From Planctomycetota bacterium (lineage in GTDB: Bacteria > Planctomycetota > UBA8742 > UBA2392): 64,000 nucleotides of DNA. The stretch spans positions 57,301 through 121,300 of the forward strand of contig JADKGX010000002.1 of assembly GCA_016722065.1 (NCBI GenBank). The letters are read 5' to 3'. Positions within the stretch are counted from its first letter, which is position 1. The number at the start of each line of letters is the position of its first letter. Shown piece by piece: positions 1 through 64,000 of the stretch. The position numbers were made by a program, and so were the translations under genes. The notes below the pieces were generated by a model. That model ran no database searches, was not told the origin of the DNA, and worked only from the letters and a program-made list of their open reading frames with translations.

Positions 1-452
1 ATGGAGATGCTGGAGTAATACCCCTGCACACCGCGAATGCGCGCGCTTTCGTCGTCGCCGCTGGTCAGCAGATCCTGGGTCGGGAAGATCTTCTTCTTTT
101 CCAGGTCGTCGCGCTTGGCAGCGATGTCGGCGTTGCTGATCTGTTCGACTGTCCAGGTCAGTTTACCGGCACTGCTGGTGGCCAGTTCCTGCAGCTTATC
201 GCGCACGTCGCGTTGCAGGTTGATGCGCTTGGTGGGGGGTTCTTCGTCGCAGTAATACGTGACCTGCACGTCTTCCGTCAGCGAGGCAAACAAACGCTGG
301 GTGCCCTCACTGAGTGTAAAGCGCTTGTCGGCCGTCAGGTCCAGACGTGCGCGGTGCTCCATCGCAAGATAGTTCACGGCGCACAGCGCCGCAGCCGTCA
401 GGGCCGACAGCAGCAGAAAGTGCAAGGTGTAGGAACGCTTCCGGTTCACCAT
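1..452 (-). CDS. GldG-family ABC transporter auxiliary protein (N-terminal part; runs off window)
   Basis: Manual translation from ATG at 452: MVNRKRSYTLHFLLLSALTAAALCAVNYLAMEHRARLDLTADKRFTLSEGT; N-terminal TM plus the DLTxxKRFTLS motif; start overlaps the stop of the upstream permease. Confidence 0.8.
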   Translation of the reverse strand, partial: MVNRKRSYTLHFLLLSALTAAALCAVNYLAMEHRARLDLTADKRFTLSEGTQRLFASLTEDVQVTYYCDEEPPTKRINLQRDVRDKLQELATSSAGKLTWTVEQISNADIAAKRDDLEKKKIFPTQDLLTSGDDESARIRGVQGYYSSIS

Positions 453-1390
453 TACGAATACCGCCGGCTTTCCAGCGACCACACGTTCAACAGCACGAAC
501 ATGACCACCAGCGAGCCAAAGAACACCAGCCCATTGGAGTAAATCACCCCGCGTTCGATCTCTTTGAAATGATCCAGCACACTGATCTGCGACAGCGCCG
601 CCACTACGGCCTCTCCTTGCGGGGTCATCTCGCGCACGGTTTTGCCATCCAGTGGTGCCGGTGCGGCCCACAGGTAGACGCCGGTGTTGACCACCAGCCC
701 CAATGCGGCCGATGCCGCGCCCACGGCTTTGTCGCGCCCGGCCGCAGCGGCCAGAATCGCCAGCGCCACGATCGGAATCGTCACGATATGCACCAGCGCG
801 GCGTTGGGTTGTGAACGCGCCAGGTCACCCAGAAACGTGCGGGTCTCGCCCAGCCCCACCAGCCCAAGGCAGAACATCATGCCCAGAAAGAACGCCAGCG
901 CCTGGTTTTCTGTCAGCCCTGAAAGAAACAGGCCAATGGCCAAGAACGCCGCGCCCAGCACAAAGCAGGCAAAGTACCCGCCCAGCACAGGCCCCCAATC
1001 GGGCTGTCCGAACTGGGTCATCATCAAGGGCATGGCCAGTGTGGCGCCCAGCATGGCGGCCAGAAACACCAGCCCGGCCAGGTATTTGCCCAGGCAGATT
1101 TTCCAGGTCGGAATCGGCAGGGTCATCAGCAATTCAAACGTGGCCTGGCGGCGGTCTTCGGACCACAGCCGCATGCTGACTGCCGGCACCACCACCGCGG
1201 CCACCCACGGAAAGATGCCAAAGAAGGTGCGCATGGAAAGTTCGCCGCGCTTGAACCAGTCCCCACCCTGGCCCATCGGGTCCAGTAACAGCGAAAGCAG
1301 CATCATCAGCACCACAAAGGCGCCAATGATGCCCGCGCCCATCAGGGAATCGAAGTACCCCGAAAGCTCGCGCCGCAGGATCGCCCTCAT
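452..1390 (-). CDS. ABC-2 type permease (GldF-like)
   Basis: Multi-TM protein with SMRLWSEDRRQATFELLMTLP motif; in operon with the ABC ATPase. Confidence 0.88.
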   Translation of the reverse strand: MRAILRRELSGYFDSLMGAGIIGAFVVLMMLLSLLLDPMGQGGDWFKRGELSMRTFFGIFPWVAAVVVPAVSMRLWSEDRRQATFELLMTLPIPTWKICLGKYLAGLVFLAAMLGATLAMPLMMTQFGQPDWGPVLGGYFACFVLGAAFLAIGLFLSGLTENQALAFFLGMMFCLGLVGLGETRTFLGDLARSQPNAALVHIVTIPIVALAILAAAAGRDKAVGAASAALGLVVNTGVYLWAAPAPLDGKTVREMTPQGEAVVAALSQISVLDHFKEIERGVIYSNGLVFFGSLVVMFVLLNVWSLESRRYS

Positions 1391-2748
1391 GAATCACCCC
1401 CGCCGGACTTCTTGCTTTGCTGCTCGCGCAGGGCGCGTTCCTTGCGCTCGGTCTCTCGGCGCGCCGCCGCAATATCTGCGGCTGTCAGGGCGCCACTGGC
1501 TGCTGCCGTGGCAAAGGGGTCGTGCGTTTCGGCCAGGGCTGGCAGGTCGGTTTCGGTCTTGCTGCCCAGCGGCTGGGCCTTGGGGTCGGCATCAATCAGG
1601 TCCCAGGATGTCTCGCTGGCCGGCTGCGTTGGCTTGTTGTAGTTCTCTGATTCCGTGGGCCGGCCCGTCACGCGCGTGGCTGCAGCCGTTGCGTCCGGGT
1701 CATCGGGCAAGCCAGCAACAACGGGCGCGGTGGCCTGTGCTCCGGGCTGTGCCGTGGCCTGCGTGGGCGCGGCGGCCGGGGCCGCTGGCGCCTGCTTGCT
1801 GCGCAGCAGGGCAAGAAAGGTGTCTTCCAACGTCTGGGTCTGCGGTGCAAGCTCGGCCAGGTTCAAGCCGCGCGTGCGGCACAGTTCACTGATGCGCTCA
1901 CAGATCAGCCGTGTGCCGGCAGCGCCTCCCCTGGTGTGCACTTCAAATCGGCCAAAGCCCTGGGGCGGGTTCAGGCGGTCTACGGCCGTTACGCCGGTGA
2001 TGCCGCGCAGGGGCGCTTCCAGCGCTTCGCCGCCACGCACCAAAAGGCGCACCTTCTGGCGGTCGCTGGATTTCTGGGCCAGGTCGTCCACCGTGCCATC
2101 GGCGACCTTCTTGCCGCCACTGACAATCACCAGCCGCGAAGCCACGGCCGTGGCCTCTTGCAGAATGTGGGTACTGAAGATGATGCATTTGGACTCGCGC
2201 AGGCGGTCAATCAGCTTACGGATCTCGATGATCTGCATCGGGTCCAGGCCGCTGGTGGGCTCATCCAGGATCAGCACTTCCGGGTCATGGATCAGCGCTT
2301 GCGCAATGCCCGTGCGCTGCTTGAAGCCCTTGGAAAGCTCGGCAACCCGCGAAAGCCGCTTGCGCGACAGGCCGGTTTCATCAATCACCGCGTCCAGCCG
2401 CTGCTTGAGCTTCAGCCCGCCAAGCCCGCGCGCGCGGCCGGCAAAGGTCAGAAAGGCCTCAACGGTCATGTCGCCATACAGTGGGGGTGTCTCGGGCAGA
2501 TAGCCAATCCGGCGACGCACTTCGTTGGGCTGGGCGTGCACGTCAAAACCCGCCACGCGCGCTGTGCCTTCACTGGCGCTGATATATGTGGTCAGCACCT
2601 TCATGGTGGTGGATTTGCCGGCGCCGTTGGGGGCCTAGAAATCCCAGCACCTCGCCTTTGGCGACGTCAAAGCTGACCTCGTCGAGGGCTTTGAATGTGC
2701 CGTAAAACTTGGTGATGCCGCGAACTTCAATCATGGGAACGTCAGGCA
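1387..2748 (-). CDS. ABC transporter ATP-binding protein (GldA-like) with +1 frameshift in Walker A
   Basis: MPDVPMIEVRGITKFYG...GEVLGFLGP in one frame, NGAGKSTTMKVL...LSKGFKQR...LILDEPT in another; the G5 run at 2629-2633 has one base too many; low-complexity Ala/Pro C-terminal tail. Confidence 0.88.
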
Positions 2749-2864
2749 TGAAAACGTCACGCGTCAGAACAACTGGTCCCAAACGAAGGGCGAATCTTAG
2801 TGCCGAAGCGCCGCACTGCAACGGAGTCTCTGGCACCGAATCGATACGCGCAGGCCGGCCCGGG

Positions 2865-3734
2865 TCAGACAGGAATCCGCGAAACCCCAAGCCCCTCGGC
2901 GCGCTTGATCATGGCCGTGGCCACGGCCTCGCGCGTGGGTTTGTCAATGCCGCGCAGGTTGGGCATGCCGTCGATTTCAACCAGCAGCGGCCCGGCATGG
3001 GTTTCAATCACGTCCACCGAAGCCACCAGCAGCCCCGTGCCCGTGCAGGCGCGCTGGGCCAGCTTGCGCAGTGCTTCGGGGCATTCCACCGTGGCGCCGG
3101 GCTTGATGCCCGCGGCGTTAGCCCACTGCGGGCGGCGCAGCACCGCGCCCAGGAATTCCTCGCCCGCCACGTACAGCCGCAGCTCGCGTGCCGCCCCCTG
3201 CACCCGTTGCAGGATGAACTGCGTGCCGTGCTGCCAGGCCATGGCCGTTACGGCCTCCAGTGTCGCGCGCGAATCCAGCAGCACCGGCCGGCCCACGGAT
3301 TGGTGCACGGGCCGAAGTTGCAGCGGCAGGCCACCCAACGCTTCCACGGCGCTTGCAAGTTCTACCGCGTTGGGCACCAGTGCGGTGGGGGGCACAGGCA
3401 AAGCCAGCCCGGCCAGCGCCATGGCGCCCAGGAAGCGATCGCGGGTTTGTTCCAGCGCGTCGGCGCTGTTCAGAATCGGCACGCCCATGCGTTCCAGCGC
3501 GCGCAGCACGGTCATGCCGTGCTGCCAGTCCTCAGGTGTCAGGCGCGGGATCACGACTTCGGCCGACGACGGCAACTTGCCCTTGAACAGCAGTCGCGGC
3601 TGCCCGGCGGTGATCACCAGCGAACATTCCAGCGGAGAAGCCACCCGCACGTCGTGGCGGCGCAGCTTGGCCTCGGCAATCAGGCGCCGCGTGGTGTAAA
3701 GGAAGCGCGACCGGCTGAGGATCACAAAGCGCAT
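2865..3734 (-). CDS. rimK: RimK-family ATP-grasp ligase
   Basis: MRFVILSRSRFLYTTRRLI...SPLEC N-terminus and VASVDVIETHAGPLLVEID ATP-grasp end; the central ATP-binding loop looks divergent. Confidence 0.65.
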   Translation of the reverse strand: MRFVILSRSRFLYTTRRLIAEAKLRRHDVRVASPLECSLVITAGQPRLLFKGKLPSSAEVVIPRLTPEDWQHGMTVLRALERMGVPILNSADALEQTRDRFLGAMALAGLALPVPPTALVPNAVELASAVEALGGLPLQLRPVHQSVGRPVLLDSRATLEAVTAMAWQHGTQFILQRVQGAARELRLYVAGEEFLGAVLRRPQWANAAGIKPGATVECPEALRKLAQRACTGTGLLVASVDVIETHAGPLLVEIDGMPNLRGIDKPTREAVATAMIKRAEGLGVSRIPV

Positions 3735-3786
3735 GGGAGGCGGCAGGCTAGGGTGCGGCGCGACATGCGCAAGGCAGGGCCGGGTC

Positions 3787-3814
3787 TTGACAGTGCGCGG
3801 CGCAAGGGTATCTG
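3787..3814 (+). promoter_or_regulatory. Putative sigma70 promoter of tRNA-Lys
   Basis: Perfect TTGACA at 3787-3792, imperfect TATCTG -10 at 3809-3814, about 25 bp before the tRNA. Confidence 0.45.
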
Positions 3815-3839
3815 TAAGCCCCGCGCCAAAGCATCGCGC

Positions 3840-3914
<75 letters not shown>

Positions 3915-3922
3915 TCTAAAAA

Positions 3923-3958
3923 GCGGCCCCCGGAGCCAGTCCGGGGGCCGCCTTGTTG
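3923..3958 (+). terminator. Intrinsic terminator after tRNA-Lys (possibly bidirectional)
   Basis: 12-bp stem GCGGCCCCCGGA / TCCGGGGGCCGC with 5-nt loop; A-run before, T-rich after. Confidence 0.75.
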
Positions 3959-4033
3959 CTTCGCCTTCGTCGCCTGTGCACTCGCCTGTTCTTGCCGTAA
4001 CGGCTTGGCGCGGCGGGCGTGTTGGAATGCTTG

Positions 4034-5521
4034 CTAGTTGTTGTCGATCTGGGCTTTCTGCACTTTGCCGCTGTAGTCGATGATCACGGTCTTGATCTCG
4101 GAGAACGCCTCAATCACTGTCGGGCCGCCTTCTCGGTGCCCGTTGCCGGTGTTCTTCCAGCCGCCAAAGGGCGTGCTTACCTCGGCGCCTGTTGTCCCTG
4201 CGTTGATGTAGCACAGTCCGCTTTCCAGTTCCTCGCTGGCGCGGTGGCACAGGTTGACGTCTTTGCTGAAGAAGCTTGTGCTCAAGCCATAGGCCACGTT
4301 GTTGGCCACCGCAATCGCTTCTGTGTAATCCTTGACCTTGATGACCGACAACACCGGCCCGAAGATTTCCTCCTGCGCAATGCGCATGTCCGGCTTGACG
4401 TTGCTGAACACCGTGGCGGCGTAGTAGTGGCCCTTGGCGTATGCGCCGTCCTTGAGCATTTTGCCGCCGCATTCCAGCTTGGCGCCTTCCTTCAGGCCGA
4501 TCTGCACATAGCTGTCAATCTTGGCCAGTTGGGTGTCATTGATGATCGCGCCAAAAAAGCTGGTCGGGTCGCTGCCGTGGCCTACCTTGAGTTTGGCCGC
4601 GTGCTCAGCCAGCAGCTTGACGAACTTGTCGTGAACTTTCTCGTGCACAATCACGCGCGAACAAGCCGTGCAGCGCTGGCCGCTGGTGCCAAAGCTGCAC
4701 CACAACACGGCGTGCAAGGCCAGTTCAAGGTCGGCGTCGTCCATGATGACCACGGGGTTCTTGCCGCCCATTTCCAGGCTGACGCGCTTGTTCAGCGGCG
4801 CGGCCTTTGCGGCAATACCAAGCCCGGTTTGGGTGCTGCCAGTAAAGCTGATCATGGCGACATCGGGGTGGGTCACCAGCCTGTCGCCAATTGGCGCGCC
4901 GTGGCCCACTACCATATTGAAGACACCGGCAGGAAAGCCGGATTCATGCAGGATTTCCGTCCAGCGCTTGCCCAGCAGCGTGGTGTGTTCGGCGGGTTTG
5001 AAGACACAGGTGTTACCCATCACCAGCGCCGGATAGGACTTCCAGGAGGGTATGGCAATCGGGAAGTTCCAGGGCGTGATCAGCGAACACACGCCAAGGG
5101 GCTGGCGCATGGTGTACATGCGCTTGTTGGGAAGCTCGCTGGGAATCTGCCAACCCCAGCCGCGGCGGCCCTCGGCAGCAATGTAGTAGGCCATGTCGAT
5201 GGCCTCCTGCACGTCGCCCCGCGCTTCGGCAATCGGCTTGCCCATTTCGCGCGTCATGAGTTGCGCGATTTCTTCTTTGCGCCGGCGCGCGATCTCCACG
5301 CTGTTGAGAATCAGCTTGGCGCGTTCCGGGCGCGGTACCTTCTTCCAGGTGGCGAATGCGGCCTTGGCGGCGGCCACGGCGGCGTCGACATCGGCGTTGT
5401 CGCTTTGGCGCATGTGGCAGATTTCGTCGCCGTTGCCGGGGTCCTTGCGGACCAGCTTCTCGCCCTTGCCCCTGGTGGCAACCCACTGTCCGTTGATGAA
5501 GTTGAGGACTTCTTCGCTCAT
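4034..5521 (-). CDS. Aldehyde dehydrogenase family protein
   Basis: ITPWNFP, FTGST, LEMGGKNP, GQRCTA and EEIFGP motifs. Confidence 0.95.
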   Translation of the reverse strand: MSEEVLNFINGQWVATRGKGEKLVRKDPGNGDEICHMRQSDNADVDAAVAAAKAAFATWKKVPRPERAKLILNSVEIARRRKEEIAQLMTREMGKPIAEARGDVQEAIDMAYYIAAEGRRGWGWQIPSELPNKRMYTMRQPLGVCSLITPWNFPIAIPSWKSYPALVMGNTCVFKPAEHTTLLGKRWTEILHESGFPAGVFNMVVGHGAPIGDRLVTHPDVAMISFTGSTQTGLGIAAKAAPLNKRVSLEMGGKNPVVIMDDADLELALHAVLWCSFGTSGQRCTACSRVIVHEKVHDKFVKLLAEHAAKLKVGHGSDPTSFFGAIINDTQLAKIDSYVQIGLKEGAKLECGGKMLKDGAYAKGHYYAATVFSNVKPDMRIAQEEIFGPVLSVIKVKDYTEAIAVANNVAYGLSTSFFSKDVNLCHRASEELESGLCYINAGTTGAEVSTPFGGWKNTGNGHREGGPTVIEAFSEIKTVIIDYSGKVQKAQIDNN

Positions 5522-5563
5522 GGCAGTCTCCTGCAAGCGTTCTAGCAAGCAGGCCGCCCGGCG

Positions 5564-6044
5564 CTATCCCTCCGGCCGGGGGTTGTCGGCCGGCTGTGGC
5601 GGGGTGGATGAAGCGTCCGATGGCGGGTCGGTCAGCCAGGAACCTTGCACTTCGGGCGGTGGGGGCCTGAATGCCTGCGAGCCGGGCAGGTCTTCCGGTG
5701 GCAGCGGCATGGGCCCAACCATGGGCGGCGGTGGCGGCTGGAAGGCTGGTGCGCCGCCCTTTGCAATCTCTGCTTCCTCAGCCGCGCGTTCTTCGGCGGC
5801 TTGAGATCAGCTTGATGTCAACTTCGGCGGCGTGTTCTGCGGCCTTGAGGGCCGCTTTGTCGTTGGCGTGGCGAACCAGCCACAGGCCTACTGGGCCAGT
5901 CAGCAGGCCCAGAATGCCGGCTTCAAACTGCGACATCGAATCCTGGCGGGCGGCGCGGCGGCACAGGTACCAAAACGGCATGCCCAGGGCAAGCCAAAGG
6001 CAGACCGGGCCGACTACGTAAATGCTGAAAAATGCAATCACCAC
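5564..6044 (-). CDS. Small membrane protein with Pro-rich tail; apparent +1 frameshift near 5804
   Basis: Two hydrophobic segments in ORF 5778-6044; the coiled/Pro-rich continuation QAAEERAAEEAEIAKGGAPAFQPPPPP is in another frame, ending at TAG 5564-5566. Confidence 0.55.
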
Positions 6045-6133
6045 CTGGTGACGCCTCCGGGCTTCATTCCGCCCTGGATTCTAGCGGCGCCATGGCGGGT
6101 TACGAAAGCAAAGCCCCGAAACAGCCCCGCTGG

Positions 6134-6724
6134 CTAGCGCGCAATCATGGGCAGGGCGTTGCCACAGTTCATGCACAGTTTGCGGCCGGCCTTGGCACGG
6201 GCTTGGCAGGCGGGGCAGGTGACATAGCCGTCGGCCTCGCCTGTTGGCGGCGTGGTTGCGGGGCCAGTGGCAGCACTTGGGGCGACCGGCGCAGCAACCA
6301 GCGGGCCCTGGGTTGGCGGCACGGTCGCAACGGGCGCGGCAGCGGGCGGCATGTGCACGGGCTGTCCGTAATTGTAGGGCCCCGGGGCGGGTCGGGGCGG
6401 CAGCGGGCGCGGCGGGCGGGTCTTGGCAAACACCGCGCCGGGGCGCAGCAGCGGCACCATGCGCACGCCCAGATAGGCCAGAAAGAAGCCCAGTGCAAAG
6501 GCCCCCCAGGGGTTGGCGTCGTTGTCTTCGGCTTTACTTTTGGCCCATAGCCCGAACAACACTTGAATGCCAATGCTGACGACTACCGAAAACAGGATCT
6601 GGCCAAGACTGAAGCCGGGCAGCTTCATGGTGCCGTCAGGGCCGGGGCCCATAGGACCCCAGGGGTCCTGTTGCAGCAGCGGCAACAGGTCGTTGGCAAG
6701 TTGCGGAAGCATCAACCGGTTCAT
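6134..6724 (-). CDS. Membrane protein with Pro-rich linker and C-terminal double zinc ribbon
   Basis: Two TM segments, then CPACQ...CMNCG. Confidence 0.75.
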   Translation of the reverse strand: MNRLMLPQLANDLLPLLQQDPWGPMGPGPDGTMKLPGFSLGQILFSVVVSIGIQVLFGLWAKSKAEDNDANPWGAFALGFFLAYLGVRMVPLLRPGAVFAKTRPPRPLPPRPAPGPYNYGQPVHMPPAAAPVATVPPTQGPLVAAPVAPSAATGPATTPPTGEADGYVTCPACQARAKAGRKLCMNCGNALPMIAR

Positions 6725-6726
6725 GA

Positions 6727-7224
6727 TCAGCCCACCGCGCTGGTTGCCATGGACATATCGGCACTGAACTGCAACGCAATCAGCACCACAAATACAGCCA
6801 CAATCACGGTGCTGATTACCGTTGCCATGCGCTTGCGCTTGCCGGAAGTGGTGGGCAGAAACACGCCGGCTGCCAGCAGCAGCACGCCCAGTGGCACCCA
6901 GGGGGCCGATGCCGAAAGCGAAACCACGCCCTGCAGCATTGAGTTCAAATGAAACACCAGTTGCTGGCCCAGCGGGGCGTCCAGGCCGGGGCCCTTCATC
7001 ACGGCCTCGGGCCCCCGGCGCATGAAACCCCAGACGCCCATCACCATGGTGGCCTCAACCAGAATGAACAGGTAATAGTAAAGGCCTTCGGGCAGGCGCG
7101 GCGAGGGCAGGTTGGGGTCGGGTTTGGCGCGTCCGGGGCGGTCCGCACGCAGCAGCGCCGCGATTTCGTCGTCGGTGGGCGATTTGGGTGCAGGGGTGGC
7201 TGCGGTTGGCGGGTCATCGGACAA
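6727..7224 (-). CDS. Hypothetical membrane protein (3 TM)
   Basis: Hydrophobic segments; 2-bp gap to the next gene. Confidence 0.7.
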   Translation of the reverse strand: MSDDPPTAATPAPKSPTDDEIAALLRADRPGRAKPDPNLPSPRLPEGLYYYLFILVEATMVMGVWGFMRRGPEAVMKGPGLDAPLGQQLVFHLNSMLQGVVSLSASAPWVPLGVLLLAAGVFLPTTSGKRKRMATVISTVIVAVFVVLIALQFSADMSMATSAVG

Positions 7225-7264
7225 GGCAAGTCACCTGCAAGTTGGGTATGCTTCAGGTTAGCCA

Positions 7265-10204
7265 ATGGCCGATGAAAACGCATCTGGTTCAAACCCGCCG
7301 GGGCACGAGTCCGCCAAACTCGCGCCCGAGGTCGCTTTGCCTGCGTCGCCCGCGCGCAGCGATACCAGCGCACGCCAGGACACACTGGTAGGCCAGCGGC
7401 TTGCCAGTTACGAGATTTTGTCGCGCGTGGCACGGGGCGGCATGGGCGTGGTGTACCGCGCGCGGCACGTGTACATCGACAAGATTGTGGCCGTCAAAGT
7501 GCTGGACCCCGCACTGGCGCAACGGCCCGATCTGATTGAGCGTTTTCGCACCGAGGCGCAGTCGCTGGCCCGTGTGGAACACGAAAACGTGGTCAAGGTA
7601 ATCGACATTCTGGAAGACAAGGGTGTCCACTTTATCGTGATGGATTTTGCTGAAGGCATCAACCTTCGCAACATGGTCAAAGAAACCGGGCCGCTGACAT
7701 CGGTTGAACTTCTCAGCGTCGCACGCCAGACCGCCGAGGCGCTTTACGCCGCGCACCGCGAGGGCATTCTGCACCGGGACATCAAGCCGGAAAACCTGAT
7801 CCGCAACGCGCGCGGGCGCTGCAAGCTGGCGGATTTCGGGCTGGCCGGCGACCTGCGCCTGATTGCCGAAGGCCACGAAGGCCCCCTGAACTTCGGCACA
7901 CCTGCCTACAGCGCACCCGAGGTCTTGCGCCGGCGCGTGCCGGACCGCCGCAGCGACATCTTCAGTTATGGCGCGACCATGTACCATCTGGCCACGGGCG
8001 AGCCGCCCTTTGGACACAGTGGGCTGCAGCAGATCATGCTGCGCCAGAAGCAGGGTGCCGAACTGCTGGATGGCCGGCGTGAGGACCTGCCCGTCAAGCT
8101 GTGCAAGCTGATCATGGATTGTCTGGCACTAGACCCAGCCCAGCGCCCAGACAGCTTCAGCGAAATCCTGGAACGCCTGCCCCGTCGTGCCCACACCCGC
8201 GTGGCCGGCGCCACGGCAACTGCCACCGAGCCTACGGACAACCTGGCCACGGCTTCAGCCCCGTTGCCGCCGGAGCCAGCACCAGCGCCCAATCGCGTTA
8301 TCGGCGTCGGTGTGCTTGTGCTGGCATTGGCGGCTGCTGCGCTGGTGGCATTTCTGGCCTGGCAGCAGTTTCGCAGCGGCCCTGCAGCGCCAAACCTGGC
8401 CAACGATTCCGCGCCGGGCAACGGTGATCCCCTGCCACCGCCGCCGACCAACGTGGCCAGCAACGGTCCGGCAGCCAATGGCCCAGGACCGACGTTTCTG
8501 CCGGAAGACGAAGCCTACGCCGCCGCAGAACTGGACAGCCGCACGGCGCTGTCACGCGCGGATTACGTTGCGGCTTATGCGGCCTTTGCGGCGTTTTTGG
8601 GCAAGTACCCGGCCTCGCGCTATGTCGAGCAAGCCCGCCAAGCACAGAAAGACGTTCAAAGCCGCGTGCAGCAACTGCGCCAGCAGGAAATGCGCAAGGC
8701 GCGCGATGCCAGCGACGAAGCCTTAAGGGAAAAGCGCACTGCCGATGCGCTGGCTGCATTGGCGCGGTTTCCTGCGGAGTTGCTCAAGCCATTGTTTGAG
8801 GGCGAGGAGATCGAATCCGCCCAGCTTCTGGAAACGCAGCGGCAGGTGGTGATTGCCGCCGAGGCCGGCGATCTGGCCCGGTTGTTTGAGCAGGCGGATT
8901 CCTGGCGCAAGACCTGGCGCGAGGACGCCGAGGGCGGCGAAGGCGTAAGTGAAACGCGCCGCCTCCGCGCAGCACCAATGTTGTTGAAGGAGCGCGACCT
9001 GCTGGAAGCCTTCTTGCCCGGCCGAACGCAGGACACGCAGGACAAAGTCAGCAAGCGGCTGGCGGGGCTGCGCAAGCAACTTGAAACCTCGCACCAAAAC
9101 GCGATGCTGGCGTTCAACAACTGGCGCCAGTTCGTGGGCGGCCTTCGCGCCGATTGGGCCCTGCAAGGCGTGCAACTGGCCGACACAGTGGCGCCGCTGC
9201 TGGCCAACAGGGATTTTGAAGCGGCACGCAAGCGGCTGGATGAACTGACCCAGAAGTGCACGCTGGCCCGACAAGCCCTGGCCGCAGCCGCCAAGGGCGA
9301 AGTCGGCGCGCGGGTAATCGAGCGCCGTGAAGTAGAAGACCTGCTTAAGCGTCTGCGCGACGACATCAGCCTTGCTGAAAAGTGCAACCTGGCCATGCAG
9401 GGTGCCCTGCGCCGCAACAAGTTGAGTGGCACGTCCACGGACTATCGCGTCCACGGCGGCTATGACGCCGACGGCAAGCGCAGCAGCAAGATCGACCGCT
9501 ACACGGGCCGCGTACTGGGCGTGACGCAGACGGACTTCGAACTTGAGACCGATGCCGGGCGCGTAACCCTGAAGCTGGATCTGCTGACGATCGACAGCGT
9601 GCGGGCGTTGCTCAAGGCCAGCCGGAACTTTGACGAACAACTCAGCCTGATTGCCTGGCTGGTGGCCCAGGGCAAGGGCGACCTGGCGGGCGTAGAGGAA
9701 GCCCGTATCGCAAGGCTTTCCGACGTGCCCAGTGACGTACTGGTGCGCATGCGCGAACTTGTGGCGGCAGGGCGGCTGGCACCCGCGGCCTTGCGCCGGC
9801 TGACGTACATGGCCGTGATTGAGGGCAAAATGCCCGCGCCCGCGGATGCAGCGTTGTGGCCGGAATCCAGCCTTGAGTCGCAGTTGGTGGCCGCCCAGGC
9901 CCGCGCGGCTGACGGAGCGGTGGATTCGGCCGGGGCCTATATCGCGCTGGTGCGTGACTTGGCAGACCCGGAACTGGTGCACCTGGAAACACTGTCGAGG
10001 GCGCTGGTCGTGGCGGATGCCCCGGTGAATGACCTGAAGCTGCGGCTGGCACTGGAACCCTGGGACGCCCGCGCGCACGCCCAGGTGGCGCGAGGGAACT
10101 TTCGTGCCGGTGCCGTTGACCAGGCCAAGCAGCAGTCCCAGCGCGCGCTGCTGATTGACCCAAGCTGCGAGGAAGCGTGGACGCTGCTCAAGGAGATTGG
10201 TTGA
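7265..10204 (+). CDS. Hanks-type Ser/Thr protein kinase, membrane-anchored, large helical C-terminal region
   Basis: GGMGVVY, VAVK, HRDIKPEN, DFG, GTPAYSAPE motifs; TM at about aa 345-365; TPR-like end. Confidence 0.95.
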   Translation: MADENASGSNPPGHESAKLAPEVALPASPARSDTSARQDTLVGQRLASYEILSRVARGGMGVVYRARHVYIDKIVAVKVLDPALAQRPDLIERFRTEAQSLARVEHENVVKVIDILEDKGVHFIVMDFAEGINLRNMVKETGPLTSVELLSVARQTAEALYAAHREGILHRDIKPENLIRNARGRCKLADFGLAGDLRLIAEGHEGPLNFGTPAYSAPEVLRRRVPDRRSDIFSYGATMYHLATGEPPFGHSGLQQIMLRQKQGAELLDGRREDLPVKLCKLIMDCLALDPAQRPDSFSEILERLPRRAHTRVAGATATATEPTDNLATASAPLPPEPAPAPNRVIGVGVLVLALAAAALVAFLAWQQFRSGPAAPNLANDSAPGNGDPLPPPPTNVASNGPAANGPGPTFLPEDEAYAAAELDSRTALSRADYVAAYAAFAAFLGKYPASRYVEQARQAQKDVQSRVQQLRQQEMRKARDASDEALREKRTADALAALARFPAELLKPLFEGEEIESAQLLETQRQVVIAAEAGDLARLFEQADSWRKTWREDAEGGEGVSETRRLRAAPMLLKERDLLEAFLPGRTQDTQDKVSKRLAGLRKQLETSHQNAMLAFNNWRQFVGGLRADWALQGVQLADTVAPLLANRDFEAARKRLDELTQKCTLARQALAAAAKGEVGARVIERREVEDLLKRLRDDISLAEKCNLAMQGALRRNKLSGTSTDYRVHGGYDADGKRSSKIDRYTGRVLGVTQTDFELETDAGRVTLKLDLLTIDSVRALLKASRNFDEQLSLIAWLVAQGKGDLAGVEEARIARLSDVPSDVLVRMRELVAAGRLAPAALRRLTYMAVIEGKMPAPADAALWPESSLESQLVAAQARAADGAVDSAGAYIALVRDLADPELVHLETLSRALVVADAPVNDLKLRLALEPWDARAHAQVARGNFRAGAVDQAKQQSQRALLIDPSCEEAWTLLKEIG

Positions 10205-10575
10205 TGTCCGACCACGCCTGCCCGTTTTGCACTGCTGCCCTGAACCTGGCCGACGTGCCGGCCGGGGCAGGCTTTCGCTGTGGCGGCTGCGGACAAGCCC
10301 TGGAGGCCGGCGAATCGCGCTTGAGCAGCCAGGAAGTCAGGGCCTATCGCGGTCGCCAGAAGGTGCGGCGGCTGATGCTGTGCATGGTTGCAGCAGACCT
10401 GGCGGCTGTGGTTACGTATTTTCTTCCAGTCTGGTCAGGGGGCACAGACGCCTGGATGCGCTGGCTTGCCACGGCTCTGGCGGCCATGGTGGTGGGGCCG
10501 GTGTTGTTTATGGCCACCAGTGCGCGGCGTGCCCCGGTGCCGGTAGCGCCGCCACTTGATAAGGTGCAGACGTGA
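10204..10575 (+). CDS. Zn-finger membrane protein
   Basis: CPFC...CGGC followed by two TM segments; ATG overlaps the kinase stop. Confidence 0.7.
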   Translation: MSDHACPFCTAALNLADVPAGAGFRCGGCGQALEAGESRLSSQEVRAYRGRQKVRRLMLCMVAADLAAVVTYFLPVWSGGTDAWMRWLATALAAMVVGPVLFMATSARRAPVPVAPPLDKVQT

Positions 10576-11033
10576 ACGGTTTTTCATGGGTTGTGGAAGG
10601 CGAAATCGCGGGCATGGCCCGGCCCCATGGCCGAGACCAGGGCCTTTGGCCTTGGCTTGCGCAGCAAGGGATCAAGCTGATCGTCAGCCTGACAACCAGT
10701 GCGCCGGATGCCAACGTGCTGGCTTCCCTGGGCATGGATTTGTTGCACGTGCCAATTGAGGATTTCTCGGCCCCGTCGGCGCCAGAGATTGAGGCGTTTC
10801 TTCAGACCGCACGCTTTTACCGCCACGAACACAAGCCGATCGTCGTGCATTGCGGCGCGGGCATGGGCCGCACGGGAACCTTGATTGCCTGTTACCTGGT
10901 CGATGGCGGCATGAGCGCGCAAGACGCCATTGCGCTGGTGCGAAAGCGCAGGCCCGGAAGCATTGAAACCCAGGATCAGGAACAGGCCGTACAGGAATTG
11001 GCGCGGACCAAGGGCAAAGGGCATGGGCCATAG
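10572..11033 (+). CDS. Dual-specificity / tyrosine protein phosphatase
   Basis: HCGAGMGRTG (CX5R) motif and IEDFSAP acid loop. Confidence 0.92.
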   Translation: MNGFSWVVEGEIAGMARPHGRDQGLWPWLAQQGIKLIVSLTTSAPDANVLASLGMDLLHVPIEDFSAPSAPEIEAFLQTARFYRHEHKPIVVHCGAGMGRTGTLIACYLVDGGMSAQDAIALVRKRRPGSIETQDQEQAVQELARTKGKGHGP

Positions 11034-11185
11034 CGACAGGCGGTTAGATCGGCGGTTTTTGAATTTCGGTTTTGGGTCTTGGGGCACCGGGATTGCTGGG
11101 CACCAAGAACCCGAACCTGCACCCGAACCCCAATTCTCAACCGCCGCCCAATGCCCTGACCCCGATGCCCAAGGCCTGACCTGAC

Positions 11186-12454
11186 ATGCACATTGCCATT
11201 GTACGCACTGAATTTGCGGCTTCGCGCGGCGGCGCGGAACGGTATGCCGTGAATCTGGCACGCACCTGGCTTGATCAAGGCCATCGCATCACGGTGGTCT
11301 GCGCAAAGCACGACCCGCAGGATACCCAGGGCATGCAAGTGGCCACAGTTTCGCGGCCCAAGCTGCTGGGCCCCTGGAAACATCGCTGGTTTGCCGGCAA
11401 CGCAGGTGAAGTAGCAAACGCCACCGGCGCAGATGCGATCTTGTGCCTGGCCCGCGCATATCCTGGCGATTTGCTGCGCCTGGGCGACGGGCTGCACCGT
11501 TCGTGGCTTGGCGCGCGTTACCCGAACCTGGCCCGCCGCCGCCGCGCGTTGCTGAACCCCCGCCACCGGGAGCTGTTGAAGCTCGAACAGCAGATGTTCT
11601 TTCCCGGTCGCTTTCAGCTTTATGTGGCCAACAGCGAAATGATCAAGCGCGCTGTCACGCACATGTATGGCGTAGATCCTGCGCGCATTCTGGTCATTCC
11701 CAATGGCGTTGATACCGCACGCTTTCAGCCTGTCCCCGCAACGCGGCGTGGAGAGTTGCGTGCCTTGCTGGGCCTGCCTGGCGATGCACGAATTGTGCTG
11801 TTCAGCGGCATGGACTTTCGCCGCAAGGGCTTGCTGCAAGCCGTGCAGGGTTTCATTCAACTTGTCAAAGCAGCGCCCAACCGCGACCGCCTGCTGTTTG
11901 CCTGCGTTGGCAAAGGCGATTCCAGCTTTGCCCAGTACGCGCTGGCCCAGGCCGGGCTTTCCACCCAGGCGCGCTTTGAGCCAGCTACCAGCGCCATTGA
12001 GCAATGGTACGGCGCCAGCGACGTGCTGCTGCTGCCAACCATGCACGACCCCAGTGCCAATGCAGTTACGGAGGCCCTGGCATGCGGACTGCCGGTCGTG
12101 ACCAGCAGTGAAAACGGCGCACGTCAGCACATTGTGCAGGGGCGCAACGGCGTGGTTCTCAAGGACCGCACCGATGCCGGTGCCATGGCCCGCGCCTGCC
12201 GCTTGTTGTTGGACGCTGCCGCCAGCCAGGAAAGCATTGCCCGCATGTCTGGGCTGATGACCACCGGCGACAACGCCGCAGCCATGTTGAGCGCGCTGAA
12301 TCAGGCTGTGGCCCTGCGTGGCCAGGCCAAAGCGGCCGGCCCCTACGTGGCCAGTGGCAACCAAGCTGCAATCTTGCGCCAACTCAAGCGCCAGATGTGG
12401 GCCAGCGGCGACACGCGCGACTATCGGCAGGTGTTTCGTCAGATGCAGAAGTAG
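11186..12454 (+). CDS. Glycosyltransferase family 4 (WaaG-like)
   Basis: GGAERY, IPNGVD, FRRKGL and DPSANAVTEALACGLPV motifs. Confidence 0.9.
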   Translation: MHIAIVRTEFAASRGGAERYAVNLARTWLDQGHRITVVCAKHDPQDTQGMQVATVSRPKLLGPWKHRWFAGNAGEVANATGADAILCLARAYPGDLLRLGDGLHRSWLGARYPNLARRRRALLNPRHRELLKLEQQMFFPGRFQLYVANSEMIKRAVTHMYGVDPARILVIPNGVDTARFQPVPATRRGELRALLGLPGDARIVLFSGMDFRRKGLLQAVQGFIQLVKAAPNRDRLLFACVGKGDSSFAQYALAQAGLSTQARFEPATSAIEQWYGASDVLLLPTMHDPSANAVTEALACGLPVVTSSENGARQHIVQGRNGVVLKDRTDAGAMARACRLLLDAAASQESIARMSGLMTTGDNAAAMLSALNQAVALRGQAKAAGPYVASGNQAAILRQLKRQMWASGDTRDYRQVFRQMQK

Positions 12455-12460
12455 GCGGTG

Positions 12461-13591
12461 TCAGGCGCCTTGGCGCGCCTCAGGCACATTGGTGTCAAAA
12501 TGCGCCACCGGGGCCTGGTCACAGGCCTGGCGCATTTCCTGCAGGGTAATGCCAAGGTCTGCGGCGTCACCATAAGCCAGCATTTGCTCATGGCCCTGGC
12601 GCCATTGCGCGCGCGCGGCCTGCGCATCGCCAAGCGCCAGCAGCACCAGGGCGTAGCGGCAGCGGTCAAAGGCTTCATAGGGCCGGTTGTAGATGTCCTT
12701 GTGCGTGGCCAGCGCCTGGCGGAAGCTTTGTGCGGCCTCCGGCAGGCGGCCCAATTTGGCCAGCACCACGCCCATGTTGCCGTGCGCAATGCCGTGGGTG
12801 CGCCGGTTGCCTGATTGCAGGGCCATGGCGGCGGCCTGTTCTCCGCAGTGCAGGGCTTGCTCCCATTGGCCTGTGTCAAACAAGTAGACCGCAATGTTGC
12901 CAAGCGCCAGCGATTCGCCCCGCTGGTTGCCGGCGGCTCGATGGGCGTCCAGCGCCTGCTGCTGCAGCGCAAAGGCCTCGGTGGTCAAGCCGCGAGACCG
13001 CTTGATGCTGGCAAGGTTTGTCAGGGCCATGGCTTCGGTCTCACCGTCACCGCATTGGCACGCGATGTCCATGGCTTGCTCAAGCCGGGCATAGGCCTGA
13101 TCCATGCGGCCGCGAACCAGATCAACGACGGCCAGTTTGTGCAGGGCTGAACCCTCCAGCTGGCGGTCGCCTGCGGTACGGGCGATTTCCAGCGATTGCT
13201 GCATGCGCGGCTGTGCTTGATCGGCCAAGCCTGATTGCAGCAGCAAGTCGCCCGCGCGCAGCAGCGCGTCGGCACGCCGAACAGGGTCGTCCTCGAGTCG
13301 CGCGGCGGCTTCCAGCCAGTGCAGGGCCTCGGGGTCGTGCTTGGCGCGGGCAAAGGCTGCCGCGCGCCAACTGTAGGCCAACTCGACCCTGGGCTGGTCC
13401 GCCAGTCGCGCATGCACGGCCAGCTCTGCGGCAATCGCATCGCGTTCGGAATCCGGGTACGTGGCCTCGATGATTGTCAGCGCAAGGCCGTGAAGTTGCC
13501 TGCGCTGGGCCGGAAGCTGAAGGTCATAGGCCGCATCGCGCAGCAGCGCATGGCGAAAAAGGTAGGCCAACTCGGCGTTGGTCTCAGTCAT
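12461..13591 (-). CDS. TPR-repeat protein
   Basis: Repeated 40-aa LxNLA/LGNIA/GNMG TPR_12-type units; N-terminus YLFRHALLRDAAY. Confidence 0.85.
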   Translation of the reverse strand: MTETNAELAYLFRHALLRDAAYDLQLPAQRRQLHGLALTIIEATYPDSERDAIAAELAVHARLADQPRVELAYSWRAAAFARAKHDPEALHWLEAAARLEDDPVRRADALLRAGDLLLQSGLADQAQPRMQQSLEIARTAGDRQLEGSALHKLAVVDLVRGRMDQAYARLEQAMDIACQCGDGETEAMALTNLASIKRSRGLTTEAFALQQQALDAHRAAGNQRGESLALGNIAVYLFDTGQWEQALHCGEQAAAMALQSGNRRTHGIAHGNMGVVLAKLGRLPEAAQSFRQALATHKDIYNRPYEAFDRCRYALVLLALGDAQAARAQWRQGHEQMLAYGDAADLGITLQEMRQACDQAPVAHFDTNVPEARQGA

Positions 13592-13609
13592 GGCGAAAGC
13601 CTGGCCAGG

Positions 13610-13828
13610 CTATCTGCGACTCTTCTTGCTTACGTTGTAGCCGCCCAGGCAGCCCAATAGCACGCCCACAGCCAGCAGGGCAATGCGTTCCATGGGCCAC
13701 TTGCTGAAGCTGGCAATGCTGCCAAGGTCCAGGTTGAAGCCGCTGCTCATGTGAAACAGGTCGACCAGCGCAGCAAGCACCAGCGCCACGCCCAGCACCA
13801 GCACGATCAGTCCGGTTTTCTTGTTCAC
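13610..13828 (-). CDS. Small 2-TM membrane protein
   Basis: GTG start; MNKKTGLIVLVLGVALVLAAL...IALLAVGVLLGCLGGYNVSKKSRR. Confidence 0.65.
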   Translation of the reverse strand: MNKKTGLIVLVLGVALVLAALVDLFHMSSGFNLDLGSIASFSKWPMERIALLAVGVLLGCLGGYNVSKKSRR

Positions 13829-13848
13829 GCTGTCTCCGCGGATAGCCG

Positions 13849-14058
13849 CTACTTCTTCTTGGCGGGTTTCTTGATCATCGAATAGCAGCCGAAAATGGCG
13901 ACAACGGCGCCCACCGAAAGCACGCCCGTGCGCACTGGGGGCCAACCTCCCACCAGCATGTCGCCAGACGCGCCACCGGAACCCATGACGTCAAAGTACG
14001 CAAGCGCAATCACGCCCAAGCCAACCAGCATGAAGATCACGCCGCCCATTTTGCCCAT
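13849..14058 (-). CDS. Small 2-TM membrane protein
   Basis: Same layout as its neighbour; ends GCYSMIKKPAKKK. Confidence 0.65.
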   Translation of the reverse strand: MGKMGGVIFMLVGLGVIALAYFDVMGSGGASGDMLVGGWPPVRTGVLSVGAVVAIFGCYSMIKKPAKKK

Positions 14059-14069
14059 GACTTCTCCTG

Positions 14070-14705
14070 TTATAGCGCCACTGGCTTTGCGGCTGACGCG
14101 ACAAACACGGCCACGTCATCCTGCAGTTTTCCGGACTTGAGTCGAACCAAGTCTACCAAGGCCTTGGGCAAGTCGGGCAGGGGAACCCGCTTTGCCACCT
14201 CACAGATTTTCTCGGGCCGGGTGTACTTGAACAGCCCGTCGCTGGCCACCAGCAGCAGCCCGCCCTGAAGCTTGGCCGTAAACGATACCGGGTCGCTTTG
14301 CCCGCTGCCTACCAGCGGCTTGCGCATCTGATTTTTGGTCAGGTCATTGAACTGGCCGCCATGAATCACCCAGGCTTCGGAATCTCCAGCACTGGCGCCA
14401 CAAACGACCTGGCCGTCGCTTTCGAGCGCGATCAAGGTTGTTTCGCCCGCGTCGCGCGTGCCGCTGACCTGCTTGTCGATGGTATGGAACAGGGCAGGCC
14501 ACTGCGGGGCCAACACCAGGCCCGGCTGGGCACCCAGAACGTCCATGCTTGCTTGAACGGCCGTTTCCGCCGCCAGTGTGCCGCCGCCCATGCCGCCCAT
14601 GCCGTCGGCCAGTGCCACGCCGATCAAGTTGTCGGCTTCCAGCCACAGGATGCGATCCTGGCCAGTGCCCGCGGCGGCTTCAATGTAAGCAGCAACCTGC
14701 AGCAT
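14070..14705 (-). CDS. PP2C-family (PPM) protein phosphatase
   Basis: GQDR, ALADGMGG, GETT, AGDS, ASDGL and QDDVAV motifs. Confidence 0.88.
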   Translation of the reverse strand: MLQVAAYIEAAAGTGQDRILWLEADNLIGVALADGMGGMGGGTLAAETAVQASMDVLGAQPGLVLAPQWPALFHTIDKQVSGTRDAGETTLIALESDGQVVCGASAGDSEAWVIHGGQFNDLTKNQMRKPLVGSGQSDPVSFTAKLQGGLLLVASDGLFKYTRPEKICEVAKRVPLPDLPKALVDLVRLKSGKLQDDVAVFVASAAKPVAL

Positions 14706-15421
14706 TACTGGTAAGCCCCGCCCTTGGGCCGGTACTTTTCGTTGTAGCTGTTGGTGGTGCGGTTGATGACAGCCCACAGGTCCGGGAACTGCGCCTCGTG
14801 GGTGGTTTTCTCCAGTGTGCTTGCCGGAACGCCTTTCAGGCTGGTCACGGCGTCGCCAATGATCCGCTTGACCACATGGAAGTGCCGGAACTTCCAGTGT
14901 TGCAGTTCCTGGTCAAACTCGTGCATCGCCCAGGTCAGGTCATACAAGTCCTGGTGCTTGGCGCGGTCCTGGTGAATTACGTCCAGCGTCACGCCGCGTT
15001 GCTTGATCAGCGCTTCAAAGGCCGTCAGAACCGGCGGCACGGCCTTGTGCAGCGCCTTGTAAGTGGGGCTTTCCTGCCCGCTGCCCTTGCCAAGGCCCAT
15101 GCGGATTTTGTGGTAATCCCAGGGTGCCATGCTGCGCGGAAACTCCAGGCTGTCGGCCAGAAAGCGCAGAATCTGCCCGCTGCGCGAAAGAAACCGTGTG
15201 GCTTCATGCAGGTTGCCACTGCCCATCCAGGTAACGGACTGGTCCAGGTGCTGGATCACGACCTTGAGCCACAGCTCCATGGCCTGGTGAACAACCTGAA
15301 ACAGCAACTCTTCTTCGTTGGCCCATTGGTCAGGGGTCTTTTGCAGCTTGTAGAGCTCCTGGGTACGAATGTAGCGCTCATAGTCGCTGGTGCCGTCGCC
15401 AAAAGAGGACTGGTAGGTCAT
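14705..15421 (-). CDS. kynA: Tryptophan 2,3-dioxygenase family protein
   Basis: YERYIRTQEL, EELLFQVVHQAMELW, GSGQESP, RIIG and FPDLW motifs. Confidence 0.88.
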   Translation of the reverse strand: MTYQSSFGDGTSDYERYIRTQELYKLQKTPDQWANEEELLFQVVHQAMELWLKVVIQHLDQSVTWMGSGNLHEATRFLSRSGQILRFLADSLEFPRSMAPWDYHKIRMGLGKGSGQESPTYKALHKAVPPVLTAFEALIKQRGVTLDVIHQDRAKHQDLYDLTWAMHEFDQELQHWKFRHFHVVKRIIGDAVTSLKGVPASTLEKTTHEAQFPDLWAVINRTTNSYNEKYRPKGGAYQ

Positions 15422-15550
15422 GGTTCGCCTTTCCTGTTGCACCCTTGATATAGCCGGGGCGGGCCTTCGGCCATAGGCAAGGGTGACAAGCCCGGGCTTG
15501 GCGGCCTGCGGCCCCTAGCCTGTGGCGGCAATGCGAAGCATCATCCGGAC

Positions 15551-16051
15551 ATGCGCGTTGGAATTGGTTACGACATTCATGCCCTGGTGGAAGGCCGCAA
15601 GCTGATCATCGGTGGCGTACATGTGCCGCACGATCGCGGCTGCATGGGCCATTCCGATGCCGACCCGCTGCTGCACGCCATCATTGACGCCATGCTGGGT
15701 GCGGCCGGGCTGGGCGATATCGGGGAACACTTTCCGGATACCGACGCCAAGTACAAGGACGCTGACAGCGCCGTGCTGTTAAAGCACACGGTAGGCCTGG
15801 TGCGGCGCCGCGGCTGGGAAGTAGAAAACGTCGATTGCAACGTGATTGCCCAGGCACCCAAGTTGAAGCCCTACAAGAACCAGATGGAGTCACGCATCGC
15901 GACGCTGATTGAGATTGATACAGACCGCGTGAACGTGAAAGCCAAGACCAACGAGAGCTTTGATTCGGTGGGCAAAAAAGAGGCCATCGCCACCCAGGCC
16001 GTGGTGCTGCTGAAGAAGGCTCGTGCGTCGCGGCCTGAACGCGAAGTCTAG
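15551..16051 (+). CDS. ispF: 2-C-methyl-D-erythritol 2,4-cyclodiphosphate synthase
   Basis: MRVGIGYDIH, GHSDAD, GDIGEHFPDTD, NVKAKT. Confidence 0.97.
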   Translation: MRVGIGYDIHALVEGRKLIIGGVHVPHDRGCMGHSDADPLLHAIIDAMLGAAGLGDIGEHFPDTDAKYKDADSAVLLKHTVGLVRRRGWEVENVDCNVIAQAPKLKPYKNQMESRIATLIEIDTDRVNVKAKTNESFDSVGKKEAIATQAVVLLKKARASRPEREV

Positions 16052-16096
16052 GCTCGCGCCGCAATCGGCGCATCAACAACTGGCAAACAGGCAACC

Positions 16097-17920
16097 ATGT
16101 CCGTGCTGAAGCTGAAAAACACCTACACCAAGCGGCTGGAAGTTTTCCAGCCCCTGGATCCGCAAGGCCAGCGCGTGACGATGTATTCGTGCGGCCCGAC
16201 GGTTTACAACTTCGTGCACATTGGCAACTTTCGCAGCTTTCTGTTTGCCGACATTCTGCGCCGAACGCTGCAACGCAATGGCTATGAAGTGCGGCAGGTC
16301 ATGAACATTACTGACGTCGGCCACATGACCGAAGATCACCTCGCTGATGCAGAAGGCGAGGACAAGCTGGCCGTGGCCGCGCGCAAGCTGGGCAGCGACC
16401 CGTTCAAGGTGGCGCTGCATTTTGAGCAGGCCTTTGAACACGACGCCCGGGCCCTGCGCCTGCGCGTGTACCAGGGTGGCGAAGCTGGCGACCCGGCCCT
16501 GCACCCCCGCGCGACGCGGCACATTGCTGAAATGCTGCTGGCGATTCAGAAGCTGATTGAAGAAGGCTTTGCCTACGTTGTGGAAAGTGGCGAAGTGTAC
16601 TTTGAGGTCAGCAAATTCCCCGAATATGGCCAGTTGTCGGGCAAAGTGCTGGAAGATCTGGAGGCCGGCGCGCGCGTGGAAGTGCGCGACGAAAAGCGCG
16701 ACCCGCGCGACTTTGCGCTGTGGAAGGTCGACACCAAACACCTGATGCAATGGGACCCGCACAGCGAAAAGGGCTGGCAGCCCGAGGACTGGAAGCGCTT
16801 GCGCGAACTTGCGCCCAATGGCGTTGACGCGAAAATCAAACCCGGCTTCCCCGGCTGGCACATTGAATGCAGCGCGATGTCGCGCGCGCATTTGGGGCAC
16901 ACGATCGACATTCACACCGGTGGTGAAGACAACATTTTCCCGCACCATGAGTGCGAGATCGCCCAAAGCTATGGCGCCTTCAAAACCTGCGTGCACGGCC
17001 CGCATGGCGCGCCCGACGAAGGCAGCCAGCGCAAGACCTTTGCCCGCTATTGGGTGCATGGACGCTTCCTGCTGGTCAACAACCGCAAGATGTCCAAGCG
17101 TGACGGCAACTTCTATACCGTCAAAGACCTGCTGGACCCGCGGGGGCAGGACCGCGAGCCCCTGGCACTGGAACTCGAGAAACTTGGCTTTGCCGGCGGC
17201 AAAGTGCCGGCCAACGTGCTGCGCTTTGCCTTGATTTCGAACCAGTACACCCAGCCCATGAATTTCAGCCTGGAGGCGCTGGCCGCCGCAAAGGCCAGTG
17301 TGGAGCGCATCCAGACCCGGTTTGACAAGCTGCGTGAGACCCTGGGCGACGGAACCAACCCGGACAGCAACCTGACGGCCAGCGGCGCCGTGATTGAGTT
17401 GGTCAACCGCGCCGAGACCGAGTTCGACGACGCGCTGAACGACAACCTGAACACGCCCAACGCCCTGGCCGCTGTATTCAAGGCCGTGGGGGAACTCAAC
17501 AGCATGCAACTGGGCCCTGCCGAAGCGCGCGAGGCAATGCGGCTGCTGGACAGCTTTGATGAAGTGCTGGATGTATTGGACCGCACCGAACGCGGCGGAT
17601 TGATCACGCGTGAACAAGTGCAAGCCTGGCTGGAGCCCGAAAGTTTGCGCCGCAAAGCGGAGGCTTTAAAGCATTGGGCCCAAGCGCCCGACCGCGAACA
17701 GTTGTGGGAGCGCATCGAAGCCGGGCAGTTGCCGGCCTTTGAGGAAACAGCGGTGGTCGAAAGCATGGACGGTGCGATGGTGGAGCTGTTCGTGGCGATT
17801 CGCCAAAACGCCCGCAAATCCAAAGACTTCAAGGTAGCCGACGGTGTCCGTGACGACCTGAAGAAACGCGGCGTGATGATTGAGGACACCGCCCAGGGCT
17901 TTCGCTGGGTCAGGGCTTGA
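16097..17920 (+). CDS. cysS: Cysteine-tRNA ligase
   Basis: [42 protein letters not shown]; several lineage-specific insertions. Confidence 0.97.
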
Positions 17921-18467
17921 TTTGCGCCTGTGCCTTGCTGGCTGGCTTGGGATTGCGAACTGAGGGCCGCCAGTACTGATACCAGCAACCCAGCAGGGCG
18001 CAGCACATCAGTATCATGCCGCCCAAGGATCCCACGGTCGCCACAAGCGACGCGACTCCATATTCGAATGGCAACTGCGCCTGCAGCGCCCATTGGTCGT
18101 TTGACGGTCCGTACACAATTGCCATGGCTTCGATGGGGGCGGTAAGCGACGCATTCTTGTACTTTTCGAATTCGGCCGGCAGGACCTCAACCTCCTGGGT
18201 TGCTCCAGTTTCTCCGGCAGGGAATCGTGCGGTCAGGTAGTAGCGGTCCCAGGCATAATCCAGGACGATCACTGTCTGGGTGCGGGCAAAGATTACCTGG
18301 CCTTTTTGGAGCTGGCCGTGGCGCTCGATGTTGTGCCAGTGCAGGTAGCAGGACAGACCGTAGACGCCGACCGCCAGCCCCATCAGCAGCAGCGACAGCG
18401 CAATGAACACCATTTTGCCAGGCGTGCTGTCACCGTCGGGTGTGCGAAGGTACTTGCTTAGGCTCAT
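17910..18467 (-). CDS. Hypothetical 2-TM membrane protein
   Basis: TM - soluble domain - TM layout. Confidence 0.6.
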   Translation of the reverse strand: MSLSKYLRTPDGDSTPGKMVFIALSLLLMGLAVGVYGLSCYLHWHNIERHGQLQKGQVIFARTQTVIVLDYAWDRYYLTARFPAGETGATQEVEVLPAEFEKYKNASLTAPIEAMAIVYGPSNDQWALQAQLPFEYGVASLVATVGSLGGMILMCCALLGCWYQYWRPSVRNPKPASKAQAQIKP

Positions 18468-18546
18468 GGATTCAGGCTAGCCGATCCTGCGGCTGCAAGA
18501 AACCCTGGTCGCTTCGACAGCACCTGGGTGATGGGCCGTTGCGGTA

Positions 18547-19044
18547 TCAGCCCTCTTTGGCCGCCACGCCGGGCTTGAATTCGGCGTACACGTACACCGG
18601 AATCTTCACGTCATCCAGCACTTTGTGCAGCAGCGGGTGAACCTCTTTCCAGTCCAACCCACCCACACCTGTGGCCAGGCGCGGCAAAGCCAGGCTGGTA
18701 AGCTTTTCGCTTTCGATCAGCTTCTTGAGTGCATGCAACGCGTGGTTCAGGTTGGCAATGCTGGCTTTGCCGGGGTGCTTGCCACTTGCGGGTGCTGGCT
18801 CCTGGGTCAACAGGTTCACTACGCGGCGGGTTTGACCGTTCTTGTCGACACCACCCCAAATCCAGGCCTCGCCGGGCTTGGGCTTGTAGATGTGGCACCA
18901 GTGGCGGAAGTCGCCCACCATGGCCGGAAAGCGTTCTCGCAGCGCCATGGCCAGGCCCTGTTTGAAATCATCGTTGGGGCCAATGCCGTGGGCAATGGCC
19001 TGGGCCGAAGTCAGCAGAATGTCGCCAGAAACGGGCTTGAGCAT
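18547..19044 (-). CDS. Macro domain protein
   Basis: VSGDIL, AHG, GLAMALRERFP, NLLTQ and SLALPRLATGVGGLDW motifs. Confidence 0.88.
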   Translation of the reverse strand: MLKPVSGDILLTSAQAIAHGIGPNDDFKQGLAMALRERFPAMVGDFRHWCHIYKPKPGEAWIWGGVDKNGQTRRVVNLLTQEPAPASGKHPGKASIANLNHALHALKKLIESEKLTSLALPRLATGVGGLDWKEVHPLLHKVLDDVKIPVYVYAEFKPGVAAKEG

Positions 19045-19139
19045 GTAGGGTGCCTCCGTGGATGCGCACATTATGGATCGGGCGTGGCGCAACGATAGTG
19101 CCTGTAGCTGGACCCGAATTGTCCAGTACCGCAGCACAA

Positions 19140-19793
19140 TCAAGGCGCGCGGCCCAGCCGCTGCAGTGCGTCAGATTCCAGAATGTGAAAACCCGTCTTG
19201 GGCTGGCTTGCCGCCCGCAGCATGGCCTGTGCAACCACCTGCGCCTGGATCGCCCGATACTTCTTGAGTGGCCCAATCAGCAGGGGCCAAAGCCCGTAAA
19301 ACAGCGGAATCGCCAGCCGTTCGCCAAGCCGGAACTCGCGTCGGTGCCCCAACAGCATTGAAGGGCGCGCCACGTACACCGACGCAAAGCCCAGCGCCTG
19401 CACGTCACTTTCAGTTTGGCCCTTCACGCGCAAGTAGAAGCTGCCAGCTTTGGCCGAAGCGCCAATCGACGATACCAACACGAAGGTGGCCGCCCCTGCG
19501 GCTTTGGCGGCCTGGGCAAAGGACAGCACAAAGTCGTGGTCCACGCGCGCAAATGCCTGCTTTGAGCCGGCAACCTTGATCGTGCTGCCCAGGCAGCAGA
19601 AGGCAACGGTGGGGGCGGCCAAGCCGGGAGCAATTGCCCCAAAGTCTACGACCTGTTGCTGCCACTTGGCGTGCTGGCGCTTGAACTCAGACCGGCCCAG
19701 CGTGACGACGCGGGTCACAGAGGCATCATTCAACAGCAGGTTCAAAAGCTGCCCGCCAACCAGCCCGCTGGCGCCCGCAAGCCAGGCAATCAC
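19140..19793 (-). CDS. NAD(P)-binding Rossmann protein (HTATIP2/YraR-like)
   Basis: AGASGLVG, FCCLGSTIKVAGS, VDHD, FYLRVKG, RPSMLLG. Confidence 0.88.
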   Translation of the reverse strand: MIAWLAGASGLVGGQLLNLLLNDASVTRVVTLGRSEFKRQHAKWQQQVVDFGAIAPGLAAPTVAFCCLGSTIKVAGSKQAFARVDHDFVLSFAQAAKAAGAATFVLVSSIGASAKAGSFYLRVKGQTESDVQALGFASVYVARPSMLLGHRREFRLGERLAIPLFYGLWPLLIGPLKKYRAIQAQVVAQAMLRAASQPKTGFHILESDALQRLGRAP

Positions 19794-19796
19794 GGG

Positions 19797-20813
19797 TTAG
19801 TTGTCCAGCCCGAGGTCCGCAACCAGTTCCAAATCATCCTGTTTGGTGCGGCCGGGGGTGGTCAGGTAGTTGCCCACCATCATGCCGTTGGCGCCTGCCA
19901 GGAAAAGCATCGGCTGCAACTGGCGCAGATGCTGCACGCGGCCGCCCGCGACAAACAGGTCGCTGTGCGGGTTGGTTAGCCGGAACAAGGCAATCGCCTT
20001 GAGGCATTCCAGCGGCTTCATTGGCTTCAGGTGCTCCAGCGGCGTGCCTTTGACGGGCACAAGAAAGTTCAGCGGAATGTGGTCAGGCCGCACCTGTGCC
20101 ACCTGGAACATGAGCTCGACGCGCTGGTCAAGGCTTTCGCCCATGCCCAGAATGCCGCCGCAGCAGGTTTCCAGCCCGACCTGTTTGGCCGTGGTGATGG
20201 TTTCAAAGTTCTCCGACCAATCACGCGTCGTGCAGATCGTTGGGTAGAAGCTGCGCGCGCTTTCCAGGTTGTGGTGATAGACCTGCAAGCCTGCTGCTTT
20301 GAGTTTCTCCAGTACCGGGCGCGAAACTACACCCAGGCTGGCATCGGGCGCGATGCGACCCTTGGCGCGAATGCGGCGCACGGCCTCGCAGATCTGCTCC
20401 AGCATCGGGCCTTCCTGCACGCCTTTGATGGCCGTGACAATGCCGAAGTTGCTGCTGCCGTAGGTGGTCGCGTCGTCGGCTGCGCGCAAGATCGCGTCGG
20501 CGTTCATCAGCGAGTAAGTCTCAACGCCCGTCTGCGGCTGGTATGACGCGCTTTGCGCACAAAACTTGCAGTCTTCGCCACAGGCGCCGGATTTGGCGTT
20601 GACGATGCTGCAACGGTGCAGCGCATCGCCATGGAAGTGGCGTTTCACCAGGTTGGCGGCGTACATCAGGTCTTGCACGCGGTTGTCGGGCAGGTGAATC
20701 AGCCGCAGCGCGGTTTCTTCGTCAAGCCGCCCGCCATCAATGATGAACTCGGCGACATTGACCAAAGCTGCGCTGCCGATGCCTGGCTGTGTGGTGCTGA
20801 TGGTGCCTGCCAT
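19797..20813 (-). CDS. bioB: Biotin synthase
   Basis: NAKSGACGEDCKFCAQS radical-SAM motif, YHHNLES, CCGGILGMGE, GNYLTT. Confidence 0.96.
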   Translation of the reverse strand: MAGTISTTQPGIGSAALVNVAEFIIDGGRLDEETALRLIHLPDNRVQDLMYAANLVKRHFHGDALHRCSIVNAKSGACGEDCKFCAQSASYQPQTGVETYSLMNADAILRAADDATTYGSSNFGIVTAIKGVQEGPMLEQICEAVRRIRAKGRIAPDASLGVVSRPVLEKLKAAGLQVYHHNLESARSFYPTICTTRDWSENFETITTAKQVGLETCCGGILGMGESLDQRVELMFQVAQVRPDHIPLNFLVPVKGTPLEHLKPMKPLECLKAIALFRLTNPHSDLFVAGGRVQHLRQLQPMLFLAGANGMMVGNYLTTPGRTKQDDLELVADLGLDN

Positions 20814-20871
20814 GTTTGTCTCCTGGCCCGCACAGGCCGGATTGCCTGTGCCACTGAACCCAGTTTCTGCG

Positions 20872-22146
20872 TTACGCCTTCTTCTTCAGGCCGCGCCAGC
20901 CAATGTCTTTGCGGTAGTGCATCTTATCGAAGTGAATCTTTTCAATGGCGGCGTAGGCCTTCTTGCGGGCGTCTTCCAGGTTGTCGCCCAGCGCGCATAC
21001 GCTAAGCACGCGGCCGCCATTGGTGTACCACTGGCCGTCGACTTTCTTGGTACCGCCGTGAAACACCTGCACATCGGGCCCAAAATCGCTGTCCAGGCCC
21101 CTGATCTTGTAGCCCTTTTCAAAGTCACGCGGATAGCCGCCACTGGCCAGCACCACGGTAACTGCCGTGCGCGGGTCCCAATCCACGGAGACATTCTCCA
21201 ACTTGCCGTCTACGGCGGCGCTGAGAATCTCAAACAGGTCGCCACGCAGGCGCATCAAAATGCTCTGGGTTTCGGGGTCGCCAAAACGCACGTTGTATTC
21301 CAGCACCTTGGGGCCCTGGCGGGTCAGCATGCAGCCGGCAAACAGCGTTCCTACAAAGGCCACGCCCTCGCGGTTCATGGCATGCACGCTTTGCACAATC
21401 ACGTCGCGTTCGAGCTGCGCGTTCACTTCGTCGTTGATCTGCGGCAGCGGGCTGTAGGTGCCCATGCCGCCGGTGTTTTCACCCTGGTCGCCATCCAGCG
21501 CGGCTTTGTGGTCCTGCGCCAGGCACAGCGGAAGAATCGTGTGGCCGTCGGTGATGGCGTGAACGCTGATTTCCTCGCCCTGCAAAAAGTCTTCAATCAG
21601 CACCCGGCGACCGGCCTCGCCAAAGCGGTTCTTGACCATGGCTTCGTTGACGGCGGCCTCGGCTTGTTCAAATGTTTTGCAGACGGTCACGCCCTTGCCA
21701 GCGGCCAGGCCGTCGGCCTTGAGAACCACCGGGTAGTCGCAGTTCTTGAGGTATTCAATGGCAGGTTGGGGCGCGTCGTAGGTTTTGTGGCCGCCAGTCT
21801 GCACGCCGTGGCGGGACATGACTTCTTTGGCCCACACCTTGGAGCCTTCAAGCCGCGCGGCTTTCTGCACCGGGCCGTAGATGCGCAGGTGCTTGCGCTG
21901 AAAGTAGTCCGCAATGCCTGCCACCAGCGGGTCTTCGGGGCCCACGACAGTCAAGTCGATCTGGTTTTCACGGGCAAATGCCGCCAGCTCGGGCATGGCA
22001 GTCACTTTGATGTTCACGACCTTGGCCAGGCCGGCAATCGCATCGCTGCCAGGCGCGCAGAACACCTGCGTGACCAGCGGCGATTGCTTCAACTTCCAGA
22101 TCAATGCGTGCTCGCGCGCGCCACTGCCGATGACCAGGACCTTCAT
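20872..22146 (-). CDS. purD: Phosphoribosylamine-glycine ligase
   Basis: GSGAREHA, VVGPEDPL, LEGSK, KADGLAAGKGV, NTGGMG, EYNVRFGDPETQ. Confidence 0.98.
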   Translation of the reverse strand: MKVLVIGSGAREHALIWKLKQSPLVTQVFCAPGSDAIAGLAKVVNIKVTAMPELAAFARENQIDLTVVGPEDPLVAGIADYFQRKHLRIYGPVQKAARLEGSKVWAKEVMSRHGVQTGGHKTYDAPQPAIEYLKNCDYPVVLKADGLAAGKGVTVCKTFEQAEAAVNEAMVKNRFGEAGRRVLIEDFLQGEEISVHAITDGHTILPLCLAQDHKAALDGDQGENTGGMGTYSPLPQINDEVNAQLERDVIVQSVHAMNREGVAFVGTLFAGCMLTRQGPKVLEYNVRFGDPETQSILMRLRGDLFEILSAAVDGKLENVSVDWDPRTAVTVVLASGGYPRDFEKGYKIRGLDSDFGPDVQVFHGGTKKVDGQWYTNGGRVLSVCALGDNLEDARKKAYAAIEKIHFDKMHYRKDIGWRGLKKKA

Positions 22147-22901
22147 GGCTGCTCTCCGGGCCTCTGCTGCGCGTTGACGGCCACCATGGCCTGCAGGGCG
22201 CCCCGCTTTCCGGGGTCTACCGGCAACAGGATGACGAACCGCGTGCCCTTGCCCTCTTCCGATTCAAAGGTGATCTGGCCGCCGTGTTCTTGCACGATGC
22301 GCCGGACCATGGCCAGGCCCATGCCTGTGCCGCCCTTCTTGGTCGTGAAGTACGGGCGAAACATACGATCATGGTTTGAGGGTGCAATGCCGCAGCCTGT
22401 GTCAATCACCTCAATGCCCAGCACTTCGCCTTTGACGTAACCGCGCACGATCACTTCGCCGCCCTTGGCCGGGTCAATGGCGTCAAAGGCGTTCTTGAGC
22501 AGATTGAGAAGCGCCTGGCGCAGCAGCTTGGAATCGACCACGATGCCATCCAGCCGGCCGATGTAATCAAAGTGCAGCTCAATGTTGCGCGCCTTGGCCT
22601 CGGCGCCAAGAAACTCCAGAAGCTGCATCACCAGCTCGCGCAGGTCCGTCTGCACGACCTGCAAGTCATGGCCGCGCGCGAACTGCAGAAACTCCTGGAC
22701 GATGTCGTCCATGTGGGCAACTTCGCGCAACAGCAACTCCAGCTTGCGCAGGCTGCGGCGCGCGCCCGCCGAATCCTCCTTGCGCATGTCCTCTTCCAGC
22801 AGTTGCAGGGTCAGCTTGATCGTGCTGAGCGGGTTCTTGATCTCGTGTGCAAGCCCGCCCGCCAGGCTGCCCAGAAACTCCAGTCGTGACGCGTTGCTCA
22901 C
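22143..22901 (-). CDS. Histidine kinase (HisKA + HATPase only)
   Basis: LAHEIKNPL H-box, NLLKNA, DTGCGI, FTTK, GTGMGL; no N-terminal sensor. Confidence 0.9.
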   Translation of the reverse strand: MSNASRLEFLGSLAGGLAHEIKNPLSTIKLTLQLLEEDMRKEDSAGARRSLRKLELLLREVAHMDDIVQEFLQFARGHDLQVVQTDLRELVMQLLEFLGAEAKARNIELHFDYIGRLDGIVVDSKLLRQALLNLLKNAFDAIDPAKGGEVIVRGYVKGEVLGIEVIDTGCGIAPSNHDRMFRPYFTTKKGGTGMGLAMVRRIVQEHGGQITFESEEGKGTRFVILLPVDPGKRGALQAMVAVNAQQRPGEQP

Positions 22902-24250
22902 GGCTTTTGCTCCGGTGCTGGCTCGGGCTGGACCTCTGGTACTGGCTGGTCCGGGGTTGGTTGCGCCGGTGCGGGCGTGGCGCCTGCGGCGGCATCCAGG
23001 CCCAGCAGCCGCGCGCTGCGCTGCAACTGCGCGGGGTCAGGGTCGGTCGCGGCTTCCTTGAGGGCGACAATCTGCGGGTGCAGCAGCTTGTTCAGCATGC
23101 GTTCCATGCCGGCCAGAGTTTCCTGGCGGGCCTCTGGCGTCATGGTCTCCAGCTGCGGGGCAAGGCGTTCGATCTCGGCCTGTCGGGTGCTTTCCGCACG
23201 TTTGCGCAATTGCGCAATCAAGGGGCCAGCGGCGTTTGCAGAAACCCCGGCCAGGAACTTGTCGGTTTCTTCGCGGATGATTGCCGCGCACAACTCGAGT
23301 TCGCGGGAACGGGCCAGTGTGTGTTCGGCCACTACTTCTTCCAGGTCATCCACGTTGTAAAGGTACACGCCCTCAATGTCTGCGCAGTCGGCTGCTACAT
23401 CGCGCGGCACGGCAAGGTCCAGCACAAAGGCCGGCAGGTAACCGCGCTTCTTTTGGCTGCGGGCAAAGGCGGGCTTGTCCAGCACGACGTGGTCCGATGA
23501 AGTCTGGCAGATCACGATGTCGGCTTGGGGCAGGTAATCGTGCAGCAACTCAAAGGGCACCGCGTCGCCGCCAAAGCGCGTGGCCAGCTCTCGGGCGCGT
23601 TCCAGCGTGCGCGACAGCACGACCACGCGCCCGATACCGCGATCGCGCAGGTAGGTCAGTGTCAATTCGCCTACTTCGCCAGCGCCAATCAGCAGCGCCG
23701 TCTTGTTGCTCAGGTTGTCAAACACGCGGTCGACATAGCCCACAGCAACGGAAGAAATGCTGAGTTGCCCGCGCCCGATTTCGGTCTCGCTGTGCAGGCG
23801 CTTGGCCACGTGAAAGGCGCGGTGAAACAGTGTGTTCAGGGCCTTGCCGGTGGCGTTTTCGCTTTGGGCCAGCAAGTAGGCGCGCTTGACCTGGTTCAAG
23901 ACCTGGGTTTCGCCCAGCACAAGGCTGTCCAGCCCGCCGGCCACGCGCAGTACGTGTCGCACGGCATCGGCGCCGCGGTGAAAGTAGATGTGCTTGTCCA
24001 GAAACTGGGGCGAAAAGGAATGGTCGGCTGCAATCACGCCCAGAATGCGTGCGCGCGCGTCCTCGGCGGCTGAATAGGCACACACTTCCACGCGATTGCA
24101 GGTCGAAAGCACTACGACTTCATCGCACTGGGCGGTTTCGCGCAGAGCGCGCAGGGCCTGCGGAATGCGGCGGTCGGTGTATGCCAATCGCTCGCGCACC
24201 TCCAGTGGCGCAAACTTGTGGCTGATGCCCAGCACTACAAAGCGGTGCAT
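22898..24250 (-). CDS. hemA: Glutamyl-tRNA reductase
   Basis: LSTCNRVE, LDSLVLGETQV, IGAGE, DLAVPRD. Confidence 0.96.
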   Translation of the reverse strand: MHRFVVLGISHKFAPLEVRERLAYTDRRIPQALRALRETAQCDEVVVLSTCNRVEVCAYSAAEDARARILGVIAADHSFSPQFLDKHIYFHRGADAVRHVLRVAGGLDSLVLGETQVLNQVKRAYLLAQSENATGKALNTLFHRAFHVAKRLHSETEIGRGQLSISSVAVGYVDRVFDNLSNKTALLIGAGEVGELTLTYLRDRGIGRVVVLSRTLERARELATRFGGDAVPFELLHDYLPQADIVICQTSSDHVVLDKPAFARSQKKRGYLPAFVLDLAVPRDVAADCADIEGVYLYNVDDLEEVVAEHTLARSRELELCAAIIREETDKFLAGVSANAAGPLIAQLRKRAESTRQAEIERLAPQLETMTPEARQETLAGMERMLNKLLHPQIVALKEAATDPDPAQLQRSARLLGLDAAAGATPAPAQPTPDQPVPEVQPEPAPEQKP

Positions 24251-25155
24251 GGGGCCTCCTGCCACACAGCTGCACGGGGCGCGCCCCTGGGGGCGTGTTC
24301 GTTTTCAGCGCGGACAAACAGCGCCAGCCCGATGTATGTGCCCAGCACAAGCCCAAAGCCCAGCAGCACAAGGTACGAGTGGCGCCGGCCATGCAGCCAG
24401 CCGGTCAGTCGGCCCAGCGTGCCCGCCAGCAGCACCAGCCACAGCACAAGTGCCGTCAACACTTTGGGTGTCATGGCCAGCGCGCCCCATTGGTCGGCCG
24501 GAAAGGCGCCAAAACCAAGGGCAAAGCCCACCGTCAGCAGCGGCAGACCGACCCACAGGCACTGGTGAAGCAGCTTGCGCAGCGATTCCAGGGGCGGAAA
24601 GTGCCGGGCAAAGCCGGGCGTGTGGTGGCGCTTCAGCGCGCGTTCTTGAATCAAGAACATGCTGGCCGCAACGGCCGCCATGAAAAACACGCCGTAGGCC
24701 AGAATTGTAAGCAGCACATGCAGCACGACCATGGCCGACAGCGGCGAGCGTTCGTCAGCCACTTCAATCGTGCCGCCGGCCAGCAGGCTGACAAGAAAAA
24801 CTGCCGCCAGGGCCGGAAAGGCAAACCCGCCAAGCGCGGGCATGGGCTTGAGCCGTGTGGCGACAAAGTAGGCCCCGGCCAGGCACAGGGCCGTCAGTGT
24901 GATCACCTCAAACAGGTTTTGAAGCGGTGCCAGTCCTGCTTCCGCAAAGCGCGCACCGAAGTATATCAGCAAGGCCGCGGTCCCTGCCGCGCCGGTGATG
25001 TCGGCCCATTTCATGCGGGCGCGACCGGGTGCAAACAGCGCCACCAGGGCGATGATGGCGGCAATCACAAAGGCGGTAATCGCCGTGTGCAACGCCACCT
25101 GGGGCAGCAACCCGATGCCGCCGCTGGTGAACCGATGAAAGGTCTGCGCAAGCAT
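24235..25155 (-). CDS. ccsA: Cytochrome c assembly protein (CcsA/CcmC family)
   Basis: Multi-TM, LHV...FLIQERALK, PPLESL; adjacent to hemA. Confidence 0.7.
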   Translation of the reverse strand: MLAQTFHRFTSGGIGLLPQVALHTAITAFVIAAIIALVALFAPGRARMKWADITGAAGTAALLIYFGARFAEAGLAPLQNLFEVITLTALCLAGAYFVATRLKPMPALGGFAFPALAAVFLVSLLAGGTIEVADERSPLSAMVVLHVLLTILAYGVFFMAAVAASMFLIQERALKRHHTPGFARHFPPLESLRKLLHQCLWVGLPLLTVGFALGFGAFPADQWGALAMTPKVLTALVLWLVLLAGTLGRLTGWLHGRRHSYLVLLGFGLVLGTYIGLALFVRAENEHAPRGAPRAAVWQEAPCTAL

Positions 25156-25203
25156 GGCCGTTGATCCTGCGCGGGGGCGATCAAGCTGCCCGCCGCCGGT
25201 GCA

Positions 25204-26301
25204 TCATTGAAACACCTGGAACAGCAAAGACGCAAAGGTGGTGATTGGTGCCTGCTCGCGGATGTCCTCAAAACCGCTGCGCAGGGTGTTGATGGCATTG
25301 AGTGTGTCATTGAACAGCGAATCGTCGTTGAACAGCTTGCCGACCGTGCCCTCGCCGCGGTTGACCTTTTCAACCAGCGTGCCGGCTTCGTCGGTGGCGC
25401 GCTTGATGCTGTCCATCAGTTCCGGGGCCTTGGCAACGGCGGACTTGACGTTTTCGCCGGTTTCGTCGTCATTCAGCAGTACGCCAAAGAAGCCGCGGCC
25501 GCTGTCCACTTTCTGGACGATGTTCTTGATGCTGCGGCTGGCGCCTACGGTGTTGTCGCTGGCGTCTTCAATGTTGCGCACGATGTTTTTGAAGCGCAGG
25601 GCGGTGTCGGCGTCTTCCAGCAGCAGCGCAGCCACGCCTTCGCCACTGTTCATCTTTTCAGTGATGTCGCGCACGTTGCCCGTGATGCCGCGGGTGTCTT
25701 CGCTTGCCAACCGGATGTTCTCCGCGGTGGCTGAGATGTCTCCGGCAACTTTTTCGTCGCGCAGAATCATGCCCACGGGCCCGCGGCCATCCTTGACGTC
25801 TTTGACAATCGCGTTGACGTCCTTGATGGTGGCCACAGCGTAATCGATGCCTTCATTGATTTTGCCAATGCCGCGCCCGGCTGCCGTGAACAGGTCTTCG
25901 ACAATCTCGCCCCGAATGGTTGTTTCCGGGTCGTGGTCTTCTTTGGCTGACCCAAGGTAAAGGGAAATGGCCTTGCCGCCGAACACGCTGGCGGGAACAA
26001 TTTCCGCGTAGCAATCGGCCCGCAACTTGATGGCAGGGTCTAGCATGATGAACACATCAACGGTGCCGACGCCGGGGTCAACCACCATCTCCATCACGCG
26101 ACCCTTGGGCACGCCGCTGATCCAGACCGGGGCGTTTTTGTCCAGGCCGGCAACGCTTGGAAATTGAATGCGATAGCGCACTTCGCGGGTTTCCCAGGGC
26201 AAGCGGAAGCTGCCGTCGCCTTTGAGGCTCATGGCAAAGTACAGCGCCACGCCGACGCACACGAAAATCAGAATGCCGGCAATCAGGTCTCGGCTTTTCA
26301 T
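25204..26301 (-). CDS. mlaD: MCE/MlaD family protein with long coiled-coil
   Basis: N-terminal TM, VAGLDKNAPVWISGVPKGRV MCE motif, repeated GxGxxGxLLxD helical units. Confidence 0.88.
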   Translation of the reverse strand: MKSRDLIAGILIFVCVGVALYFAMSLKGDGSFRLPWETREVRYRIQFPSVAGLDKNAPVWISGVPKGRVMEMVVDPGVGTVDVFIMLDPAIKLRADCYAEIVPASVFGGKAISLYLGSAKEDHDPETTIRGEIVEDLFTAAGRGIGKINEGIDYAVATIKDVNAIVKDVKDGRGPVGMILRDEKVAGDISATAENIRLASEDTRGITGNVRDITEKMNSGEGVAALLLEDADTALRFKNIVRNIEDASDNTVGASRSIKNIVQKVDSGRGFFGVLLNDDETGENVKSAVAKAPELMDSIKRATDEAGTLVEKVNRGEGTVGKLFNDDSLFNDTLNAINTLRSGFEDIREQAPITTFASLLFQVFQ

Positions 26302-27227
26302 CGGGCGGTTCCTTCCTGGGTGGCTGGTGCGGCGGGCTGGGTCTGATTTGGCGGGTCTTGGCCAGCTGCTGCGACGTCTTGTGTTTCAGGTGTGCGGGCG
26401 CTTTGCATGCCGGGTGCGCGGCCGGTCAAAATGGCTGTAACACTGCGCTTGCTGACGGCGCCGCGCTTGCCGCCGGAAATGAAGTGCTGCACTTCCGGGA
26501 TCTCGCTGGCGCGGATTTCGTCAGGAGTGCCAATCTGGATCATCTTGCCCTGGTAAAACATGCCAATGCGATTGGCGATGTCGTAGGCACTTTCCATGTC
26601 GTGCGTCACGACCACCTGGGTCATTTTCAGCTTGTCGCGCAGGGCGTTGATCAGCTTGCCGATTTCATTGGCGATAACGGGGTCCAGGCCGCTGGTGGGT
26701 TCGTCGTACAGCACCAAGCGCGGGTCCAGGGCAATCGCCCGGGCCAACCCGGCCCGCTTGCGCATGCCGCCAGAGATTTCCGCGGGGTACTTGTTGCGGT
26801 CGTCCCACAGGTTTACGACTTCGAGTTTTTCCTGCACGACTTCGGCGCGGCGTTTCTTGCTCATGCGCGAGTGTTCAATCAGGGGCAGCTCGACGTTTTC
26901 AAGAATCGTCAGCCAGGCAATCAACGCGCCTGATTGAAACAGCACTCCGAATTTGCGGCGCATGATTTCAAGTTCATGCGGCGTCATGGTGGTGATTTCT
27001 TCGCCATCGACGCGAATGCTGCCTTCATCGGGCCGCATCAAGCCCACCAGGTGCCGCAGCGTGACCGACTTGCCGGTGCCGGAATAGCCGATGATCACAA
27101 AGGTTTCGCCCTGGCGAACGTCAAAGCTCAGCGAATCCAGAATCTGGCGACCACCCAGATTCTTGCGCACACCCGTGAACTCAATCACCGGGCGTCGTTC
27201 AAGCGAAGATGTCCGAACACTGGTCAT
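26298..27227 (-). CDS. mlaF: MlaF-family ABC ATPase
   Basis: GYSGTGKS, ISGGMRKRAGLARAIALDP, YDEPTSGLDP. Confidence 0.92.
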   Translation of the reverse strand: MTSVRTSSLERRPVIEFTGVRKNLGGRQILDSLSFDVRQGETFVIIGYSGTGKSVTLRHLVGLMRPDEGSIRVDGEEITTMTPHELEIMRRKFGVLFQSGALIAWLTILENVELPLIEHSRMSKKRRAEVVQEKLEVVNLWDDRNKYPAEISGGMRKRAGLARAIALDPRLVLYDEPTSGLDPVIANEIGKLINALRDKLKMTQVVVTHDMESAYDIANRIGMFYQGKMIQIGTPDEIRASEIPEVQHFISGGKRGAVSKRSVTAILTGRAPGMQSARTPETQDVAAAGQDPPNQTQPAAPATQEGTAR

Positions 27228-28006
27228 GCCAACCCCGAAATGAAGGTTTTGACCATCCTATAGAAGCTGGTCAGCAGGTAGTTGAAAAACACCGTCATGG
27301 TCAGCGCAATCACCACCGTGTTGCGGCTGGCCCGGCCCACACCCACGGCGCCGCCCTGGGTGCGCATGCCGTTGCTGCAGGCCACGGCCACCGCGACCAG
27401 GCTGAAGACAAAAGACTTCAGCAGGCCCCAGTAAATGTCCAGCGGGGCTGCGCCGCGTTCCGCAAAGCGCAGAAAGTTGTCCAGCGTCACGCCCAGTTGC
27501 ACATAGGCCACCAGCGCGCCGCCTGCAATGCCCACGCAGGTGCCAATGATTGTCACCATCGGGCCCATCACGGCATAGCCGATCACACGCGGAAAAATCA
27601 CATAGCTGATCGGATTGACGCTCATGACCTCCAGGGCATCGATTTCTTCGCTGACCTTCATGGTGCCGATTTCGGCGGCCATGGAACTGCCCACGCGGGC
27701 AATCAGCACAAAGGCCGTCATCCAGGGCCCCAGTTCGCGCACCATGGCCGAAACAATCACCAGTGCCACAAGGTTGGTCTGCCCGAAGCGGGCAAACTCG
27801 ATGCCGGTCTGCAGGGCAAACACCATGCCCACCAGCAGCATGAAGAAGCTGGCAATCGGCACGCTTTGGGTGCCAATGACGTGCATCTGGGTCAGGATCG
27901 CCCGGCGCCGGCGCCAAAGGTGGCCGATCATGCCCAGCGATTCAAGCAGCAGCACGAGCGTATAGCCCGCGCCGATGAACAGGTTCAGAAATGGGATCTT
28001 CTTCAT
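27224..28006 (-). CDS. mlaE: MlaE-family permease
   Basis: RELGP, ARVGSSMAAEIGTMKVSEEIDALEVM. Confidence 0.95.
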   Translation of the reverse strand: MKKIPFLNLFIGAGYTLVLLLESLGMIGHLWRRRRAILTQMHVIGTQSVPIASFFMLLVGMVFALQTGIEFARFGQTNLVALVIVSAMVRELGPWMTAFVLIARVGSSMAAEIGTMKVSEEIDALEVMSVNPISYVIFPRVIGYAVMGPMVTIIGTCVGIAGGALVAYVQLGVTLDNFLRFAERGAAPLDIYWGLLKSFVFSLVAVAVACSNGMRTQGGAVGVGRASRNTVVIALTMTVFFNYLLTSFYRMVKTFISGLA

Positions 28007-29577
28007 TGCCCAGCGCGAACCTTCAGGCCCCAGAACAGCCGGGTGTAACGGTCGTCGGGGCCATGGTGATATCCCAGCAAGCCATACAACAGGTCAAAGT
28101 CCTCGCGGTCGCCGGGCTGCGGCCCGTAGGGGTGGGGCAGCCGGTCTTTGGCCTGCTTTTCCACGTGCCAGTGAAACAGCGGCGCCAGTGACAGATCAAT
28201 GTGGTAGGGGTCCTGCTCATAGCTGAACATGCGAAACAGGGCCTGCACTTTGTCTTCTTTGGGGCCGGCAGTCACCGTAAAGAACTTGAAGAACGCGCCA
28301 TAGTTGGCGTCGAACTTGTCGTCATCGAACGGAAAGATGGAAAGCATCTCAAAGGTCACGCTGTTGTCCAAACCCTTGCGGTACTTGGCCAGCGGCCATA
28401 CGCGGATCAGGTCCTTGGTGCGGATGGTTCCGTCAGGTTCCGGCAGATAGCGCTTAAAGTTGGCAAAAAACAGCGGGAAGATCTGGTAGCGCGTCTCGGT
28501 GTATTCCGGCAACTGGTCTTCGTAATACCAAAACAGCGGCCAAAGCACGTTGATGGCCGTATTGGTTCCTGAAGCCGTCTTGCTGACGGAATAATCCCAA
28601 AGCGGCCACAGCCGATACTGCGTGAAGTTCTGGCCCTTGGCGTATCGAAAAATCGGCCAGAAGGCGTCAATGATGGTCGTGTCGGTCAAGTCTGCGCGGG
28701 TGTAACTGAACATCGGGTAGTTCAGGATAAACAGCGCGCTGATGTTCTTGGTGACGGCCGTGCTGGAGTAGCCAAACAGCGGATACACAAGCAGCGATTC
28801 GCGCGGATACTTGCGGTCCATGCGGTCGCGGTCATAGCGAAACAGCGGAAACAGCACGGTCCAGCGATCAGCCACGGGAACATTCTTGGTGCCGCCAGTG
28901 ATTTCGTCCTTCACTTCGCGCCAGACTTCGGTGCGTGAAAACAGCGGCATCACGCCATAGGTGCGATAGCCCGGGCCATAGCCCCACTTCACAATCGGAA
29001 ACGGCAGGTAATAGGTTACGCGGCCCTGGCGGCGCAGTTCCACATACAGCGGGAACATCACAAAGCGTACTTCGTCGTTGCCAAACACGCCTTTGAGGTT
29101 GCCGCCAAAGGGCGCCACGGCGAAGTGAGAACCCTCAATCGTGCTGTTGCCCCCAAACACCAGCGGAAAGAAAAAGTAATCCAGCTCGCGGTGGCCGGGC
29201 GAAAAACTCACGTCGTTCCACCACACAAAGGGCAGCAGGTGAAAGCGCGTTTCACTGCGGCCTGGCCAGCCCGGGCGTTCGCGCTGCCGAAAGCGGGCCA
29301 GCGGGTAAAAGAATAGCCGGTCTTCCTCAAACTGTGACGGGTTACTGGTGTAGACATAAAACGGCCGCACCGCCGTGCGCGTGTAACCATCGGCGCGCTT
29401 TTCGTGTTCGTAAAACGGCCCAGCCGCCCGTGTGTTGCTGGTGCCCTGCTGGTTGAAGTAGTCGTCGTAAAACGGCCATGCATAGGTGCGCGCCCCCGGC
29501 CGGTCGCCCACGGCGCAACTCCCAAGGCAGCACGCGGCCGCCAGAAGGATTGCTGCGGTCAAGACGGGCTTGCGCAT
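28003..29577 (-). CDS. Putative exported (lipo)protein, aromatic-rich, first gene of the mla operon
   Basis: Signal peptide with ...CLGSC lipobox-like end; recurring [LVFW]-[FWY]-P-[LIF]-[FW] motifs. Confidence 0.75.
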   Translation of the reverse strand: MRKPVLTAAILLAAACCLGSCAVGDRPGARTYAWPFYDDYFNQQGTSNTRAAGPFYEHEKRADGYTRTAVRPFYVYTSNPSQFEEDRLFFYPLARFRQRERPGWPGRSETRFHLLPFVWWNDVSFSPGHRELDYFFFPLVFGGNSTIEGSHFAVAPFGGNLKGVFGNDEVRFVMFPLYVELRRQGRVTYYLPFPIVKWGYGPGYRTYGVMPLFSRTEVWREVKDEITGGTKNVPVADRWTVLFPLFRYDRDRMDRKYPRESLLVYPLFGYSSTAVTKNISALFILNYPMFSYTRADLTDTTIIDAFWPIFRYAKGQNFTQYRLWPLWDYSVSKTASGTNTAINVLWPLFWYYEDQLPEYTETRYQIFPLFFANFKRYLPEPDGTIRTKDLIRVWPLAKYRKGLDNSVTFEMLSIFPFDDDKFDANYGAFFKFFTVTAGPKEDKVQALFRMFSYEQDPYHIDLSLAPLFHWHVEKQAKDRLPHPYGPQPGDREDFDLLYGLLGYHHGPDDRYTRLFWGLKVRAGQ

Positions 29578-29591
29578 GTGTGGGTTTCTGC

Positions 29592-30638
29592 CTAGCTGAC
29601 GGCTTGAAGTTGGGGTTCCACTGCGGCCTTGCGACGCCCAAGCAGTTCGTCCTGGGGCACGCCAACCACGCTTTCAAAGTGATCTGTAATCTCGTCGACG
29701 ATCTCGTGAAACTCCTCACGCGTGTTGACGCGTGTCAGGCGTGCCCGGAATTGCGGGCTGCCGGGAATGTCGCGCACATACCAGGTGGCATAACGCCGCA
29801 CTACCTGGCACGAAGTACCAACATCAAAAGTTTCTACCAGCATCTCAAAGTGTTCGCGCAGCACGGCCAGGCGTTCCAGTGGCCCCGGCGAAGGCGTAAC
29901 CACGCGACCGTGCTGCACCAGCTCGCTGATCTCGCGGAACAGCCAGGGGCGGCCCCACACGCCGCGGCCCAGCATCAAGCCGTCGCAGCCGGTCTGCTGC
30001 AGCACGCGCAGGCCGTCTTGCGGCTCCTTGATGTCGCCGCTGGCAATCACGGGAATGCGCAGTGCCGCCTTGAGTTCGCCCGTGCGATCGTGGTTTGCAA
30101 GGCCTGTGAACATCTGGGCACGGGTGCGCGGATGAATGGTAACGGCCTTCATGCCGCAGTTTTCGGCCATGCGGCCCATTTCAACAAAGTTCAGGCAGGT
30201 TTCATTGACGCCAGCGCGCATCTTGACGGTGACAGGGATGTTGACGGCGTTGACCATGGCTTCAAAGCACTTGCCAGCGCGCTCCGGGTACGCCATCAGT
30301 GCGCTGCCGGCGCCGCAGCGGCCGATTTTGGGCACCGGGCAACCCATGTTGAAGTCGATGATGTCGTAGCCTTCGTCCTGGGCCATTTTGCAGGCTTCGG
30401 CAAGCCATTGGGGGTTGTTGCCGGCAAACTGAATGCCCACCGGTCGCTCGTCGTCGCGGTAGTACTTCAGGGTCATCATCTTGCGGTTGTGGTGCAGAAA
30501 GCTTTCCACCTTCAGCATTTCTACATACACAAGCCCGGCGCCGTAGCGCTTGCACAGCACGCGATAGGCGCGGTTGCTGATGCCCGCCAGCGGCGCGGCA
30601 ACCAGATTGTTGGCAAGCTTCAAGGTGCCAATTTGCAT
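29592..30638 (-). CDS. dusB: tRNA-dihydrouridine synthase
   Basis: APLAGIS, DFNMGCPVPK, VTVKMRAG, IHPRT, ASGDI, MLGRG. Confidence 0.93.
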   Translation of the reverse strand: MQIGTLKLANNLVAAPLAGISNRAYRVLCKRYGAGLVYVEMLKVESFLHHNRKMMTLKYYRDDERPVGIQFAGNNPQWLAEACKMAQDEGYDIIDFNMGCPVPKIGRCGAGSALMAYPERAGKCFEAMVNAVNIPVTVKMRAGVNETCLNFVEMGRMAENCGMKAVTIHPRTRAQMFTGLANHDRTGELKAALRIPVIASGDIKEPQDGLRVLQQTGCDGLMLGRGVWGRPWLFREISELVQHGRVVTPSPGPLERLAVLREHFEMLVETFDVGTSCQVVRRYATWYVRDIPGSPQFRARLTRVNTREEFHEIVDEITDHFESVVGVPQDELLGRRKAAVEPQLQAVS

Positions 30639-30801
30639 GTCACAACCCTAACGGGCGGCTTGATTTAGGCCATACGACCCGGCAAGTATGAAAACAACGC
30701 ATGGGCGGTCAATGCAGGGACAGGCCGCTTGGCTGAAGTAACTTGGCGACAAATTCCGTATCATAGGGCGTCGCTTTTGGGGCAAGTCACGGAGATAGCC
30801 T

Positions 30802-32385
30802 ATGTTGAACAACGTCACCCTGCTGGCAATGGCAGCCGGATTGATTGCGCTGCCTTCGGGCATTGTGCAGGCGCAGGACCTGAAGATTCGCGTTGTAGGC
30901 CAGGGCAAAGTCGAAGTGGCCCCGGCCACGACCCCGGCCCCGCACGAGGTGTCGGCCCCGATGCCTGATCGCGGTGGCGACAGCCAGGGACTCGACGAAG
31001 TACAGCGCATGCTGCGCGAACAGCAGCGCATGGAAGCGATGTTGATGGCCGACGGCGATTTGTCCAAGGAAGACATGGACAAGCTGATCCAAAAGGCCCG
31101 CGAGCGCCTGGACCGCGACATGCAGAAGCTGGAAAAGCGCGAACAGGATAACGCCCGCGAAACCGACCCCAAAGACAAGGCCGAAGAGGCCACTGACATC
31201 AAGAAAGACCGCTACCGCGCCAGCGTGCGCGCCCTGGAGCGCGACCTGCTGTATCGCATTGACCGCCTGCGCAAGCCCGGTGGCGACCAGTATGAAGCCA
31301 ACCTGGACAACATGATCGACAAGATCAAGGACACCTTTGCCGACCTGCAGGACAAGCTGGATGACGACCCGCCGGCCACCTGGTCGACAACGCTGGATGT
31401 TGCCCGCAAGTTCTACAACGACTACCTGACCCAGGTCGAAAAGTGGGGCAAAGACATTGGCATCGATTCTACCGTGCCCAATGCCGACCAGCGCCTTAAG
31501 CAGCTCAGCGACGACCTGATCAACCGTGCCAAGCGCATTCGCAAGGTGGGTGGCGAAAAGTACGAAGACCAGTTGGATGCCACCATTGACAAGATTCGCG
31601 ACACCTTTGCCGACCTGCGCGAGAAGCTGGAAAAGACCCCGACCAAAGGCTGGGCGGAGATCCTGGCCAGTGGCGAAAAGTTTGCGGCCCAGTTTTCGGC
31701 AGACCTGGACAAATGGTCCAAGCAGATGGGTGGCGATGAATCCCAGCCCTCGCCGCTGGAGAAAATCACTGAACTGTCCCGCGACCTGCTGGAACGCCTG
31801 GGCGCACTGCGCAAAGCCGGGGGCGACAAATACGAGGACAACCTGGATTCCCTGGAAGACAAGGTGCGCGACACCTATGCCGACCTGAAGGACAAGATTC
31901 TGAACAAGAACAAAGACCAGTGGCCCAAGATTCTGGAGGACGCGGCCAAGTTTCACCGCGAATACAGCGATCAACTGGAAACCTGGCGCATCAAGATCAG
32001 CAACAACGGCAAGGTCGACCGCACCGAAACGCCTGAACCAGTGCCCACACCGGGCAAAGTTGACTACCCCGAAAAGGACCTGATTCTGCCTGACGGCACA
32101 CACGCCGACATTGTCGGGGGCATTCGCATCGCCCGCGCCACGCCGGTTCTGCGCAAGCAGTTGGGGCTGGAAAACGGCCTTGAAGTAAAGGAAATCACCG
32201 ACGCCGACGGTGCATTATCTCGCGCCGGTATTGACGTTTACGACGTAATCCTTGAAGTAAACGGCAGCAAACTGGACACGCGCACGGCCCTGCGTGAAAC
32301 CATGGACGGAATCAAGAAAGGCCAAGAATACACCGTGGTGATCATGCGCGCCGGAAAGCAGCAAACCCTCAAGGCCACAAAATAG
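30802..32385 (+). CDS. Exported protein with three helical repeats and C-terminal PDZ domain
   Basis: Signal peptide; three ~80-aa repeats; GLEVKEI...AGIDVYDVILEVNG PDZ motif. Confidence 0.8.
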   Translation: MLNNVTLLAMAAGLIALPSGIVQAQDLKIRVVGQGKVEVAPATTPAPHEVSAPMPDRGGDSQGLDEVQRMLREQQRMEAMLMADGDLSKEDMDKLIQKARERLDRDMQKLEKREQDNARETDPKDKAEEATDIKKDRYRASVRALERDLLYRIDRLRKPGGDQYEANLDNMIDKIKDTFADLQDKLDDDPPATWSTTLDVARKFYNDYLTQVEKWGKDIGIDSTVPNADQRLKQLSDDLINRAKRIRKVGGEKYEDQLDATIDKIRDTFADLREKLEKTPTKGWAEILASGEKFAAQFSADLDKWSKQMGGDESQPSPLEKITELSRDLLERLGALRKAGGDKYEDNLDSLEDKVRDTYADLKDKILNKNKDQWPKILEDAAKFHREYSDQLETWRIKISNNGKVDRTETPEPVPTPGKVDYPEKDLILPDGTHADIVGGIRIARATPVLRKQLGLENGLEVKEITDADGALSRAGIDVYDVILEVNGSKLDTRTALRETMDGIKKGQEYTVVIMRAGKQQTLKATK

Positions 32386-32415
32386 TGTCACCGGTGGCGC
32401 CAAACGCATGACAGG

Positions 32416-32445
32416 CGGGCCGGGGCTACCCGGCCCGTTTAGTTT
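32416..32445 (+). terminator. Intrinsic terminator
   Basis: CGGGCCGGG-gcta-CCCGGCCCG followed by TTTAGTTT. Confidence 0.75.
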
Positions 32446-32493
32446 GGAATGGGCCCTCAGGCGCGCTGGTTCGTATCAAAGGCGGAGGCTGCC

Positions 32494-33684
32494 ATGAGTG
32501 AACTGCACAAACTTGATGACAAAGAGCCGGCTGAAGTGGCGTTCTATGAGGGCTATCAGCGTGGTCACAACGACACCGCGCGCATGCTGGCGCGGCGTTC
32601 GCTGGTGTACCTGTTTGTAGGCTGCTTTCTGGGCGTGGGGCTGTTCTATTTGGTGATGCAGACGGGCTGGATGGACCGCGTGGGTGCCGCGCCCGTGGTG
32701 GAAGACCCGGCCCTTACCCAGGAGAAGCCCAAGCAGTTCGTCAACGCCGTCAACTGGGCAAAGCGCTTTACCGTGGGCATTGTGGCCAAAACCCAGGACC
32801 GCACCGTGCGCAGTTTCAGTGGCGTCGGCACGATTCCGGGCCAAAGCTACATCGGCAGCGGCATCGTGCTGGATACCCAAGGTTACATCCTGACCAACTC
32901 GCACGTAATACCAAGCAACGTAAACGAACTCAGCGTCGTTCTGGGCGACAGCATTTTCGAAGCCCGTTTTGTAGGTCACCGGCCTGAGTACGACCTGGCG
33001 GTGATCAAGATCAAGGCCGAAAACCTTGTCGCTGCCAGCCTTGGCGACAGCGACAACGCCGAACAAGGCGACGTGGTGCTGGCCATTGGCAGTCCGCACG
33101 GGCTGTTTCACACCGCCACGGAGGGCATTGTCAGTTATGTGGGGCGCCGCAACGACGCCGGCGGCACGCTGGTGCGCAACTACATTCAGACTTCGGCCGC
33201 CATCAACCCGGGCAACTCTGGCGGCCCGCTGGTTGACCTGACAGGCCGGGTGATTGGCATCAACACCCTCAAGCTGGCCGGCGAAGGCCAGGACGCCACC
33301 GACGGCATTGGATTTGCCATACCCATCAACATTGCTCGCAAGGTCTCGGAGGCCATTATCAAGGGCGACGACCCCAGCAAGGACAGCAAGATCAGCAGTC
33401 GCCCGCGTAACCTGCAAAGCGCATTTCTGGGGGTGAACATTGAAACCGGCTATCGACCAGAAATGCAGGACGGGGCCATGATCCGCAACGTTATCTACGG
33501 CACCGCCGCCGAAAGGGCCGGCCTGAAGGCTGGCGACGTGATCACCAAGGTGGGGGACAAATCGATCAAGGGCTTTGAAGACCTGTCCGGGACACTCAAG
33601 GGTTTGCAACCCGGCGAGAAAATCACTGTCACCTATCGCCGGGACGGCGAGGACCACGTGATTGAGATCAACCTGGGTGAATAG
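32494..33684 (+). CDS. HtrA/DegP-family serine protease with PDZ
   Basis: GSGIV, LTNSHV, DLAVIK, INPGNSGGPL triad; one TM and one PDZ. Confidence 0.95.
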   Translation: MSELHKLDDKEPAEVAFYEGYQRGHNDTARMLARRSLVYLFVGCFLGVGLFYLVMQTGWMDRVGAAPVVEDPALTQEKPKQFVNAVNWAKRFTVGIVAKTQDRTVRSFSGVGTIPGQSYIGSGIVLDTQGYILTNSHVIPSNVNELSVVLGDSIFEARFVGHRPEYDLAVIKIKAENLVAASLGDSDNAEQGDVVLAIGSPHGLFHTATEGIVSYVGRRNDAGGTLVRNYIQTSAAINPGNSGGPLVDLTGRVIGINTLKLAGEGQDATDGIGFAIPINIARKVSEAIIKGDDPSKDSKISSRPRNLQSAFLGVNIETGYRPEMQDGAMIRNVIYGTAAERAGLKAGDVITKVGDKSIKGFEDLSGTLKGLQPGEKITVTYRRDGEDHVIEINLGE

Positions 33685-33953
33685 CCCAGGCACCCGGTAA
33701 TTAGTGAACGTAAGATAGGCATGCTTGCCACGAGTACTTAGGGGCCCAAGGCCACGAGTCATTGCGAACGGTACTTCACTATTAATGTAATGTCACCACG
33801 GCACCAGTGTAGTCGTTGCCTTGACGGCAGATCGTCAGCGCGGCCTGAAAAGGCGTCAATGGCGGGAGTCATAGTGGGCGGAGCAACCAGGCCCCGGCGC
33901 GCCCAGAAGTCGGGCCCGAAAACACGATCGCCCGCAACGCGATAGTAATAAAC

Positions 33954-34838
33954 CTAACTAACTGGAGCTGCCAAGAATCTGCTGCCTGACTGAAGCATGC
34001 GCCGAACCGGATACTCAGGCTCGTGATAGAAGAAGCATTGGGCCTGGGTAGCGACCAGTTTGGGGTACAGCGATTCGCGGGCATGGAAGCTGCCGCCGGC
34101 GTTGATGTCGTAGGCGCTGATCCAGGCCAGCGGCACATGGCTGGCCGTTGGCACCAGGTCGCCCAAAAAGCAGCCGCTTTGGCCCTGGTCTTGCAGCCAG
34201 ATGACGGCGTGGTTTTCGGTGTGGCCGCCGTTGAACTCAAAGCGCACGCCGGGGACGATCTCGGCGTTGCCTTCCACCAGGCGTAACTGCCCGCGTTGTT
34301 CGATGGGTGTGAGAGATGCAGGCGTGTAGCTGGCCTTGTGCAGGTTGGAGGGTTTGGTGGCAATCTCCCATTCGCCGCGCTGGGCCACATAGGTGGCTTT
34401 GGCAAAGGTGGGTTCATAGTTGCCGTCACGCAAACGGCACAGGCCGCCGGAGTGGTCCCAGTGCAGGTGGGTGCAGGCCACGGTGTCCACGGCATCGGGT
34501 TCTATGCCCGCGGCGCGTACCAGTTCGCCAAGCAGCGGGCCCTTTCGATCTATGCCGTAGCGTTCATGCAGTTCAGGGGCCACGGCCTGGCCAAGACCGG
34601 ATTCAATCACCAATGTGTTGGTTGGGGTCTGCACCAGCAGCGGTCGCATGGCCATGCGCACGCGGTTCCTATCATCGGCTGGAAGCTGCTGTTCCCATAG
34701 CGTCTTGGGAACAATGCCGTACATCGCGCCGCCATCGAGCGATAACCAGCCGTCCAGCAGCGTCGTCACGCTGATACGCCCAATGCGCACGGTAGCGCGG
34801 CCTTCAAAGTATTGAACTTGCTTCAAGCAAGGCTCCAT
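33954..34838 (-). CDS. MBL-fold metallo-hydrolase (YtnP-like)
   Basis: LDGGAMYGIVPK, THLHWDHSGG, GGHTENH, GDLVP. Confidence 0.92.
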   Translation of the reverse strand: MEPCLKQVQYFEGRATVRIGRISVTTLLDGWLSLDGGAMYGIVPKTLWEQQLPADDRNRVRMAMRPLLVQTPTNTLVIESGLGQAVAPELHERYGIDRKGPLLGELVRAAGIEPDAVDTVACTHLHWDHSGGLCRLRDGNYEPTFAKATYVAQRGEWEIATKPSNLHKASYTPASLTPIEQRGQLRLVEGNAEIVPGVRFEFNGGHTENHAVIWLQDQGQSGCFLGDLVPTASHVPLAWISAYDINAGGSFHARESLYPKLVATQAQCFFYHEPEYPVRRMLQSGSRFLAAPVS

Positions 34839-34856
34839 TCACTTCGCTGCAAGGGC

Positions 34857-36827
34857 CTACTGCCGGCTGGAAGTGCCCACAGCGCTGTGTTCCAGGCGGG
34901 CGGCTTCATCATACAGCATGGTGCGCTTGAGGTAGGCGTTGTTCAACTGGCGCCGGCTGATAATGCCTACCAGCTTGGTCGGGTCGTCGTCGGCAACAAC
35001 GGGCAGCTCGTCATAGCGGCTTTCAGCAAACCGCGCGGCAACATCGGCCAAGGTGTCGGCTGGTTTGACGGAGATAATGCGCCCCTGCACGATGTCGGCG
35101 GCCACCAGCAGTTGCCAGACTTCACTTTGCGAAAGCACCGTGCGCACGTCACTCAAGCTGAACACGCCGACAAACTTTCCGGCCTTGGTCACGACCGGAA
35201 AGTAAGCCTGGCGGCTGGACTTGAGCTGCAGCACCTGGGCCAGCGAGGTGCTCTCCAGGACCGTTTCAAAGGCACCCAGGTCAGGCAGCACGTCGGCCAC
35301 GCGAATCTCGCGCAGCACATTGACGGAAAACGCCCCGGCGTGGGCCGGGCTTTGGCGGCGCGTTGGTACCTGGGTTTCAATCAACCGGAATCGCCGCGAC
35401 AGCACAAAGGTGATCGAACAGGTCCAAAGCGCCGGCAGCAGCAGGTGGTAGCTGCCGGTCAACTCGCAGACAATGATCACGCTGCTGAAGGGAACTTTGG
35501 CGACACCGGCCCAAAAGCCCGCCATGCCAATCAGGGCAAACACGGCGGCCGTGGCGGCTTGCGGGTCAGTACCTGCCAGGCCGACGGGCAACAGAAAGCT
35601 GGGCAGAATGCTGTAGCACAACATGCCAACGCCGGCACCAATCGTGCCACCAATGACTACCGCCGGGGCGAACTGCCCGCCAGCGCCGCCACTGCCCACC
35701 GTAAGCGCCGAGGCCAGTATCTTGGCGCCCGCCACAATCAGCAGGATCCACCAAAGCCCCTGGCCGTGCAGGGCTTGTTCCAGCGCCGGGTAGCCGTCAC
35801 CCATCACGGCCAATAGTATCGGCTTGGGTTGGCCGTCTTCACTAAGCAGCGCCGAAAGCCCGTACACCGCCAGCGTAAGGCCGCCAGCAAGCGCGGCGCC
35901 AAGGGCAGGCCGCGCCAGCCAGTGCACCTTGTTGAACAGCTTGTGAATGACCTGGTAGGTCTTGACGAACAGAAAGCCTGCAATGGTCAATGACACGGCC
36001 AGCAGGGCCATCGGGGCTAGTTCCAGCGGGTTGGCAAAGTGATAGGCCGTGGCCACACCGCCAAACAACGAACCCCACCCGAAGTTCAGGCAGAACACGC
36101 AATAGCTTGCAATGCTGGCCATAACGGCTGGTACCAGGGCGTCGGCCTCAAACTCGGAGTCCGCGTAAAGCACTTCGCCGGCCATCAAGCCACCAGCCAG
36201 CGGCGCGCGGAACATTCCGCCAATGCCGGCGGCAATGCCAGCCAGCAGCAGAATGCGGCGCTGGCGCACGGTCAGGTTCAGGCGCTGGGCAAGCCAGGAC
36301 CCGGCGGCTGCGCCCATGTGCGCAATCGGGCCTTCGCGGCCGGATGCAGCGCCGCTTCCCAGGGTGATGGTGCTGGCGACAAATTTCTTCCACACCGTGC
36401 CGCGCGGAAAGCGGCCACGGTCGTTGTGGAACGAACCCACGGCAATGCCCGTATCGGTGGGGGTGGAATCTTTGGTAACGCGCATCCACAGTGCCAGCAA
36501 CAACCCGCCTGCCAGCGGAAACACAACCATCACCCACAATCTCGGCTCTGTGGGGTCGCCCGCGGGCAGGGTTTCCAGGAAGTGGCCCAGCCACCCGCCG
36601 GCGCCGTGCTCGCCGATCTGTACATGGCCGACGCTGCCAAACAGCAGGCGCATGACAATCTGGCTGACGGTCAGAAACGCCACACCCAGCAGGCCCACGA
36701 CAATACCCACCAAGGTGCCCAGCAGCGGCAACTTGCCCAGGGTTTCGATCGGCTTGGGCGCAATCAGGTCGCCGCCGTCAAATTTATCGGCGCGAGAGGT
36801 TTTACTGCCAGGTTCTTCGCCACTCAT
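34857..36827 (-). CDS. ClC chloride channel/transporter with two CBS domains
   Basis: GREGP, GGQFAP and FRAPLAG motifs; C-terminal CBS pair. Confidence 0.93.
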   Translation of the reverse strand: MSGEEPGSKTSRADKFDGGDLIAPKPIETLGKLPLLGTLVGIVVGLLGVAFLTVSQIVMRLLFGSVGHVQIGEHGAGGWLGHFLETLPAGDPTEPRLWVMVVFPLAGGLLLALWMRVTKDSTPTDTGIAVGSFHNDRGRFPRGTVWKKFVASTITLGSGAASGREGPIAHMGAAAGSWLAQRLNLTVRQRRILLLAGIAAGIGGMFRAPLAGGLMAGEVLYADSEFEADALVPAVMASIASYCVFCLNFGWGSLFGGVATAYHFANPLELAPMALLAVSLTIAGFLFVKTYQVIHKLFNKVHWLARPALGAALAGGLTLAVYGLSALLSEDGQPKPILLAVMGDGYPALEQALHGQGLWWILLIVAGAKILASALTVGSGGAGGQFAPAVVIGGTIGAGVGMLCYSILPSFLLPVGLAGTDPQAATAAVFALIGMAGFWAGVAKVPFSSVIIVCELTGSYHLLLPALWTCSITFVLSRRFRLIETQVPTRRQSPAHAGAFSVNVLREIRVADVLPDLGAFETVLESTSLAQVLQLKSSRQAYFPVVTKAGKFVGVFSLSDVRTVLSQSEVWQLLVAADIVQGRIISVKPADTLADVAARFAESRYDELPVVADDDPTKLVGIISRRQLNNAYLKRTMLYDEAARLEHSAVGTSSRQ

Positions 36828-36893
36828 GTGCGACCGAGTCCGGAAATACAAGCGCCTCCGCAATGCGGAGGCGCCCATGCTTGTGCGTTAGGT

Positions 36894-37762
36894 TTACTTC
36901 TCGTGGTAGACATACCAAGCCTGAAGCATACCACCCTCGAACACGAACTCTGCTATGACTTGCGTTTCGCGGCCGCGGGCGTCTTTGTGGATCATGTAAT
37001 ACTGCTGCGTTTCAAACGGACGGTGAATGATAATGCGGTCCGGGTTGCGGTTCTGGAACCAGGCGAACAGCTCGTTGCGAGTGCGGGCGTACAGCAGTTC
37101 TTCGGCAACGATGTAATCGCTGTAGCTGGCCTTGCCGGCACCCTTGAAGTTAGGATCAGCAATCTTTTCACGATGTGCCAGTTCAACCCGGTTGAGGTCC
37201 GCCTGGGCGTTCTCGGCCTGCTTGCGAATGGCCGGCGCGCCCATACCGCGCTCAAGCACGGTATTGAACTTGCGCATCAAGCGGGCCTCGAACTCCAGCA
37301 GGCTCTTTTCGCGTTCCTGGTTTTCGAGGGTATAGCTGTTCCAGCTGATCAACTGGTCGGATTCAAACATCAGGTAGAAGTTGGTGCGGCTTTGGGTGTT
37401 GAACCGGCTGTAAAACAGCATCGTCGTGGAGCCGTCTTTGCTGACTTCGTCGGGGGCCTCGATAATGCGGCGCCTGGCGGTTTCCACGCTGATACCGCGA
37501 GTCAAGCGACCGGCCAGCTCGGCGCGTACATCAATGCCGCTGCGGCGCAGCCACTGTTCGCGCTCTACGCTGTCTTCGATCGCCAAAGTCCGAGGCGCTC
37601 TTTGTCGGTCATTACCTGCAGGTGGGTACTCCAGCGCGTGCGGGTGGGCGTGGAAGCAGTTCCCACGGCTTCAGGGCCGTTGCCCCGAACTTCAGGACCC
37701 GACGAGCAGGCCGCGCCAAGCAGCGCGACCACAAACAGGACTGGCAGGAAGGCAAATCGCAT
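36894..37762 (-). CDS. Hypothetical lipoprotein with apparent -1 frameshift at 37585-37587
   Basis: MRFAFLPVLFVVALLGAAC lipobox in one frame, continuing as (L)AIEDSVEREQWL in another; one more T in the T3 run joins them. Confidence 0.7.
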
Positions 37763-37849
37763 TCCAACACCGGAATTCGGGTGACTCGGGGGTAGGTGCA
37801 TCATAGGGGACTCAAATCGCGACGCAAGGGCTGCTGCAACACGGTTTTG

Positions 37850-39337
37850 TCACTTGGAGCCATCCTTGCGAAAATCGCGCCCATCGAACGAAAAGACCAC
37901 ATCTTTACCTTCTTCGCGGCTGGCAAGGTGCACCGGGCGGTTCCAGATACGGTGCAGGTTGGAAAGTGTCTCGCGTGTGTACTTGCCGTCCAGGTCAAAA
38001 CCTTCATGCCTGTGCACCAGCAGCAATTCGCCGCGGTTGTGGTAGTTGCCGTCGTGCACCTCAATGAAGGGCTCGCCCATGTTGGTCAACTGGGTCAGCA
38101 GCTTCTGCTTGATCTGGTCGAAGTCGCGGGCACTGATTTCGTATCGCCCGCTGGACTCATTGAAATCATAGGTAAACAGCTTGGCCCGCACGCAGAAGTC
38201 GGGCGTCAGAAACTCGTCGATGAAGGTCAGGTCATTGTAGATGCGTCGTACCTCAAAGATCTTGCGGCGGCCTTCACCGGGCGTGTGCTTATCCCAGTTG
38301 GCTTTTTCGGCCAGGTCGTCGCACTGGTCCCATTGCGGGCCGTGCATGCCGTGATCCCAGCGGTACTCAATGTCGCGCAGCATTTCCAGACCCAGCTTGT
38401 AGGGGTTGATCACCCCCGGCTGCATACCCATGGTCATGCTGTGATGATCTGCAAAATCCACGATCTCGGCGGCGGTGGCGGCTTTTTGGGTCATGATCGT
38501 GCTGTGCCAATAGCTGGCCCAGCCCTCGTTCATGATCTTGGTCTGGCGCTGGGGCGCAAAGTAATAGGCCTCGTCGCGCACAATCGCCAGCACGTCGCGC
38601 TGCCAGTTGCGCAACGGGGCATAGTTAATCAAGAACCAAAGCACGTCCTTGATGGGCTGCTCTGGGAACTTTGGCGGCTGCTGCTTCTTTTTCAGTAACT
38701 CCCCGCGCCGCTGTTCCAGAATCTCGGGCGGGTTGATGTAGCGGTCCATGTAATCCTTGGACTTCAGCTTGGTCACTTCCACGCGGGCGGTTTCGTCGTC
38801 CAGATCATTCTGCTCCCGGCGCACCGGCTGGCGGGTGAATGGAAGCATGGGGTCAATCAGGTTTTCCAGGCTCAGGCAGGCGTCGACGAAAGCCTCGACC
38901 TTTTCCTGGCCGTAATGGTCAATGTAGCGCCGCATGCGGGCGGCGTGGTTGGCCATCTGATCGACCATCTTGCGGTTGGTTTTGCTGAACCAGGCGTTGT
39001 TCTTGAAGAAGTCGGCATGGCCGTAAACGTGTGCCATGACAAGCTTCTGGGAGACAAAGTCGTTGCTGTCCATCAGGTAGGCAATCACCGGGTCGTTGTT
39101 GATCACCAGTTCATAGATCTTGCTGATGCCGTAGGTGTAGCCCTTGAGGAGTTCCTCAAACTGCATGCCAAAGCGCCAATGCGGATAGCGCGTGGGGAAG
39201 CCACCGTAGGCCGCAACTTCGTTCAGGCTTTCGGAATCCAGCAGCTCAAAGTGGACGTCGTAGAAGTCCAGCCCGTACTTCAGGGCGTGCTCGAGTATCT
39301 GCTGCTTGGTTGCCGCCAGTTCGCCGGTGAGGATCAC
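37850..39337 (-). CDS. spoVR: SpoVR family protein
   Basis: [47 protein letters not shown]; GTG start with GGAG RBS. Confidence 0.92.
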
Positions 39338-39649
39338 GCGTGTCTCCAGCCCCTGTACCCCAAAGTAACCCAGCGTGCCGCGCCCGTACAGGTGTGGAAG
39401 GTCGCAGCGAAGGCGGCGCCTGTTCGCCTCGACGTGCGTCGGGTTCATGGCAACCACGAAATGGGGTGGTGGGCTATCTGACGTGGGCGTTAAGTGTCAA
39501 CGGTCGCAGCCTTGGAAGCCATGCCGGCAGTAAGGCTTGCGCCAAGTAAGAATTTGCGGCAATTCTGATTCCCGTGTAATGCCTTGGCCTGCCAGGCGAC
39601 ATACTGGCAGCAGTTCATTGGCATATTCGGACAAGAAACGGAGGCACCA

Positions 39650-42600
39650 ATGCGGCCCAAACCCGCATTGGCGATTCTGGCGTTGCTTGCGTTGCTGGCA
39701 GGGATCTGGACGTCCCTGCCCAAGAACGCGCAAAGCCAGGACGCCACCGGGGCGAACACGCGTGGGGAAGTTTCTCGTGCCGCCTCGAGCCTGGACCTGG
39801 GTGTACCCTTTGATTGGCAGACCCAGTGGCACTTTGAGCAGCAACTGACGGTCCAAGAACGTGAACGGCTGATCAGCCTGCGGGCCCGCTTTGAGCTGGC
39901 CCAGGCAGATTGCCCGCTGCCCGAGGCGCAACCGCGCCAACCGTTCTATGTGAAGTTCAAAGGCCCATTGCCCCGCGAACTGGCCGATCGGCTTTCCGCC
40001 GCTGGCGCCAGCTTTGTCGGCTACGCCTATCCGCACGCGCACTTTCTGCGTGCCGCCAACGCCGATTCGCTGGCCCAGATCGGGCTGATTCTGCGTGGAT
40101 CGCCGCTGGTCGCGGGCACCGTGTTGCGCCTGGGCGTTGACGCGTTCGACCCGCTGGCCTGGCGCGTGCTGCAGGACGAAGAGTTCGTTGAGGGCGCGTT
40201 TCGGTTGCGCTTCTGGGCCGATATCAGCCCCGAGAAGGCCGAGCATTTGCTGACCGCCCGCAACGTCACCATCACCGAGGCCACCCGCGACGAAAGCGGC
40301 CATCTGGACCTTGAGACGCCCTTTGTGGACACCTGGCTGACCCATGCCCAGTTGGCAGAACTTTCCGCAGACGACGCCGTGGAGTGGATCGCGCCTACAC
40401 CAGTAAAGGTTGCAGACAACGTAGACAGCGTGGCGCTTTCGCACGCGACGCCTGCAGAAATCGGCCCGGCGACGTCTTACAATCTGGATGGCACCGGCAT
40501 GGTGGCAGGGGTGTGGGATGCCGCCCGCGCCCGCGACACCCACGTGGACTTTCAGAACGCAACGTCGCCCAGCCCGATCAACAACGGCGCCAAGCGCGTG
40601 CGCATGGTCGATGGCACATCGCTGAACTTTCACTCCACGCACGTCACCGGCACGATCATCGGCGATGGCACGGGCAACGCAGCGGCGCGGGGTTATGCGC
40701 CCAAGGCCTGCGTAGTTTCGTACAGCTGGAATTCGATGGATACCGAGCGCCGCACGGCGCGTCACGATTATAGGCACGTAGCCGACAACCATTCCTACGG
40801 CACAGGCACGCCGTCAACGTACACGCCCTCCTATTACGGGGGCTACGACAGTGATGCCCAGACCTCCGATACCGACATTCGCGACATTCTGCTGAACATG
40901 TGCAAGTCGGCGGGCAATGACGGCTCGTTTGGCAGCTTGAGCTGCACGCACGATGCATGCATGAAAAACTCCTTCACCATTGCATCGACCAGCGACGGCG
41001 GCACGGTTTCGTCATTCTCGTCGCGCGGGCCCACGCTGGACGGGCGGCTGATTCCGCACTTTGCGGCCAACGGCGAAAACCTGACCAGCACCTACGAAAC
41101 CAGCAACACGGCCTATGGCACCATTTCTGGCACCAGCATGGCTTCGCCCAGTGCTTGCGGCTCGCTGGTGCTGCTGGCGCAGCTGTTCCAGCGAGAATAC
41201 AACAAGCAGCAGTTTTCCCCGGACTTGGCACGCGCGATTGTAGCTGCCACAGCTATTGAACGCGGCAATCAGGGGCCCGATTATCGCTATGGCTTTGGCA
41301 TCATTGACTGCAAGCGCGCCGCAGACCTGATTCTTGCCGACAAGGCAGGTGGGGAAACCATGTGGTGCGCGGCACCATGCGCCCGGGCAATGTTCTGGAG
41401 TACAACCTGCAGGTCACCAGCTCTGCTGCCCCGTTGAAGGTCGTTTGCTCGTGGCTGGACATCTATGCCAGCACGGCCAGTGGCAACAAGTTGATCAACG
41501 ACATTGACCTGGAGCTCATAGAGCCCAACGGCAGTACCACTCACTATCCTTGGAGTGGGCTTGCTTCCAGTGCTGCCGGCGACCAGACCTATCAATGGAC
41601 GCGCACCGGGCCCAACCGCCGCGACAACATTGAACTTGTGGAAGTCGATGCACCAACGGTGGGCACTTGGAAAATCCGGGTCACCGGCTTCAGTATTCCG
41701 GCCAACCCGCAAACCACGGTGCGCAACGACGCCACCGGCTTTGTGTTGGCCAGCGAAGCACCCATCACGGCCAACCAGGAGCGATTTGTAGACACAGCCG
41801 TGGCCGCCAGCCCCTTGGCGATTCCAGACAACGACACCAACGGGGTTTCGCGCACCTTCAATGTAACCAGTACCGACACCGTCAAGAACGTGCGCGTGAT
41901 TGTGGACGTGCGCCACGTGCAGCGCGGCGACATTGATGTCTACCTGACACACGGCGCCACCACCGCGCAGATTGAAAAGAAGGACACCAGCACCCGCGAC
42001 GATCTGATTGCTGTTTACCCCGACACGCGCCAATACGACGACGACACTGCGGGATTCATTGGCCAGGTGGCCACCGGCACCTGGACCGTCAAAGTGACCG
42101 ACACCACGGCAAGCAACACCGGCACGCTGGACTGGCTGGCCATTGAGATCGACTACGCCCCCAACCAGGCGCCAGTGGCCAACGCAGGCACCGATCAAAG
42201 TGTAAATGAAGGCGCCACCGTCAACCTGACTGGCGCGGCCAGCACAGACCCAGACAACGACACACTCAGCTTTGCCTGGACGCAGGTAAGCGGCACCAGC
42301 GTGAGCCTTTCTGGTGCGGCCACGGCCACGCCATCGTTTACGGCGCCCATGGTGACCAGCACCACCGTGCTGACCTTCCGCGTAACCGTCAGTGACGGCC
42401 GTGGCGGATCAGATTTTGACGACGTGCAGATCACCGTCAACGACGTCAACAGCCCGCCGGTGGCCAAAGCGGGCTCCAACCAGTCCGTCAATGAAGGAAC
42501 TGCGGTCAACCTGAGTGCCGCCGGCAGCTCGGACCCTGATGGCGACCCCCTGGGTTACAGTTGGACACAAACCAGCGGCCCGGCAGTCACGCTTTCGGGA

Positions 42601-43470
42601 GCGGGCACGGTGGCGGCCTCGTTCACGGCGCCACAGGTTACGGCCACAACGATTCTTGTGCTGCGCGTGACCGTCAGTGACGGACGCGGCGGCAGTGACT
42701 TTGCAGACGTACAGGTTACGGTCAACGATGTTGTTGCGCCCAACAACCCGCCTGTGGCTAATGCCGGGGCGAATTTCAACGTCACGGAAGGGCTGGTCGC
42801 AAACCTTTCAGGGGCAGCCAGCACAGACCCCGATGGCGACCCACTGTCATACAGTTGGACGCAAATCGGCGGTTCGGCCGTAACTCTGGCCGGGGCCGCG
42901 ACGGTCGCCGCAAGCTTTACCGCGCCCATGGTGGCCGCATCAACACCGCTGACATTCCGGCTTACCGTCAACGACGGTCGTGGCGGCATCAACACCGACG
43001 ACATCGTTGTCACGGTGCTGGACAGCGCTGTCAACAACCCGCCAACGGCAAACGCCGGGGCTGATCAGGCCGTTAGCCAGGGCGCAGCGGTGAACCTTAA
43101 CGGCGCCGCCAGCAACGACCCTGAAGGTGACACGCTGACCTTTGCCTGGGTGCAGATCAGTGGCGTCAACACTGTGGTGTTGAACAACGCGGCTACCGCA
43201 GCGCCTGATTTTGTTGCGCCAGTAGCCGACGACGTGCTGGTGTTCCGCCTGACCGTCGACGACGGCCACGGCAACATCGACACAGACGAAGTTGCCATTA
43301 CCGTGGGCACGCCACCCGTAGGCAGCAGTGGGGGAGGCGGCAAAAAAGGCGGCAAGGGTGGTTGCAGCACCAGCGAAGAATCAAGCTGGATGTGGCTGTT
43401 GGCCGTGCTGGCACCGTTGGCCATGTTGCGTCGCGCACGGGTTTCTAAGCCAGAACCCCGTGTGCGGTAA
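39650..43470 (+). CDS. Secreted S8 subtilase with P-domain, four PKD/Ig-like repeats and C-terminal sorting tail; -1 frameshift at 41351-41354
   Basis: Triad GVWD / HSTHVTGT / GTSMASP; P-domain (HVQRGDI...ATGTWTVKVTD); four NxPPVAxAG repeats; one more G in the G4 run joins ORFs 39584-41437 and 41362-43470. Confidence 0.9.
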
Positions 43471-44326
43471 GCGCGCTCTTCATCGCCTGGCGGTTCTTGG
43501 CATGGATGGGCGCCAGTGGGGGACGCACGTTCTCAAGGCACAGACCAAGCAGCGCTGCCCCGGCCTTGACGGGCACGGGGTTGGATTCGGTGAAGCAGGC
43601 ATCAATCACGGGCAGGGCTTTGCGGTGGATAGCGCGGGCCCGGGCAAAATCGCCGCTTGAGATGGCACGGCACAGGGCGACCATGTCGGCCGGAATCAGG
43701 TTCGAAACAACGCTGACAATGCCTACCGCCCCAAGCGCCCCAAGCGGCAGCGTTGCAGCGTCATCGCCCGAAAAGAAAGCCATGTGCGGGCAGATCGCCA
43801 GCAATTCATCGGCCTGCTTCAGGTTACCCGTTGCGTCTTTGTAACTTGTGAAACTGGCCGGAAAGTCGCTCACCAGCCGCACAATCGTCTCCGTGGCAAT
43901 ATTCACAGCCGTACGCCCCGGAATGTTGTACAGCATGATGTCAAAGCCCGGCACGGCCTTGGCCACGGCGGCAAAGTGCAGGTACAAACCCTCCTGCTGC
44001 GGACGGTTGTAGGCCGGTGCGGCAATCAGGGCCCCATTGGCGCCCAGTTCGCGCACTTTGCGCGTGAAATCTACGGTCTCTGCGGTGCTGCTGGCGCTGG
44101 TGCCTGCCAGCACGGGTTTTCGACGGGCCACGCGCTTGACGGCGTGCCCCACCACCGCCTGGCGTTCGGCGGGTGTCAGGGTGATCGCCTCGCCGGTGCT
44201 GCCGCAGACCACAATGCCGTCAATGTCGTGTTTCAATTGGTGGTCAATCACGCGGTCCAGCGCGGCGTAATCAACGCTGCCGTCGGCTTGAAACGGCGTG
44301 ATGATAGCTGTTATGGCGCCTTGCAT
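43445..44326 (-). CDS. dapA: 4-hydroxy-tetrahydrodipicolinate synthase
   Basis: AIITPF, GSTGEA, PAYNRP, LYNIPGRT, YKDATG, SGDD, ESNPVPVK. Confidence 0.97.
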   Translation of the reverse strand: MQGAITAIITPFQADGSVDYAALDRVIDHQLKHDIDGIVVCGSTGEAITLTPAERQAVVGHAVKRVARRKPVLAGTSASSTAETVDFTRKVRELGANGALIAAPAYNRPQQEGLYLHFAAVAKAVPGFDIMLYNIPGRTAVNIATETIVRLVSDFPASFTSYKDATGNLKQADELLAICPHMAFFSGDDAATLPLGALGAVGIVSVVSNLIPADMVALCRAISSGDFARARAIHRKALPVIDACFTESNPVPVKAGAALLGLCLENVRPPLAPIHAKNRQAMKSALTAHGVLA

Positions 44327-44432
44327 GGTGGCCCCAACGATGGTCGGCAAACCGTAGCCACTGTGGGGGGTGAAGTCAAAGGGGGGCAAACCGGCGATGT
44401 CGCGGCATGTGATAAGCTTGCGTGGGGGACTC

Positions 44433-44900
44433 ATGCCAGACAGTGCCGAACGCCGCCGCAAGGCCCAGCGCAAGAAGTACCCAAAGAACTGGCGCATGAT
44501 CAGCAAGCGCGTGCGCTTTGAGCGTGCCCAGGGCCGCTGCGAATGGTGCAACAAACCGCACGGCCAGACCATGCGCGTTGGCGCCAAGGGTTGCTGGGCG
44601 CTGTCGGACGGCATCTGGCACGACCAATTCGGCCGCCGCATACCAGGCCCAATGCCCTGGCCCAGCAGCGATTGGTGGAAGCACGTGATTGCCCATGGTG
44701 GCGAACCGCCACAGATTCGCGAATCGGTCGTGACTCTCCAAACCGCGCACCTGGACCACGACCCGCAAAACTGCGCCGACGAAAACCTGGCCGCGCTGTG
44801 CCAGTTCTGCCACGCGGAGTACGACGTGCAGCAGCGAATCTGGTCTGGCGCCATCACCTGGGACCTGCGCCGGGGCCAGAAAGTCATGTTCAAGGGCTAG
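44433..44900 (+). CDS. Phage-type HNH endonuclease
   Basis: YPKNW...RCEWC...LQTAHLDHDPQNCADENLAALCQFCH. Confidence 0.85.
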   Translation: MPDSAERRRKAQRKKYPKNWRMISKRVRFERAQGRCEWCNKPHGQTMRVGAKGCWALSDGIWHDQFGRRIPGPMPWPSSDWWKHVIAHGGEPPQIRESVVTLQTAHLDHDPQNCADENLAALCQFCHAEYDVQQRIWSGAITWDLRRGQKVMFKG

Positions 44901-44902
44901 TT

Positions 44903-44918
44903 GGCCGATGCATCGGCC
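44903..44918. repeat. Perfect 16-bp palindrome after the HNH stop
   Basis: GGCCGATGCATCGGCC is its own reverse complement. Confidence 0.7.
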
Positions 44919-45116
44919 GGAAAGGCTTATTCCAAGCAGCTTCCGGGCCCAAACCGCCGCAAATGCCCCTGGAATCGTCCGGCAGGCGTCCGAACGAGCC
45001 CAAGGTCAATCCGAAGCCAGAGAAATTGTCAGGCTGCGGGCCTGTCGACGGCAGGCCCGCAGCAAACCCAAGTTCTAGTGGCAGAACTCGACCCGGCCCG
45101 ATGGCACATCTATTGC

Positions 45117-45146
45117 CTACGTCCGATAATCGATCAGTTGCGCGGT
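45117..45146 (+). repeat. attL: XerC arm + overlap + degenerate XerD arm
   Basis: CT-ACGTCCGATAA-TCGATC-AGTTGCGCGGT; the first 19 bp are identical to 62136-62154. Confidence 0.85.
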
Positions 45147-45148
45147 GC

Positions 45149-45160
45149 CAGTCCGATAAT
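45149..45160 (+). repeat. Second XerC-arm-like copy
   Basis: GTCCGATAAT repeated exactly 30 bp downstream of the attL copy. Confidence 0.6.
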
Positions 45161-45312
45161 TTTGCCCGCTTTGCGCGGGTGTTGTTCTTGGACTGTACCC
45201 CATGAAACGGTTCGCGTCAAAAGTTTCTGACATACCCTCAACACATCCGCCGTTGTCGCCAGAGTGAGTATCATTTTTCGGTGCCTACAACTGGCTTCGA
45301 AGGAGTTGCCCT

Positions 45313-46128
45313 ATGACAAGCCCAGAACAGAGCCGCAAAGATGCCAATGCACAACTAACGCGCGATGCCAAACGTGCTGGGGGCGCCATGTTACAGGGCG
45401 CCGGGCATGCCCTGGCGTTGCTCACTGACCCAGCCGATGAGCTCAAAGCAATGGGCAGGACGCTGTCAGAAGGCGTCAGGTCGAAGGACTACGCAGAGCG
45501 TGTTGAAGCCTTAGCAACAAGAAAGTGTGTTGCCGCCGCCTCGGCGCATCCCAAGTTGAGGGCGGGTCGGCAGGTCAATAAGCAATCGCTACACCAGTTG
45601 ATTCAGGAACTCACTTTGAAAGCAGTAGAAGCCAGAGTTGAAGATCGAATACGCGCGATTGTTGCTGCCTCGATTGGCGCGACGGAGGATGGGCCAATGG
45701 CAAGCGCGGCTGACTTGTACGCCGCAGAGACCATCCTTCAATCGAAAGACCATCAGATAGCATTCTTCCGGGAGTGGCTGAACAAGTGGATTGGGCCAAA
45801 GTGCCTCAACAATGTGGTGCCATGTCCCCATGCCCAGCTCGTTGGTCCTTATCCGCTACAAGCTGTTTGCGACGACAACATGCGAAACCAAATGGTTAGC
45901 GCGAGTCGCGGTTACTTCCCCGTTCCTCTTGATCACCCGACCAACATTTACGTCGAGACGTTTGTGTTCGGCCTTAAGACTAGTATGGAGATGACCCGAC
46001 AAGACCTGCACGACAAGAACCATCCCTTCGGCCACGGTGTTTGGTGGCCTTCGGAGTTGACTCAACGGATCCACAACGCCCTCGTTCGGGCACGAGAAAA
46101 CATCGAGTTTGAGCTGAATCTGGAGTAA
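45313..46128 (+). CDS. Hypothetical cargo protein (271 aa)
   Basis: Long ORF with AAGGAG RBS; visibly more AT-rich than the element core; no recognisable motif. Confidence 0.7.
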   Translation: MTSPEQSRKDANAQLTRDAKRAGGAMLQGAGHALALLTDPADELKAMGRTLSEGVRSKDYAERVEALATRKCVAAASAHPKLRAGRQVNKQSLHQLIQELTLKAVEARVEDRIRAIVAASIGATEDGPMASAADLYAAETILQSKDHQIAFFREWLNKWIGPKCLNNVVPCPHAQLVGPYPLQAVCDDNMRNQMVSASRGYFPVPLDHPTNIYVETFVFGLKTSMEMTRQDLHDKNHPFGHGVWWPSELTQRIHNALVRARENIEFELNLE

Positions 46129-46147
46129 GCGGTGCCTGGATTGGCCT

Positions 46148-46864
46148 CTAGGTCCTTTTCTTTTTCGCGTCGATACGCGCCCTCATCGCCGCAGCGTGGG
46201 CGGGTGTAACGTACAAGTCCACAAACAACAACTCGACAACGTCGATCGTGTATTCGGCGTCTGCGGCGTCTACATCGATTATGGTTTCTGCTTGGTCGGT
46301 GCTTGGGTGCGCACTCCAGTTACCGATTTCGCGTACATGATGCAGGCTGTCCTGGGTCGGTTTCGTTAGCTCTGGTCGCTTGACGGCTTCCTCGATTTCT
46401 TGAAACAGATCCCGTTTCTTGATAGCCAACTTGATGCGAATCAAGTGCTGGATACAGCGGCGGGCAAGAACCGCTGCGGCCATCGGGGACGATGCCAGAA
46501 CGGCTCGCGCTTGGTCGTAAGCACTCTTGATTTCTGGTTCTACTTCTGGAGGAGCGGCATCTGGCCGAGTGCTTTGAGCGGGCCACAAGAACACGCCCAA
46601 GGGCAGATACGCAGAAAGAGCCAACATGCTAACGCCCACTACCGCGCCGCAACAACTCGCACACTCGGATAGGTGCAACTGTTCCGCAACCCCGTGCGAG
46701 TCTGGCTTCACATTGCGAAAGATCGACCTCTTGGAAGGGTAGCCGTATGTAGCTACCTGAGCGAAGGAACCGTAGGCTCCGCAATGTGGGCAGAGCGCGG
46801 CAGCCCCTGCAAACACGCCTGATTCTTCGAAAACTTGCCGAAGCGGCCTGTGCTTTTTGTTCAT
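46148..46864 (-). CDS. DUF4145 (HEPN-like) protein with N-terminal Zn finger
   Basis: CPHC...CASC; AAAVLARRCIQ...LFQEI...VREIGNWSAH signature. Confidence 0.82.
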   Translation of the reverse strand: MNKKHRPLRQVFEESGVFAGAAALCPHCGAYGSFAQVATYGYPSKRSIFRNVKPDSHGVAEQLHLSECASCCGAVVGVSMLALSAYLPLGVFLWPAQSTRPDAAPPEVEPEIKSAYDQARAVLASSPMAAAVLARRCIQHLIRIKLAIKKRDLFQEIEEAVKRPELTKPTQDSLHHVREIGNWSAHPSTDQAETIIDVDAADAEYTIDVVELLFVDLYVTPAHAAAMRARIDAKKKRT

Positions 46865-46927
46865 AGTGCAAGCAACATATCATCGCCGCATCTGTGCGAG
46901 CAGTTCCCTTTTGGGCTTTTGGTACTG

Positions 46928-47374
46928 TCAAAACGGGATCTCGTCGCTGGTGGTGGCTGGCTCGAACCATGGCACCTGGGCGCCGTCGTCTGACCAGTCT
47001 GGCGCGGCTTCTTCCTGGGTCGGTTCTTCTTCCAGCCCTTTCGTGTTGTCGCGTGGCTGGTAGTGCTTGATCAAGTAGGCTTCGTGATCTAGCGGCTTGT
47101 CCGTTGCATACCACGCAATTTCTACGTCGTCGCGGTGGTAGGCTTCGCGGGGCTCGCCCCGGTCAATCCAATGGCCCATGTGGCGCTTGATCGTCTCGTA
47201 AAGGCGCCCTGTGTGGCTTTCGCCAACATAGAGCATGGCCTTGGTGCGGGCGTTTCGGATGCCGTACACCCCGTCAATCCAAGGCGCCATCTGCTTTGGG
47301 TAGCGCGTGCCTGGCGGGCCTGGGCGAAACCATTCGCCGGGCTTGAACGGGCGCGGGGTTTGAATCTTCTGCAT
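46928..47374 (-). CDS. GIY-YIG-like nuclease with acidic DEIPF tail
   Basis: GVYGIRN...LYVGES...IKRH...E...N pattern; ends TTSDEIPF. Confidence 0.72.
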   Translation of the reverse strand: MQKIQTPRPFKPGEWFRPGPPGTRYPKQMAPWIDGVYGIRNARTKAMLYVGESHTGRLYETIKRHMGHWIDRGEPREAYHRDDVEIAWYATDKPLDHEAYLIKHYQPRDNTKGLEEEPTQEEAAPDWSDDGAQVPWFEPATTSDEIPF

Positions 47375-47463
47375 GGGTTTCTCCGGTGCCTGATTTTTTG
47401 CTCTGCCTGTCGCGGGCCTGCGGTGTATCTTTGCACCTTCAAAGCACTGCCCTGGGGTTCCTT

Positions 47464-48009
47464 ATGACCACTTCTGTCGATGCCTTGATTTGCCCTCACT
47501 GTGCGGCCTCTATCGACGTGCCTGATGGCGTGACGCGCCTCAAGTGCCGGTTCTGCGGTAGCACGCTGGAACTACGCGAAACAGGCAGCGCGCGCGGCCT
47601 GGCGCTGTTGCAAGTGAGCGTTGACAAGATCGCGTCGGGTGTTGACGTGATTGCGCAGCACACGGGCGCGCTGGCCTCGCATACGTTGGGCGCGCGTGAA
47701 CGTTGGAAAGCCGCGTATGATTCCCTGCGTGGCCGGGCGCGCAAACGCATGCTTGCCGCAACGGTCGTGGCGCTCCTGGGCTTCGCGGCGATGTTCGCAA
47801 CGTATGCGTTTCTGACGGCCATAAATGAACTGCCGCCCACGGCGACGGCCACGCAACGGGCGCAAGCGCAACACGACGCGGGGGCCTCGTACCTGTTCGC
47901 CAGCATGTTCGCCACGTTGCCCTTTCTTCTGGCGGCGGGTGTCCTGCAGAAAGGCGCCCAAAACCTGGCAGCGGAAGCCCAAGCCCTGAAACAGCGCGAG
48001 CCGATCTAG
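47464..48009 (+). CDS. Zn-ribbon 2-TM membrane protein
   Basis: CPHC...CRFC, then two hydrophobic helices; opposite strand to the viral operon. Confidence 0.75.
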   Translation: MTTSVDALICPHCAASIDVPDGVTRLKCRFCGSTLELRETGSARGLALLQVSVDKIASGVDVIAQHTGALASHTLGARERWKAAYDSLRGRARKRMLAATVVALLGFAAMFATYAFLTAINELPPTATATQRAQAQHDAGASYLFASMFATLPFLLAAGVLQKGAQNLAAEAQALKQREPI

Positions 48010-48764
48010 CGCGAGACGATCACGGCCACGGCAACCGCGCCAACGGCCAAGGCGACAATCGGCCCCCATGGCATTGATGCCTCAATGCCCTCGCTAATGC
48101 CCTCGCCCACGGCCTTGCCTGTGCGCTTGATCAGATTCTCGGCGCCCTGGGCTACGGCCTCGGCCTGATGGGCAACGTAGTCGTCAACCTCTGACCACTT
48201 CACGGTGAACAGCGGCGCGCCTGGAATGAGGGCAAGCCACGGGTTGCCTTCAACTGCGAAGTCGGCGCCGATCTCGCTGCGCACGGCCTGGGCGTTGCTG
48301 TTGTAGCGGTCTTTGAGGCCGGAAAGCAGCGCGTCGGCCACGCGAACGGCGTGGGCCATCGCTGCGCCTGCGTTGTCGAGTGTGCGGCGCTTGGCGGCGG
48401 TAAACAGCGGCGCGGCGCCTTCCTTGATTGCCTGGGCGATGTTTGCAACGCGGTCGTTGTAGAGGCGCGCGGCGGTGTAGATATCCATAGCCGGGCCGTC
48501 CCACGCCTCTTGCGGGTAGCTGTTCCAGTTCGTCGCCAGCGCAAAGGCTTTGGCCTTGCGGGCTACTTCGTCGGCTTCAAAGAACGCCTGCAAGGTGGCG
48601 TCGTTGGAATAGTCGCCGGGCTTCCAGACCAGACGCGGGATTTCGTCGGCGGTGCCTTGGCTGCCGCGCACGCGCGGGCGGTGCATCTGGCCGGCTGGGG
48701 CGCTGGCGCGTGTGGCCGGCACAAAGCCGAACATGGTGGCGGGGCGTTGGAGTCTGCGGAACAT
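48006..48764 (-). CDS. Putative virion protein with C-terminal membrane anchor
   Basis: Helical body; ends WGPIVALAVGAVAVAVIVSR. Confidence 0.7.
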   Translation of the reverse strand: MFRRLQRPATMFGFVPATRASAPAGQMHRPRVRGSQGTADEIPRLVWKPGDYSNDATLQAFFEADEVARKAKAFALATNWNSYPQEAWDGPAMDIYTAARLYNDRVANIAQAIKEGAAPLFTAAKRRTLDNAGAAMAHAVRVADALLSGLKDRYNSNAQAVRSEIGADFAVEGNPWLALIPGAPLFTVKWSEVDDYVAHQAEAVAQGAENLIKRTGKAVGEGISEGIEASMPWGPIVALAVGAVAVAVIVSR

Positions 48765-48799
48765 GGCGGGCCTTTCGTTGGTGGTGGCCGTGGTGGGGT

Positions 48800-48853
48800 G
48801 GCGACGGGCGCGGGAGCCCCAACGCGGCGCGCCACGCGGGCGCGCCCGTCGCC
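48800..48853. repeat. 13-bp perfect inverted repeat (intergenic hairpin)
   Basis: GGCGACGGGCGCG (48800-48812) / CGCGCCCGTCGCC (48841-48853). Confidence 0.7.
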
Positions 48854-48861
48854 GGGAGTGT

Positions 48862-49353
48862 TCACTTGATCAAGCGCCAAAGCACAAAGGCCAGACCAGC
48901 GCCAATGATGGCGGTGGTGCCGGGGTTGGCCTTGATGGTTTCCATGATGCCGTTGCCCTGGGCCTTGGCGACGGCGTTGGCCACGTCGTCTGCGCGGGCG
49001 TCGGGCACGGCGCCCACGGCGCCCGTGGCGCCTTTGTCGGTCGATGCCGGGCTTGTGGGGCCGGTGGGCTCGGGCAAGCGTTCGGCGGGCTCCTCCACGC
49101 GCTCCACGGGCGCGGCAAGGTTGAGCTGCGCGAACGTGGCAAAGCTGACGTCGTTGCCTGGGTAACTTGTCCAGCGGCCATTTGACGTGCGGCGGAACAT
49201 CGAAACCTCGCGCGGCGGAACGCCGGTGCCTCGATCTGCTGCAAAGGGCTCGCGCAAGTAAGCGACGGTGCCGATGGGATATTCCTTGGGCACGGCGGCG
49301 CCCAAAATGCCGGGCACCTTTGCGGAACCAAAAAAGCCCGTTTCAATGATCAT
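48862..49353 (-). CDS. Putative virion protein with C-terminal membrane anchor
   Basis: Small N-terminal domain, Pro/Ala linker, ends TAIIGAGLAFVLWRLIK. Confidence 0.7.
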   Translation of the reverse strand: MIIETGFFGSAKVPGILGAAVPKEYPIGTVAYLREPFAADRGTGVPPREVSMFRRTSNGRWTSYPGNDVSFATFAQLNLAAPVERVEEPAERLPEPTGPTSPASTDKGATGAVGAVPDARADDVANAVAKAQGNGIMETIKANPGTTAIIGAGLAFVLWRLIK

Positions 49354-49481
49354 GGGGAACCTCGGGAAGTGCCGCCCGCAAGGCAAGGCTTACGGGCGGC
49401 GGGGTGGATTTGTGGCGGGTGGTGTCCTTGGTCGTCCTGGCCTTCGGTTTGCGATCCTGGGGCATTTGTGGCGGTCGTTTT

Positions 49482-49826
49482 TTACTCCCTTGGGCCGGTT
49501 GGCCGGGTTTGCGGCCTGTAGGGCACTTCGGGGAGTTCTTCGCCCTGGTCTTGGTCTTGGTCGTACTCGGCCTGGTCTTGGTCGCTCATGGGGATTGTGC
49601 CGGTGCATCGGTGCGGGTGCGGGCTCAAGGTTTGGCTGATGGCCGGGAGTATCGCGGCGATGCCAGCGGCAAACATGTTTTGCATGGCGGCGGCGCGCTC
49701 GCGGCCTTCCTGCAGAATGCAGTTGTTGCGGTGCCATGCCAGCGCCAGCCGGGCAAAGCCGCCCGCGCTGCTGATCAAGATGGCCGTAATGGCCAGAATC
49801 AAGGCGGCAAAGGGTAGGTCGTTCAT
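49482..49826 (-). CDS. Small membrane protein with acidic tail
   Basis: N-terminal TM (FAALILAITAILISSAGG); CAGGAG RBS. Confidence 0.6.
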   Translation of the reverse strand: MNDLPFAALILAITAILISSAGGFARLALAWHRNNCILQEGRERAAAMQNMFAAGIAAILPAISQTLSPHPHRCTGTIPMSDQDQAEYDQDQDQGEELPEVPYRPQTRPTGPRE

Positions 49827-49877
49827 CGGTGGGGCTCCTGGTGGTGGTCGGGGTTGGTGGTGGTTTGCGTGGCGGTG

Positions 49878-50207
49878 CTACTTGGTGATGGCCTTGAGTA
49901 AGCCGGGAATCAACGTGCCGATCATGCTGGCGCCGCGCGTGACGGCATCTTGCAACGCGGTCGTGAGGGCGCGCGCCGTGGTGATGCTGACGGCGGCCGC
50001 CACGTTCTGTACCTGGGCGGCAAGATCAAGCCGGGCCTGGGCGTCTACCTTGCCTGTGGCCAGTTCGCGCGCGGTGTTGGTGAAAGCGGCGCGCGCCACC
50101 TTGCCCACAAGCGCGCGGTCTTGCTCGCTCCACTTGGCTACCTCGTCGCCAGCGCTGCGCTTGATTGCCTCAAGTATCATGCGGGCAAAATCTCCTGCGG
50201 TCGTCAT
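49878..50207 (-). CDS. Hypothetical helical protein with amphipathic C-terminus
   Basis: GGAG RBS; in operon. Confidence 0.65.
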   Translation of the reverse strand: MTTAGDFARMILEAIKRSAGDEVAKWSEQDRALVGKVARAAFTNTARELATGKVDAQARLDLAAQVQNVAAAVSITTARALTTALQDAVTRGASMIGTLIPGLLKAITK

Positions 50208-50276
50208 TGCAATGGCTCCGGTTGCGGGTTGCGAAAGCCTGCAAGGGGCGCCCGTGGGCGCCCCTTCGGGCGACGG

Positions 50277-50612
50277 TCAAAACGCGAGTCTTACCTTCTC
50301 CACGCCGGTGATGCCTCCGGCCTGCGCGGCCAGCGTGTAGGCCAGCGCCAGCCACAAGCGCTGCGTCTCGCTCTTGGCCTGGCCGGGCGTGAGGCGCTTT
50401 TCCAGTGCGGCCATTTCGCCATGGTGAAAGTTGGTGACGTGGGCGGGCACGCTGCTTGTGGGCGCGCCGTTCAAGCGCTCGGCCAGTTTGCCCAACGTGG
50501 CGATGGCGTCTTGGGCTTCCTCGCCCTGGTGGGGCATCTTGCCGATGCGCTGCATTGCCTCGGCAATCGTGCGGTCGCTCTGGCTGGTCTTGGCTTTGGT
50601 CTTGGCTGCCAT
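50277..50612 (-). CDS. Hypothetical protein
   Basis: AAGGAA RBS; in operon. Confidence 0.6.
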   Translation of the reverse strand: MAAKTKAKTSQSDRTIAEAMQRIGKMPHQGEEAQDAIATLGKLAERLNGAPTSSVPAHVTNFHHGEMAALEKRLTPGQAKSETQRLWLALAYTLAAQAGGITGVEKVRLAF

Positions 50613-50665
50613 GGGTCGGTTTCCTTGCGTTGGTGGTGGTGGTGGTGGTTTGGTTGGTGCCGGGG

Positions 50666-50959
50666 TTACTTGCCCTCGGCCTTTCGCAGCCTCAAGTCCC
50701 ACGTCTTAAGCGTGGTCAAGCCCTGGTCGCGCTGTTCGTCGGTCAAGCTGCTGTCGGCCTCGATGTAGCGGGCCTGGCGCGGCGCCACGGCGTTGTATGT
50801 GGCGCGGTCGGCCTTGACGTACTCGCCCTGCACGGTGCAGCCGCAAAGCAGCGCCAGAAGCGGGCCAAGCACAAGCACAAGCACAAACAGCAACAAGGCG
50901 GCGCGCTCGCGTCGGCGGTCTGTTGGTGGCGGGTTGTCGGTTGTGATCGTCGGGCTCAT
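50666..50959 (-). CDS. Small lipoprotein (o-spanin-like candidate)
   Basis: RRRER + hydrophobic stretch + LLCGC lipobox; short helical mature part. Confidence 0.7.
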   Translation of the reverse strand: MSPTITTDNPPPTDRRRERAALLLFVLVLVLGPLLALLCGCTVQGEYVKADRATYNAVAPRQARYIEADSSLTDEQRDQGLTTLKTWDLRLRKAEGK

Positions 50960-50998
50960 CGGTGGGGCTCCTGTGTGGGTTGCTCGCGGGCTCGCGGG

Positions 50999-51310
50999 CT
51001 AGTTGTCGGTGGGCCTGGCCTTGGTGTTCTCGCGGATTGCGGCGGCAAGCTCCGCGATGTTGGCGCCGCCCTGGGCCATGGCGGCGGTGTGGGCGGTCTG
51101 CGCAACGGCCTGGGCCTCGGCGGCGGTCGCGGCGCGCTCTGCGATGGCAAGCGCGCGGTCGCGGTGCGTGAGTAGCTTGTCAATCAATGGCTGCACGTTC
51201 TCGCGCCACGCGGCTTTGACCACGCGCGAAAGCAAGCCGCCAATGATCAGCAAGGCAGCCGGAAGCGGCGCGTTGCTCAAGAGCGTGGCCAGTGCGGTTG
51301 TTTCGTCCAT
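50999..51310 (-). CDS. Single-TM coiled-coil protein (holin- or i-spanin-like candidate)
   Basis: N-terminal TM (LPAALLIIGGLL) followed by an Ala-rich coiled coil; directly upstream of the lipoprotein. Confidence 0.6.
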   Translation of the reverse strand: MDETTALATLLSNAPLPAALLIIGGLLSRVVKAAWRENVQPLIDKLLTHRDRALAIAERAATAAEAQAVAQTAHTAAMAQGGANIAELAAAIRENTKARPTDN

Positions 51311-51323
51311 GGTGCGGGCTCCG

Positions 51324-52205
51324 TTAGATGCCGTAGTAAGTTTTCAAGTCGTCAACCAACGTGGCATAGTTGGCATAGAGGCCATCGCTTAGGCTTCGCA
51401 GGCAATATCAAGATCGGCCTCGCCCAAGCCCAAGGCGCCCGCGTCGGGTGTCCAGTCGGCATTTTCTGCGACGGTCACAAAGGCGCCGCCGTCGATTGCG
51501 AGTTTCAATTTCTTCTCGCCTGCGGTGTTGTCAAAGCGCACATGCAGAACATGGGCGCCCACGTTGAACGCGGTATTTATCGCGGTCTGCGCGTAGCCTG
51601 TGAGGAAGCCGTAAGCGCGGGCGCCGGTGGTGTATTGGCGCACCACAAAGGGCCGGTTGGAGCCCAAGGCGCATATGCTCAAGTTGTCGTCGGCGGAAAC
51701 GCGGCGCACCACAATAAAGTAGTCGTAACTCTTGGCCGTGATCATGGCGGCGGCGGTGGTGTTCGTCGCCATCCCATGACTAAAGCCCTTTAATGGCTTC
51801 GATGTAGAGCGTGGGCTTGCCGTTAATTGCGTGGTCGCCGTCGCCCTTGCCGTGCTTGTAGTTGTTATTTCCGTTGCTCTGGTATGCCCACAATGCGCCC
51901 TCTGCGGGCGCGCGGCGTTTGATCACCTCGCCTTCGGTGCCTGCTGCGGGTGTGGTGCCCGCAACGTCGGTAAACAGTTTGGCCAAGTCCTCTTGGTAAA
52001 CCCAAGTAAGGCCGGTGCCTGCCAGCGGGTGCGACGGGCCAGCCGGGGGCGCGGGCGCGATGCTGGCGGCCACGCTGGCGGCCAAGCTGACGGCGCTGGC
52101 GACGGTGACGGAAAACAGCGCCGCGCCGCCCAATGCGCCGCCGCCCGCGTAGCCTATGGCGCGCGTGCGGGGCGGTTCGATCACGGGCAAGAACATCGCG
52201 GGCAT
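51324..52205 (-). CDS. Putative spike / receptor-binding protein (LamG-like beta-sandwich), split by two apparent frameshifts
   Basis: Three segments in different frames join into one protein ending ...LVDDLKTYYGI*; breaks at 51782-51784 and about 51395. Confidence 0.55.
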
Positions 52206-52212
52206 GTTTTCC

Positions 52213-52659
52213 CTAGCAGTTGCAAGTTGCGTCGGCGCTGACCATTTCGCGCACTTCGATGCTGACGGTTGCGTCTTTGCGGGTGCTTCCGTCCACGGCG
52301 GAAAGCGCCACAAGATCAAGCGTGAGGCTCTTGATGCCTGCGGGCGCGGCTTCCACCTTGCTGCCCTCGGCGCTGATAAAGAGGCCGCGGCCTGCGGCCA
52401 ATTCGTTCAACGCTTCGTCGGGCGTGAAAGGTGAATTCACGGCCACGAACACAAGCGCGTCGTCGTCGCCGGTGATCGTGGGCCACTGTTGCAACGTGAT
52501 CGCCCACGCCTTTGTTTCGGGGCCGCGCGGCAAGTCGATCTGCACGCGGTGGCTGGTGTCGGCGCTGCTGACCAGCTCGCGCGATGCCCACGGGCGGGCG
52601 CGGCCTGGCACCAAAGGGCGCAAGGCTTCGGCTATCGTTTTGCAATCGCAATCTTTCAT
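52213..52659 (-). CDS. Beta-rich 148-aa protein (penton / single jelly-roll candidate)
   Basis: Alternating hydrophobic beta patterns (RVQIDL, WAITLQ, LVFVAV, LTLDLV, VSIEVRE); lies between the capsid candidates and the spike. Confidence 0.55.
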   Translation of the reverse strand: MKDCDCKTIAEALRPLVPGRARPWASRELVSSADTSHRVQIDLPRGPETKAWAITLQQWPTITGDDDALVFVAVNSPFTPDEALNELAAGRGLFISAEGSKVEAAPAGIKSLTLDLVALSAVDGSTRKDATVSIEVREMVSADATCNC

Positions 52660-52686
52660 GGCCGGGTTTCCTTGGTCTGCCTGGGC

Positions 52687-52713
52687 CGGGCGCGCCGCGC
52701 GACGGCGCGCCCG
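52687..52713. repeat. GC-rich hairpin 3' of the 367-aa gene
   Basis: CGGGCGCGCCG-cgcga-CGGCGCGCCCG. Confidence 0.65.
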
Positions 52714-52748
52714 ATGGCTCACCCCGTCGCGCGGGGCCGGGGTGGGGG

Positions 52749-53852
52749 TTACACCCCGTTGGCGGCACCTTGGAATTCGTCCTGGGCGCTGCGGCCTTCA
52801 AAGATGCTGACAAGCCGCAACGTGCGCGCGGCGGCGGGCGTGGTGGCGTTGATCTTCACAAAGGCCGATTCGTCGCGGTGCATGTCCACCTGGCCGAAAG
52901 CCCAGTCAAGCCCGGTGTGGCCGATGGCGTGACGGGCCGGAACGGGGTCGGTCGGGTGGGCCTGGCTTTGCGTGGCCAGTTCGGTCGTGAGCGCCAAGAA
53001 TTCACTCTCAAGGCTGATGCTGTTGGCATCGTGCAACAAGCCGCGCACGCGCAAGCGGCGCAAAAGCTTGCCGTGCTGCGCGGCGGGCGTTTGCTCGATG
53101 CGGCTTTGGAAAGCGGCGCTGTAGGCCGTGGCGTTGCCAAAGAACACGGTTTCACCTTCGCCGTTCTTGAGGCGCGTCCAAAGGGCTTCGGCCTGCTGGC
53201 CTGCGGCGCCTTCGCTTGGAAACTCCACGCAATGCAGAATCACGCGGCTAATGCGGGCGCTTGCGCCGGTCAAGTCCTGCAACGTCATTGTGACCAGTTC
53301 TTGCGGGTTGATGGCGATGGCGCCCACGCGGCGCCCGTCTGCCAGTTCCAACACGGTGCCGGGGAAGTAAACGCCGGGGTGTTGGCCTTGAATTGCCAGC
53401 GTGGCGACGGCGCTCAAGAGCGCTGTATTCAAGGTGCGCTGCAAGGCCAGTTGCGTCGTGAGTTCCTTGAAATTGTTGTTGAGCGTGGTTTGGTTGAACG
53501 CGGCGCCCACGTCGTCAACGGTGGCGTCAGCCGTGCCGACTGCGTGAGTAAGCGCGGTGGTGTTGGTCGCGGCGGGAATCGTCGCGGCCAATGAACCGCC
53601 ACTGAGTTCGTCAAACAGCGGCATGGGCGTGGGGGCAATCAAGCCCAAGGGGAAGCCGTCGCCCTGGGCGTAGTTGCGGCCTGCCACCTTGAAACTTGTA
53701 ATCAAGTTTTGCAGCGCGTGGCGCGGGTGCGTGGCGACGTAGGAAACGCCGATAATGGCGGCGCGGCATCGCGGCTTGCGCGAAAACACCACGGGCGCAA
53801 GGCCGCCCGTGTATGTGGTTTGGTCGCTGATTAGATCAAAAGGCTTGAGCAT
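52749..53852 (-). CDS. Candidate double jelly-roll capsid protein (367 aa) with head-fibre-like insert
   Basis: Two beta-rich halves of about 130 aa; helical insert ADATVDDVGAAFNQTTLNNNFKELTTQL in the first half; GGAG RBS. Confidence 0.55.
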   Translation of the reverse strand: MLKPFDLISDQTTYTGGLAPVVFSRKPRCRAAIIGVSYVATHPRHALQNLITSFKVAGRNYAQGDGFPLGLIAPTPMPLFDELSGGSLAATIPAATNTTALTHAVGTADATVDDVGAAFNQTTLNNNFKELTTQLALQRTLNTALLSAVATLAIQGQHPGVYFPGTVLELADGRRVGAIAINPQELVTMTLQDLTGASARISRVILHCVEFPSEGAAGQQAEALWTRLKNGEGETVFFGNATAYSAAFQSRIEQTPAAQHGKLLRRLRVRGLLHDANSISLESEFLALTTELATQSQAHPTDPVPARHAIGHTGLDWAFGQVDMHRDESAFVKINATTPAAARTLRLVSIFEGRSAQDEFQGAANGV

Positions 53853-53891
53853 GGCGGCGGTCTCCGTGGGTGGTCGTTTGGTTGGCCGGGT

Positions 53892-53937
53892 GGCTTGAGT
53901 TGGCGCCCTTGATTGGGCAAGGGCGCCGCTTCAAGCC
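53892..53937. repeat. Long hairpin directly 3' of the 210-aa gene
   Basis: GGCTTGA/TCAAGCC outer stem and GGCGCCCTTG/CAAGGGCGCC inner stem. Confidence 0.72.
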
Positions 53938-53944
53938 GTCAAGA

Positions 53945-54577
53945 TCAACCCTTCACGGCGTCTGCAACTTCGATGTAGCCGGTCACGCTGATGACGCCTG
54001 AGAAAGCCTCGGCAAGCGTCACGCCGGTGATGCCGTCAAACAGCACCTTGAACACTTCGCCGGGGTTGAGGATGTCCAGCGGGTTGACGTGTTCCTGGCC
54101 ATCGGGGCGCTTGCACTGGTTGAAGTGCACAAGCGAACCGGCAAAGCCGTCGTCGTCGGCGGCGGCGCCCTGGTGGGTGCCTTCAAAGCCCAACGCGTAC
54201 GCGCGGGCGGCGTTGATCACGCTGGCGGCGTTGGCGCGCTTCAGTTCCGCCGTCAAGAGGCGCATGATCTGGTGGGCCGTGCCTTCGGGAACGCGGGTGC
54301 CAGCGGCGTCAAACACCAGAATCAAATTGCCGATGTTGCGCCAGCGGTCGCTGCCGTTGGTGAAGTTCATCGTGCCAGCCAAGCCAAGCGTGGTGGCGCT
54401 GAGGGCAACGGCGGCATCGCACTTGATGAAGTTGCGCTCAAAGCGCTTGGCGCTGCTGAAATACTCGTCCATCTTGAATTTGCCGCCCGCGAAAGCGAAA
54501 GCGACGGCGCCAAAGTCGCGCAAGCGGTTCTGCTGCAACTCCTGCGCGGCTTCTTCGATCTGTTTCAGGGTAAGCAT
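53945..54577 (-). CDS. Candidate major/minor capsid protein (210 aa, single jelly-roll-like)
   Basis: Beta-rich; GGAG RBS with unstructured ACC-rich leader; strong 3' hairpin. Confidence 0.5.
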   Translation of the reverse strand: MLTLKQIEEAAQELQQNRLRDFGAVAFAFAGGKFKMDEYFSSAKRFERNFIKCDAAVALSATTLGLAGTMNFTNGSDRWRNIGNLILVFDAAGTRVPEGTAHQIMRLLTAELKRANAASVINAARAYALGFEGTHQGAAADDDGFAGSLVHFNQCKRPDGQEHVNPLDILNPGEVFKVLFDGITGVTLAEAFSGVISVTGYIEVADAVKG

Positions 54578-54634
54578 CTGGTGGTCTCCGGTGTTGGTGG
54601 TGGTCTGGTTGGTGTTCACCCCGCGCGGGGTTTG

Positions 54635-54955
54635 TTACTTGAAAAGCGAACTTCCAAGGCTGCCGATGAAGCCCTTGCCGGTGTCCAGCGCAAAATCAAG
54701 CAGCCGGTCGCCGATGGGCTTGTCCAGCGCCTTGAGTTCGGCCTTGCGTACCTCGGCGGCAAGCTCGGCCTGGCGTTCGCGTGACTGCGCCTCGGCAAGC
54801 CGCGCCTGGGCGTCTGCGGTCAAGGCTGCTGCGCCGCTATCGGGCGGAAGCAATGCCTCGTTTGTGGCGGGTTTCTTGCTGACGTAGAGCAAGCCGCCCA
54901 CAACTACTGCGGCGGCAAGTCCTCCGATGGCAAGTGTTGCTCCGTTGATCTTCAT
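54635..54955 (-). CDS. N-anchored virion membrane protein
   Basis: MKINGATLAIGGLAAAVVVGGLLYVSKK TM, coiled coil, amphipathic C-terminus. Confidence 0.72.
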   Translation of the reverse strand: MKINGATLAIGGLAAAVVVGGLLYVSKKPATNEALLPPDSGAAALTADAQARLAEAQSRERQAELAAEVRKAELKALDKPIGDRLLDFALDTGKGFIGSLGSSLFK

Positions 54956-55005
54956 GGCCGGGCGTCCTTGTGTGGTCTGTTCTTGGGTTGGCGTTTCCCT
55001 TGAAA

Positions 55006-55482
55006 TCAGTTCACAAGATCGCGCACGCGGCCATTTTGCGGGCGGTCGTTGGCGACGGTGCGCGAAATGCCCTTGCTGCCTTCGACGGTGGGCTCGGTGG
55101 TGGCCTTGGCGGGCTTCACCTTCTCGGCAATCCACGCGGCCAGTTCCTTGATTGCGGGGGCCGCGCGGCCTGCGACGGCCAAGGCGGTGCCGCCCAAGAT
55201 CGCGGCGGCAAACTTCTTGGTCGCCTTGATCTTGCTGGCGCCAAAGGCCACGGCGATGCCAGCGCCAGCGGCGATGGCGCTGGTGATCACCTGGCGCTTG
55301 GTGGTCTCGGTCGCGGCGGGCTCGCCCATCGCGGCGTTGGCCACTTCGGCGGCGACGGTTGACAAGCCTGCGCCGGTCAAGGTTGCGGCGCCCTGTTTGA
55401 CGGCGGGCACAAGCGCCAGCGCGCGATTGCCGCCGTTGCTGCTTTTGCCGGGCGGCTTGCGGGTTCCTTTGTTTCCTGCCAT
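55006..55482 (-). CDS. Multi-TM virion membrane protein
   Basis: Basic N-terminus plus two to three Gly/Ala-rich hydrophobic helices; CAGGAG RBS. Confidence 0.7.
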   Translation of the reverse strand: MAGNKGTRKPPGKSSNGGNRALALVPAVKQGAATLTGAGLSTVAAEVANAAMGEPAATETTKRQVITSAIAAGAGIAVAFGASKIKATKKFAAAILGGTALAVAGRAAPAIKELAAWIAEKVKPAKATTEPTVEGSKGISRTVANDRPQNGRVRDLVN

Positions 55483-55543
55483 GGCTCTTACTCCTGGTTG
55501 GTGGTGGTCTGCCTGGTGTGTGTTGCTGGTGTGCGTGGCCGGA

Positions 55544-55909
55544 TTAGCCCACGGTCTTGCGCAGCCGATCACGCGCGGCGTTTAGCGCCGTGCGTTCTTC
55601 GTCTGTGAGTCCTTTGACAAAGCCGGAAGCGTGGGCAAGTTTGCCGTCGCTGCAAAACTGCGAGTCGGCAAGCTGCTTGATAATCCGCAAGCCCTGGGCC
55701 TCTTTCTGCGTGAGGGTGGGGCGGGCGGGTTGCGGTGTGGCCTTGCGCGTGGCCTTGCGGGCCGGTTTGCGCGGCGTGGCCTTGCGCTTGGCCTTGGGGG
55801 CCGGTTTGCGCGGCGTGGCCTTGCGCGTGGCCTTGCGGGCGGGCTTGCGCGCGGCGGGCTTGCGCTTGGCCTTGGGGGCCGGTTTGCGGTTGGTTGTCTT
55901 TTTGCTCAT
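55544..55909 (-). CDS. Histone-H1-like basic DNA-condensing protein
   Basis: Repeats of RKPAPKAKRK / RKPARKATRKATP over the first 60 aa. Confidence 0.72.
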   Translation of the reverse strand: MSKKTTNRKPAPKAKRKPAARKPARKATRKATPRKPAPKAKRKATPRKPARKATRKATPQPARPTLTQKEAQGLRIIKQLADSQFCSDGKLAHASGFVKGLTDEERTALNAARDRLRKTVG

Positions 55910-57450
55910 CTGCCTTTGCCTCCTGTAAGTGCCAAGCCGATCACAACTGCCGCGCCTGCCGCACAAGCCGCCCAAATCCAGCCGGGCGGGCCGGTGCTTT
56001 GCGGCGGGCCTGGGCCGGTGGGCTCGGGTGCTTCGGGCGGTAGCAGCGCCACTTGCGCGGCTTCGGTGGTCTGTTTGCTGACGGCGATTTCGGATTCCAG
56101 CGCCGCGATTTCGGCCTTGATCGTGTCCACCTTGGTTTGTTCGGTCGCGGCCTGGGCTAGTGCGCGCTCGCGGGCTTCCTGCACCTGGCGTGCATCGCGG
56201 CGGTCTTGGATTGCGCGGTGAATCGCGGTGCCAGCGGCCACGGAAGCGGCGCCAAGGGCGGCGGCGGCGATGTTGTAGGGCACGGGCAAGAATGGCGCCG
56301 CCACAAGTAGCGCGCGGCCTGCGGCGGTGAACGTCTGCGCGCCAGCCTCGGCCACGGCGGTTTCATCAAAGGCGGAAACGCTGCCATCAATGAACACGGC
56401 GCCAAGCTGGTTGAGGATTTCGGCCTGGGCGAAAAAGCCAAGCGGCTTCAAGAGAAAAGTCGCCAGCCACGGCGCGGTTTTCTCGGTGCGCAAGATGTTT
56501 TCGGCCAATGCTTGCGCGCCCTTGCCTATTTCCTCGATCACGTTTCGCACAAACTTAAGCGGGTGGGTAAACAGCCGCTTGAGGCTGTCGCCAATGCCGT
56601 TGGAACCGGTCACGCTGCCGATCATTACGGGCGGCGTGGTGATCGCGCTGCCTGCAAGGCCGGTGGCGATGGCCTCGCGCGCGGCGATGTTGTCCAGCGC
56701 CACGGGCGCGGCTTGGTGCAAGGCTAGCGCGTCGTCTATGGCGGTGCCCTGGGCCGTGAAGATTTGCGCCATGCGGGCCGCGACCACGGCGGCAAGCTGT
56801 ACGTCGGTTGCGGTGGGGTTGCCCTCGTTGGCCAGCGCGAAGGCGCGCAAGGCGGCGCGGCGCTGCGTGAAGCCTTCGCCGGGCTCGATCATGGAACCGG
56901 CCCAACGTGAGGCCAGCGCAATATTGAGGCTGCCCAAATCGCGCGGTTGCGCCAGCGGCGCCAGTGTGGCGGCGCGCACAAGCACGCCAGCGGGTCGAAA
57001 GCCCTGGTCAACGTAGGCCAGCCGGAACGCGATAAAATGCAGCATCGCGGCGCGGGTTTCGTTGTAGGTGCCAGCGGAAAGCGCTTTTTCGACGGCGGCG
57101 CGCGCGGGCGCGCCCTTGGCGCGTCCGATCATGGCAAGAAACACGTTGGTTTGTTCTTCGCTCAAGGCGCGGAGTAGATCGCCCCACGTTCTGATGGTCG
57201 GGTTGTCGGGCGCGGGCGCGGCCTGCATCTGCGCAAGCGGCAAGGCTGCGAGTAGCGCGGCCTTGGTGACTGAGCCGGTAAAGCCTGACTCAAGCGCCGA
57301 TTGGCGCGGGCCTGTGCCGCCGCCCGCGTCCTTGTCGCCAATGCGGCGCCAGTAGGCTTCGCGGATTGCGGCGGGCACAAGCTGCCATGCGCGCCAGTCC
57401 ATTACGGCGGGCGCGGTGGCGGGCAAGCTGTATTCGGCGGCAAGGCTCAC
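55906..57450 (-). CDS. Large Ala-rich virion protein (about 514 aa) with internal hydrophobic hairpin and C-terminal TM
   Basis: GTG start overlapping the upstream stop, GGAGG RBS; ends WIWAACAAGAAVVIGLALTGGKGR. Confidence 0.7.
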   Translation of the reverse strand: MSLAAEYSLPATAPAVMDWRAWQLVPAAIREAYWRRIGDKDAGGGTGPRQSALESGFTGSVTKAALLAALPLAQMQAAPAPDNPTIRTWGDLLRALSEEQTNVFLAMIGRAKGAPARAAVEKALSAGTYNETRAAMLHFIAFRLAYVDQGFRPAGVLVRAATLAPLAQPRDLGSLNIALASRWAGSMIEPGEGFTQRRAALRAFALANEGNPTATDVQLAAVVAARMAQIFTAQGTAIDDALALHQAAPVALDNIAAREAIATGLAGSAITTPPVMIGSVTGSNGIGDSLKRLFTHPLKFVRNVIEEIGKGAQALAENILRTEKTAPWLATFLLKPLGFFAQAEILNQLGAVFIDGSVSAFDETAVAEAGAQTFTAAGRALLVAAPFLPVPYNIAAAALGAASVAAGTAIHRAIQDRRDARQVQEARERALAQAATEQTKVDTIKAEIAALESEIAVSKQTTEAAQVALLPPEAPEPTGPGPPQSTGPPGWIWAACAAGAAVVIGLALTGGKGR

Positions 57451-57941
57451 GCAAGCCTCCAATGCTGGCGGCGCGGATAGTGCGGCATATCGGCGCGTGT
57501 GTTGAACGGGTGGCCGGTCTGGTCTGCCTTCGGGTCGGAAAGCCACATCTTGCCGCCTGCGAAAAACTCAACGGCGGCGTGGCGGTACGGGTCGGCCTCG
57601 TCGCCAGCCGTGACCAGATAGACGCGGGCAAAGCCAAGCACGCGCAAGCCTGCCATGATCACGGCGGCCCACTGGTCGCAATCTCCGCCGTGGGCGATGG
57701 TCTCCGATACTTCCTGAATCGGGTCGCACTCGTCGCGGTCGCTCTGGCGGTAGATGCCTGCGCGGGCGGCGTCGTGTAAGGCTTCGGCGGTGGTGGCGTT
57801 GTTGGCGTGCATCCAAGCCACAAGCGCGCGGCGCTGGTCAAGATCGCGGGCGCCACGCTGCGCAGCCGCCAAAATCGCCGGGATAGTTTCGACCGGGTAG
57901 CGGCGGCGCTTGTCTGCTTGGCTGGTGTAGCAGAATTCCAC
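57447..57941 (-). CDS. Transglutaminase-like (Cys-His-Asp) protein
   Basis: GGDCDQWAAVIMAGL...YRHAAVE...WLSDP triad pattern. Confidence 0.8.
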   Translation of the reverse strand: MEFCYTSQADKRRRYPVETIPAILAAAQRGARDLDQRRALVAWMHANNATTAEALHDAARAGIYRQSDRDECDPIQEVSETIAHGGDCDQWAAVIMAGLRVLGFARVYLVTAGDEADPYRHAAVEFFAGGKMWLSDPKADQTGHPFNTRADMPHYPRRQHWRLA

Positions 57942-57946
57942 GGTGA

Positions 57947-58297
57947 CTACTCCACGGGCTTCGGTGCGGGCTTTGCGGTCTCTTGACTGGTCAAGTCTGC
58001 TTTGATCTCGCCTTGCGCCTGGTGAATCATGCGCACTACCTCGGCGCGCAACTTGGGCGCGCTGGCCAGTGCGGTACGGTGCGCGATGCGTTTCAGCGGC
58101 GGCAACGTAGCAAGGCCGGTCTCGATGATGTGCGACGGCGGCGCGCCCACAAGCGCGCGCTTGGCCTGGGCGGAAAGCCCGTGCATGGCGGCGCGTGCAA
58201 GCTGTTCGTCGCTTTCCCAAAGCGCCAGCGCCTTGCCCAACAAGCGGGCGTCGGCGGGCGGCAAGGGAATCGGGCGCGGCTTGGGGACGCTGCTCAT
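57947..58297 (-). CDS. Hypothetical protein
   Basis: ATGA overlap with the upstream gene, GGAGG RBS. Confidence 0.6.
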   Translation of the reverse strand: MSSVPKPRPIPLPPADARLLGKALALWESDEQLARAAMHGLSAQAKRALVGAPPSHIIETGLATLPPLKRIAHRTALASAPKLRAEVVRMIHQAQGEIKADLTSQETAKPAPKPVE

Positions 58298-59202
58298 TCT
58301 GCGCCCTCCACGTCGGAAACTTCGGCGGTCGTGTCCACGGTTTTTACGCCGGTCATCTTCTCGCGGGCGTATTCAAAAATGGCCTGGATGTTTTCTTCGC
58401 TGGCGATGTTGTCCATGAAGCGCGCCAGCGCGCCGGGCTTGTCCTCGCGCACGTCCTCGGCGGCCTCGATCAACGGCGCGAGTTCGGCCTTCATGCGGGC
58501 GCCCAAGCTGGTCAACTTGCGCACCTCGCCAATTACCTTGCTGATTTGCTCCATGGGGTCTACGGGCTTGCGGGCGCGCTCGATCACGTCAAGCACAAGC
58601 TCGCGGCCTAGCATGTCCATGGGCGACGGCGCGGCCTGGCGCTGTTCCAGCCGTTCCAGCGCGCGGCGCATTTCCGCAAGCTCGGGGTTGGGCGCGGCGT
58701 GGTCGGGCGCGGCCTGGGCCTGGGCGGCGTCGGGCTCGATCATCAAAGCAAAGTGGGCCTCGTGCTTGCCGTCCTGGTCACTCCACGCCACGGTTCCTGC
58801 AACGTGGCCAGCGCCAGCGCGGCGCCGCATTGTTGCAATGGCATCGGGCGCCAGATGCGCCAGCGGGCACGCGATTTCCCGGCCTTGATCGGCGGTAAAC
58901 TTCACGGTGGCGGCGCGGTGGGGGACGGCCTGCAATTCGTCGGCGGTAAAGGCGCCGCCGTCAATCAAGCCCTGCAAGTAGCGCGGGATGGGCGCGGTTG
59001 AGCCGGTGCCGCGCCCGTTTTCCGCGTGGGCCTCTGCGCGCCGAACGGTGGGGCCGCGCGTGGGTGGCTCGGGGCGCGGTTCGGCGGGCATCGGCGGGAA
59101 GTCGTCGTCTAGCTCGTCGTCGGCGGGGTTGCCGCCCATGCGGTCGGAAAACAGCGCGGTGTTTGCCGTGTTGAGCGTGGGCTCTGTGCTGTCCGGTTGC
59201 AT
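58294..59202 (-). CDS. Hypothetical protein (acidic/Pro N-terminus, helical C-terminus); first gene of the putative late operon
   Basis: About 302-aa ORF coupled to the downstream gene. Confidence 0.65.
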   Translation of the reverse strand: MQPDSTEPTLNTANTALFSDRMGGNPADDELDDDFPPMPAEPRPEPPTRGPTVRRAEAHAENGRGTGSTAPIPRYLQGLIDGGAFTADELQAVPHRAATVKFTADQGREIACPLAHLAPDAIATMRRRAGAGHVAGTVAWSDQDGKHEAHFALMIEPDAAQAQAAPDHAAPNPELAEMRRALERLEQRQAAPSPMDMLGRELVLDVIERARKPVDPMEQISKVIGEVRKLTSLGARMKAELAPLIEAAEDVREDKPGALARFMDNIASEENIQAIFEYAREKMTGVKTVDTTAEVSDVEGAE

Positions 59203-60664
59203 GGGCGGCGCCTCGCGGGTTGTGGCTGCTGCCACAAGCTCAAGCCACCATCGTAAACGGTGCACCCACGCTGCTCGCGGCCGGGCAACAATCTTGGATC
59301 CAGGCGCGGGGCCTGATGGCCACGGTTTCCTAGCCGCGGGTCGTGGTACTTTCGGGCGATGGCCTCAAGCTGCGCCAGCGTGGCGCACGTTGGGGCCGGT
59401 GCGTAACTTTCGCGCCACGCCGGGCGGCCTGCTTTGAGCCAGTCTTGGGCGTCCATCTGCAAGCGCAAAGGCCAGCGCCCGCGCCGGGCCTCGTCAATCG
59501 CGGCATCCTGAAACGGCGCCAGCCGCGCGGCAAACGCGTCGGCCATCGCTTCACGGTCTGCGCGGGCCTGGTCTCGCGCGGAATCCTGCGCCTGATGCAA
59601 CTGCCTGCGGTTCGCAAGTGTTGACTCGTCAAGGGCGCGGCCTTGTGGCTGTTGGTCGTTGCCGTTGGCTGGTAGCTGCATGGCCTGGCGCAAGGCGGCG
59701 CGGCGCTGTTGGTCTTGGTGCCAGCGGTCTACCGTGATTGCGCCCTCGGGCAACGTGAGACGTTCGCCGCGTTGGAAACGGCGCACCATATCGCGCAAGA
59801 ATCCCCAACATTCGTTGGCCTGCTGTTGCGGTTTGCGAGTTTCTCCAGCGCCATCGTGAGCGCAGCGGGCGTGGCGCTGGCGCCGATCTGTGCAAAGTCG
59901 CGCATATCGGCGGGCGTTAGCAGGCAGACCACGCGGGCGAAAGCTGCAAGGGCGTCGGGGCTCCCTTCTGCTGCTGCTTTATCTTGCTTCTGCATATCTG
60001 CTTTTAGGCGGTCGTCGGATGGGCTTGCTGGTGCGGTTCCTGGGCGTTGGTTGGTGGTGTATACCACCTGGTTTGGTGGTATATGCGCGGGTGGGGTGGT
60101 GGTGTGCACCACCAACTCTGGTGGTGTAGACCACCTATCTTGGTGGTGTATACCACCAACTTTGGCGTCGGTTTCTGCGTCGGTTTCTGCCTGGATTTCG
60201 TCGCCCTGGTCGGCCTGGGTTTCGGTGTTATCCACACTCTTGATGGGCGCGTTTCCGGTGTTCGTTTCTCGCCAGTATGGCCGGGCATCGCATAGCGATT
60301 TGAGATTGCTGACGGCCTGGGCGCCGTCGTGAAACACAAGCGCGCCGGTGCGGTCTTTCCATGCGCCATAGTCTGTGTTGAGGATGTAGCGGGCTTTGCT
60401 GGTCTCGATCAAGATGCCACGCCAGACCAGCCGCTTAAGTGCGCGGTAGCAGTCGCCACGGGCGCTGCGTTGGCTGTTGAGCCACGGGCCGGTGGCCACG
60501 TTGATCAGCGCAGATTTCTGCCATTGCTGCGGCGTGCCGTACATGTAAGCGATTGCCGACAACATCAAGCCGGATTCGGCCTGGCTCAAGTCCATTTGCG
60601 CCAGCGCAAAAAGCAAGTCGTGGCATGGCGTGGCGAAGGGCTTGGCGCGTAGTTTGTAGCTCAC
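59109..60664 (-). CDS. Lambda-O-like replication initiator; apparent -1 frameshift at 59803-59806; C-terminal end uncertain
   Basis: N-terminus LLFALAQMDLSQAE...AYMYG...ALKRLVWRGIL...LNTDYGAW resembles the Phage_rep_O winged helix; one more G gives NVGGFLRDMVRRF and joins ORF 59109-59798. Confidence 0.72.
60053..60157. repeat. Iteron array (putative origin) inside the rep gene
   Basis: GGTGG-N6-CCACC at 60053, 60098, 60120 and 60142, plus a half-site at 60075; spacing 22/23/22/22 bp. Confidence 0.85.
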
Positions 60665-60975
60665 TTGGCGGGCTCCTGCTTGGGCGCTGTGCGCCAGTAG
60701 ATTGCGTGTAAGGCCAGATACAACGCGGCCATGGGGCCGTGATTGATTGCGGCCTCTGTCATTGCGTGGCCTAGCTTGGCGGGGTTGCGGGCGGCCTGGG
60801 CGGCCTGGGCCAGCGCGCGCAAGATGGTTTCGCTGCTGGCCAAGCATTGCACGGGGCCGCGCGCCATCTCCCACGCTTCGACGGTCTCTGTCTGCACTCC
60901 GATCACGCGCGCCAGCACAAGGGTTGAAAGCCCAAGGTCGGCGCGCGTTTTCCAGACAAGATCGGGCGTGATCAT
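60661..60975 (-). CDS. XRE-type HTH transcriptional regulator
   Basis: TRADLGLSTLVLARVIGVQTETVEAWE. Confidence 0.8.
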   Translation of the reverse strand: MITPDLVWKTRADLGLSTLVLARVIGVQTETVEAWEMARGPVQCLASSETILRALAQAAQAARNPAKLGHAMTEAAINHGPMAALYLALHAIYWRTAPKQEPAK

Positions 60976-61304
60976 TGCTCGGCCTCGTCGCCATCCCACG
61001 GGCCTGATGCGGGGCTTATGGCCATGCGGCGGGCGGCCTGTAGGTCTGCGCGGGTGTCCAGCGGGTTTGCTTTGTTGCTGCGCAGCGCTGGCGGGATGGA
61101 GGCATCGCGCACGCGGGCGCGCGCAAGCATGGCAAGCAATGCCTTGGGCGTTTGCTCAATGCCCGTGGCGCGGCTGGTTTCCATCAAGATACCGGCCACG
61201 CTTCGCCCGTCTCGCCATAGCTCGATGGCAAGGGCGCGGGCGTCGGCGCGGGCTTCTGTGATGCGGCGGCGCAAGCTGCGCGCAATGGTGGTGGGGGCAT
61301 TCAT
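60972..61304 (-). CDS. Putative DNA-binding protein
   Basis: AIELWRDGRSVAGI helix pattern; translationally coupled on both sides. Confidence 0.55.
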   Translation of the reverse strand: MNAPTTIARSLRRRITEARADARALAIELWRDGRSVAGILMETSRATGIEQTPKALLAMLARARVRDASIPPALRSNKANPLDTRADLQAARRMAISPASGPWDGDEAEQ

Positions 61305-61594
61305 TGTTGCACCACCTGGCGCAAGCCGCGCACAACGCCAATGCAAAGGCGGGCGGGCGGCTTGCCTTCGCAGTAGAAGCGCAACGCGGTGGGGTGGCCG
61401 TTGGCGTCGTACTCGGCGCCATCGGCGCGGAAGCCTGGGCAAGCTGTCGAGCAACATTTGCCATCGGCGGAAAGCGGGCAAGCGGTGGCCTCTGCAAGTT
61501 CTTCCTCGGTGGCCTTCACGCGGCTAAACGTGCCGGGCGCACCTGGAAGCCGCAGACCATCGCGGCCAAACAAGCCCTGGTTGACGGTTTTCAA
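61301..61594 (-). CDS. Small Cys-rich protein
   Basis: CP...CCSTACP...C...C pattern; GTGA/ATGA overlaps. Confidence 0.6.
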   Translation of the reverse strand: MKTVNQGLFGRDGLRLPGAPGTFSRVKATEEELAEATACPLSADGKCCSTACPGFRADGAEYDANGHPTALRFYCEGKPPARLCIGVVRGLRQVVQQ

Positions 61595-62085
61595 GCTGCA
61601 CCACCTTGCGCGCGCTGCGCGTAGGTGGCGGCCCGTAGAACGCTGGCGGTGGCTTCGGCGGCGCGCTGGTTATCGGGAACGTAACCAAAAAGCATGGCCG
61701 TGTCTCCGCGCCCATGCACCCCACAAGCCAAGATCACGGCCTCGGGCTTGCTGTTGTTCGGGTTGATCACTGGCGCCGTGCGGAAGTCGCTGCACACTGA
61801 GCCTGCGCAGTGGGCCAGATGCCCGCGCGGGCATTTCGTGGCCTCGCAAGCCTCGGCCACGGTGCGGAAGCGGCGCAAGCCTGCATCGGGTGAGATTGGC
61901 TCGGGCTCGCGGGCCTGGGCGATGGCCTGGGCCGGTGTGGCCGGGGCGCCCTTTTGGATGCGCCAGCCGCCACGGCTGCCGCACTCGCCAGCGCTGCATA
62001 GTTGCTTTGCAAGCGCGCCGTCGCGCTTGTGGTTCCATGGGCGGCTTGCGCCGCACTCCTTGCACTCGATTAACACGTCGTCCAC
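61591..62085 (-). CDS. Cys-rich two-module Zn-binding protein; first gene of the element
   Basis: CKEC...CSAGEC and a second C...CP...CAGSVC...C module; AAGGAAAG RBS. Confidence 0.65.
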   Translation of the reverse strand: MDDVLIECKECGASRPWNHKRDGALAKQLCSAGECGSRGGWRIQKGAPATPAQAIAQAREPEPISPDAGLRRFRTVAEACEATKCPRGHLAHCAGSVCSDFRTAPVINPNNSKPEAVILACGVHGRGDTAMLFGYVPDNQRAAEATASVLRAATYAQRAQGGAA

Positions 62086-62137
62086 CTTTCCTTGTGGACT
62101 GGCGTGTCCGCCTGTTCGCTTCCGGGCGTAATCTTCT

Positions 62138-62165
62138 ACGTCCGATAATCGATCTTATGTTCGGT
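62138..62165 (+). other. attR = intact dif-like site (XerC arm / 6-bp overlap / XerD arm)
   Basis: ACGTCCGATAA-TCGATC-TTATGTTCGGT; 11-6-11 layout with ATAA/TTAT inner symmetry; right arm matches E. coli TTATGTTAAAT at 8/11. Confidence 0.82.
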
Positions 62166-62330
62166 TGAGGTCAGGCGGGGCGGTTTGGCTGCGGTTGGCT
62201 GTGCCAAGGGCTTTTACGGCCAAATGCCTGCTGGTTCTACTCGGCACATGGCCATTTCGGCCCGGCGTTTCTGGCCATGCCGCGTTATCATCCTGACGCC
62301 CTGATTTGACCCCGTGGAGTGCCTGCGCTG

Positions 62331-63563
62331 ATGACACTGCGTCCTGTTCTGCTGGCGATTTTACTTGCCGCCAGTGCCTTGCCTGCTGCCAATGTTGCCG
62401 TCAACCTTTCCGGCACGACGAATCAGCCCTTTGCCAACAAGCTCGTCGATACCGACGTGCAGGTTGCCCGCTTTGTTCTGCAGGCCAGTGGCGGCGATGT
62501 AACCATCGATGGCATCACGATTGACTTTTCCAATCCCACCAATGCGGCCTTGGCTTTCTCCGGTGTGCGGCTGTTTTACGACGCCAACGGCAACGGCACA
62601 TTTGAAGACCCGGCGGAAGAACTTGGCAGCGTCCAGGCCGTTGGCACCGGCGCCGTTACGTTCACGGAGACTTTCACGGCCCTCAATGGCCTGATTCGCG
62701 AGCTTCAGGTTCGCGTACACATTGGCAATAACGTGGCTGTGTATGGCGAGGCCTTCCAGGCCCGGATTGACGCCGCAGGCAGCATTGTTCTGCCTGGCGC
62801 CAGCAGCGATACGGTCAGCGGAACGTTTCCAGCCACCGGCAACGCGATCACGATTCGCAACAGCGTCAACCAGCTTGTGCAAGGCACTGGCAACCCGGCC
62901 ACGCCGCGCACAGTGGCCAAAGGCAGCCAGAGTGTTTCCGGGGTTCACTTCATCGTTGATTGCCAGGTGGCAACCAACCCCGGAGAACTTGTGGGCATAG
63001 ATCTGCAAAGCCTTGCGATCAGCGTGACGACCCAGACAGCCGGGCAAACGGCGGCGGTTTCTGGTGTCAGCCTGTGGCAAGACGACGGCGATGGGCTGTT
63101 TGAGCCCGGCGCCGGCGAGATTCAAATTCTTGGGCGCACCCCGGCCGACGTAGGCAAATGGATTGCTGCCGGCAACGTGATTACCGTGACCTTTGACGGA
63201 ACATCGATCGCCGTGCTGCCGCAGATCAACACTGGGCAGGCGCGGGCGTTCTGGGCCAGCATTAGTTTTGTTGGTGGCATGGAATGTGTGTGCCAGGTTT
63301 CGATCAATCGCACGGGCATTCAGGGCTCGCTGGGCAACCTTGCGGACTTCTTCGTAACAAGCCCGGCATCGATTCAAGGCGAGGTAATCACCGTGGCCGA
63401 TGTGCCAAAGGGTGACAAGGCCCCCGAAGCCTCCGGGGAGGGCGGCTGCAGTACGGCCGGACAGCCATTTTCGGGTCTTAGTCTGGCCTGGTTGCTGGCA
63501 GGAATTGCTTCGGGTTTGTGCTTGCGTAATCGTAGAGTAAAGCAAGCAAAATTACCCAACTAA
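62331..63563 (+). CDS. Exported beta-rich surface protein with GGCS-type C-terminal sorting tail
   Basis: Signal peptide; repeated LFYDANGNG / LWQDDGDG motifs; ends GGCST-spacer-TM-RNRR. Confidence 0.8.
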   Translation: MTLRPVLLAILLAASALPAANVAVNLSGTTNQPFANKLVDTDVQVARFVLQASGGDVTIDGITIDFSNPTNAALAFSGVRLFYDANGNGTFEDPAEELGSVQAVGTGAVTFTETFTALNGLIRELQVRVHIGNNVAVYGEAFQARIDAAGSIVLPGASSDTVSGTFPATGNAITIRNSVNQLVQGTGNPATPRTVAKGSQSVSGVHFIVDCQVATNPGELVGIDLQSLAISVTTQTAGQTAAVSGVSLWQDDGDGLFEPGAGEIQILGRTPADVGKWIAAGNVITVTFDGTSIAVLPQINTGQARAFWASISFVGGMECVCQVSINRTGIQGSLGNLADFFVTSPASIQGEVITVADVPKGDKAPEASGEGGCSTAGQPFSGLSLAWLLAGIASGLCLRNRRVKQAKLPN

Positions 63564-63571
63564 GGAAACCA

Positions 63572-64000
63572 ATGAGACTGCATTTAGCGTTGTCGGCGCT
63601 TACTGCAATCGCATTCGCCACCACGGCCTCAGCGGCCGTAAGCGTGGGCGACATGGCTCCGAACTTCAAGTTCGAGAAGACCTGGAATGCGACCGGTGCG
63701 CAGACCCAACTGGACGACTATCGCGGTAAGCTCGTGATCGTCGAAGCCTGGGCGACGTGGTGAGGACCCTGCATGGCGGGGGTCCCGCACTTGAAGGAAC
63801 TGTACGCGAAATACAAGGATCGCGGCCTGGAACTTCTGGCCGTAAGTAACGAAGAAGAATCCAAGATTGCGGGTTTTGTCAACGGCGACAAGAAGCCCAA
63901 CTACACAGTCATACGATACAGCAAGATTGCCGAATTGTACGGGCTGAAAGGCTGGCCCTCAGCGTGGGTTCTGGATGCCGAAGGCAAGGTTTTGTGGGCC
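63572..64000 (+). CDS. TlpA/ResA-like thioredoxin, probable selenoprotein (UxxC); runs off window
   Basis: VGDMAPNF...YRGKLVIVEAWATW-TGA-GPCMAGVPHLKELY...; the frame stays open past the TGA at 63761-63763 to the window end. Confidence 0.85.
63764..63785 (+). promoter_or_regulatory. Candidate SECIS hairpin
   Basis: GGACCCT(GC)-ATG-(GC)G-GGGGTCC stem starting immediately after the UGA. Confidence 0.5.

Follow-up and report, generated by a model that had tools for sequence, protein, structure and literature searches.

What is a 17-kb stretch of DNA that sits at the chromosomal dif site of a Planctomycetota bacterium without a recombinase of its own, and how could it have come there? The window, meaning the whole stretch of 64,000 nucleotides that was analysed, holds this island between positions 45117 and 62154. 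Most probably the island is a provirus: the genome of a tailless, icosahedral virus that has a double jelly-roll (DJR) capsid, infects a Planctomycetota lineage and was inserted at dif via the host Xer system. Support for the island copy comes from its sequence and from predicted structure, and the circular or tandem contigs described below come from relatives. Together, the dif site, the lack of an own recombinase and the DJR capsid point to a new lineage within a type of tailless virus that has been described in Vibrio and Flavobacterium. The original prediction had taken the host for a probable planctomycete, which it is.

Insertion at the chromosomal dif site

The island is delimited by an exact 19-bp repeat, CTACGTCCGATAATCGATC, at 45117-45135 and 62136-62154, whose spacing of 17,019 bp bounds the unit as originally predicted; the chance expectation of a repeated 19-mer within 20 kb is estimated at ~7e-4. 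The right copy extends as ACGTCCGATAA-TCGATC-TTATGTTCGGT, the dif layout of XerC arm, 6-bp centre and XerD arm, and forms attR, the regenerated chromosomal dif (62136-62165, plus strand). A genome-wide pattern scan returned a single occurrence of the generic dif pattern in the whole 3.86-Mb genome, namely the 28-mer of this right copy, and a terminus-type switch in GC skew, computed with the island masked, lies ~12 kb from it. The left copy extends as AGTTGCGCGGT, and attL (45117-45146, plus strand) is a hybrid in which the dif XerC arm and TCGATC are followed by this degenerate XerD arm from the element. The same attL design recurs in four relatives (L007, L046, L003 and L022). A putative second half-site resembling a XerC arm, AGTCCGATAA, was read just inside attL (45150-45159, plus strand) and is kept in L007 and L046.

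On the left, the chromosomal flank carries dapA, encoding 4-hydroxy-tetrahydrodipicolinate synthase (43445-44506, minus strand; TIGR00674, 303 bits), which adjoins dif in every related genome examined. On the right is a gene for a 414-aa secreted or anchored protein (62319-63563, plus strand) that adjoins dif in all relatives. If the island was inserted into dif, relatives lacking it should have one dif at this position, and four island-free relatives carry the attR sequence as the same or a near-identical single site with the same flanks. In G001, G002 and G005, dapA and the 414-aa gene are ~1 kb apart, and in G013 the single dif lies beside the 414-aa gene with dapA ~3.5 kb off. An earlier genome-wide dif survey failed in its prediction for Planctomycetota (PMC3025954); the planctomycete dif is now defined comparatively, as ACGTCCGATAA-TCGATN-TTATGTYCGGT, and is usable experimentally.

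No tyrosine recombinase was found in the island: a PF00589 search of the whole genome gave four matches, all on contig C1 and none in the island, and Pfam and PHROGs searches of the island returned no recombinase. The host genome encodes XerC (335.8 bits) and XerD (345.6 bits), both above the equivalog cut-offs. With a unique dif at attR, a hybrid attL and no recombinase of its own, the insertion agrees with what had been predicted, and classification of the island as an integrative mobile element exploiting Xer (IMEX), in which one junction restores dif, is supported. We infer that the element recombines via host Xer. Its attP would copy the XerC arm and 6-bp centre of the host dif and carry a degenerate XerD arm; host XerC and XerD would recombine attP into dif, and integration would leave a restored, working dif at attR and a crippled hybrid at attL. 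In TLC-phi and the gonococcal island, the XerC arm and centre of attP are good and its XerD arm is defective, and dif is functional on one side only. The attP of the present island has the same arm pattern, but of those elements the former is a satellite filamentous phage and the latter a genomic island, and TLC requires XafT, of which no homologue was found in the island.

Two relatives were assembled in both states, at dif and as ~17-kb circular or tandem contigs with the predicted attP junction. The L004 contig joins exactly 23 nt of the attR flank of L003, the core and 39 nt of the attL flank of L003. The L051 contig, 17,055 bp long, carries a 144-bp terminal repeat and a left-armed attP; its sequence matches that of L052, an element integrated at dif, with 99.9% identity. 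These contigs are no proof of free circles, since tandem integrated copies also give an attP-type junction. The attP is left-armed in the island, L007, L003 and L051, left-armed with the element inverted in G018, and right-armed in G011; such variation within one virus family indicates that the attachment site evolves fast, tracking the host dif.

Predicted capsid protein and late genes

The island has about 27 minus-strand genes arranged in operons with 4-nt overlaps, and apart from a cargo defence gene none reaches the threshold of a curated family. As originally predicted, recombinase, terminase, portal and tail genes gave no match (Pfam, PHROGs), and the Walker A motif [AG]x4GK[ST] is absent from all six frames; searching five relatives likewise turned up no P-loop motif that was conserved or convincing. 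Nor could a vertex protein, a lysis gene or a repressor be recognised in the island. Neither IMG/VR, a large catalogue of viral contigs that was scanned by pattern, nor a comparison with 50,697 phage records produced a relative or match; such a near absence of curated-family matches and catalogue relatives reveals a gap in the way viruses are currently detected. The element is under purifying selection, with dN/dS of 0.03-0.4 in 22 of 23 genes compared with L046, and a core module is kept across the island, L007, L003, L022, L023 and L001.

The 367-aa protein encoded at 52749-53852 (minus strand) is, by its predicted fold, a DJR major capsid protein. Its AF2 model (pLDDT 84.1, pTM 0.79) contains an inserted helical module at residues ~83-160 that a Phage_cement_2 protein and a beta-helix protein also carry. 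The best Foldseek matches are the PBCV-1 capsid (E 1.3e-5), PRD1 P3, Faustovirus, STIV and PM2 P2, and BFVD yields giant-virus, STIV and ASFV capsid proteins. In both structure libraries, DJR proteins of at least six virus families come out on top, at E 1e-6 to 1e-3, with modest TM-scores (0.34-0.37 for the top PDB matches; normalised by the shorter target, 0.47 for PM2 P2 and 0.59 for one BFVD entry). The non-caudoviral morphogenetic module of the original prediction has thus been substantiated by structure search. Identification as a Caudoviricetes prophage is not supported: there is no HK97-fold capsid match (PHROG, Pfam) in the island, the terminase, portal and tail searches were equally empty, and the capsid protein has the DJR fold.

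Cellular DJR proteins of the DUF2961 type are common in Planctomycetes (PMC8812541), and their existence, along with the lack of any curated viral family match, of an ATPase and of an IMG/VR relative, could suggest that the island is not viral but an integrated plasmid or another island that exploits Xer, its DJR-fold protein having a role outside the capsid. This is very unlikely. The best structural matches of the protein are viral capsid proteins and not DUF2961, PNGase F or PHM; there is no PF11175 match, and no DUF2961 entry (4kq7, 7v1v) appears in the Foldseek top 50. Moreover, the protein bears a virion-surface module, and a module of ~12 genes for beta, membrane and basic proteins travels with three replication modules and three attP designs. 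Constancy of this kind would be expected if the genes form a virus morphogenetic module, in keeping with an integrated DJR virus.

The other late genes, all on the minus strand, surround the capsid gene. The late operon starts with genes (57947-59265) for a 116-aa basic protein and a 302-323-aa acidic (pI 4.9) helical protein, which may be scaffold-like. They are followed by a 164-aa transglutaminase-like cysteine peptidase (57447-57941), matched to PF01841 at E 0.0039, below the curated cut-off, with Cys88, His121 and Asp136 invariant in seven homologues. The 514-546-aa Ala-rich protein (55906-57546) has a transmembrane segment as C-terminal membrane anchor, is kept in all elements as the largest conserved protein of the virion module, and had no match in curated-family searches. 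A 121-aa Lys/Arg/Ala/Pro-repeat protein of pI 11.9 (55544-55909), encoded by tandem 39-nt repeats and with homologues in L007 and L022, is a candidate DNA-condensing protein. Two small membrane proteins of 106 aa and 158-188 aa (54635-55572) have transmembrane segments and are kept in L007 and L003. Upstream of the capsid gene, a 224-aa (or 210-aa) protein (53945-54619) has the top codon-usage score in the island and is kept in all elements; its AF2 model (pLDDT 66.8) has a helix at the N-terminus and then a beta-sandwich, with weak, jelly-roll-like Foldseek matches, and a role as second capsid protein, vertex protein or packaging protein is possible. The next gene downstream of the capsid gene encodes a 148-169-aa beta-rich protein (52213-52722), at the same position in L001, L003, L007 and L023, that is a candidate vertex (penton) protein. 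The distal late genes (48006-52196), delineated by codon model, hydropathy scan and divergence, encode ten small proteins, five of which exceed the scan threshold for a transmembrane-like segment (252 aa, at the C-terminus; 114, 97, 103 and 179/138 aa). Among the late proteins as a whole, about nine have a predicted transmembrane segment in the hydropathy scan. Divergence between strains is greatest in the 127-aa protein at 51389-51772, a candidate for host recognition.

The virion would be built from the 367-aa DJR protein, with the inserted helical module probably projecting from each trimer, together with the two conserved beta proteins of 224 aa and 148 aa, some nine small membrane proteins, the 514-aa anchored protein, the transglutaminase-like peptidase and the histone-like basic protein. 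We infer a membrane or lipid in the virion, its mode of packaging and dsDNA as the packaged nucleic acid. In the absence of a packaging ATPase from the family, the genome is presumably condensed and enclosed during assembly and not pumped in.

Replication initiator and putative origin

The early operon (60661-62085, minus strand) is translationally coupled and encodes Cys-rich proteins of 164 and 97 aa, a basic protein of 110-169 aa and a 104-112-aa HTH protein, whose assignment is weak (phrog_14076, E 0.003; HTH_31 weakly on the L007 homologue). It is followed by the replication initiator gene (59109-60664, minus strand), a single ORF of 445-464 aa in L007, L003 and L048. In the island a 1-nt frameshift within a G-run near 59805 interrupts this ORF, which has another indel near 59330, and in L046 it is broken too, at a different position; either the island copy may be unable to replicate or the assemblies may contain homopolymer errors. 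It is possible, though doubtful, that the island copy is a defective, vertically inherited remnant of an otherwise active family. Besides the two broken ORFs, this would fit the presence of the same provirus at the same site in two ~98% identical genomes and the single copy of the island, with no episomal contig in the assembly. Against it, 22 of the 23 other genes are intact and constrained, and the C-terminal part of the initiator itself has a dN/dS of 0.10 in the correct frame. In addition, the breaks come from 1-nt changes within runs of G or C, the assemblies look long-read based, and a flanking host gene is split too in L046, which makes sequencing error a plausible cause.

Inside the initiator gene lies a putative origin (60053-60157) of four palindromic 16-bp iterons, GGTGGTGTATACCACC, in a 22-bp phase, plus a half-site; none of 100 shuffles gave four matches. 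An A-rich stretch follows at 59962-60005. In phage lambda, the origin iterons and then an A-rich stretch likewise lie within the coding sequence of the initiator O. The likeness ends there: the island iterons are perfect 16-bp palindromes, the 311-aa initiator fragment and the intact L007 protein have no Pfam, NCBIfam or PHROG match and no Phage_rep_O homology, and neither a Rep family match nor a P-like helicase loader was found in the island. Of the lambdoid replicon originally proposed, the iterons within the initiator gene have stood and homology to lambda O has not, leaving an analogy of layout. The excised ~17-kb circle would replicate from the four-iteron origin using host replication proteins, probably by the theta mode.

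Relation to known DJR viruses

The original prediction knew of no described virus with this combination of features, and this is contradicted by published dif-type DJR prophages (PMC12715192, PMC9719478) and by DJR groups described as lacking an ATPase (PMC5894146). Dif-integrating DJR phages were published in 2022 and 2025 (PMC9719478, PMC12715192). Those of Vibrio and Pseudoalteromonas (PM2-like, Corticoviridae/Vinavirales) are, like the island, tailless and without integrase, are inserted at dif by host XerC/D, have attP variants (full, left-armed or right-armed, in Vibrio and PM2) and carry a variable cargo region beside the att site (PMC12715192). The island differs in its Planctomycetota host, its size (17 kb versus ~10 kb), its iteron initiator in place of a rolling-circle Rep, and the lack of a P9-type packaging ATPase and of detectable P15/XafT and P16/RstR terminal genes. 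It has no sequence similarity to them in any gene: no homology to Corticoviridae P2, P9 or P15/P16 appeared in PHROG, Pfam or PDB-sequence searches or in the 50,697 phage records.

The Finnlakeviridae, or FLiP group, share with the island a DJR capsid, the lack of a packaging ATPase and, in PhiCjT23-like members in Flavobacterium, dif-flanked prophages; they also include putative members of up to 17 kb and have capsid sequences that could not be connected to other DJR groups (PMC9719478, PMC5894146). On the same sources, they are ssDNA viruses of Bacteroidota with M13-like rolling-circle Reps. These likenesses could mean that the island's family also packages circular ssDNA, the integrated and circular dsDNA being replicative forms only, and a distant relative, L001, indeed combines the same structural module with an SSB and a Rep_1 rolling-circle initiator. 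Such packaging is nevertheless unlikely for the family. The island and four relatives have a predicted iteron-binding initiator and neither a rolling-circle Rep nor an SSB, and PM2 replicates by rolling circle yet packages dsDNA. Furthermore, Finnlakeviridae gave no sequence match and no preferential structural match to the island: the A1 profile has no match among PDB chain sequences at E <= 10, and the capsid Foldseek top 50 includes neither a FLiP nor a PhiCjT23 chain. The Odin group, published with FLiP in 2018 and compared here by its description, likewise has a DJR capsid without packaging ATPase and a conserved uncharacterised protein gene directly upstream of the capsid gene; its genomes are 7-11 kb and encode ParB and PD-(D/E)XK nucleases, and the available part of the source describes no dif integration (PMC5894146).

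New features of the dsDNA virus favoured here are the capsid-protein sequence family, the host phylum, the 17-kb size without packaging ATPase and the initiator gene containing iterons; literature searches found no DJR virus of Planctomycetota. Xer-hijacking tailless viruses are thereby extended to this phylum, and the family would be the third DJR lineage without packaging ATPase and the largest so far, sharpening the question of how such capsids acquire DNA. Within it, the replication module has been swapped between members and the attP design varies. More tentatively, the family might represent a deep, unsampled DJR branch that encloses 17 kb of dsDNA without a motor, by means of a histone-like protein and membrane co-assembly; if so, no other motor-less member of the realm would be as large, and the family would offer a living test of the ancestral status proposed for DJR viruses without a motor (PMC8812541).

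Next to attL is a variable cargo region of low G+C (45313-46864, 55-56%), occupied by other genes in L046 and L007. It contains a 271-aa plus-strand ORF with a weak coding signal and, at 46148-46864 on the minus strand, a gene for a 238-aa DUF4145, PD-T7-4-like protein, a candidate for anti-phage defence (PF13643, E 4.5e-15; phrog_1305; PADLOC PD-T7-4, E 1.2e-16). The last conserved gene before attP encodes a 148-aa GIY-YIG-like protein (46928-47374, minus strand), kept in L001, L003, L007 and L022 with a dN/dS of 0.03. Its sole PDB sequence match is the UvrC GIY-YIG domain (E 0.34), its invariant positions are G35, Y37, LYVGESH, R57, E98 and PRDN (alignment A3), and its C-terminus, D-E-I-P-F, resembles an SSB tail.

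The dif site, its empty counterpart and the host recombinases

The exact repeat CTACGTCCGATAATCGATC is found at 45117-45135 and again at 62136-62154, with a spacing of 17,019 bp. The right copy extends to ACGTCCGATAA-TCGATC-TTATGTTCGGT (attR, 62136-62165), which has an 11-6-11 layout and, like bacterial dif, an inner ATAA/TTAT symmetry. The left copy (attL, 45117-45146) extends to AGTTGCGCGGT, and it therefore has the XerC arm and the centre in common with the right copy, but not the XerD arm. Prediction of dif for Planctomycetes failed in an earlier survey (PMC3025954). Here, the generic dif pattern N7-ATAA-N6-TTATGT-N5 has a single occurrence in the 3.86-Mb assembly, which is the right repeat of the island. 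The window spans positions 57301-121300 of contig C2. Cumulative GC skew has an origin-type switch at 1.855 Mb of contig C1 and a terminus-type switch on C2; with the island masked, the latter maps to about 114 kb, compared with 102.4 kb for dif.

The island is flanked by dapA on the left (43445-44506, minus strand) and by a gene for a 414-aa protein on the right (62319-63563, plus strand). In two island-free genomes of the same genus (G001 and G002) and one of the same family (G005), the homologues of these genes are about 1 kb apart, with one site ACGTCCGATAA-TCGATN-TTATGTYCGGT between them. In a fourth, G013, one dif adjoins the 414-aa gene and dapA is about 3.5 kb off (L025, G013:C1:1014000-1025000). 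The original prediction had proposed insertion at dif, with a single dif expected in relatives lacking the island, and this was borne out in all four genomes: the island is an insertion at dif. The dif site of G013 may be occupied by other DNA. In the host, one XerC and one XerD exceed the NCBIfam equivalog cut-offs, both encoded on C1, and no tyrosine recombinase was found in the island. The element can be assigned with high confidence to the integrative mobile elements exploiting Xer (IMEX).

Related elements and attachment site designs

About 35 full-length relatives of the 367-aa protein of the island were found among 1.8 billion representative proteins, on contigs with the same gene order as the island. 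The closest element, L046, lies in a genome about 98% identical to the host (GCA_964267785.1); it is the same provirus in the same dif, 96.2% identical across 15.2 kb, with the attL-adjoining genes swapped. Four others (L007, L003, L048 and L052) are integrated beside the same flank gene, and the copies in genomes G018 and G011 measure 17,058 bp and 14,189 bp. Two contigs bear on the excised form. L004, a 16,913-bp contig from a separate sample, is circularly permuted relative to the L003 island of 16,722 bp, and its sole att site consists of exactly 23 nt of the attR-side flank of L003, the core and 39 nt of the attL-side flank. The 17,055-bp contig L051 is bounded by a 144-bp terminal direct repeat and contains the attP ACGTCCGATAA-TCGATG-TTGTGCTGTTC; its identity to L052, an element integrated next to a true dif, is 99.9%. 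These junctions show that two members of the family exist either as the predicted attP molecule or as a tandem array with the same junction. The island itself is single-copy in its own assembly.

The attP is left-armed in our element, L007, L046, L003 and L051. It is also left-armed in G018, where the whole element is inverted relative to dif, and right-armed in G011, where a 27-bp repeat spans the XerD arm and the centre and the full dif lies on the dapA side. A second XerC-arm-like half-site (AGTCCGATAA) was observed at 45150-45159, 3 nt past the degenerate XerD arm of attL; it is kept in L007 and L046 and absent from L003. Among 401 genomes sampled from the phylum, the capsid family was found in three, which all belong to one family; one same-family contig is labelled 'uncultured Planctomycetaceae bacterium'. 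A pattern scan of IMG/VR for capsid relatives gave 38 pattern matches, with no relative among them. One further contig, L049 (ENA ERZ25073254, G+C 51%), encodes a capsid protein about 40% identical and has a weak Phage_integrase gene at the element end, so the family may include integrase-type beside dif-type members, like Vibrio phages.

Capsid protein and structural genes

A confident AlphaFold2 model was obtained for the 367-aa protein from a 37-sequence alignment (pLDDT 84.1, pTM 0.79), in which both halves are rich in beta structure and the helical insert (residues 83-160) is modelled poorly. The best Foldseek matches in the PDB were PBCV-1 capsid chains (E 1.3e-5), PRD1 P3, the Faustovirus capsid protein, STIV and PM2 P2, and those in BFVD included chlorovirus, Klosneuvirus and Megaviridae proteins, the STIV coat protein and ASFV B646L. 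TM-scores were modest (0.34-0.59), and both lists were topped mainly by double jelly-roll (DJR) capsid proteins of unrelated virus families. Cellular DJR proteins with DUF2961 are common in Planctomycetes (PMC8812541); the 367-aa protein has no PF11175 match, and the DUF2961 structures cited in that work (4kq7 and 7v1v) are absent from the best 50 Foldseek matches listed. The capsid profile had no match among PDB sequences, nor the protein among phage records. Short modules with 55-89% identity to its insert, many of them C-terminal, occur in over 100 otherwise unrelated proteins; the proteins checked include a Phage_cement_2 protein and a pectate-lyase-like beta-helix protein, which fits a virion-surface position of the insert.

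About 27 minus-strand genes were chosen by a codon-usage model, many overlapping by 4 nt. In Pfam, PHROGs and NCBIfam, no island protein has an above-threshold match except a DUF4145 cargo gene. Between our element and L046, dN/dS is 0.03-0.4 in 22 of 23 genes, which shows that these reading frames are real and subject to selection. The core gene set, shared by our element, L007, L003, L022 and L023 and mostly also by L001, comprises a transglutaminase-like peptidase whose Cys, His and Asp are invariant (its profile found no relative among PDB sequences), a 514-aa membrane-anchored protein, a 224-aa protein encoded upstream of the capsid gene, a 148-169-aa protein encoded downstream of it, and a 148-aa protein with GIY-YIG-like motifs (46928-47374), whose sole PDB sequence match is the UvrC N-terminal domain (E 0.34). 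The 224-aa protein was modelled with moderate confidence as a helix and a beta-sandwich, with weak jelly-roll-like matches and nothing stronger. A transmembrane segment is predicted for around nine of the late proteins, and a 121-aa repeat protein has a pI of 11.9. The island lacks a Walker A motif in every frame, and five relatives have none that is conserved or convincing.

Altogether, the element is very probably a tailless DJR provirus. The non-caudoviral morphogenesis proposed for it holds, as the capsid fold is DJR and no terminase, portal or tail gene is present; a tailed-phage remnant was rejected on the same grounds, and a filamentous phage because of this fold and the lack of a Zot-like ATPase. 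The combination of features had also been thought undescribed, and this does not stand. Integration of tailless DJR phages at dif has been published for 'dif-type' PM2-like Vibrio prophages, with full, left-armed and right-armed attP (PMC12715192), and for PhiCjT23-like prophages of Flavobacterium (PMC9719478). DJR groups without a packaging ATPase have likewise been published (PMC5894146), namely the Odin group and the FLiP group, the latter with ssDNA and with putative members of up to 17 kb. In the literature, no description was found of the capsid sequence family of the island, of a DJR virus of Planctomycetota, or of a motor-less DJR member with an iteron initiator. The 21.9-kb Phage-ZRK32, which comes from a deep-sea planctomycete, is extrachromosomal and carries metabolic genes (PMC10945688), was set aside, and the capsid protein of the island has no match in the phage collection.

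Replication module, variable genes and possible further small proviruses

Four palindromic 16-bp iterons in a 22-bp phase, with a half-site, lie within the initiator gene, with an A-rich stretch after them; none of 100 shuffles had four matches. The repeat peptide encoded by the iterons in L003 differs from ours, as expected if iterons and initiator co-vary. The initiator has no relatives in phage and plasmid collections. In L007, L003 and L048 one ORF of 445-464 aa encodes it; a 1-nt change in a G-run (near 59805) splits ours, and that of L046 is in frame there and broken near 59608. The downstream part of ours has a dN/dS of 0.10 in the correct frame. These breaks could reflect real decay or homopolymer error, and a split host flank gene in L046 points towards error. 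In the distant relative L001, the same structural module occurs together with an SSB and a Rep_1 rolling-circle initiator, and the replication module is therefore exchangeable.

Two late genes (51389-51772 and 50277-50612) are 88% and 84% identical to L046, compared with about 97% elsewhere, and the second has a dN/dS near 1; from these comparisons, both are candidate host-recognition or otherwise fast-evolving proteins. Beside attL, a low-GC cargo gene (46148-46864, minus strand) encodes the DUF4145 protein, which matches the single-gene anti-phage defence PD-T7-4 (E 1.2e-16). Because the near-identical provirus L046 and also L007 carry other genes there, this position is a swappable defence or cargo slot.

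The GIY-YIG-like protein has a C-terminal D-[DE]-[IV]-P-F that resembles the bacterial SSB tail, and about 20 MAGs from Myxococcota, Verrucomicrobiota and Planctomycetota have homologues of it (L026-L045). Several sit between direct repeats resembling tRNA-gene fragments, about 10-11.5 kb apart, and the L038 locus has a 54-nt terminal repeat with an implied circle of about 13.9 kb. Other small proviruses may be marked by this gene. In a Phycisphaeraceae MAG (L034/L035, CAYMNQ010000005.1), a 15,865-bp unit is present in tandem at 100% identity, near a stretch of dapA-like similarity. The unit carries the GIY-YIG homologue and no Walker A ORF longer than 150 aa. Both copies begin at a common dif-like site, CATAA-CAGTTA-TTCTCGGACGT-TGGGGG, and they may represent tandem IMEX copies from a different virus family.

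Follow-up and report, generated by a model that had tools for sequence, protein, structure and literature searches.

Within the 64,000-nucleotide stretch of planctomycete DNA analysed here (the window), we found a provirus of about 17 kb that is inserted exactly at the chromosomal dif site. The insertion leaves one intact dif, the element contains neither a recombinase of a known family nor XafT, and the host encodes XerC, XerD and FtsK. By its sequence the element can be classified as an IMEX with an attachment site of the TLC/GGI type, and it is probable that a double-jelly-roll (DJR) provirus without a known recombinase was captured at dif by the host XerC and XerD. That these two proteins carry out the recombination is what we infer from sequence. 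The use of half a dif site is a trick known from cholera-type phages; here it is found in a new bacterial phylum and in a new virus lineage.

The XerC arm and the 6-bp centre are identical in the two sites that flank the element, and all differences are confined to the XerD arm (Table 1). The original prediction had described both sites in these terms, with ACGTCCGATAA-TCGATC in common, and this was read directly at 45119-45146 and 62138-62165. The identity extends outward by 2 bp (CT), which results in 19-bp direct repeats. The 17-mer consisting of the XerC arm and the centre occurs exactly twice within the window, and shuffling gave an expectation of 0.02 matches when up to three mismatches were allowed. 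Alignment of the XerD arm of attL to dif showed 6 of 11 matching positions, namely T4, G5 and the outer CGGT, in agreement with the TG and outer CGGT that had been predicted to be kept. Because at least 6 of 11 matches occur by chance with a probability of 0.03 at the base composition of the element, this residual likeness is weakly significant. The putative assignment of the arms to XerC and XerD follows their likeness to proteobacterial dif, which has TTATGTT on the XerD side.

Table 1. Features of the window and attachment sites of related elements
Feature	Coordinates	Strand	Remarks
attL, copy of the element's attP	45119-45146	+	ACGTCCGATAA-TCGATC-AGTTGCGCGGT; XerC arm perfect, centre TCGATC, XerD arm degenerate
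attR, intact chromosomal dif	62138-62165	+	ACGTCCGATAA-TCGATC-TTATGTTCGGT
19-bp direct repeat, left copy	45117-45135	+	CT, XerC arm and centre; crossover lies somewhere inside
19-bp direct repeat, right copy	62136-62154	+	CT, XerC arm and centre
Accessory XerC-arm-like half-site CAGTCCGATAA (9/11)	45149-45159	+	Inside the element; starts 30 bp after attL
Body of the integrated element, ~17 kb	45147-62137	-	Nearly all genes on the minus strand
Left chromosomal flank	43445-44900	.	dapA (DHDPS, -) and HNH-like Cys-rich ORF (44370-44900, +)
Right chromosomal flank	62319-63563	+	414-aa exported protein; adjoins dif in all relatives
attL-side end of the element	45313-46864	.	GC 0.56 vs 0.64; 271-aa ORFan (+) and DUF4145 protein (-)
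Probable double-jelly-roll major capsid protein, 367 aa	52749-53852	-	AlphaFold2 and Foldseek
Iteron-like palindromic GGTGGTGTATACCACC repeats, 22-bp spacing	60046-60172	.	Inside putative initiator gene (59729-60994, -)
Xre-type helix-turn-helix regulator, 112 aa	60661-60999	-	Kept in relatives of both arm types
Cys-rich 97-aa protein	61301-61594	-	Common to XerC-armed relatives L032 and G018
Cys-rich 164-aa protein	61591-62085	-	First gene beside attR; no family match
Sites in G018	L018:2115-19200		XerC-armed; ACGTCCGATAA-TCGATC-CGACGTCCAAG, then dif 17.06 kb away
Sites in L032			XerC-armed; ACGTCCGATAA-TCGATG-AGGTGTTCTAT, then dif
Sites in G011	L019		XerD-armed; full dif first, second site TCGAGCCCTAA-TCGGTG-TTATGTGCGGT
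Sites in L029	17930-17962 (site)		XerD-armed; full dif first, second site CGATAAGACAC-TCGCTC-TTATGTTCGGT

Judging from sequence, the right-hand site (62138-62165) is the real dif of this planctomycete host. When the assembly (3.86 Mb in 6 contigs, 88% complete) was searched with the 28-mer at up to eight mismatches, the sites at 45119 and 62138, that is attL and dif, were the only ones recovered, and the proposal that no further dif-like 28-mer exists in the genome held to this extent. A better canonical dif elsewhere was also sought; apart from an unrelated palindrome on contig C1, the generic pattern ATAA-N6-TTAT[GC] matched only at 62138. The site had been expected near the GC-skew switch. 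Cumulative GC skew on contig C2 peaks at 120-140 kb, with dif at C2:119438, and the skew minimum, corresponding to the origin, lies at 1.86 Mb on contig C1. Of 23 genomes from the same family, 16 contained exactly one copy of the dif 28-mer (at most three mismatches), and a reversed control pattern of the 28-mer had zero occurrences in these 23 genomes. The host XerC (C1:737 kb; TIGR02224, 335.8 bits) and XerD (C1:2319 kb; TIGR02225, 345.6 bits) both scored above the NCBIfam equivalog cut-off, and FtsK was found as an 886-codon reading frame.

An earlier genome-wide, systematic prediction of dif failed for Planctomycetota (PMC3025954). The present analysis locates dif for one family of this phylum as CT-ACGTCCGATAA-TCGATC-TTATGTTCGGT. 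The CT just outside the XerC arm is kept in nearly all family genomes (loci L001-L012; 62136-62137 in the window) and in most attPs, so that the conserved dif is effectively 30 bp long.

In two sister genomes of the same genus (G001 and G002; loci L004 and L002), the flanks of the element meet at one intact dif, indicating that the 17 kb is an insertion. The same flank-dif-flank arrangement with a single dif was observed in several other genera, and the insert has a strong strand bias of its own, its genes lying almost all on the minus strand. These observations bear on the idea that the left site arose by decay of a duplicated dif or matches by chance, and that the 17 kb is ancestral and not mobile but was lost in the relatives. 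We regard this idea, for which we find nothing beyond its bare possibility, as extremely improbable, given the shuffling expectation of 0.02, the intact single dif between the same flanks in the sister genomes, the presence of related elements with different arms at dif in other genera, the detection of one relative as a circular junction, and the capsid protein and separate strand bias of the insert.

Two further genera of the family (G018 and G011) and two metagenome or MAG contigs (L029 and L032) carry collinear homologous elements at dif. No related element was detected in 378 other Planctomycetota genomes, and a wider metagenome search for the element returned one further contig only. One relative was observed in two states. 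Contig L033 (16.9 kb, from another sample) is 99.9-100% identical to the prophage L032 and circularly permuted, and its junction (9525-9543), tgtccgctaact-ACGTCCGATAA-TCGATG-AGGTGTTCTAT-cgattctcg, joins both ends of the L032 prophage with a 19-bp core overlap. The contig comprises one unit plus about 190 bp, which fits a circle, although a tandem prophage would yield the same junction. This element occurs both integrated (L032) and in a circular-junction form (L033), indicating that such elements are not simply locked in. In the attP of L033 the XerC arm is perfect, the centre agrees fully with that of the host's dif (6/6), and the XerD arm is degenerate. The attP that the original prediction had reconstructed from the window was correct, and this free junction in a close relative has the same design. 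Because the identity of the centre in an integrated element is partly a product of recombination, evidence on a real attP comes from the free form of the relative only.

Throughout this small family of planctomycete DJR proviruses, attP occupies the same place on the gene map. The window element (G000), G018, L032/L033 and L040 imitate the XerC half of dif, and G011 and L029 imitate its XerD half. The latter two are inserted on the XerD side of an intact dif, and their second site combines a degenerate XerC arm with a preserved centre and XerD arm. A displaced XerC-like arm is found further out, by 10 bp in G011 and by 5 bp in L029, giving a spacer of 16 or 11 bp rather than 6. G018 has the same flanks and the same order of attL and dif as the window, with the whole element inverted; the orientation of its attP relative to the genes is consequently opposite to that in the window element. 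In L040, which was recovered as a free form, two perfect XerC arms lie 60 bp apart (11571-11658), with degenerate XerD arms and the centres TCACTC and TCGCTC, an arrangement suggestive of a dual attP that serves two dif variants, or of the remains of an earlier array. Extra XerC-like half-sites were also found near attP in the window (45149-45159), L032/33, L040, L029 and G011, with an expectation of 0.03 per 528 bp. L038, a distant relative in a host of 51% GC, carries a 296-aa tyrosine recombinase (8809-9699) at the end where the others carry attP, and is an int-type variant such as those among Vibrio DJR prophages. That arms and orientations are exchanged among members of a single virus family with no known activator is the most interesting extension of the half-site arrangement.

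The nature of the element was examined through its 367-aa protein, for which 44 representative relatives were found among 1.84 billion proteins. An AlphaFold2 model built from an alignment of 37 of these 44 had a mean pLDDT of 87. The best Foldseek matches in the PDB were P3 of PR772 and PRD1 and the PBCV-1 capsid proteins, and those in BFVD were capsid proteins of giant viruses, the STIV coat protein and tectivirus Wip1. The top DJR matches had probabilities of 0.9-1.0 and TM-scores of 0.32-0.44, the modest TM-scores being due in part to a long helical insertion. The model therefore points to a probable double-jelly-roll capsid fold, and the best description of the element is that of a tailless double-jelly-roll provirus, as opposed to a filamentous satellite or a secretion island. 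The capsid protein had no match in 50,697 GenBank phage records or in IMG/VR. No Walker-A motif ([AG]xxxxGK[ST]) was present in the six frames of 45119-62165, indicating the absence of a recognisable packaging ATPase.

Pfam and PHROG scans of the approximately 30 ORFs of the element returned only DUF4145, weak helix-turn-helix and sub-threshold transglutaminase-like matches. These scans revealed no recombinase of a known family, and neither a serine or tyrosine recombinase nor a DDE domain was found; about 25 of the element's proteins belong to no family, and the recombinase scan covers known families only. The four tyrosine recombinases (PF00589) of the genome are all on contig C1, with none in the insert. 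The element might nevertheless encode a site-specific recombinase or nuclease of its own that is not recognised, in which case dif would merely be a safe target and Xer would be uninvolved. Room for such an enzyme is left by the predominance of ORFans, a conserved 148-aa GIY-YIG-like protein lies near attL, and the tyrosine recombinase of L038 at the equivalent end suggests that lysogeny modules are exchangeable. However, the identity with dif starts and stops at the Xer arm and centre, and the relatives copy either arm, always the centre, and in either orientation, which fits a symmetrical site of two recombinases better. The GIY-YIG-like gene is missing in the XerC-armed L040 and present in the int-type L038. 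With no recombinase or DDE domain found, we consider an enzyme of the element's own very unlikely.

The original prediction had placed the site in a TLC/GGI-like class. The architecture agrees with this assignment, since an attP copy and an intact dif flank an element without its own recombinase, but XafT (DUF3653), the hallmark of TLC, is absent. A six-frame search with PF12375 found no DUF3653 protein genome-wide (best E 0.7, on contig C1) and none in the element; no XafT was found in any element of the planctomycete DJR provirus family, and the att-proximal proteins had no DUF3653 match. The activator of a TLC-type, XerD-first reaction is consequently missing or unrecognised. The 164-aa protein beside attR may be a lysogeny or Xer-accessory factor, and this protein and its 97-aa neighbour, both Cys-rich and early, are candidate activators by position only. 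The 112-aa Xre-type regulator matched HTH_31 weakly, and three of its homologues matched phrog_2104 at E 1e-4 to 1e-5; against phage records it gave generic Xre matches only (E ~0.5). Its gene is the fourth from the end of the element, and the comparison with the Vibrio-like terminal p16/p15 pair was made by family matches only.

These data make probable a reaction by which the circular double-stranded genome of a tailless DJR provirus entered the planctomycete chromosome. The host XerC and XerD would have recombined its attP (ACGTCCGATAA-TCGATC-AGTTGCGCGGT) with the chromosomal dif (ACGTCCGATAA-TCGATC-TTATGTTCGGT). The crossover itself lies inside the 17-19 bp of identity. The prophage is accordingly bordered on the XerC side by an attP copy whose XerD arm is poor and on the XerD side by an untouched dif, which could still resolve chromosome dimers. 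The G at position 5 of the weak XerD arm is found in 5 of 5 XerC-armed attPs of the virus family (chance ~0.005), for which reason we infer that XerD may still contact this arm. Similarly, because the free attP of the relative keeps all six central bases, both strand exchanges may be completed as in TLC-phi. We put the chance of a full XerD and XerC reaction, aided by some factor other than a DUF3653 protein, at about even.

A different division of labour is possible, in which XerC alone would exchange one pair of strands, the Holliday junction would be resolved by replication or by a nuclease of the host or the element, and XerD would be at most architectural. CTX-phi and VGJ-phi as a rule integrate through XerC alone (PMC4246890), and the perfect XerC arm next to a poor XerD arm, the lack of a recognisable XerD activator and the extra XerC-like half-sites that cluster near attP in several relatives would be in keeping with it. 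On the other hand, the VGJ-phi centre lacks homology beside the XerD side (PMC4246890), and the free attP of the relative keeps 6/6 central bases. The sister elements with a perfect XerD arm and a degenerate or displaced XerC arm would be hard to reconcile with a family driven strictly by XerC. A second, inverted site that could form a hairpin is absent: in the 250 bp to each side of the attP junction, no inverted XerC- or XerD-like arm was found, which also bears out the original prediction that the element does not belong to the single-stranded, hairpin-forming CTX class. Overall, a reaction driven by XerC alone seems rather unlikely. We tentatively suggest, as a possibility only, that one good arm and the centre are enough for Xer capture in this phylum. 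The helper would then be a new non-DUF3653 activator among the Cys-rich att-proximal ORFans, or there would be none, and half-site switching would be a normal part of IMEX evolution.

Among published elements, the one described here most resembles the dif-type DJR prophages of Vibrio reported in 2025, whose attPs correspond to the whole 28-bp dif or to 17 bp of it, taken from the left or from the right, and which coexist with int-type prophages (PMC12715192). In both cases a tailless DJR provirus without an integrase resides at dif and carries an attP that imitates dif in part or in full, a single virus group includes int-type as well as dif-type members, and variable cargo lies next to the attachment site; the AT-richer region at the attL-side end (45313-46864) is probably such a cargo or variable region. 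In the Vibrio phages, however, the terminal genes encode a XafT homologue (p15) and a repressor resembling RstR (p16), whereas DUF3653 was undetected here. The planctomycete host, the size of about 17 kb, the lack of a Walker-A ATPase and the unrelated capsid sequence are further differences.

Like the present element, TLC-phi and the gonococcal island (GGI) are flanked by an attP copy and an intact dif (PMC9226527, PMC6744903). In TLC-phi, too, the XerC arm is good, the centre agrees with dif, the XerD arm serves XerD poorly as a substrate and the integrating form is double-stranded (PMC9226527, PMC6744903, PMC4246890), and in both elements the weak arm has kept G as its fifth inner base. In contrast, TLC-phi is a small filamentous satellite of Vibrio cholerae and encodes XafT, a protein with HTH and DUF3653 parts that activates XerD, whereas the element here is a 17-kb DJR provirus without DUF3653. 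The GGI of Neisseria, 57 kb long, is a type IV secretion island rather than a virus. It also lacks XafT, and its authors considered that an activator might belong to a different superfamily (PMC6744903). Experiments have shown that the GGI is stable against FtsK-dependent excision; the original prediction that attL would resist FtsK-driven excision here is an assumption by analogy with it.

VGJ-phi and CTX-phi likewise have no integrase, insert at dif and depend on the host XerCD. VGJ-phi has both arms and no central homology on the XerD side (PMC4246890), whereas in our element the XerD arm is degenerate and the centre matches at 6/6 positions. The integrating form of CTX-phi is a single strand folded from two inverted sites (PMC4246890), and no inverted site is present here. 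A parallel of another kind comes from the Legionellales, where integration of a mobile element is reported to reveal the dimer-resolution site in a group with a previously unknown dif (PMC9765430). The recombinase system and the element are different there, and the planctomycete host has a classical XerC/XerD pair.

One-armed attachment sites, which were worked out in Vibrio and Neisseria, thus extend to an unsampled tailless DJR lineage in a distant phylum. A family that includes XerC-armed, XerD-armed and inverted attPs and has no XafT provides a compact natural set for the question of how imperfect sites are activated. Prophage finders that are keyed to integrases or to genes of tailed phages would miss the 17 kb.

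Several smaller observations were made along the window. The ORF at 44370-44900 (+), between dapA and dif, is Cys/His-rich and HNH-like with good coding statistics; it has no Pfam match, and homologues with 52-67% identity lie beside dif in G018, G011 and L032. A GC-rich hairpin (gcccgc-tttg-cgcggg) follows the CAGTCCGATAA half-site at 45149-45159. The GIY-YIG-like protein near attL (46928-47374, -) has the motifs GVYGI...LYVGES, is 48% identical in four relatives and is among the best-conserved genes of the element. Its Pfam match is weak (E 0.055, in the G018 homologue), and its profile had no match among solved structures. We considered this protein as a junction-resolving partner of XerC-armed attPs and rejected it on the basis of its distribution in L040 and L038. 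The 257-aa protein showed sub-threshold matches to Transglut_core (E 0.0096, 16.6 bits against a cut-off of 23) and DUF553 (E 0.033). Finally, four to five tandem 39-bp repeats at 55693-55887 encode a Lys/Ala/Pro/Arg-rich stretch of a 143-aa protein (55544-55975, -).

Follow-up and report, generated by a model that had tools for sequence, protein, structure and literature searches.

A predicted double jelly-roll capsid module in an ATPase-less integrated element of a Planctomycetota bacterium

Described double jelly-roll phages and the integrated element

Double jelly-roll (DJR) capsid proteins define one major realm of viruses. Its bacterial members are few and have mostly been recognised by sequence. 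A packaging ATPase accompanies almost all DJR viruses with dsDNA genomes, and its absence is atypical. Metagenomic contigs of the FLiP group, which reach up to 17 kb and are presumed to be ssDNA, also lack this ATPase.

Several described systems come close. The Finnlakeviridae-type phages, namely FLiP, phiCjT23 and the phiCjT23-like prophages of Flavobacterium, are temperate and insert at dif without an integrase, through XerC/XerD; genomes of the FLiP/phiCjT23 type are circular ssDNA of 6-9 kb with a rolling-circle Rep, and the virions contain lipid (PMC9719478). The Odin group of Yutin et al. (2018), from marine sediment, has genomes of 7-11 kb and, like the FLiP group, no packaging ATPase, and its major capsid proteins (MCPs) match STIV and PM2 by HHpred with E-values of 1e-26 to 1e-36 (PMC5894146 and its supplement). 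The dif-type DJR prophages of Vibrio are PM2-like corticoviruses, IMEX elements without an integrase (PMC12715192).

We analysed a window of 64,000 nucleotides (the whole stretch of DNA, to which all positions below refer) from an uncultured Planctomycetota bacterium, whose 62% GC genome is a metagenome-assembled genome (MAG) of 6 contigs. An earlier note on this DNA had proposed that three consecutive genes encode a divergent jelly-roll capsid set. These genes lie within an integrated element (45117..62154) whose repeat-to-repeat length is 17,019 bp. Copies of a 19-bp direct repeat, CTACGTCCGATAATCGATC, bound it on either side, at 45117-45135 and 62136-62154 (2 matches against 0 expected by chance). 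The site is empty in two congeners (G001 and G002), where the flanks are 134 bp apart. The same repeat core flanks a related element in locus L001, and the two ends of another relative of ~17 kb (L002) are joined. A 28-mer, ACGTCCGATAA-TCGATC-TTATGTTCGGT (62138..62165, plus strand), which we take to resemble E. coli dif, is regenerated at the right junction. This dif-like sequence is single-copy in 12 of the 16 host-family genomes, and control sequences gave 0 matches.

No integrase or recombinase was matched among the element proteins in Pfam or PHROG. The element is an integrase-less insertion in a dif-like site, as described for Finnlakeviridae and the phiCjT23-like prophages. Since it sits at such a site, integration would presumably be carried out by the host recombinases XerC and XerD. 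The Vibrio dif-type prophages are likewise tailless DJR proviruses at dif, of comparable size and with many small membrane proteins, but their P2-type MCP and P9 packaging ATPase can be recognised by sequence, and neither was found in our element.

Predicted folds of the three capsid-module proteins

The three ORFs proved to be real genes, all on the minus strand: 53945-54577 (210 aa, ATG start), 52749-53852 (367 aa) and 52213-52659 (148 aa). Their GC3 values (0.78-0.83) are typical of coding sequence in a genome of 62% GC. The trio was found in unchanged order in 11 of 11 related loci examined, which rules out chance ORFs, and the 210-, 367- and 148-aa proteins share 36%, 45% and 32% identity, respectively, with the L001 relative. 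The gene order given in the earlier note was borne out, with two small proteins bearing predicted transmembrane (TM) helices upstream of the 210-aa gene and a variable gene downstream of the 148-aa gene. Comparison of the three families with each other by hhalign detected no mutual relationship.

The 367-aa protein (P0002, 52749..53852) gave a confident AlphaFold2 model (pLDDT 85.1, pTM 0.79), in which 45% of the residues outside an insert are in strands according to DSSP. The two beta-rich halves read from the sequence earlier are present in the model: strands at residues 3-64 and 164-210 form the first, strands at 234-354 form the second, and a helix (215-229) lies between them. When this model was searched with Foldseek against the PDB, PBCV-1 capsid chains (E 2.7e-5, probability 1.0) and PM2 P2 (TM 0.50 on target) were matched, together with the cellular GH172 DJR-like proteins 8ah3 and 8ic8. 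The search against BFVD returned the STIV1 coat protein, a pithovirus MCP and ASFV B646L (p72). All of these matches are full-length, with probabilities of 0.87-1.0; the TM-scores are modest (0.33-0.44 on query, up to 0.50-0.59 on target) and the E-values only 1e-4 to 1e-6, and, like all fold evidence given here, they come from predicted models. The fold check proposed with the original claim, by AlphaFold and Foldseek, thus returned the DJR capsid proteins of PBCV-1, PM2 and STIV. The main claim, a divergent DJR capsid protein of 367 aa, is upheld by the confident model and these matches, and we predict that the protein is a DJR major capsid protein with two rolls in one chain.

The top 50 Foldseek matches of the 367-aa model in the PDB library and BFVD included no HK97-fold capsid protein, and we rejected an HK97 fold for it on these results. 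Portal, terminase and tail families had no Pfam or PHROG match in the element either, so that it lacks the features of an HK97 tailed phage. A few uncharacterised tailed-phage proteins were present among the top 50 BFVD matches.

The earlier note had also offered a pair of small and large single jelly-roll MCPs, as in Thermus phage P23-77. In such a P23-77/HCIV/sphaerolipovirus-like capsid, the 210-aa protein and one other would be the two single jelly-roll proteins and the 148-aa protein the penton, an arrangement with which the constant company of the 210- and 367-aa proteins agrees. It is excluded on the fold of the 367-aa protein, since this single chain holds both rolls and aligns with DJR MCPs from end to end. 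Furthermore, the element lacks the packaging ATPase that viruses of the P23-77 type possess; on both counts it departs from the sphaerolipovirus type (P23-77, IN93). We regard this arrangement as highly improbable and keep to a DJR protein of 367 aa.

The first jelly roll of this protein is interrupted by a variable insert (residues ~79-160, 53373..53618, minus strand). A long helix is predicted at residues 121-156, and pLDDT is low to moderate in the insert. The insert is missing from the relatives P0009 and P0010 and is longer in P0008. Its motif recurs, with 60-89% identity, in PF09956 (DUF2190) proteins and at the C-terminus of a pectate-lyase-fold protein, and is common to the capsid protein and to decoration or fibre proteins of tailed phages. 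The ~80-residue insert with its helical module probably projects from each capsomer. A helical module held both by a DJR capsid protein and by tailed-phage decoration and fibre proteins would be a concrete case of exchange between virus realms.

The 148-aa protein (P0003, 52213..52659) was modelled with similar quality (pLDDT 87.5, pTM 0.78) as a single jelly roll of 8-9 strands with one helix; 43% of its residues are in strands by DSSP. Foldseek matched the model to PDB coat proteins of FMDV (VP2), parechovirus, BYDV, CCMV and CMV, with E-values from 2.5e-4 and probability 1.0, and nearly all of the top 20 PDB matches are viral jelly-roll coat proteins. No known penton protein of a DJR virus was among its top 50 matches. 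The gene adjoins the variable spike-slot gene in all loci, and the family keeps an N-terminal CxC motif and a C-terminal Cys. AlphaFold2 and Foldseek thus support a single jelly roll for this protein, which would fit a penton, as judged from fold and gene position only; we consider the protein a candidate penton or vertex base.

The 210-aa protein (P0001, 53945..54577) is a conserved partner encoded immediately upstream of the capsid gene, and the related loci all have a homologue of it ahead of the MCP gene. It has no match in Pfam, PHROG or the PDB. A crude alignment-based predictor, calibrated on the 367- and 148-aa proteins (Q3 0.62-0.71), placed ~25% of the residues in strands and ~21% in helices, with a long N-terminal helix (residues 4-28) ahead of a mixed alpha/beta region. 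The description of all three proteins as beta-rich therefore holds for the 367- and 148-aa proteins, on DSSP of the AlphaFold2 models, but was not confirmed for the 210-aa protein, for which this crude estimate lends the jelly-roll call no clear support. A role as a minor capsid protein or in assembly is the most likely one for it.

Sequence-level isolation and the missing packaging ATPase

None of the three proteins had a sequence match in Pfam, PHROG or the PDB, and profiles of the three families found nothing among PDB sequences. At E<0.04, 0 of 42 members of the 367-aa family matched a PHROG. A tblastn search with the 367-aa protein against 50,697 phage records (INPHARED) gave no match, and pattern scans with the capsid alignment recovered no relatives in GTDB species genomes or IMG/VR. 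Within a set of 1.84 billion representatives, the capsid family makes up no more than 44 clusters, and the cluster look-up provided no name beyond 'hypothetical protein'. This MCP family is thus invisible to Pfam, PHROGs, PDB profiles, IMG/VR scans and phage GenBank, and was detected by structure prediction only.

No packaging ATPase was matched among the element proteins by Pfam or PHROG. The Walker A pattern [GA]xxxxGK[ST] is absent from all six frames of 45000-62300, and none is conserved in the relatives. As the element has no packaging motor of its own, the capsid must be filled without one.

These properties set the element apart from each described group. In common with the Finnlakeviridae-type phages it has a (here predicted) DJR MCP without sequence likeness to others, no packaging ATPase and a location at dif without an integrase. 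It differs from them in its size of 17,019 bp, in host phylum, and in its initiator, which here and in most relatives is of the winged-helix kind, has iterons and lacks an HUH motif. Sequence and profile searches of phage records and PDB chains did not link the 367-aa family to Finnlakeviridae. With the Odin group it shares the missing ATPase, a conserved uncharacterised gene just before the MCP gene and a predicted single jelly-roll minor protein. In contrast to the Odin MCPs, the 367-aa family profile finds nothing among PDB sequences, and its hhalign comparison with an Odin representative from that paper's supplement gave a probability of 0.14% and no alignment. The predicted DJR MCP, the single jelly-roll vertex-type protein, the variable spike gene and the membrane proteins recall the PRD1/PM2/STIV module (Tectiliviricetes), but the element has no FtsK/HerA-type ATPase and no sequence-level kinship with that module, and its MCP carries an inserted helical module. 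Measured against DJR viruses as a whole (Bamfordvirae), a two-roll MCP was found on prediction, and neither an FtsK/HerA ATPase nor membership of a described MCP family was found.

The same negative results could be read as signs of a non-viral integrative element, such as a plasmid-like IMEX, whose jelly rolls would be cellular carbohydrate-binding or enzymatic beta-sandwiches (GH172/DUF2961-like proteins or adhesins). The element has no packaging ATPase, portal or terminase, no member of the capsid family occurs in IMG/VR or INPHARED, and GH172 DJR-like proteins (8ah3, 8ic8) are among the PDB matches. However, the best-scoring and most numerous full-length matches of the 367-aa model are capsid proteins, and the gene next door encodes a viral-type single jelly roll, followed by a variable gene of receptor-binding type. 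Many small membrane proteins and a ~17 kb form with joined ends also fit a virus. The nearly invariant columns of the 367-aa family alignment are mostly Gly, Arg and Leu, and polar residues of catalytic type are not conserved, which also speaks against this reading. We therefore consider a non-viral origin improbable.

Our results suggest instead, with good confidence, that these three genes make up the core virion module of a tailless, icosahedral and temperate phage residing in a Planctomycetota chromosome. The predicted DJR of the 367-aa protein, together with the single jelly roll of the 148-aa protein, points to a previously unannotated lineage of tailless phages, and we interpret the element as a temperate DJR phage that lacks a packaging ATPase and belongs to a new lineage, orphan at the sequence level. 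Its host belongs to an uncultured lineage of Planctomycetota, a phylum with almost no known phages.

Neighbouring genes and a possible virion assembly

The variable gene downstream of the 148-aa gene is the spike-slot gene (51327..52205, minus strand). It was located by tblastn of L013 proteins on the element and is homologous to an intact 293-aa gene of that locus. Its three frame pieces imply two frameshifts, near 51790 and 51395. In relatives this slot holds proteins with He_PIG or Collar domains. The downstream "spike" of the earlier note is thus in place as a variable gene but is broken in this copy.

Just upstream of the 210-aa gene, two small proteins with one predicted TM helix each (Kyte-Doolittle scan) occupy 54635..55482 on the minus strand, one at 55006-55482 and the other at about 54635-54946. 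Each has a conserved counterpart in L013 (60-68% identity). In total, at least 8 small late-region proteins have one predicted TM helix (a hydrophobic 19-mer above KD 1.6). A further gene (55544..55909, minus strand) encodes a 121-aa protein of Lys/Arg/Pro/Ala repeats with a pI of 11.9, a candidate for condensing DNA; 39-nt tandem repeats lie within the gene at 55693-55887, and the protein is conserved in L013.

The replication-initiator-like gene (59307..60664, minus strand) contains four palindromic iterons (60051-60165) and is split over two frames near 59804, whereas it is intact in L013 and L001. The initiator family has a winged-helix N-terminus and internal iterons, no HUH or Tyr motif is conserved in its alignment, and the match to Phage_rep_O is weak and sub-threshold (E 0.094). 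The relative L011 differs in having Rep_1 and an SSB.

Compared with L013, the rep gene of this copy therefore has one frameshift and its spike-slot gene two, three in all, so that the copy may be defective or the assembly may carry indel errors. The latter is plausible since the genome is a 6-contig MAG. If the copy is a decayed remnant, the trio no longer makes particles in this genome; an NCBI copy of the capsid gene that is 97% identical and truncated at 316 aa agrees with such decay. Against this, neither the trio nor any other late gene is interrupted and their GC3 is high, and close relatives are intact and have joined ends. We consider decay rather unlikely. The question bears on the activity of this copy, not on the identity of the genes.

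In the virion of the proposed phage, the 367-aa protein would assemble as trimers into capsomers of pseudo-hexameric shape. The 148-aa protein would occupy the twelve vertices as pentamers that bear a spike for host recognition, encoded by the variable gene downstream. The numerous small single-pass membrane proteins encoded around the capsid genes suggest that a lipid membrane may lie inside the capsid, as it does in PM2 and PRD1. Condensation of the DNA by the Lys-rich protein would be one possible way to fill the capsid without a motor.

A broader proposal, which we make tentatively and hold at somewhat less than an even chance, is that the elements of 13-18 kb represent a new lineage, at family rank or higher, of DJR phages that infect Planctomycetota and contain a membrane. 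Their genomes would replicate as double-stranded circles with a lambda-O-like initiator, and the shell and membrane would co-assemble, motor-free, round DNA condensed by the histone-like Lys-rich protein. A trimeric fibre module exchanged with tailed phages would be built into the capsomers. If this is true, they would be the largest ATPase-less dsDNA DJR viruses known. The ATPase-less condition, so far known from the 6-11-kb FLiP/Odin-type genomes and from the FLiP-group contigs, here reaches 17 kb, in a genome whose initiator is of the theta type, which makes the question of capsid filling directly testable.

As to the remaining genes, a GIY-YIG-like identity for another conserved 148-aa protein (46928-47374) was our own impression; it had no Pfam support and we do not claim it. 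Transglut_core (E 0.004), Phage_rep_O (E 0.09) and HTH_31 were sub-threshold among the Pfam and PHROG matches of the element proteins, and the one solid match was DUF4145, in a cargo gene.

The predicted capsid gene and its neighbours

The three proteins are encoded on the minus strand of a 17-kb integrated provirus (hereafter the element) by ORFs for 210 aa (P0001, 53945-54577), 367 aa (P0002, 52749-53852) and 148 aa (P0003, 52213-52659). Spurious ORFs are abundant because the genome has a GC content of about 62%, and the GC3 of these three ORFs was 0.78-0.83, which is the signature of true genes. The trio was kept together in every related locus examined, and the identity to the relative in locus L001 was 36% for P0001, 45% for P0002 and 32% for P0003. 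Upstream are genes for two small proteins, both predicted to have transmembrane helices, and downstream is a variable gene, consistent with the order proposed in the earlier note (membrane proteins before the trio, a spike after it). Similar 35-nt CA-rich leaders were seen at 49838-49872, 53851-53885, 54578-54612 and 55482-55516 (minus strand: ...ACCACCACCAAC...GGAGAC...), directly upstream of four late genes including those of P0001 and P0002, and may be a translation-initiation or regulatory signal common to the four.

P0002 had no match in Pfam, PHROG, PDB sequences (by profile) or phage GenBank records. A word-indexed search gave six full-length relatives, and when 1.84 billion cluster representatives were searched with a profile, only 44 clusters were found at E<1e-3, mostly of 300-330 aa. 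The AlphaFold2 model built on a 42-sequence alignment (pLDDT 85.1, pTM 0.79) contains two sets of strands, one at residues 3-64 plus 164-210 and the other at 234-354, on either side of a helix at 215-229. Its best Foldseek matches in the PDB were three PBCV-1 capsid chains of 8h2i (E 2.7e-5, probability 1.0, about 450 aligned columns), a structure whose outer shell comprises the MCP together with five variants of it, all of them two-jelly-roll proteins (PMC9617893). STIV turret proteins were found at ranks 3 and 9 (partial, about 190-200 columns), PM2 P2 at rank 32 (E 0.033, TM 0.50 on target) and cellular GH172 DJR proteins at ranks 35 and 41. The top Foldseek matches in BFVD included chlorovirus, klosneuvirus and pithovirus capsid proteins, ASFV B646L, the STIV1 coat protein (E 2.4e-4) and a 256-aa protein (TM 0.59 on target). 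The TM-scores on the query were modest (0.33-0.44), in part because an insert makes up 22% of it. The model thus suggested, with good but not absolute confidence, that P0002 has a double jelly-roll (DJR) fold, and its matches to viral DJR capsid proteins support the main call of the earlier note, a divergent DJR capsid protein.

The insert of P0002 (residues ~79-160; 53373-53618, minus strand) is missing in the homologues P0009 and P0010 and longer in P0008. It contains the motif ALTHAVGTADATVDDVGGAFNQTTLNNNFKELT and then a predicted 36-residue helix. DUF2190/PF09956 proteins and the C-terminal end of a protein with the pectate-lyase fold share this motif at 60-89% identity. We take these PF09956 proteins to be head-decoration proteins; one source labelled them 'phage recombinase'. 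Since DJR capsomers are trimers, it can reasonably be inferred that the insert helix would form a three-helix projection on each P0002 capsomer.

For P0003, a 12-sequence alignment was gathered from the neighbours of capsid homologues, and the AlphaFold2 model (pLDDT 87.5, pTM 0.78) showed eight to nine strands and one helix. The top Foldseek matches in the PDB were classical viral jelly rolls (FMDV VP2, parechovirus, barley yellow dwarf virus, CCMV and CMV; E from 2.5e-4, probability 1.0), and therefore the modelled fold is a single jelly roll. Pentons of known DJR viruses were not among its best 50 PDB matches. P0003 is a candidate penton solely from its fold, its size and its constant place after the capsid gene and before the spike slot. 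Its family alignment shows a CxC near the N-terminus and a Cys at the C-terminus.

Homologues of P0001 (210-247 aa) stand directly before the capsid gene in all related loci, and no family match, PDB link or profile-profile link was found for this protein. A Chou-Fasman estimate on its alignment, calibrated against the two AF2 models above (Q3 0.62 and 0.71), gave an N-terminal helix at residues 4-28, then mixed helix and strand. In the Odin group, a conserved uncharacterised gene likewise precedes the MCP gene (PMC5894146).

Integration site and host

The element measures 17,019 bp and is delimited by two copies of a 19-bp repeat (45117-45135 and 62136-62154). The right junction, ACGTCCGATAA-TCGATC-TTATGTTCGGT, has the dif-type arm-spacer-arm layout, and we take its XerD-arm core to resemble that of E. 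coli dif. The dif-like 28-mer was single-copy in 12 of the 16 host-family genomes, with no control matches. No recombinase was found among the element proteins by Pfam and PHROG scans. The element has inserted at a dif-like site without an integrase of its own, and in two congeners the site is empty, with contiguous flanks 134 bp apart. When both junctions (45117-45146 and 62136-62165) were compared, the host-type dif was rebuilt at the right one; the left one kept the XerC arm and spacer and differed in the outer arm, AGTTGCGCGGT.

The host gene that flanks the element is also next to the relatives in L001, L013, G018 and G011; of these, L001 and G011 are the only ones in which the att core or the dif-like 28-mer at this locus was confirmed. 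In locus L002, one 19-bp core (9525-9543) connects both ends of an L001-type element on a contig of 16,913 bp, some 190 bp more than the element itself, which points to either a circle or an IMEX array in tandem. The host PurD was 91% and 88% identical to those of two Planctomycetota MAGs, and the host is an uncultured Planctomycetota lineage.

Replication module and comparison with known phages

The early region encodes an HTH protein and an initiator. Four palindromic TTGGTGGTGTATACCACC-like iterons (60051-60165, 22-45 bp spacing) lie within the initiator gene, as in lambda O/ori, and no HUH motif was found in the initiator. In a 17.9-kb relative (L011), an SSB and a Rep_1 (pC194-type rolling-circle) initiator (1446-3182) replace the iteron-type one; replication modules have therefore been swapped within this phage group.

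No Walker A motif was found in any frame of the element, and none was conserved in relatives. Tailless DJR proviruses at dif are already known in Vibrio (PMC12715192); they carry an ATPase, whereas none was found in the element. FLiP and phiCjT23 (PMC9719478) share dif use and the lack of an ATPase with the element, but are ssDNA DJR phages. The Odin group also consists of ATPase-less DJR phages (PMC5894146). No sequence link from our capsid family to the FLiP/phiCjT23, Odin or Vibrio types was found with phage records, PDB profile, PHROG or hhalign. The present lineage joins known traits (dif, the predicted DJR, no ATPase) and differs from the known types in four ways: its 17-kb genome, its sequence-orphan capsid family, its new host phylum and, apparently, a theta-type initiator.

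Other genes and frame changes

Other products of the late region are an acidic protein of 323 aa, a 546-aa protein in which two segments are hydrophobic, and many predicted single-pass membrane proteins. A Lys/Arg/Pro/Ala-rich protein of 121 aa (55544-55909, pI 11.9, with 39-nt tandem repeats at 55693-55887) is conserved in relatives and may serve to condense DNA in this element, which has no recognisable packaging ATPase. A transglutaminase-like protein of 170 aa (57447-57962) gave sub-threshold matches to Transglut_core (E 0.004) and DUF553 (E 0.014). It has a GDCDQ...H...D pattern, is among the best-conserved element proteins (52-70% identity), and could be a peptidase, a lysin or a maturation enzyme.

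Compared with L013, whose genes are intact, the initiator gene of the element is frameshifted once (~59804) and the spike-slot gene twice (~51790 and ~51395). P0005, an NCBI copy with 97% identity to the capsid gene, is truncated. These changes are due to either decay or assembly indel errors. Adjoining the left junction (45313-46864) are genes for a 271-aa protein without matches and a 238-aa DUF4145 protein (E 4.5e-15). Their counterparts are absent from L001 and L013, and they are probably cargo, possibly defence-related.

Follow-up and report, generated by a model that had tools for sequence, protein, structure and literature searches.

A module shared with tailed-phage surface proteins is inserted into a predicted outer loop of a putative double-jelly-roll capsid protein in a Planctomycetota genome

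The analyzed window, a stretch of 64,000 nucleotides from the genome of a Planctomycetota bacterium (contig JADKGX010000002.1 of assembly GCA_016722065.1), encodes a protein of 367 aa that is predicted to be the double-jelly-roll (DJR) major capsid protein of a small tailless provirus. Its first jelly roll is interrupted by 82 residues with separate homologues among the proteins of tailed phages. This module, consisting of an arm, a cap and four to five heptads of coiled coil, is probably a portable virion-surface unit which, in the F-G loop of jelly roll 1, would act as a built-in trimeric fibre. The features are located on the minus strand of the window as follows.

52749..53852, minus strand: 367-aa ORF (P0001), translated from the sequence, with the stop codon at 52749-52751
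53622..53852, minus strand: residues 1-77, strands B-F of jelly roll 1, with the motif GDxFPLGL at the end
53376..53621, minus strand: whole insertion, residues 78-159 (82 residues), in the F-G loop of jelly roll 1
53556..53621, minus strand: N-side arm or linker, residues 78-99, PLFDELSGGSLAATIPAATNTT, with a pLDDT below 50 in both models
53484..53555, minus strand: near-invariant non-helical cap, residues 100-123, ALTHAVGTADATVDDVGAAFNQTT, continuing into LNNNF, defined by conservation
53388..53483, minus strand: predicted heptad-repeat alpha-helix, residues 124-155 (modelled by AF2 as a helix at 121-155/156)
53376..53387, minus strand: C-side linker to strand G, residues 156-159, next to the conserved motif YFPG
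52752..53375, minus strand: residues 160-367, strands G-I of jelly roll 1, linker helix 215-229 and jelly roll 2

The GC3 of the 367-aa ORF is 0.78, similar to that of the adjoining minus-strand genes, and the gene sits midway along a late block that is encoded on one strand and contains many small membrane proteins. A related contig has a syntenic structural block, with products of 545, 85, 233, 220, 465 and 156 aa, in which the gene keeps its place. Searches of the full ORF against Pfam, PHROG and NCBIfam gave no match, and nothing significant was obtained from these databases with the insert of 65 or 80 residues or with all 42 family members. No coat-protein relatives were detected when the coat-protein alignment was used to scan contigs of IMG/VR and JGI. 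The protein was modelled by AF2 with a mean pLDDT of 82.1 and a pTM of 0.74, the core outside the insert reaching a pLDDT of about 85-95. Residues 1-77 contain strands at 3-8, 18-22, 31-40, 49-56 and 62-64 (pLDDT 88-95), and residues 160-367 contain strands at 164-169, 178-193, 201-210, 234-244, 248-254, 265-274, 289-294, 322-324, 330-336 and 343-353 (pLDDT mostly 84-95). In the model, the two sets of strands on either side of the linker helix form two beta-sandwiches in one chain. In the 42-member family alignment G64 and L71 are nearly invariant, and G64, D65 and F67 are invariant in the alignment of the closest seven sequences.

The best full-length matches of this model in a Foldseek search are all DJR capsid proteins, namely those of PBCV-1 (8.8e-6), SGIV (2e-5), STIV (1.2e-3) and PRD1 (P3, 2e-3), with further full-length DJR matches to PR772, Faustovirus, phiCjT23, FLiP and PM2. 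In BFVD, the coat proteins of Megaviridae, Wip1, ASFV (p72) and STIV were matched. The DJR identity assumed in the original prediction is thereby supported at the fold level, at TM-scores that are modest (0.28-0.44). Regarding the helices found in the F-G regions of DJR proteins (FG1-alpha, FG2-alpha), the second sandwich of the model contains a short helix (306-309), whereas the F-G region of the first sandwich contains only a three-residue helix (69-71) and the insert. The modest TM-scores, together with single-sandwich matches (furin P domain, GOLD domain) interleaved in the Foldseek list and the lack of a sequence family backing the capsid identity, would also fit another two-beta-sandwich protein of the virion or cell surface, i.e., a fibre-bearing accessory protein rather than a shell protein. 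The same applies to the missing packaging ATPase motif: the Walker-A pattern [AG]xxxxGK[ST] does not occur in the six frames of positions 45001-62300, which is unusual for DJR viruses. An FtsK/HerA-type packaging ATPase is typical of this virus group, but it does not define the fold. An accessory protein is nevertheless improbable, as the top-ranked matches (E up to about 1e-3) that span both halves belong to DJR capsid proteins of at least six virus families, with a glucosyltransferase (TM 0.18) as the one exception, and as the gene lies within the late block and keeps its place in the syntenic structural block.

Positions 53394-53588 on the minus strand translate to AATIPAATNTTALTHAVGTADATVDDVGAAFNQTTLNNNFKELTTQLALQRTLNTALLSAVATLA, corresponding to residues 89-153 of the ORF, which the original prediction had described as a helical module interrupting the capsid protein. 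The interruption is real: from 'GDxFPLGLL...' to 'YFPG' there are 89 residues in the 367-aa protein compared to 15-29 in homologues without the insert. Its limits are wider, comprising 82 residues (78-159; 53376-53621) instead of 65, and were set using the alignment and the block with a pLDDT below 50 in the first model, which was made without module sequences. The helical character applies to the second half, whereas the first half is formed by the extended arm and the non-helical cap. The peptide quoted in the original prediction comprises residues 100-145. Since five strands precede the insert, it is placed in F-G loop 1. The FG loops of DJR proteins face the capsid exterior, and those of phiCjT23 stand upright at the subunit boundaries (PMC9719478). 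Judged by strand order, the insertion site would be such an outward-facing loop of the capsid protein.

Adding module sequences to the alignment raised the pLDDT of residues 101-140 to 77-87 (cap 77-80), while both linkers, including residues 151-159, stayed below 50. The N-side linker has a length of 22 residues and the C-side linker of about 4-9 residues. According to the models, the insert is predicted to be a fold unit separate from the high-confidence core and tied to it by the two low-confidence linkers, and is thus not modelled as a part of the core fold. The N-side arm resembles a repeat of about 22 aa, 'LTDxSGGxxxxTIxAxTxPT', that precedes the cap in tailed-phage proteins (compared with P0014, P0015, P0025 and L029).

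Homologues without the insert, for which the original prediction had proposed to search, exist and are the majority. The loop comprises 15-29 residues in about 29 of the 40 family representatives and 74-169 residues in 11 of them, and two other proviruses from the host's own family (L016 and L017) have no insert. In a tree built without the insert columns, all insert-bearing rows are located inside one clade of 24 rows (SH-aLRT 96). Since the loop is short in most relatives, including the two proviruses from the same host family, the insertion is considered a derived state. Most likely, one sub-lineage of this tailless-virus family gained the module, and gained it from a tailed phage.

Searched alone against 5.8 billion sequences, the 65-residue region matched 24 non-capsid protein clusters with E-values from 3e-14 to 6e-5, i.e., the segment has homologues of its own. 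The module could be found at 10 loci in genomes of Chloroflexota, Actinomycetota, Planctomycetota and Pseudomonadota and on 25 IMG/VR contigs. Its carriers span at least five bacterial phyla, with hosts including Streptomyces, Kouleothrix, Microcystis, Methylophilaceae and planctomycetes. Among deposited phages, the only match of a 71-aa form of the module was Microcystis phage Mwe-JY13, and a tblastn search of 50,697 phage records with the module consensus gave no result. There is no Pfam, NCBIfam or PDB entry for the module; a profile of 23 module sequences searched against all PDB chains yielded a spurious syntaxin match (E 0.07) as the best hit. In these 23 sequences eleven columns are invariant, including G, D-V-G, F, Q and L-N-N-N-F, and all eleven are present in P0001. 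The cap motif GTADxTVxDVGxxFxQxTLNNNF, with a length of about 30 residues, is near-invariant. Extra sequence is nested between 'DV' and 'NNF' in several proteins. It amounts to 15-25 residues in three of them (P0006, P0051 and P0025) and to about 80 in three others (P0007, P0041 and P0047), which would fit a cap that forms a tip. As Ala, Thr and Asn are abundant in the region, a chance or compositional resemblance was considered, as was an assembly chimera. Both are rejected as next to impossible, given E-values down to 3e-14 for 65 residues in a search of this size, the eleven invariant columns, and the recurrence of the carrier with the module in the same architecture in independent JGI, Logan and NCBI assemblies (P0003, P0005, P0004).

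A donor within the same genome was rejected because the module is present as a single copy in the 3.86-Mb host assembly. Among 401 sampled genomes of the host phylum, no other contained it. At the protein level, 31 of the 32 cap residues are shared with the tailed-phage protein P0010, with 11 of the 31 codons for identical residues differing synonymously in this comparison. Overall, the cap is 80-86% identical at the nucleotide level, and 11-14 of the codons for 31 identical residues differ synonymously; the 69-residue match to L029 has a nucleotide identity of 67%. A recent transfer is ruled out at the DNA level by these synonymous differences and nucleotide identities. Since the synonymous sites differ, the identity of the cap is attributed to constraint.

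In tailed phages, the proteins P0014 and P0015 match PF09956 (5.6e-21 and 8.2e-24), and P0014 also matches PHROG 122 'head decoration' (2.1e-23). The gene of P0014 adjoins the capsid gene in a myovirus head-gene cluster; other module genes are small and are located directly after HK97-type capsid genes or in the slot of lambda gpD. One of the small proteins encoded behind an HK97-type capsid gene matches PHROG 6994 'head fiber protein' (E 9.7e-6). Against the PDB, P0014 gave only a marginal minor-capsid match in its N-domain. The protein described in the JBD30 paper differs from the 9gay 'gp48' that was matched. Going by these sequence matches and gene positions, the usual home of the module is at the far end of head-decoration or cement proteins, small head-fibre proteins and some tail-fibre- or tailspike-like proteins of tailed phages. 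The likeness to head-fibre and decoration proteins, proposed in the original prediction, was thus recovered through PF09956, PHROG 122, the proteins encoded behind capsid genes and, by way of the 71-aa form, PHROG 6994. The module is usually C-terminal and is internal in the 367-aa protein, in P0010/P0012 and in P0028/P0030. Where it is C-terminal, its ends need not be close, and a hairpin geometry is taken from the internal occurrences only.

With the heptad register fixed at the F of NNNF, position a has a mean hydropathy of +2.28 and position d of +2.58 across 35 module sequences, compared to -0.5 to -1.2 at b, c, e, f and g. This clear a/d periodicity predicts a coiled coil. In the clade of the carrier, the helix has polar residues, Q and N, at two core positions as well as extra hydrophobic residues outside a/d. 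By analogy with the usually trimeric classes of proteins carrying the module, namely beta-helix tailspikes (P0020), head-decoration proteins and DJR capsomers, the coiled coil would be three-stranded. Such extra hydrophobic residues would also fit a module that did not self-associate but served as a docking handle or monomeric adhesin, binding a virion or host component or pairing with another helical protein encoded by the element. A conserved partner could then explain why the cap is so extremely conserved across at least five phyla under purifying selection, and the model of the monomer is already fairly confident. However, Streptomyces, Kouleothrix, Microcystis, Methylophilaceae and planctomycetes have no obvious surface ligand in common, and the clean heptads and the recurrence on usually trimeric classes favour self-association, so that a docking handle appears unlikely.

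In the preferred reading as a built-in fibre, the three copies of the module in a trimeric capsomer would self-associate through the heptad helix. The arm would run up, the cap would form the tip, and the helix would lead back down into the jelly roll. Each capsomer would thus bear a short built-in fibre or knob, which would clamp the trimer and decorate the whole capsid, serving surface adhesion or stability; in tailed phages, this task falls to a separate decoration protein. Here we infer the trimerisation, the projection on the capsomer axis and the function.

The modules of three neighbouring capsomers might pair instead and staple the lattice as a built-in cement, in the manner of the 3-fold cement proteins of HK97-type capsids. 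This is argued from the position of F-G loop 1 towards the capsomer edge; the flexible N-side linker of 22 residues would give the necessary reach, and cement and decoration domains (PF09956, PHROG 122) are the commonest partners of the module. Many head-decoration proteins bind as trimers at the 3-fold or quasi-3-fold axes between capsomers (PMC11445458). Stapling nonetheless appears unlikely, since the capsid-binding-like domain of the decoration proteins is N-terminal and the module is located at the opposite end of the chain, since tail-fibre- and tailspike-like proteins carry the module with no lattice to staple, and since the C-side linker comprises only about 4-9 residues.

A second candidate was found in P0030/P0028, a protein of 386 aa with the module in its second half, encoded on a 9.5-kb contig together with a protein-primed polymerase and a HerA-like ATPase. 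The comparison with the carrier family by hhalign showed no similarity, and PDB and phage searches were empty, apart from a sub-threshold match to PM2 P2_C (E 0.0047). A second DJR coat protein is not supported by the hhalign, PDB and phage searches, and P0030/P0028 remains a lead.

DJR viruses and HK97-type viruses are placed in separate realms, and their virion modules are considered unrelated. We suggest, tentatively and with some doubt, that an undescribed, ultra-conserved module, normally at the tip of tailed-phage proteins (Duplodnaviria), moves between virus realms and was captured in exterior loops of DJR coat proteins (Varidnaviria) at least once, possibly twice independently (P0030/P0028), turning every capsomer into a fibre whose tip accepts nested domains. 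If true, tailless viruses would possess a capsid-wide display scaffold for host-binding domains. Such a shared, exchangeable surface part would mean that decoration modules can cross the divide between the realms and still work on a different shell. The widespread module with its motif of about 30 residues, occurring in at least five phyla and lacking a Pfam, NCBIfam or PDB entry, is well suited to structure determination and may serve as a compact self-assembling tag. A testable prediction is the presence of fibre-bearing capsomers in this virus family of planctomycete-type hosts, about which little is known, and the natural pairs with and without the insert are suited to testing what capsid decoration does.

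Among the known systems, the proteins of PF09956 (Phage_cement_2) and PHROG 122 share the module of arm, cap and heptad helix, with 29 of 32 cap residues identical, and a tailed-phage head-module protein in L029 is 71% identical to the insert (49 of 69 residues, no gaps). In decoration proteins the module is the C-terminal part of a separate protein whose N-domain binds the HK97-fold capsid, whereas here it is spliced into the predicted DJR capsid protein itself. The N-terminal cement domain of PF09956/PHROG 122, about 100 residues long, does not occur in P0001, which is not a member of these families. PHROG 6994 'head fiber protein', a profile of 67 positions, is matched at positions 10-67 by a 71-aa Streptomyces prophage protein that is barely more than the module (E 9.7e-6) and by the helix of P0014 (E 0.0022). 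The insert alone has no match to PHROG 6994 at E<=1, and the link is transitive via these two proteins. The function name of PHROG 6994 is an annotation, not a tested activity.

Functional analogues of the proposed mechanism are the head fibre gp8.5 of phi29 and the foldon of T4 fibritin, which represent, on phage surfaces, trimeric helical fibres or small trimerisation caps adjoining a coiled coil. Both are separate proteins rather than insertions in a capsid protein, and the module profile showed no sequence similarity to either of them in the search of all PDB chains. Decoration within the chain of the coat protein is known from the I-domain of the P22 coat protein and from Ig-like domains on HK97-fold coats. 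In Orsay virus, the CP-delta fusion builds a fibre covalently into the coat chain (PMC7565637). The built-in principle is the same in these three cases; they concern different folds and viruses, with terminal fusions or unrelated domains, and none is a DJR coat protein with a tailed-phage module.

The insert is similar to the surface-loop 'towers' of DJR capsids, such as those of the adenovirus hexon, PBCV-1 Vp54 and the FG loops of phiCjT23, in that an exterior loop of the jelly roll elaborates the top of the capsomer. Towers of this kind are carried on the capsomers by the adenovirus hexon and by PBCV-1 Vp54. They are lineage-specific elaborations of loops, and to our knowledge none of them has detectable homologues in other virus realms. 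Unlike these towers, the insert of the 367-aa protein is discrete, is predicted to be half coiled coil and has independent homologues in tailed phages.

The candidate double-jelly-roll (DJR) coat protein P0001 is encoded within a block of genes on one strand, located at about 48.0 to 62.1 kb of the window. The GC3 of its gene is 0.78 and the codon-position GC pattern is the same as that of the neighbours. The peptide of the original prediction is present in the translation and does interrupt the protein, but its limits had to be corrected, as the insert is somewhat wider and comprises residues 78-159.

Features of the coat gene (coordinates in the window)
52749..53852, (-): P0001 ORF, 367 aa (ORF call and translation)
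53394-53588, (-): originally predicted segment, P0001 residues 89-153 (translation)
53376-53621, (-): whole insert, P0001 residues 78-159 (alignment and model confidence)

In Pfam and PHROG, no family match was obtained for P0001 or its neighbours. In the late block, a 257-aa protein (57447-58220 (-)) shows weak transglutaminase-core matches to PF01841 (E 0.0096) and PF04473 (E 0.033), and could act in the virion as a cysteine-protease or transglutaminase-like enzyme.

The search of P0001 against 5.8 billion proteins resulted in two classes of match. Full-length relatives are P0003 (86%), P0004 (97%, truncated), P0005 (77%), P0006 (45%), P0007 (37%), P0008 and P0009, and 16 unrelated proteins match just 7-23% of P0001 with an identity of 48-89%. 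The distance from 'GDPF(P/S)LGLL' to 'YFPG' is ~20 residues in P0008 (302 aa) and P0009 (319 aa), compared to ~90 in P0001. The NCBI protein P0004 (316 aa, 97% identical to P0001) stops early and is divergent in its last ~20 residues, which suggests a frameshifted or decaying provirus copy in a closely related genome.

For the exhaustive search for coat relatives, a profile without the insert columns was used, which revealed 44 matches, about 40 of them members of the coat family and mostly 298-338 aa long. Homologues without the insert could be identified: the loop between fixed anchors has 15-29 residues in 29 of 40 tree rows and 74-169 residues in the other 11. In the coat tree, also built without the insert columns, all 11 insert-bearing rows fall within a single clade of 24 rows (SH-aLRT 96) and the insert is absent from the deeper branches. 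The tree requires at least three changes in insert presence, and the history may have been one gain followed by losses. In a sample of 401 genomes from the host phylum, the coat family is present in just three, all from the host's own family, and the other two carry insert-less proviruses (L016, L017). Judged from these sequences, the insert in P0001 is a derived state.

Searched alone, residues 89-153 yielded separate homologues in 24 non-coat protein clusters (E 3e-14 to 6e-5). The unit common to these module sequences starts with the ~22-residue repeat 'LTDxSGGxxxxTIxAxTxPT' in one or two copies, continues with the near-invariant cap 'ALTHxVGTADxTVxDVGxxFxQxTLNNNF' and ends in a helix of 19-60 residues reaching the C-terminus. 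Across 23 module sequences, no variation was seen at the cap columns G, D-V-G, F, Q and L-N-N-N-F. Each of the three parts of the insert also occurs in tailed-phage proteins. A chance resemblance or a chimera is excluded by the common architecture in independent assemblies and by the extreme E-values.

Carriers of the module outside the coat family
P0014, P0015, P0026, P0029: cement/decoration domains (PF09956, 5.6e-21 for P0014 and 8.2e-24 for P0015; PHROG 122, 2.1e-23 for P0014)
L011: PHROG 1731 'virion structural protein' domain (2e-29)
P0020: tailspike-type pectate-lyase beta-helix
Nocardioides, Kouleothrix: long fibre-like proteins of 593 and 775 aa
L008, L013, L032 and others: stand-alone proteins of 71-82 aa

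In total, 25 IMG/VR contigs with a GC content of 43-70% encode the module, in nearly all cases at the C-terminus, and no entry covering it was found in Pfam, NCBIfam or PDB. The sole relative among 50,697 deposited phage genomes is located in Microcystis phage Mwe-JY13 (PP438406.1). There, an unannotated 81-aa 'hypothetical protein' (L021:3596-3841) is flanked by portal and major head genes, and a new annotation as head-fibre-like could be given to it.

The likeness to phage head-fibre and decoration proteins, as originally predicted, holds transitively: the 71-aa Streptomyces protein matches nearly the full profile of PHROG 6994 'head fiber protein' (E 9.7e-6) and the P0014 helix matches it with E 0.0022, but the insert itself stays below significance. 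The P0014 gene of a myovirus has a capsid gene on one side and head-tail and sheath genes on the other. The Streptomyces and Phycisphaeraceae module genes follow portal, S78 protease and HK97-type capsid genes and precede a connector gene. Furthermore, the P0025 gene occupies the lambda gpD slot downstream of terminase, portal and S49 protease, and the module gene of the tailed-phage locus L029 is preceded by portal, Mu-F and SPP1 gp13-like capsid genes. By gene neighbourhood, the module is thus assigned to tailed-phage heads.

The insert and the L029 head protein are 71% identical over 69 residues without gaps (DNA identity 67%), and 31 of the 32 cap residues are shared with the module protein P0010. 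Compared to the sister coat P0006, the insert is 37% identical (gapped) and the core 49%. Between the P0001 clade and most other coat-family inserts, the identity is 25-37% in the cap (60% to P0044, over a shorter overlap) and mostly 41-62% in the helix. Both a remodelling of the cap in the other lineages and its refreshment in the P0001 lineage by recombination with a tailed-phage gene would fit these values. At the nucleotide level, the cap shows 80-86% identity, and of the 29-31 identical residues, 11-14 are encoded by different synonymous codons. These differences, together with the 67% of the L029 match, rule out a recent transfer as the cause of the high cap identity; the cap motif is therefore under very strong purifying selection. 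In tailed phages, the module is widespread and occurs in diverse architectures, but among the coats it is confined to a sub-clade, so that a transfer from a tailed phage to a tailless virus is the likelier direction.

The carrier was modelled with AF2 using a 7-sequence alignment, resulting in a pLDDT of 82-95 over most of P0001 and below 50 at residues 78-159. Eleven module segments were added to the alignment for a second model (mean pLDDT 82.1), in which values rose to 77-87 at residues 101-140 and stayed below 50 at 77-98 and 151-159. According to these models, the segment is not part of the core fold, and residues 78-159 are predicted to be an independently folding unit held by two flexible tethers.

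The best full-length Foldseek matches of P0001 in the PDB are DJR capsid proteins, namely PBCV-1 (8.8e-6), SGIV (2e-5), STIV (1.2e-3) and PRD1 P3 (2e-3), as well as PR772, Faustovirus, phiCjT23, FLiP and PM2. Among predicted viral structures, coat proteins of Megaviridae, Bacillus phage Wip1, ASFV (p72) and STIV were matched. The TM-scores to DJR proteins are modest (0.28-0.44), and the remaining matches span a single sandwich only. As no coat family member matches a Pfam capsid model, the assignment is made entirely on the fold; P0001 probably has a DJR coat fold, and that it is not a shell protein is very unlikely. A six-frame scan of the provirus (45001-62300) gave no Walker-A motif ([AG]xxxxGK[ST]), so no FtsK/HerA-type packaging ATPase is recognisable there, which is unusual among DJR viruses.

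Five modelled strands precede the insert (3-8, 18-22, 31-40, 49-56 and 62-64) and three more lie between it and the linker helix, which places the insert in the F-G loop of jelly roll 1. In both sandwiches, strand D is followed by a short helix (43-47 and 282-285). The F-G region of sandwich 2 contains another short helix (306-309), that of sandwich 1 a helix of three residues (69-71) and the insert. The loops on the outer side of upright DJR coats are BC, DE, FG and HI, and the FG loops of phiCjT23 stand upright at subunit boundaries (PMC9719478). From the strand order, the insert of P0001 would face the capsid exterior. At such a position, inserts could also staple neighbouring capsomers together, which is considered unlikely.

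Helix 121-156 shows canonical heptads from the F of NNNF onward, with mean hydropathies (35 sequences) of +2.28 at position a, +2.58 at position d and -0.5 to -1.2 elsewhere. Next to this pattern, a docking handle or adhesin without self-association is an improbable reading of the insert. Since the insert must come back to the jelly roll, a hairpin is proposed, in which the arm would rise, the cap would form the tip and the helix would descend. This fits the internal position of the module in P0010/P0012 and P0028/P0030, the 22-residue arm, whose length would suffice for a ~50 Å helix by geometric estimate, and the nested extra sequence, which always lies between 'DV' and 'NNF' (15-25 residues in P0006, P0051 and P0025). 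In P0007, P0041 and P0047 (L002:10001-11398), a beta-rich segment of ~80 residues is nested at this site, which suggests that additional domains are tolerated, or displayed, at the tip.

Tailspikes, decoration proteins and DJR capsomers are usually trimeric, and because the module sits on these three classes, one three-stranded coiled coil per capsomer is the most economical reading. Many decoration proteins occupy 3-fold axes as trimers (PMC11445458). The on-axis trimer of the insert has close to an even chance of being correct; the module insertion as a whole is highly probable. Such a coiled coil would clamp the capsomer trimer and provide short fibres over the whole capsid, which would serve adhesion or stability. 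As the cap is conserved across phyla, it is less likely to be a host-specific receptor site, and a folding or trimerisation nucleus, foldon-like in function, would fit better.

The 18-kb contig L002, which encodes P0007, is related to the window element and keeps its structural gene order (545/85/233/220/465/156/146/454 aa). It encodes a Rep_1 rolling-circle initiator plus SSB (L002:1446-3182), compared to only a weak lambda-O-like match in the window element (59729-60994). The replication module appears to have been swapped, and relatives may pass through a single-stranded genome stage. The third gene after the coat gene of L002 encodes a 454-aa protein with a He_PIG Ig-like domain (PF05345; L002:12336-13700), a candidate vertex spike or adhesin.

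The 386-aa proteins P0030 (L019:5429-6589) and P0028 are 36% identical overall and about 85-90% in the module, and have this cap, together with a short helix, at an internal position (residues ~272-320). Further genes of the 9.5-kb contig L019 code for a protein-primed DNA polymerase (PF03175) and for a 180-aa HerA/DUF87-like ATPase (E 8.6e-4), and the P0030 C-terminus has a sub-threshold match to the PM2 coat P2_C model (E 0.0047). In this pair, a tectivirus-like DJR coat may have captured the module a second time and independently.

DJR coats with elaborated exterior loops are already known, e.g., the towers of hexon and Vp54. In the open-access literature, no description of a DJR coat with such an insert was found. 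New are the hitherto undescribed family of the module and, from sequence comparison, the identity of the insert as a discrete module common to tailed-phage head-decoration and fibre proteins. A coat protein with a built-in decoration is known from Orsay virus CP-delta (PMC7565637) and from the I-domain of P22.
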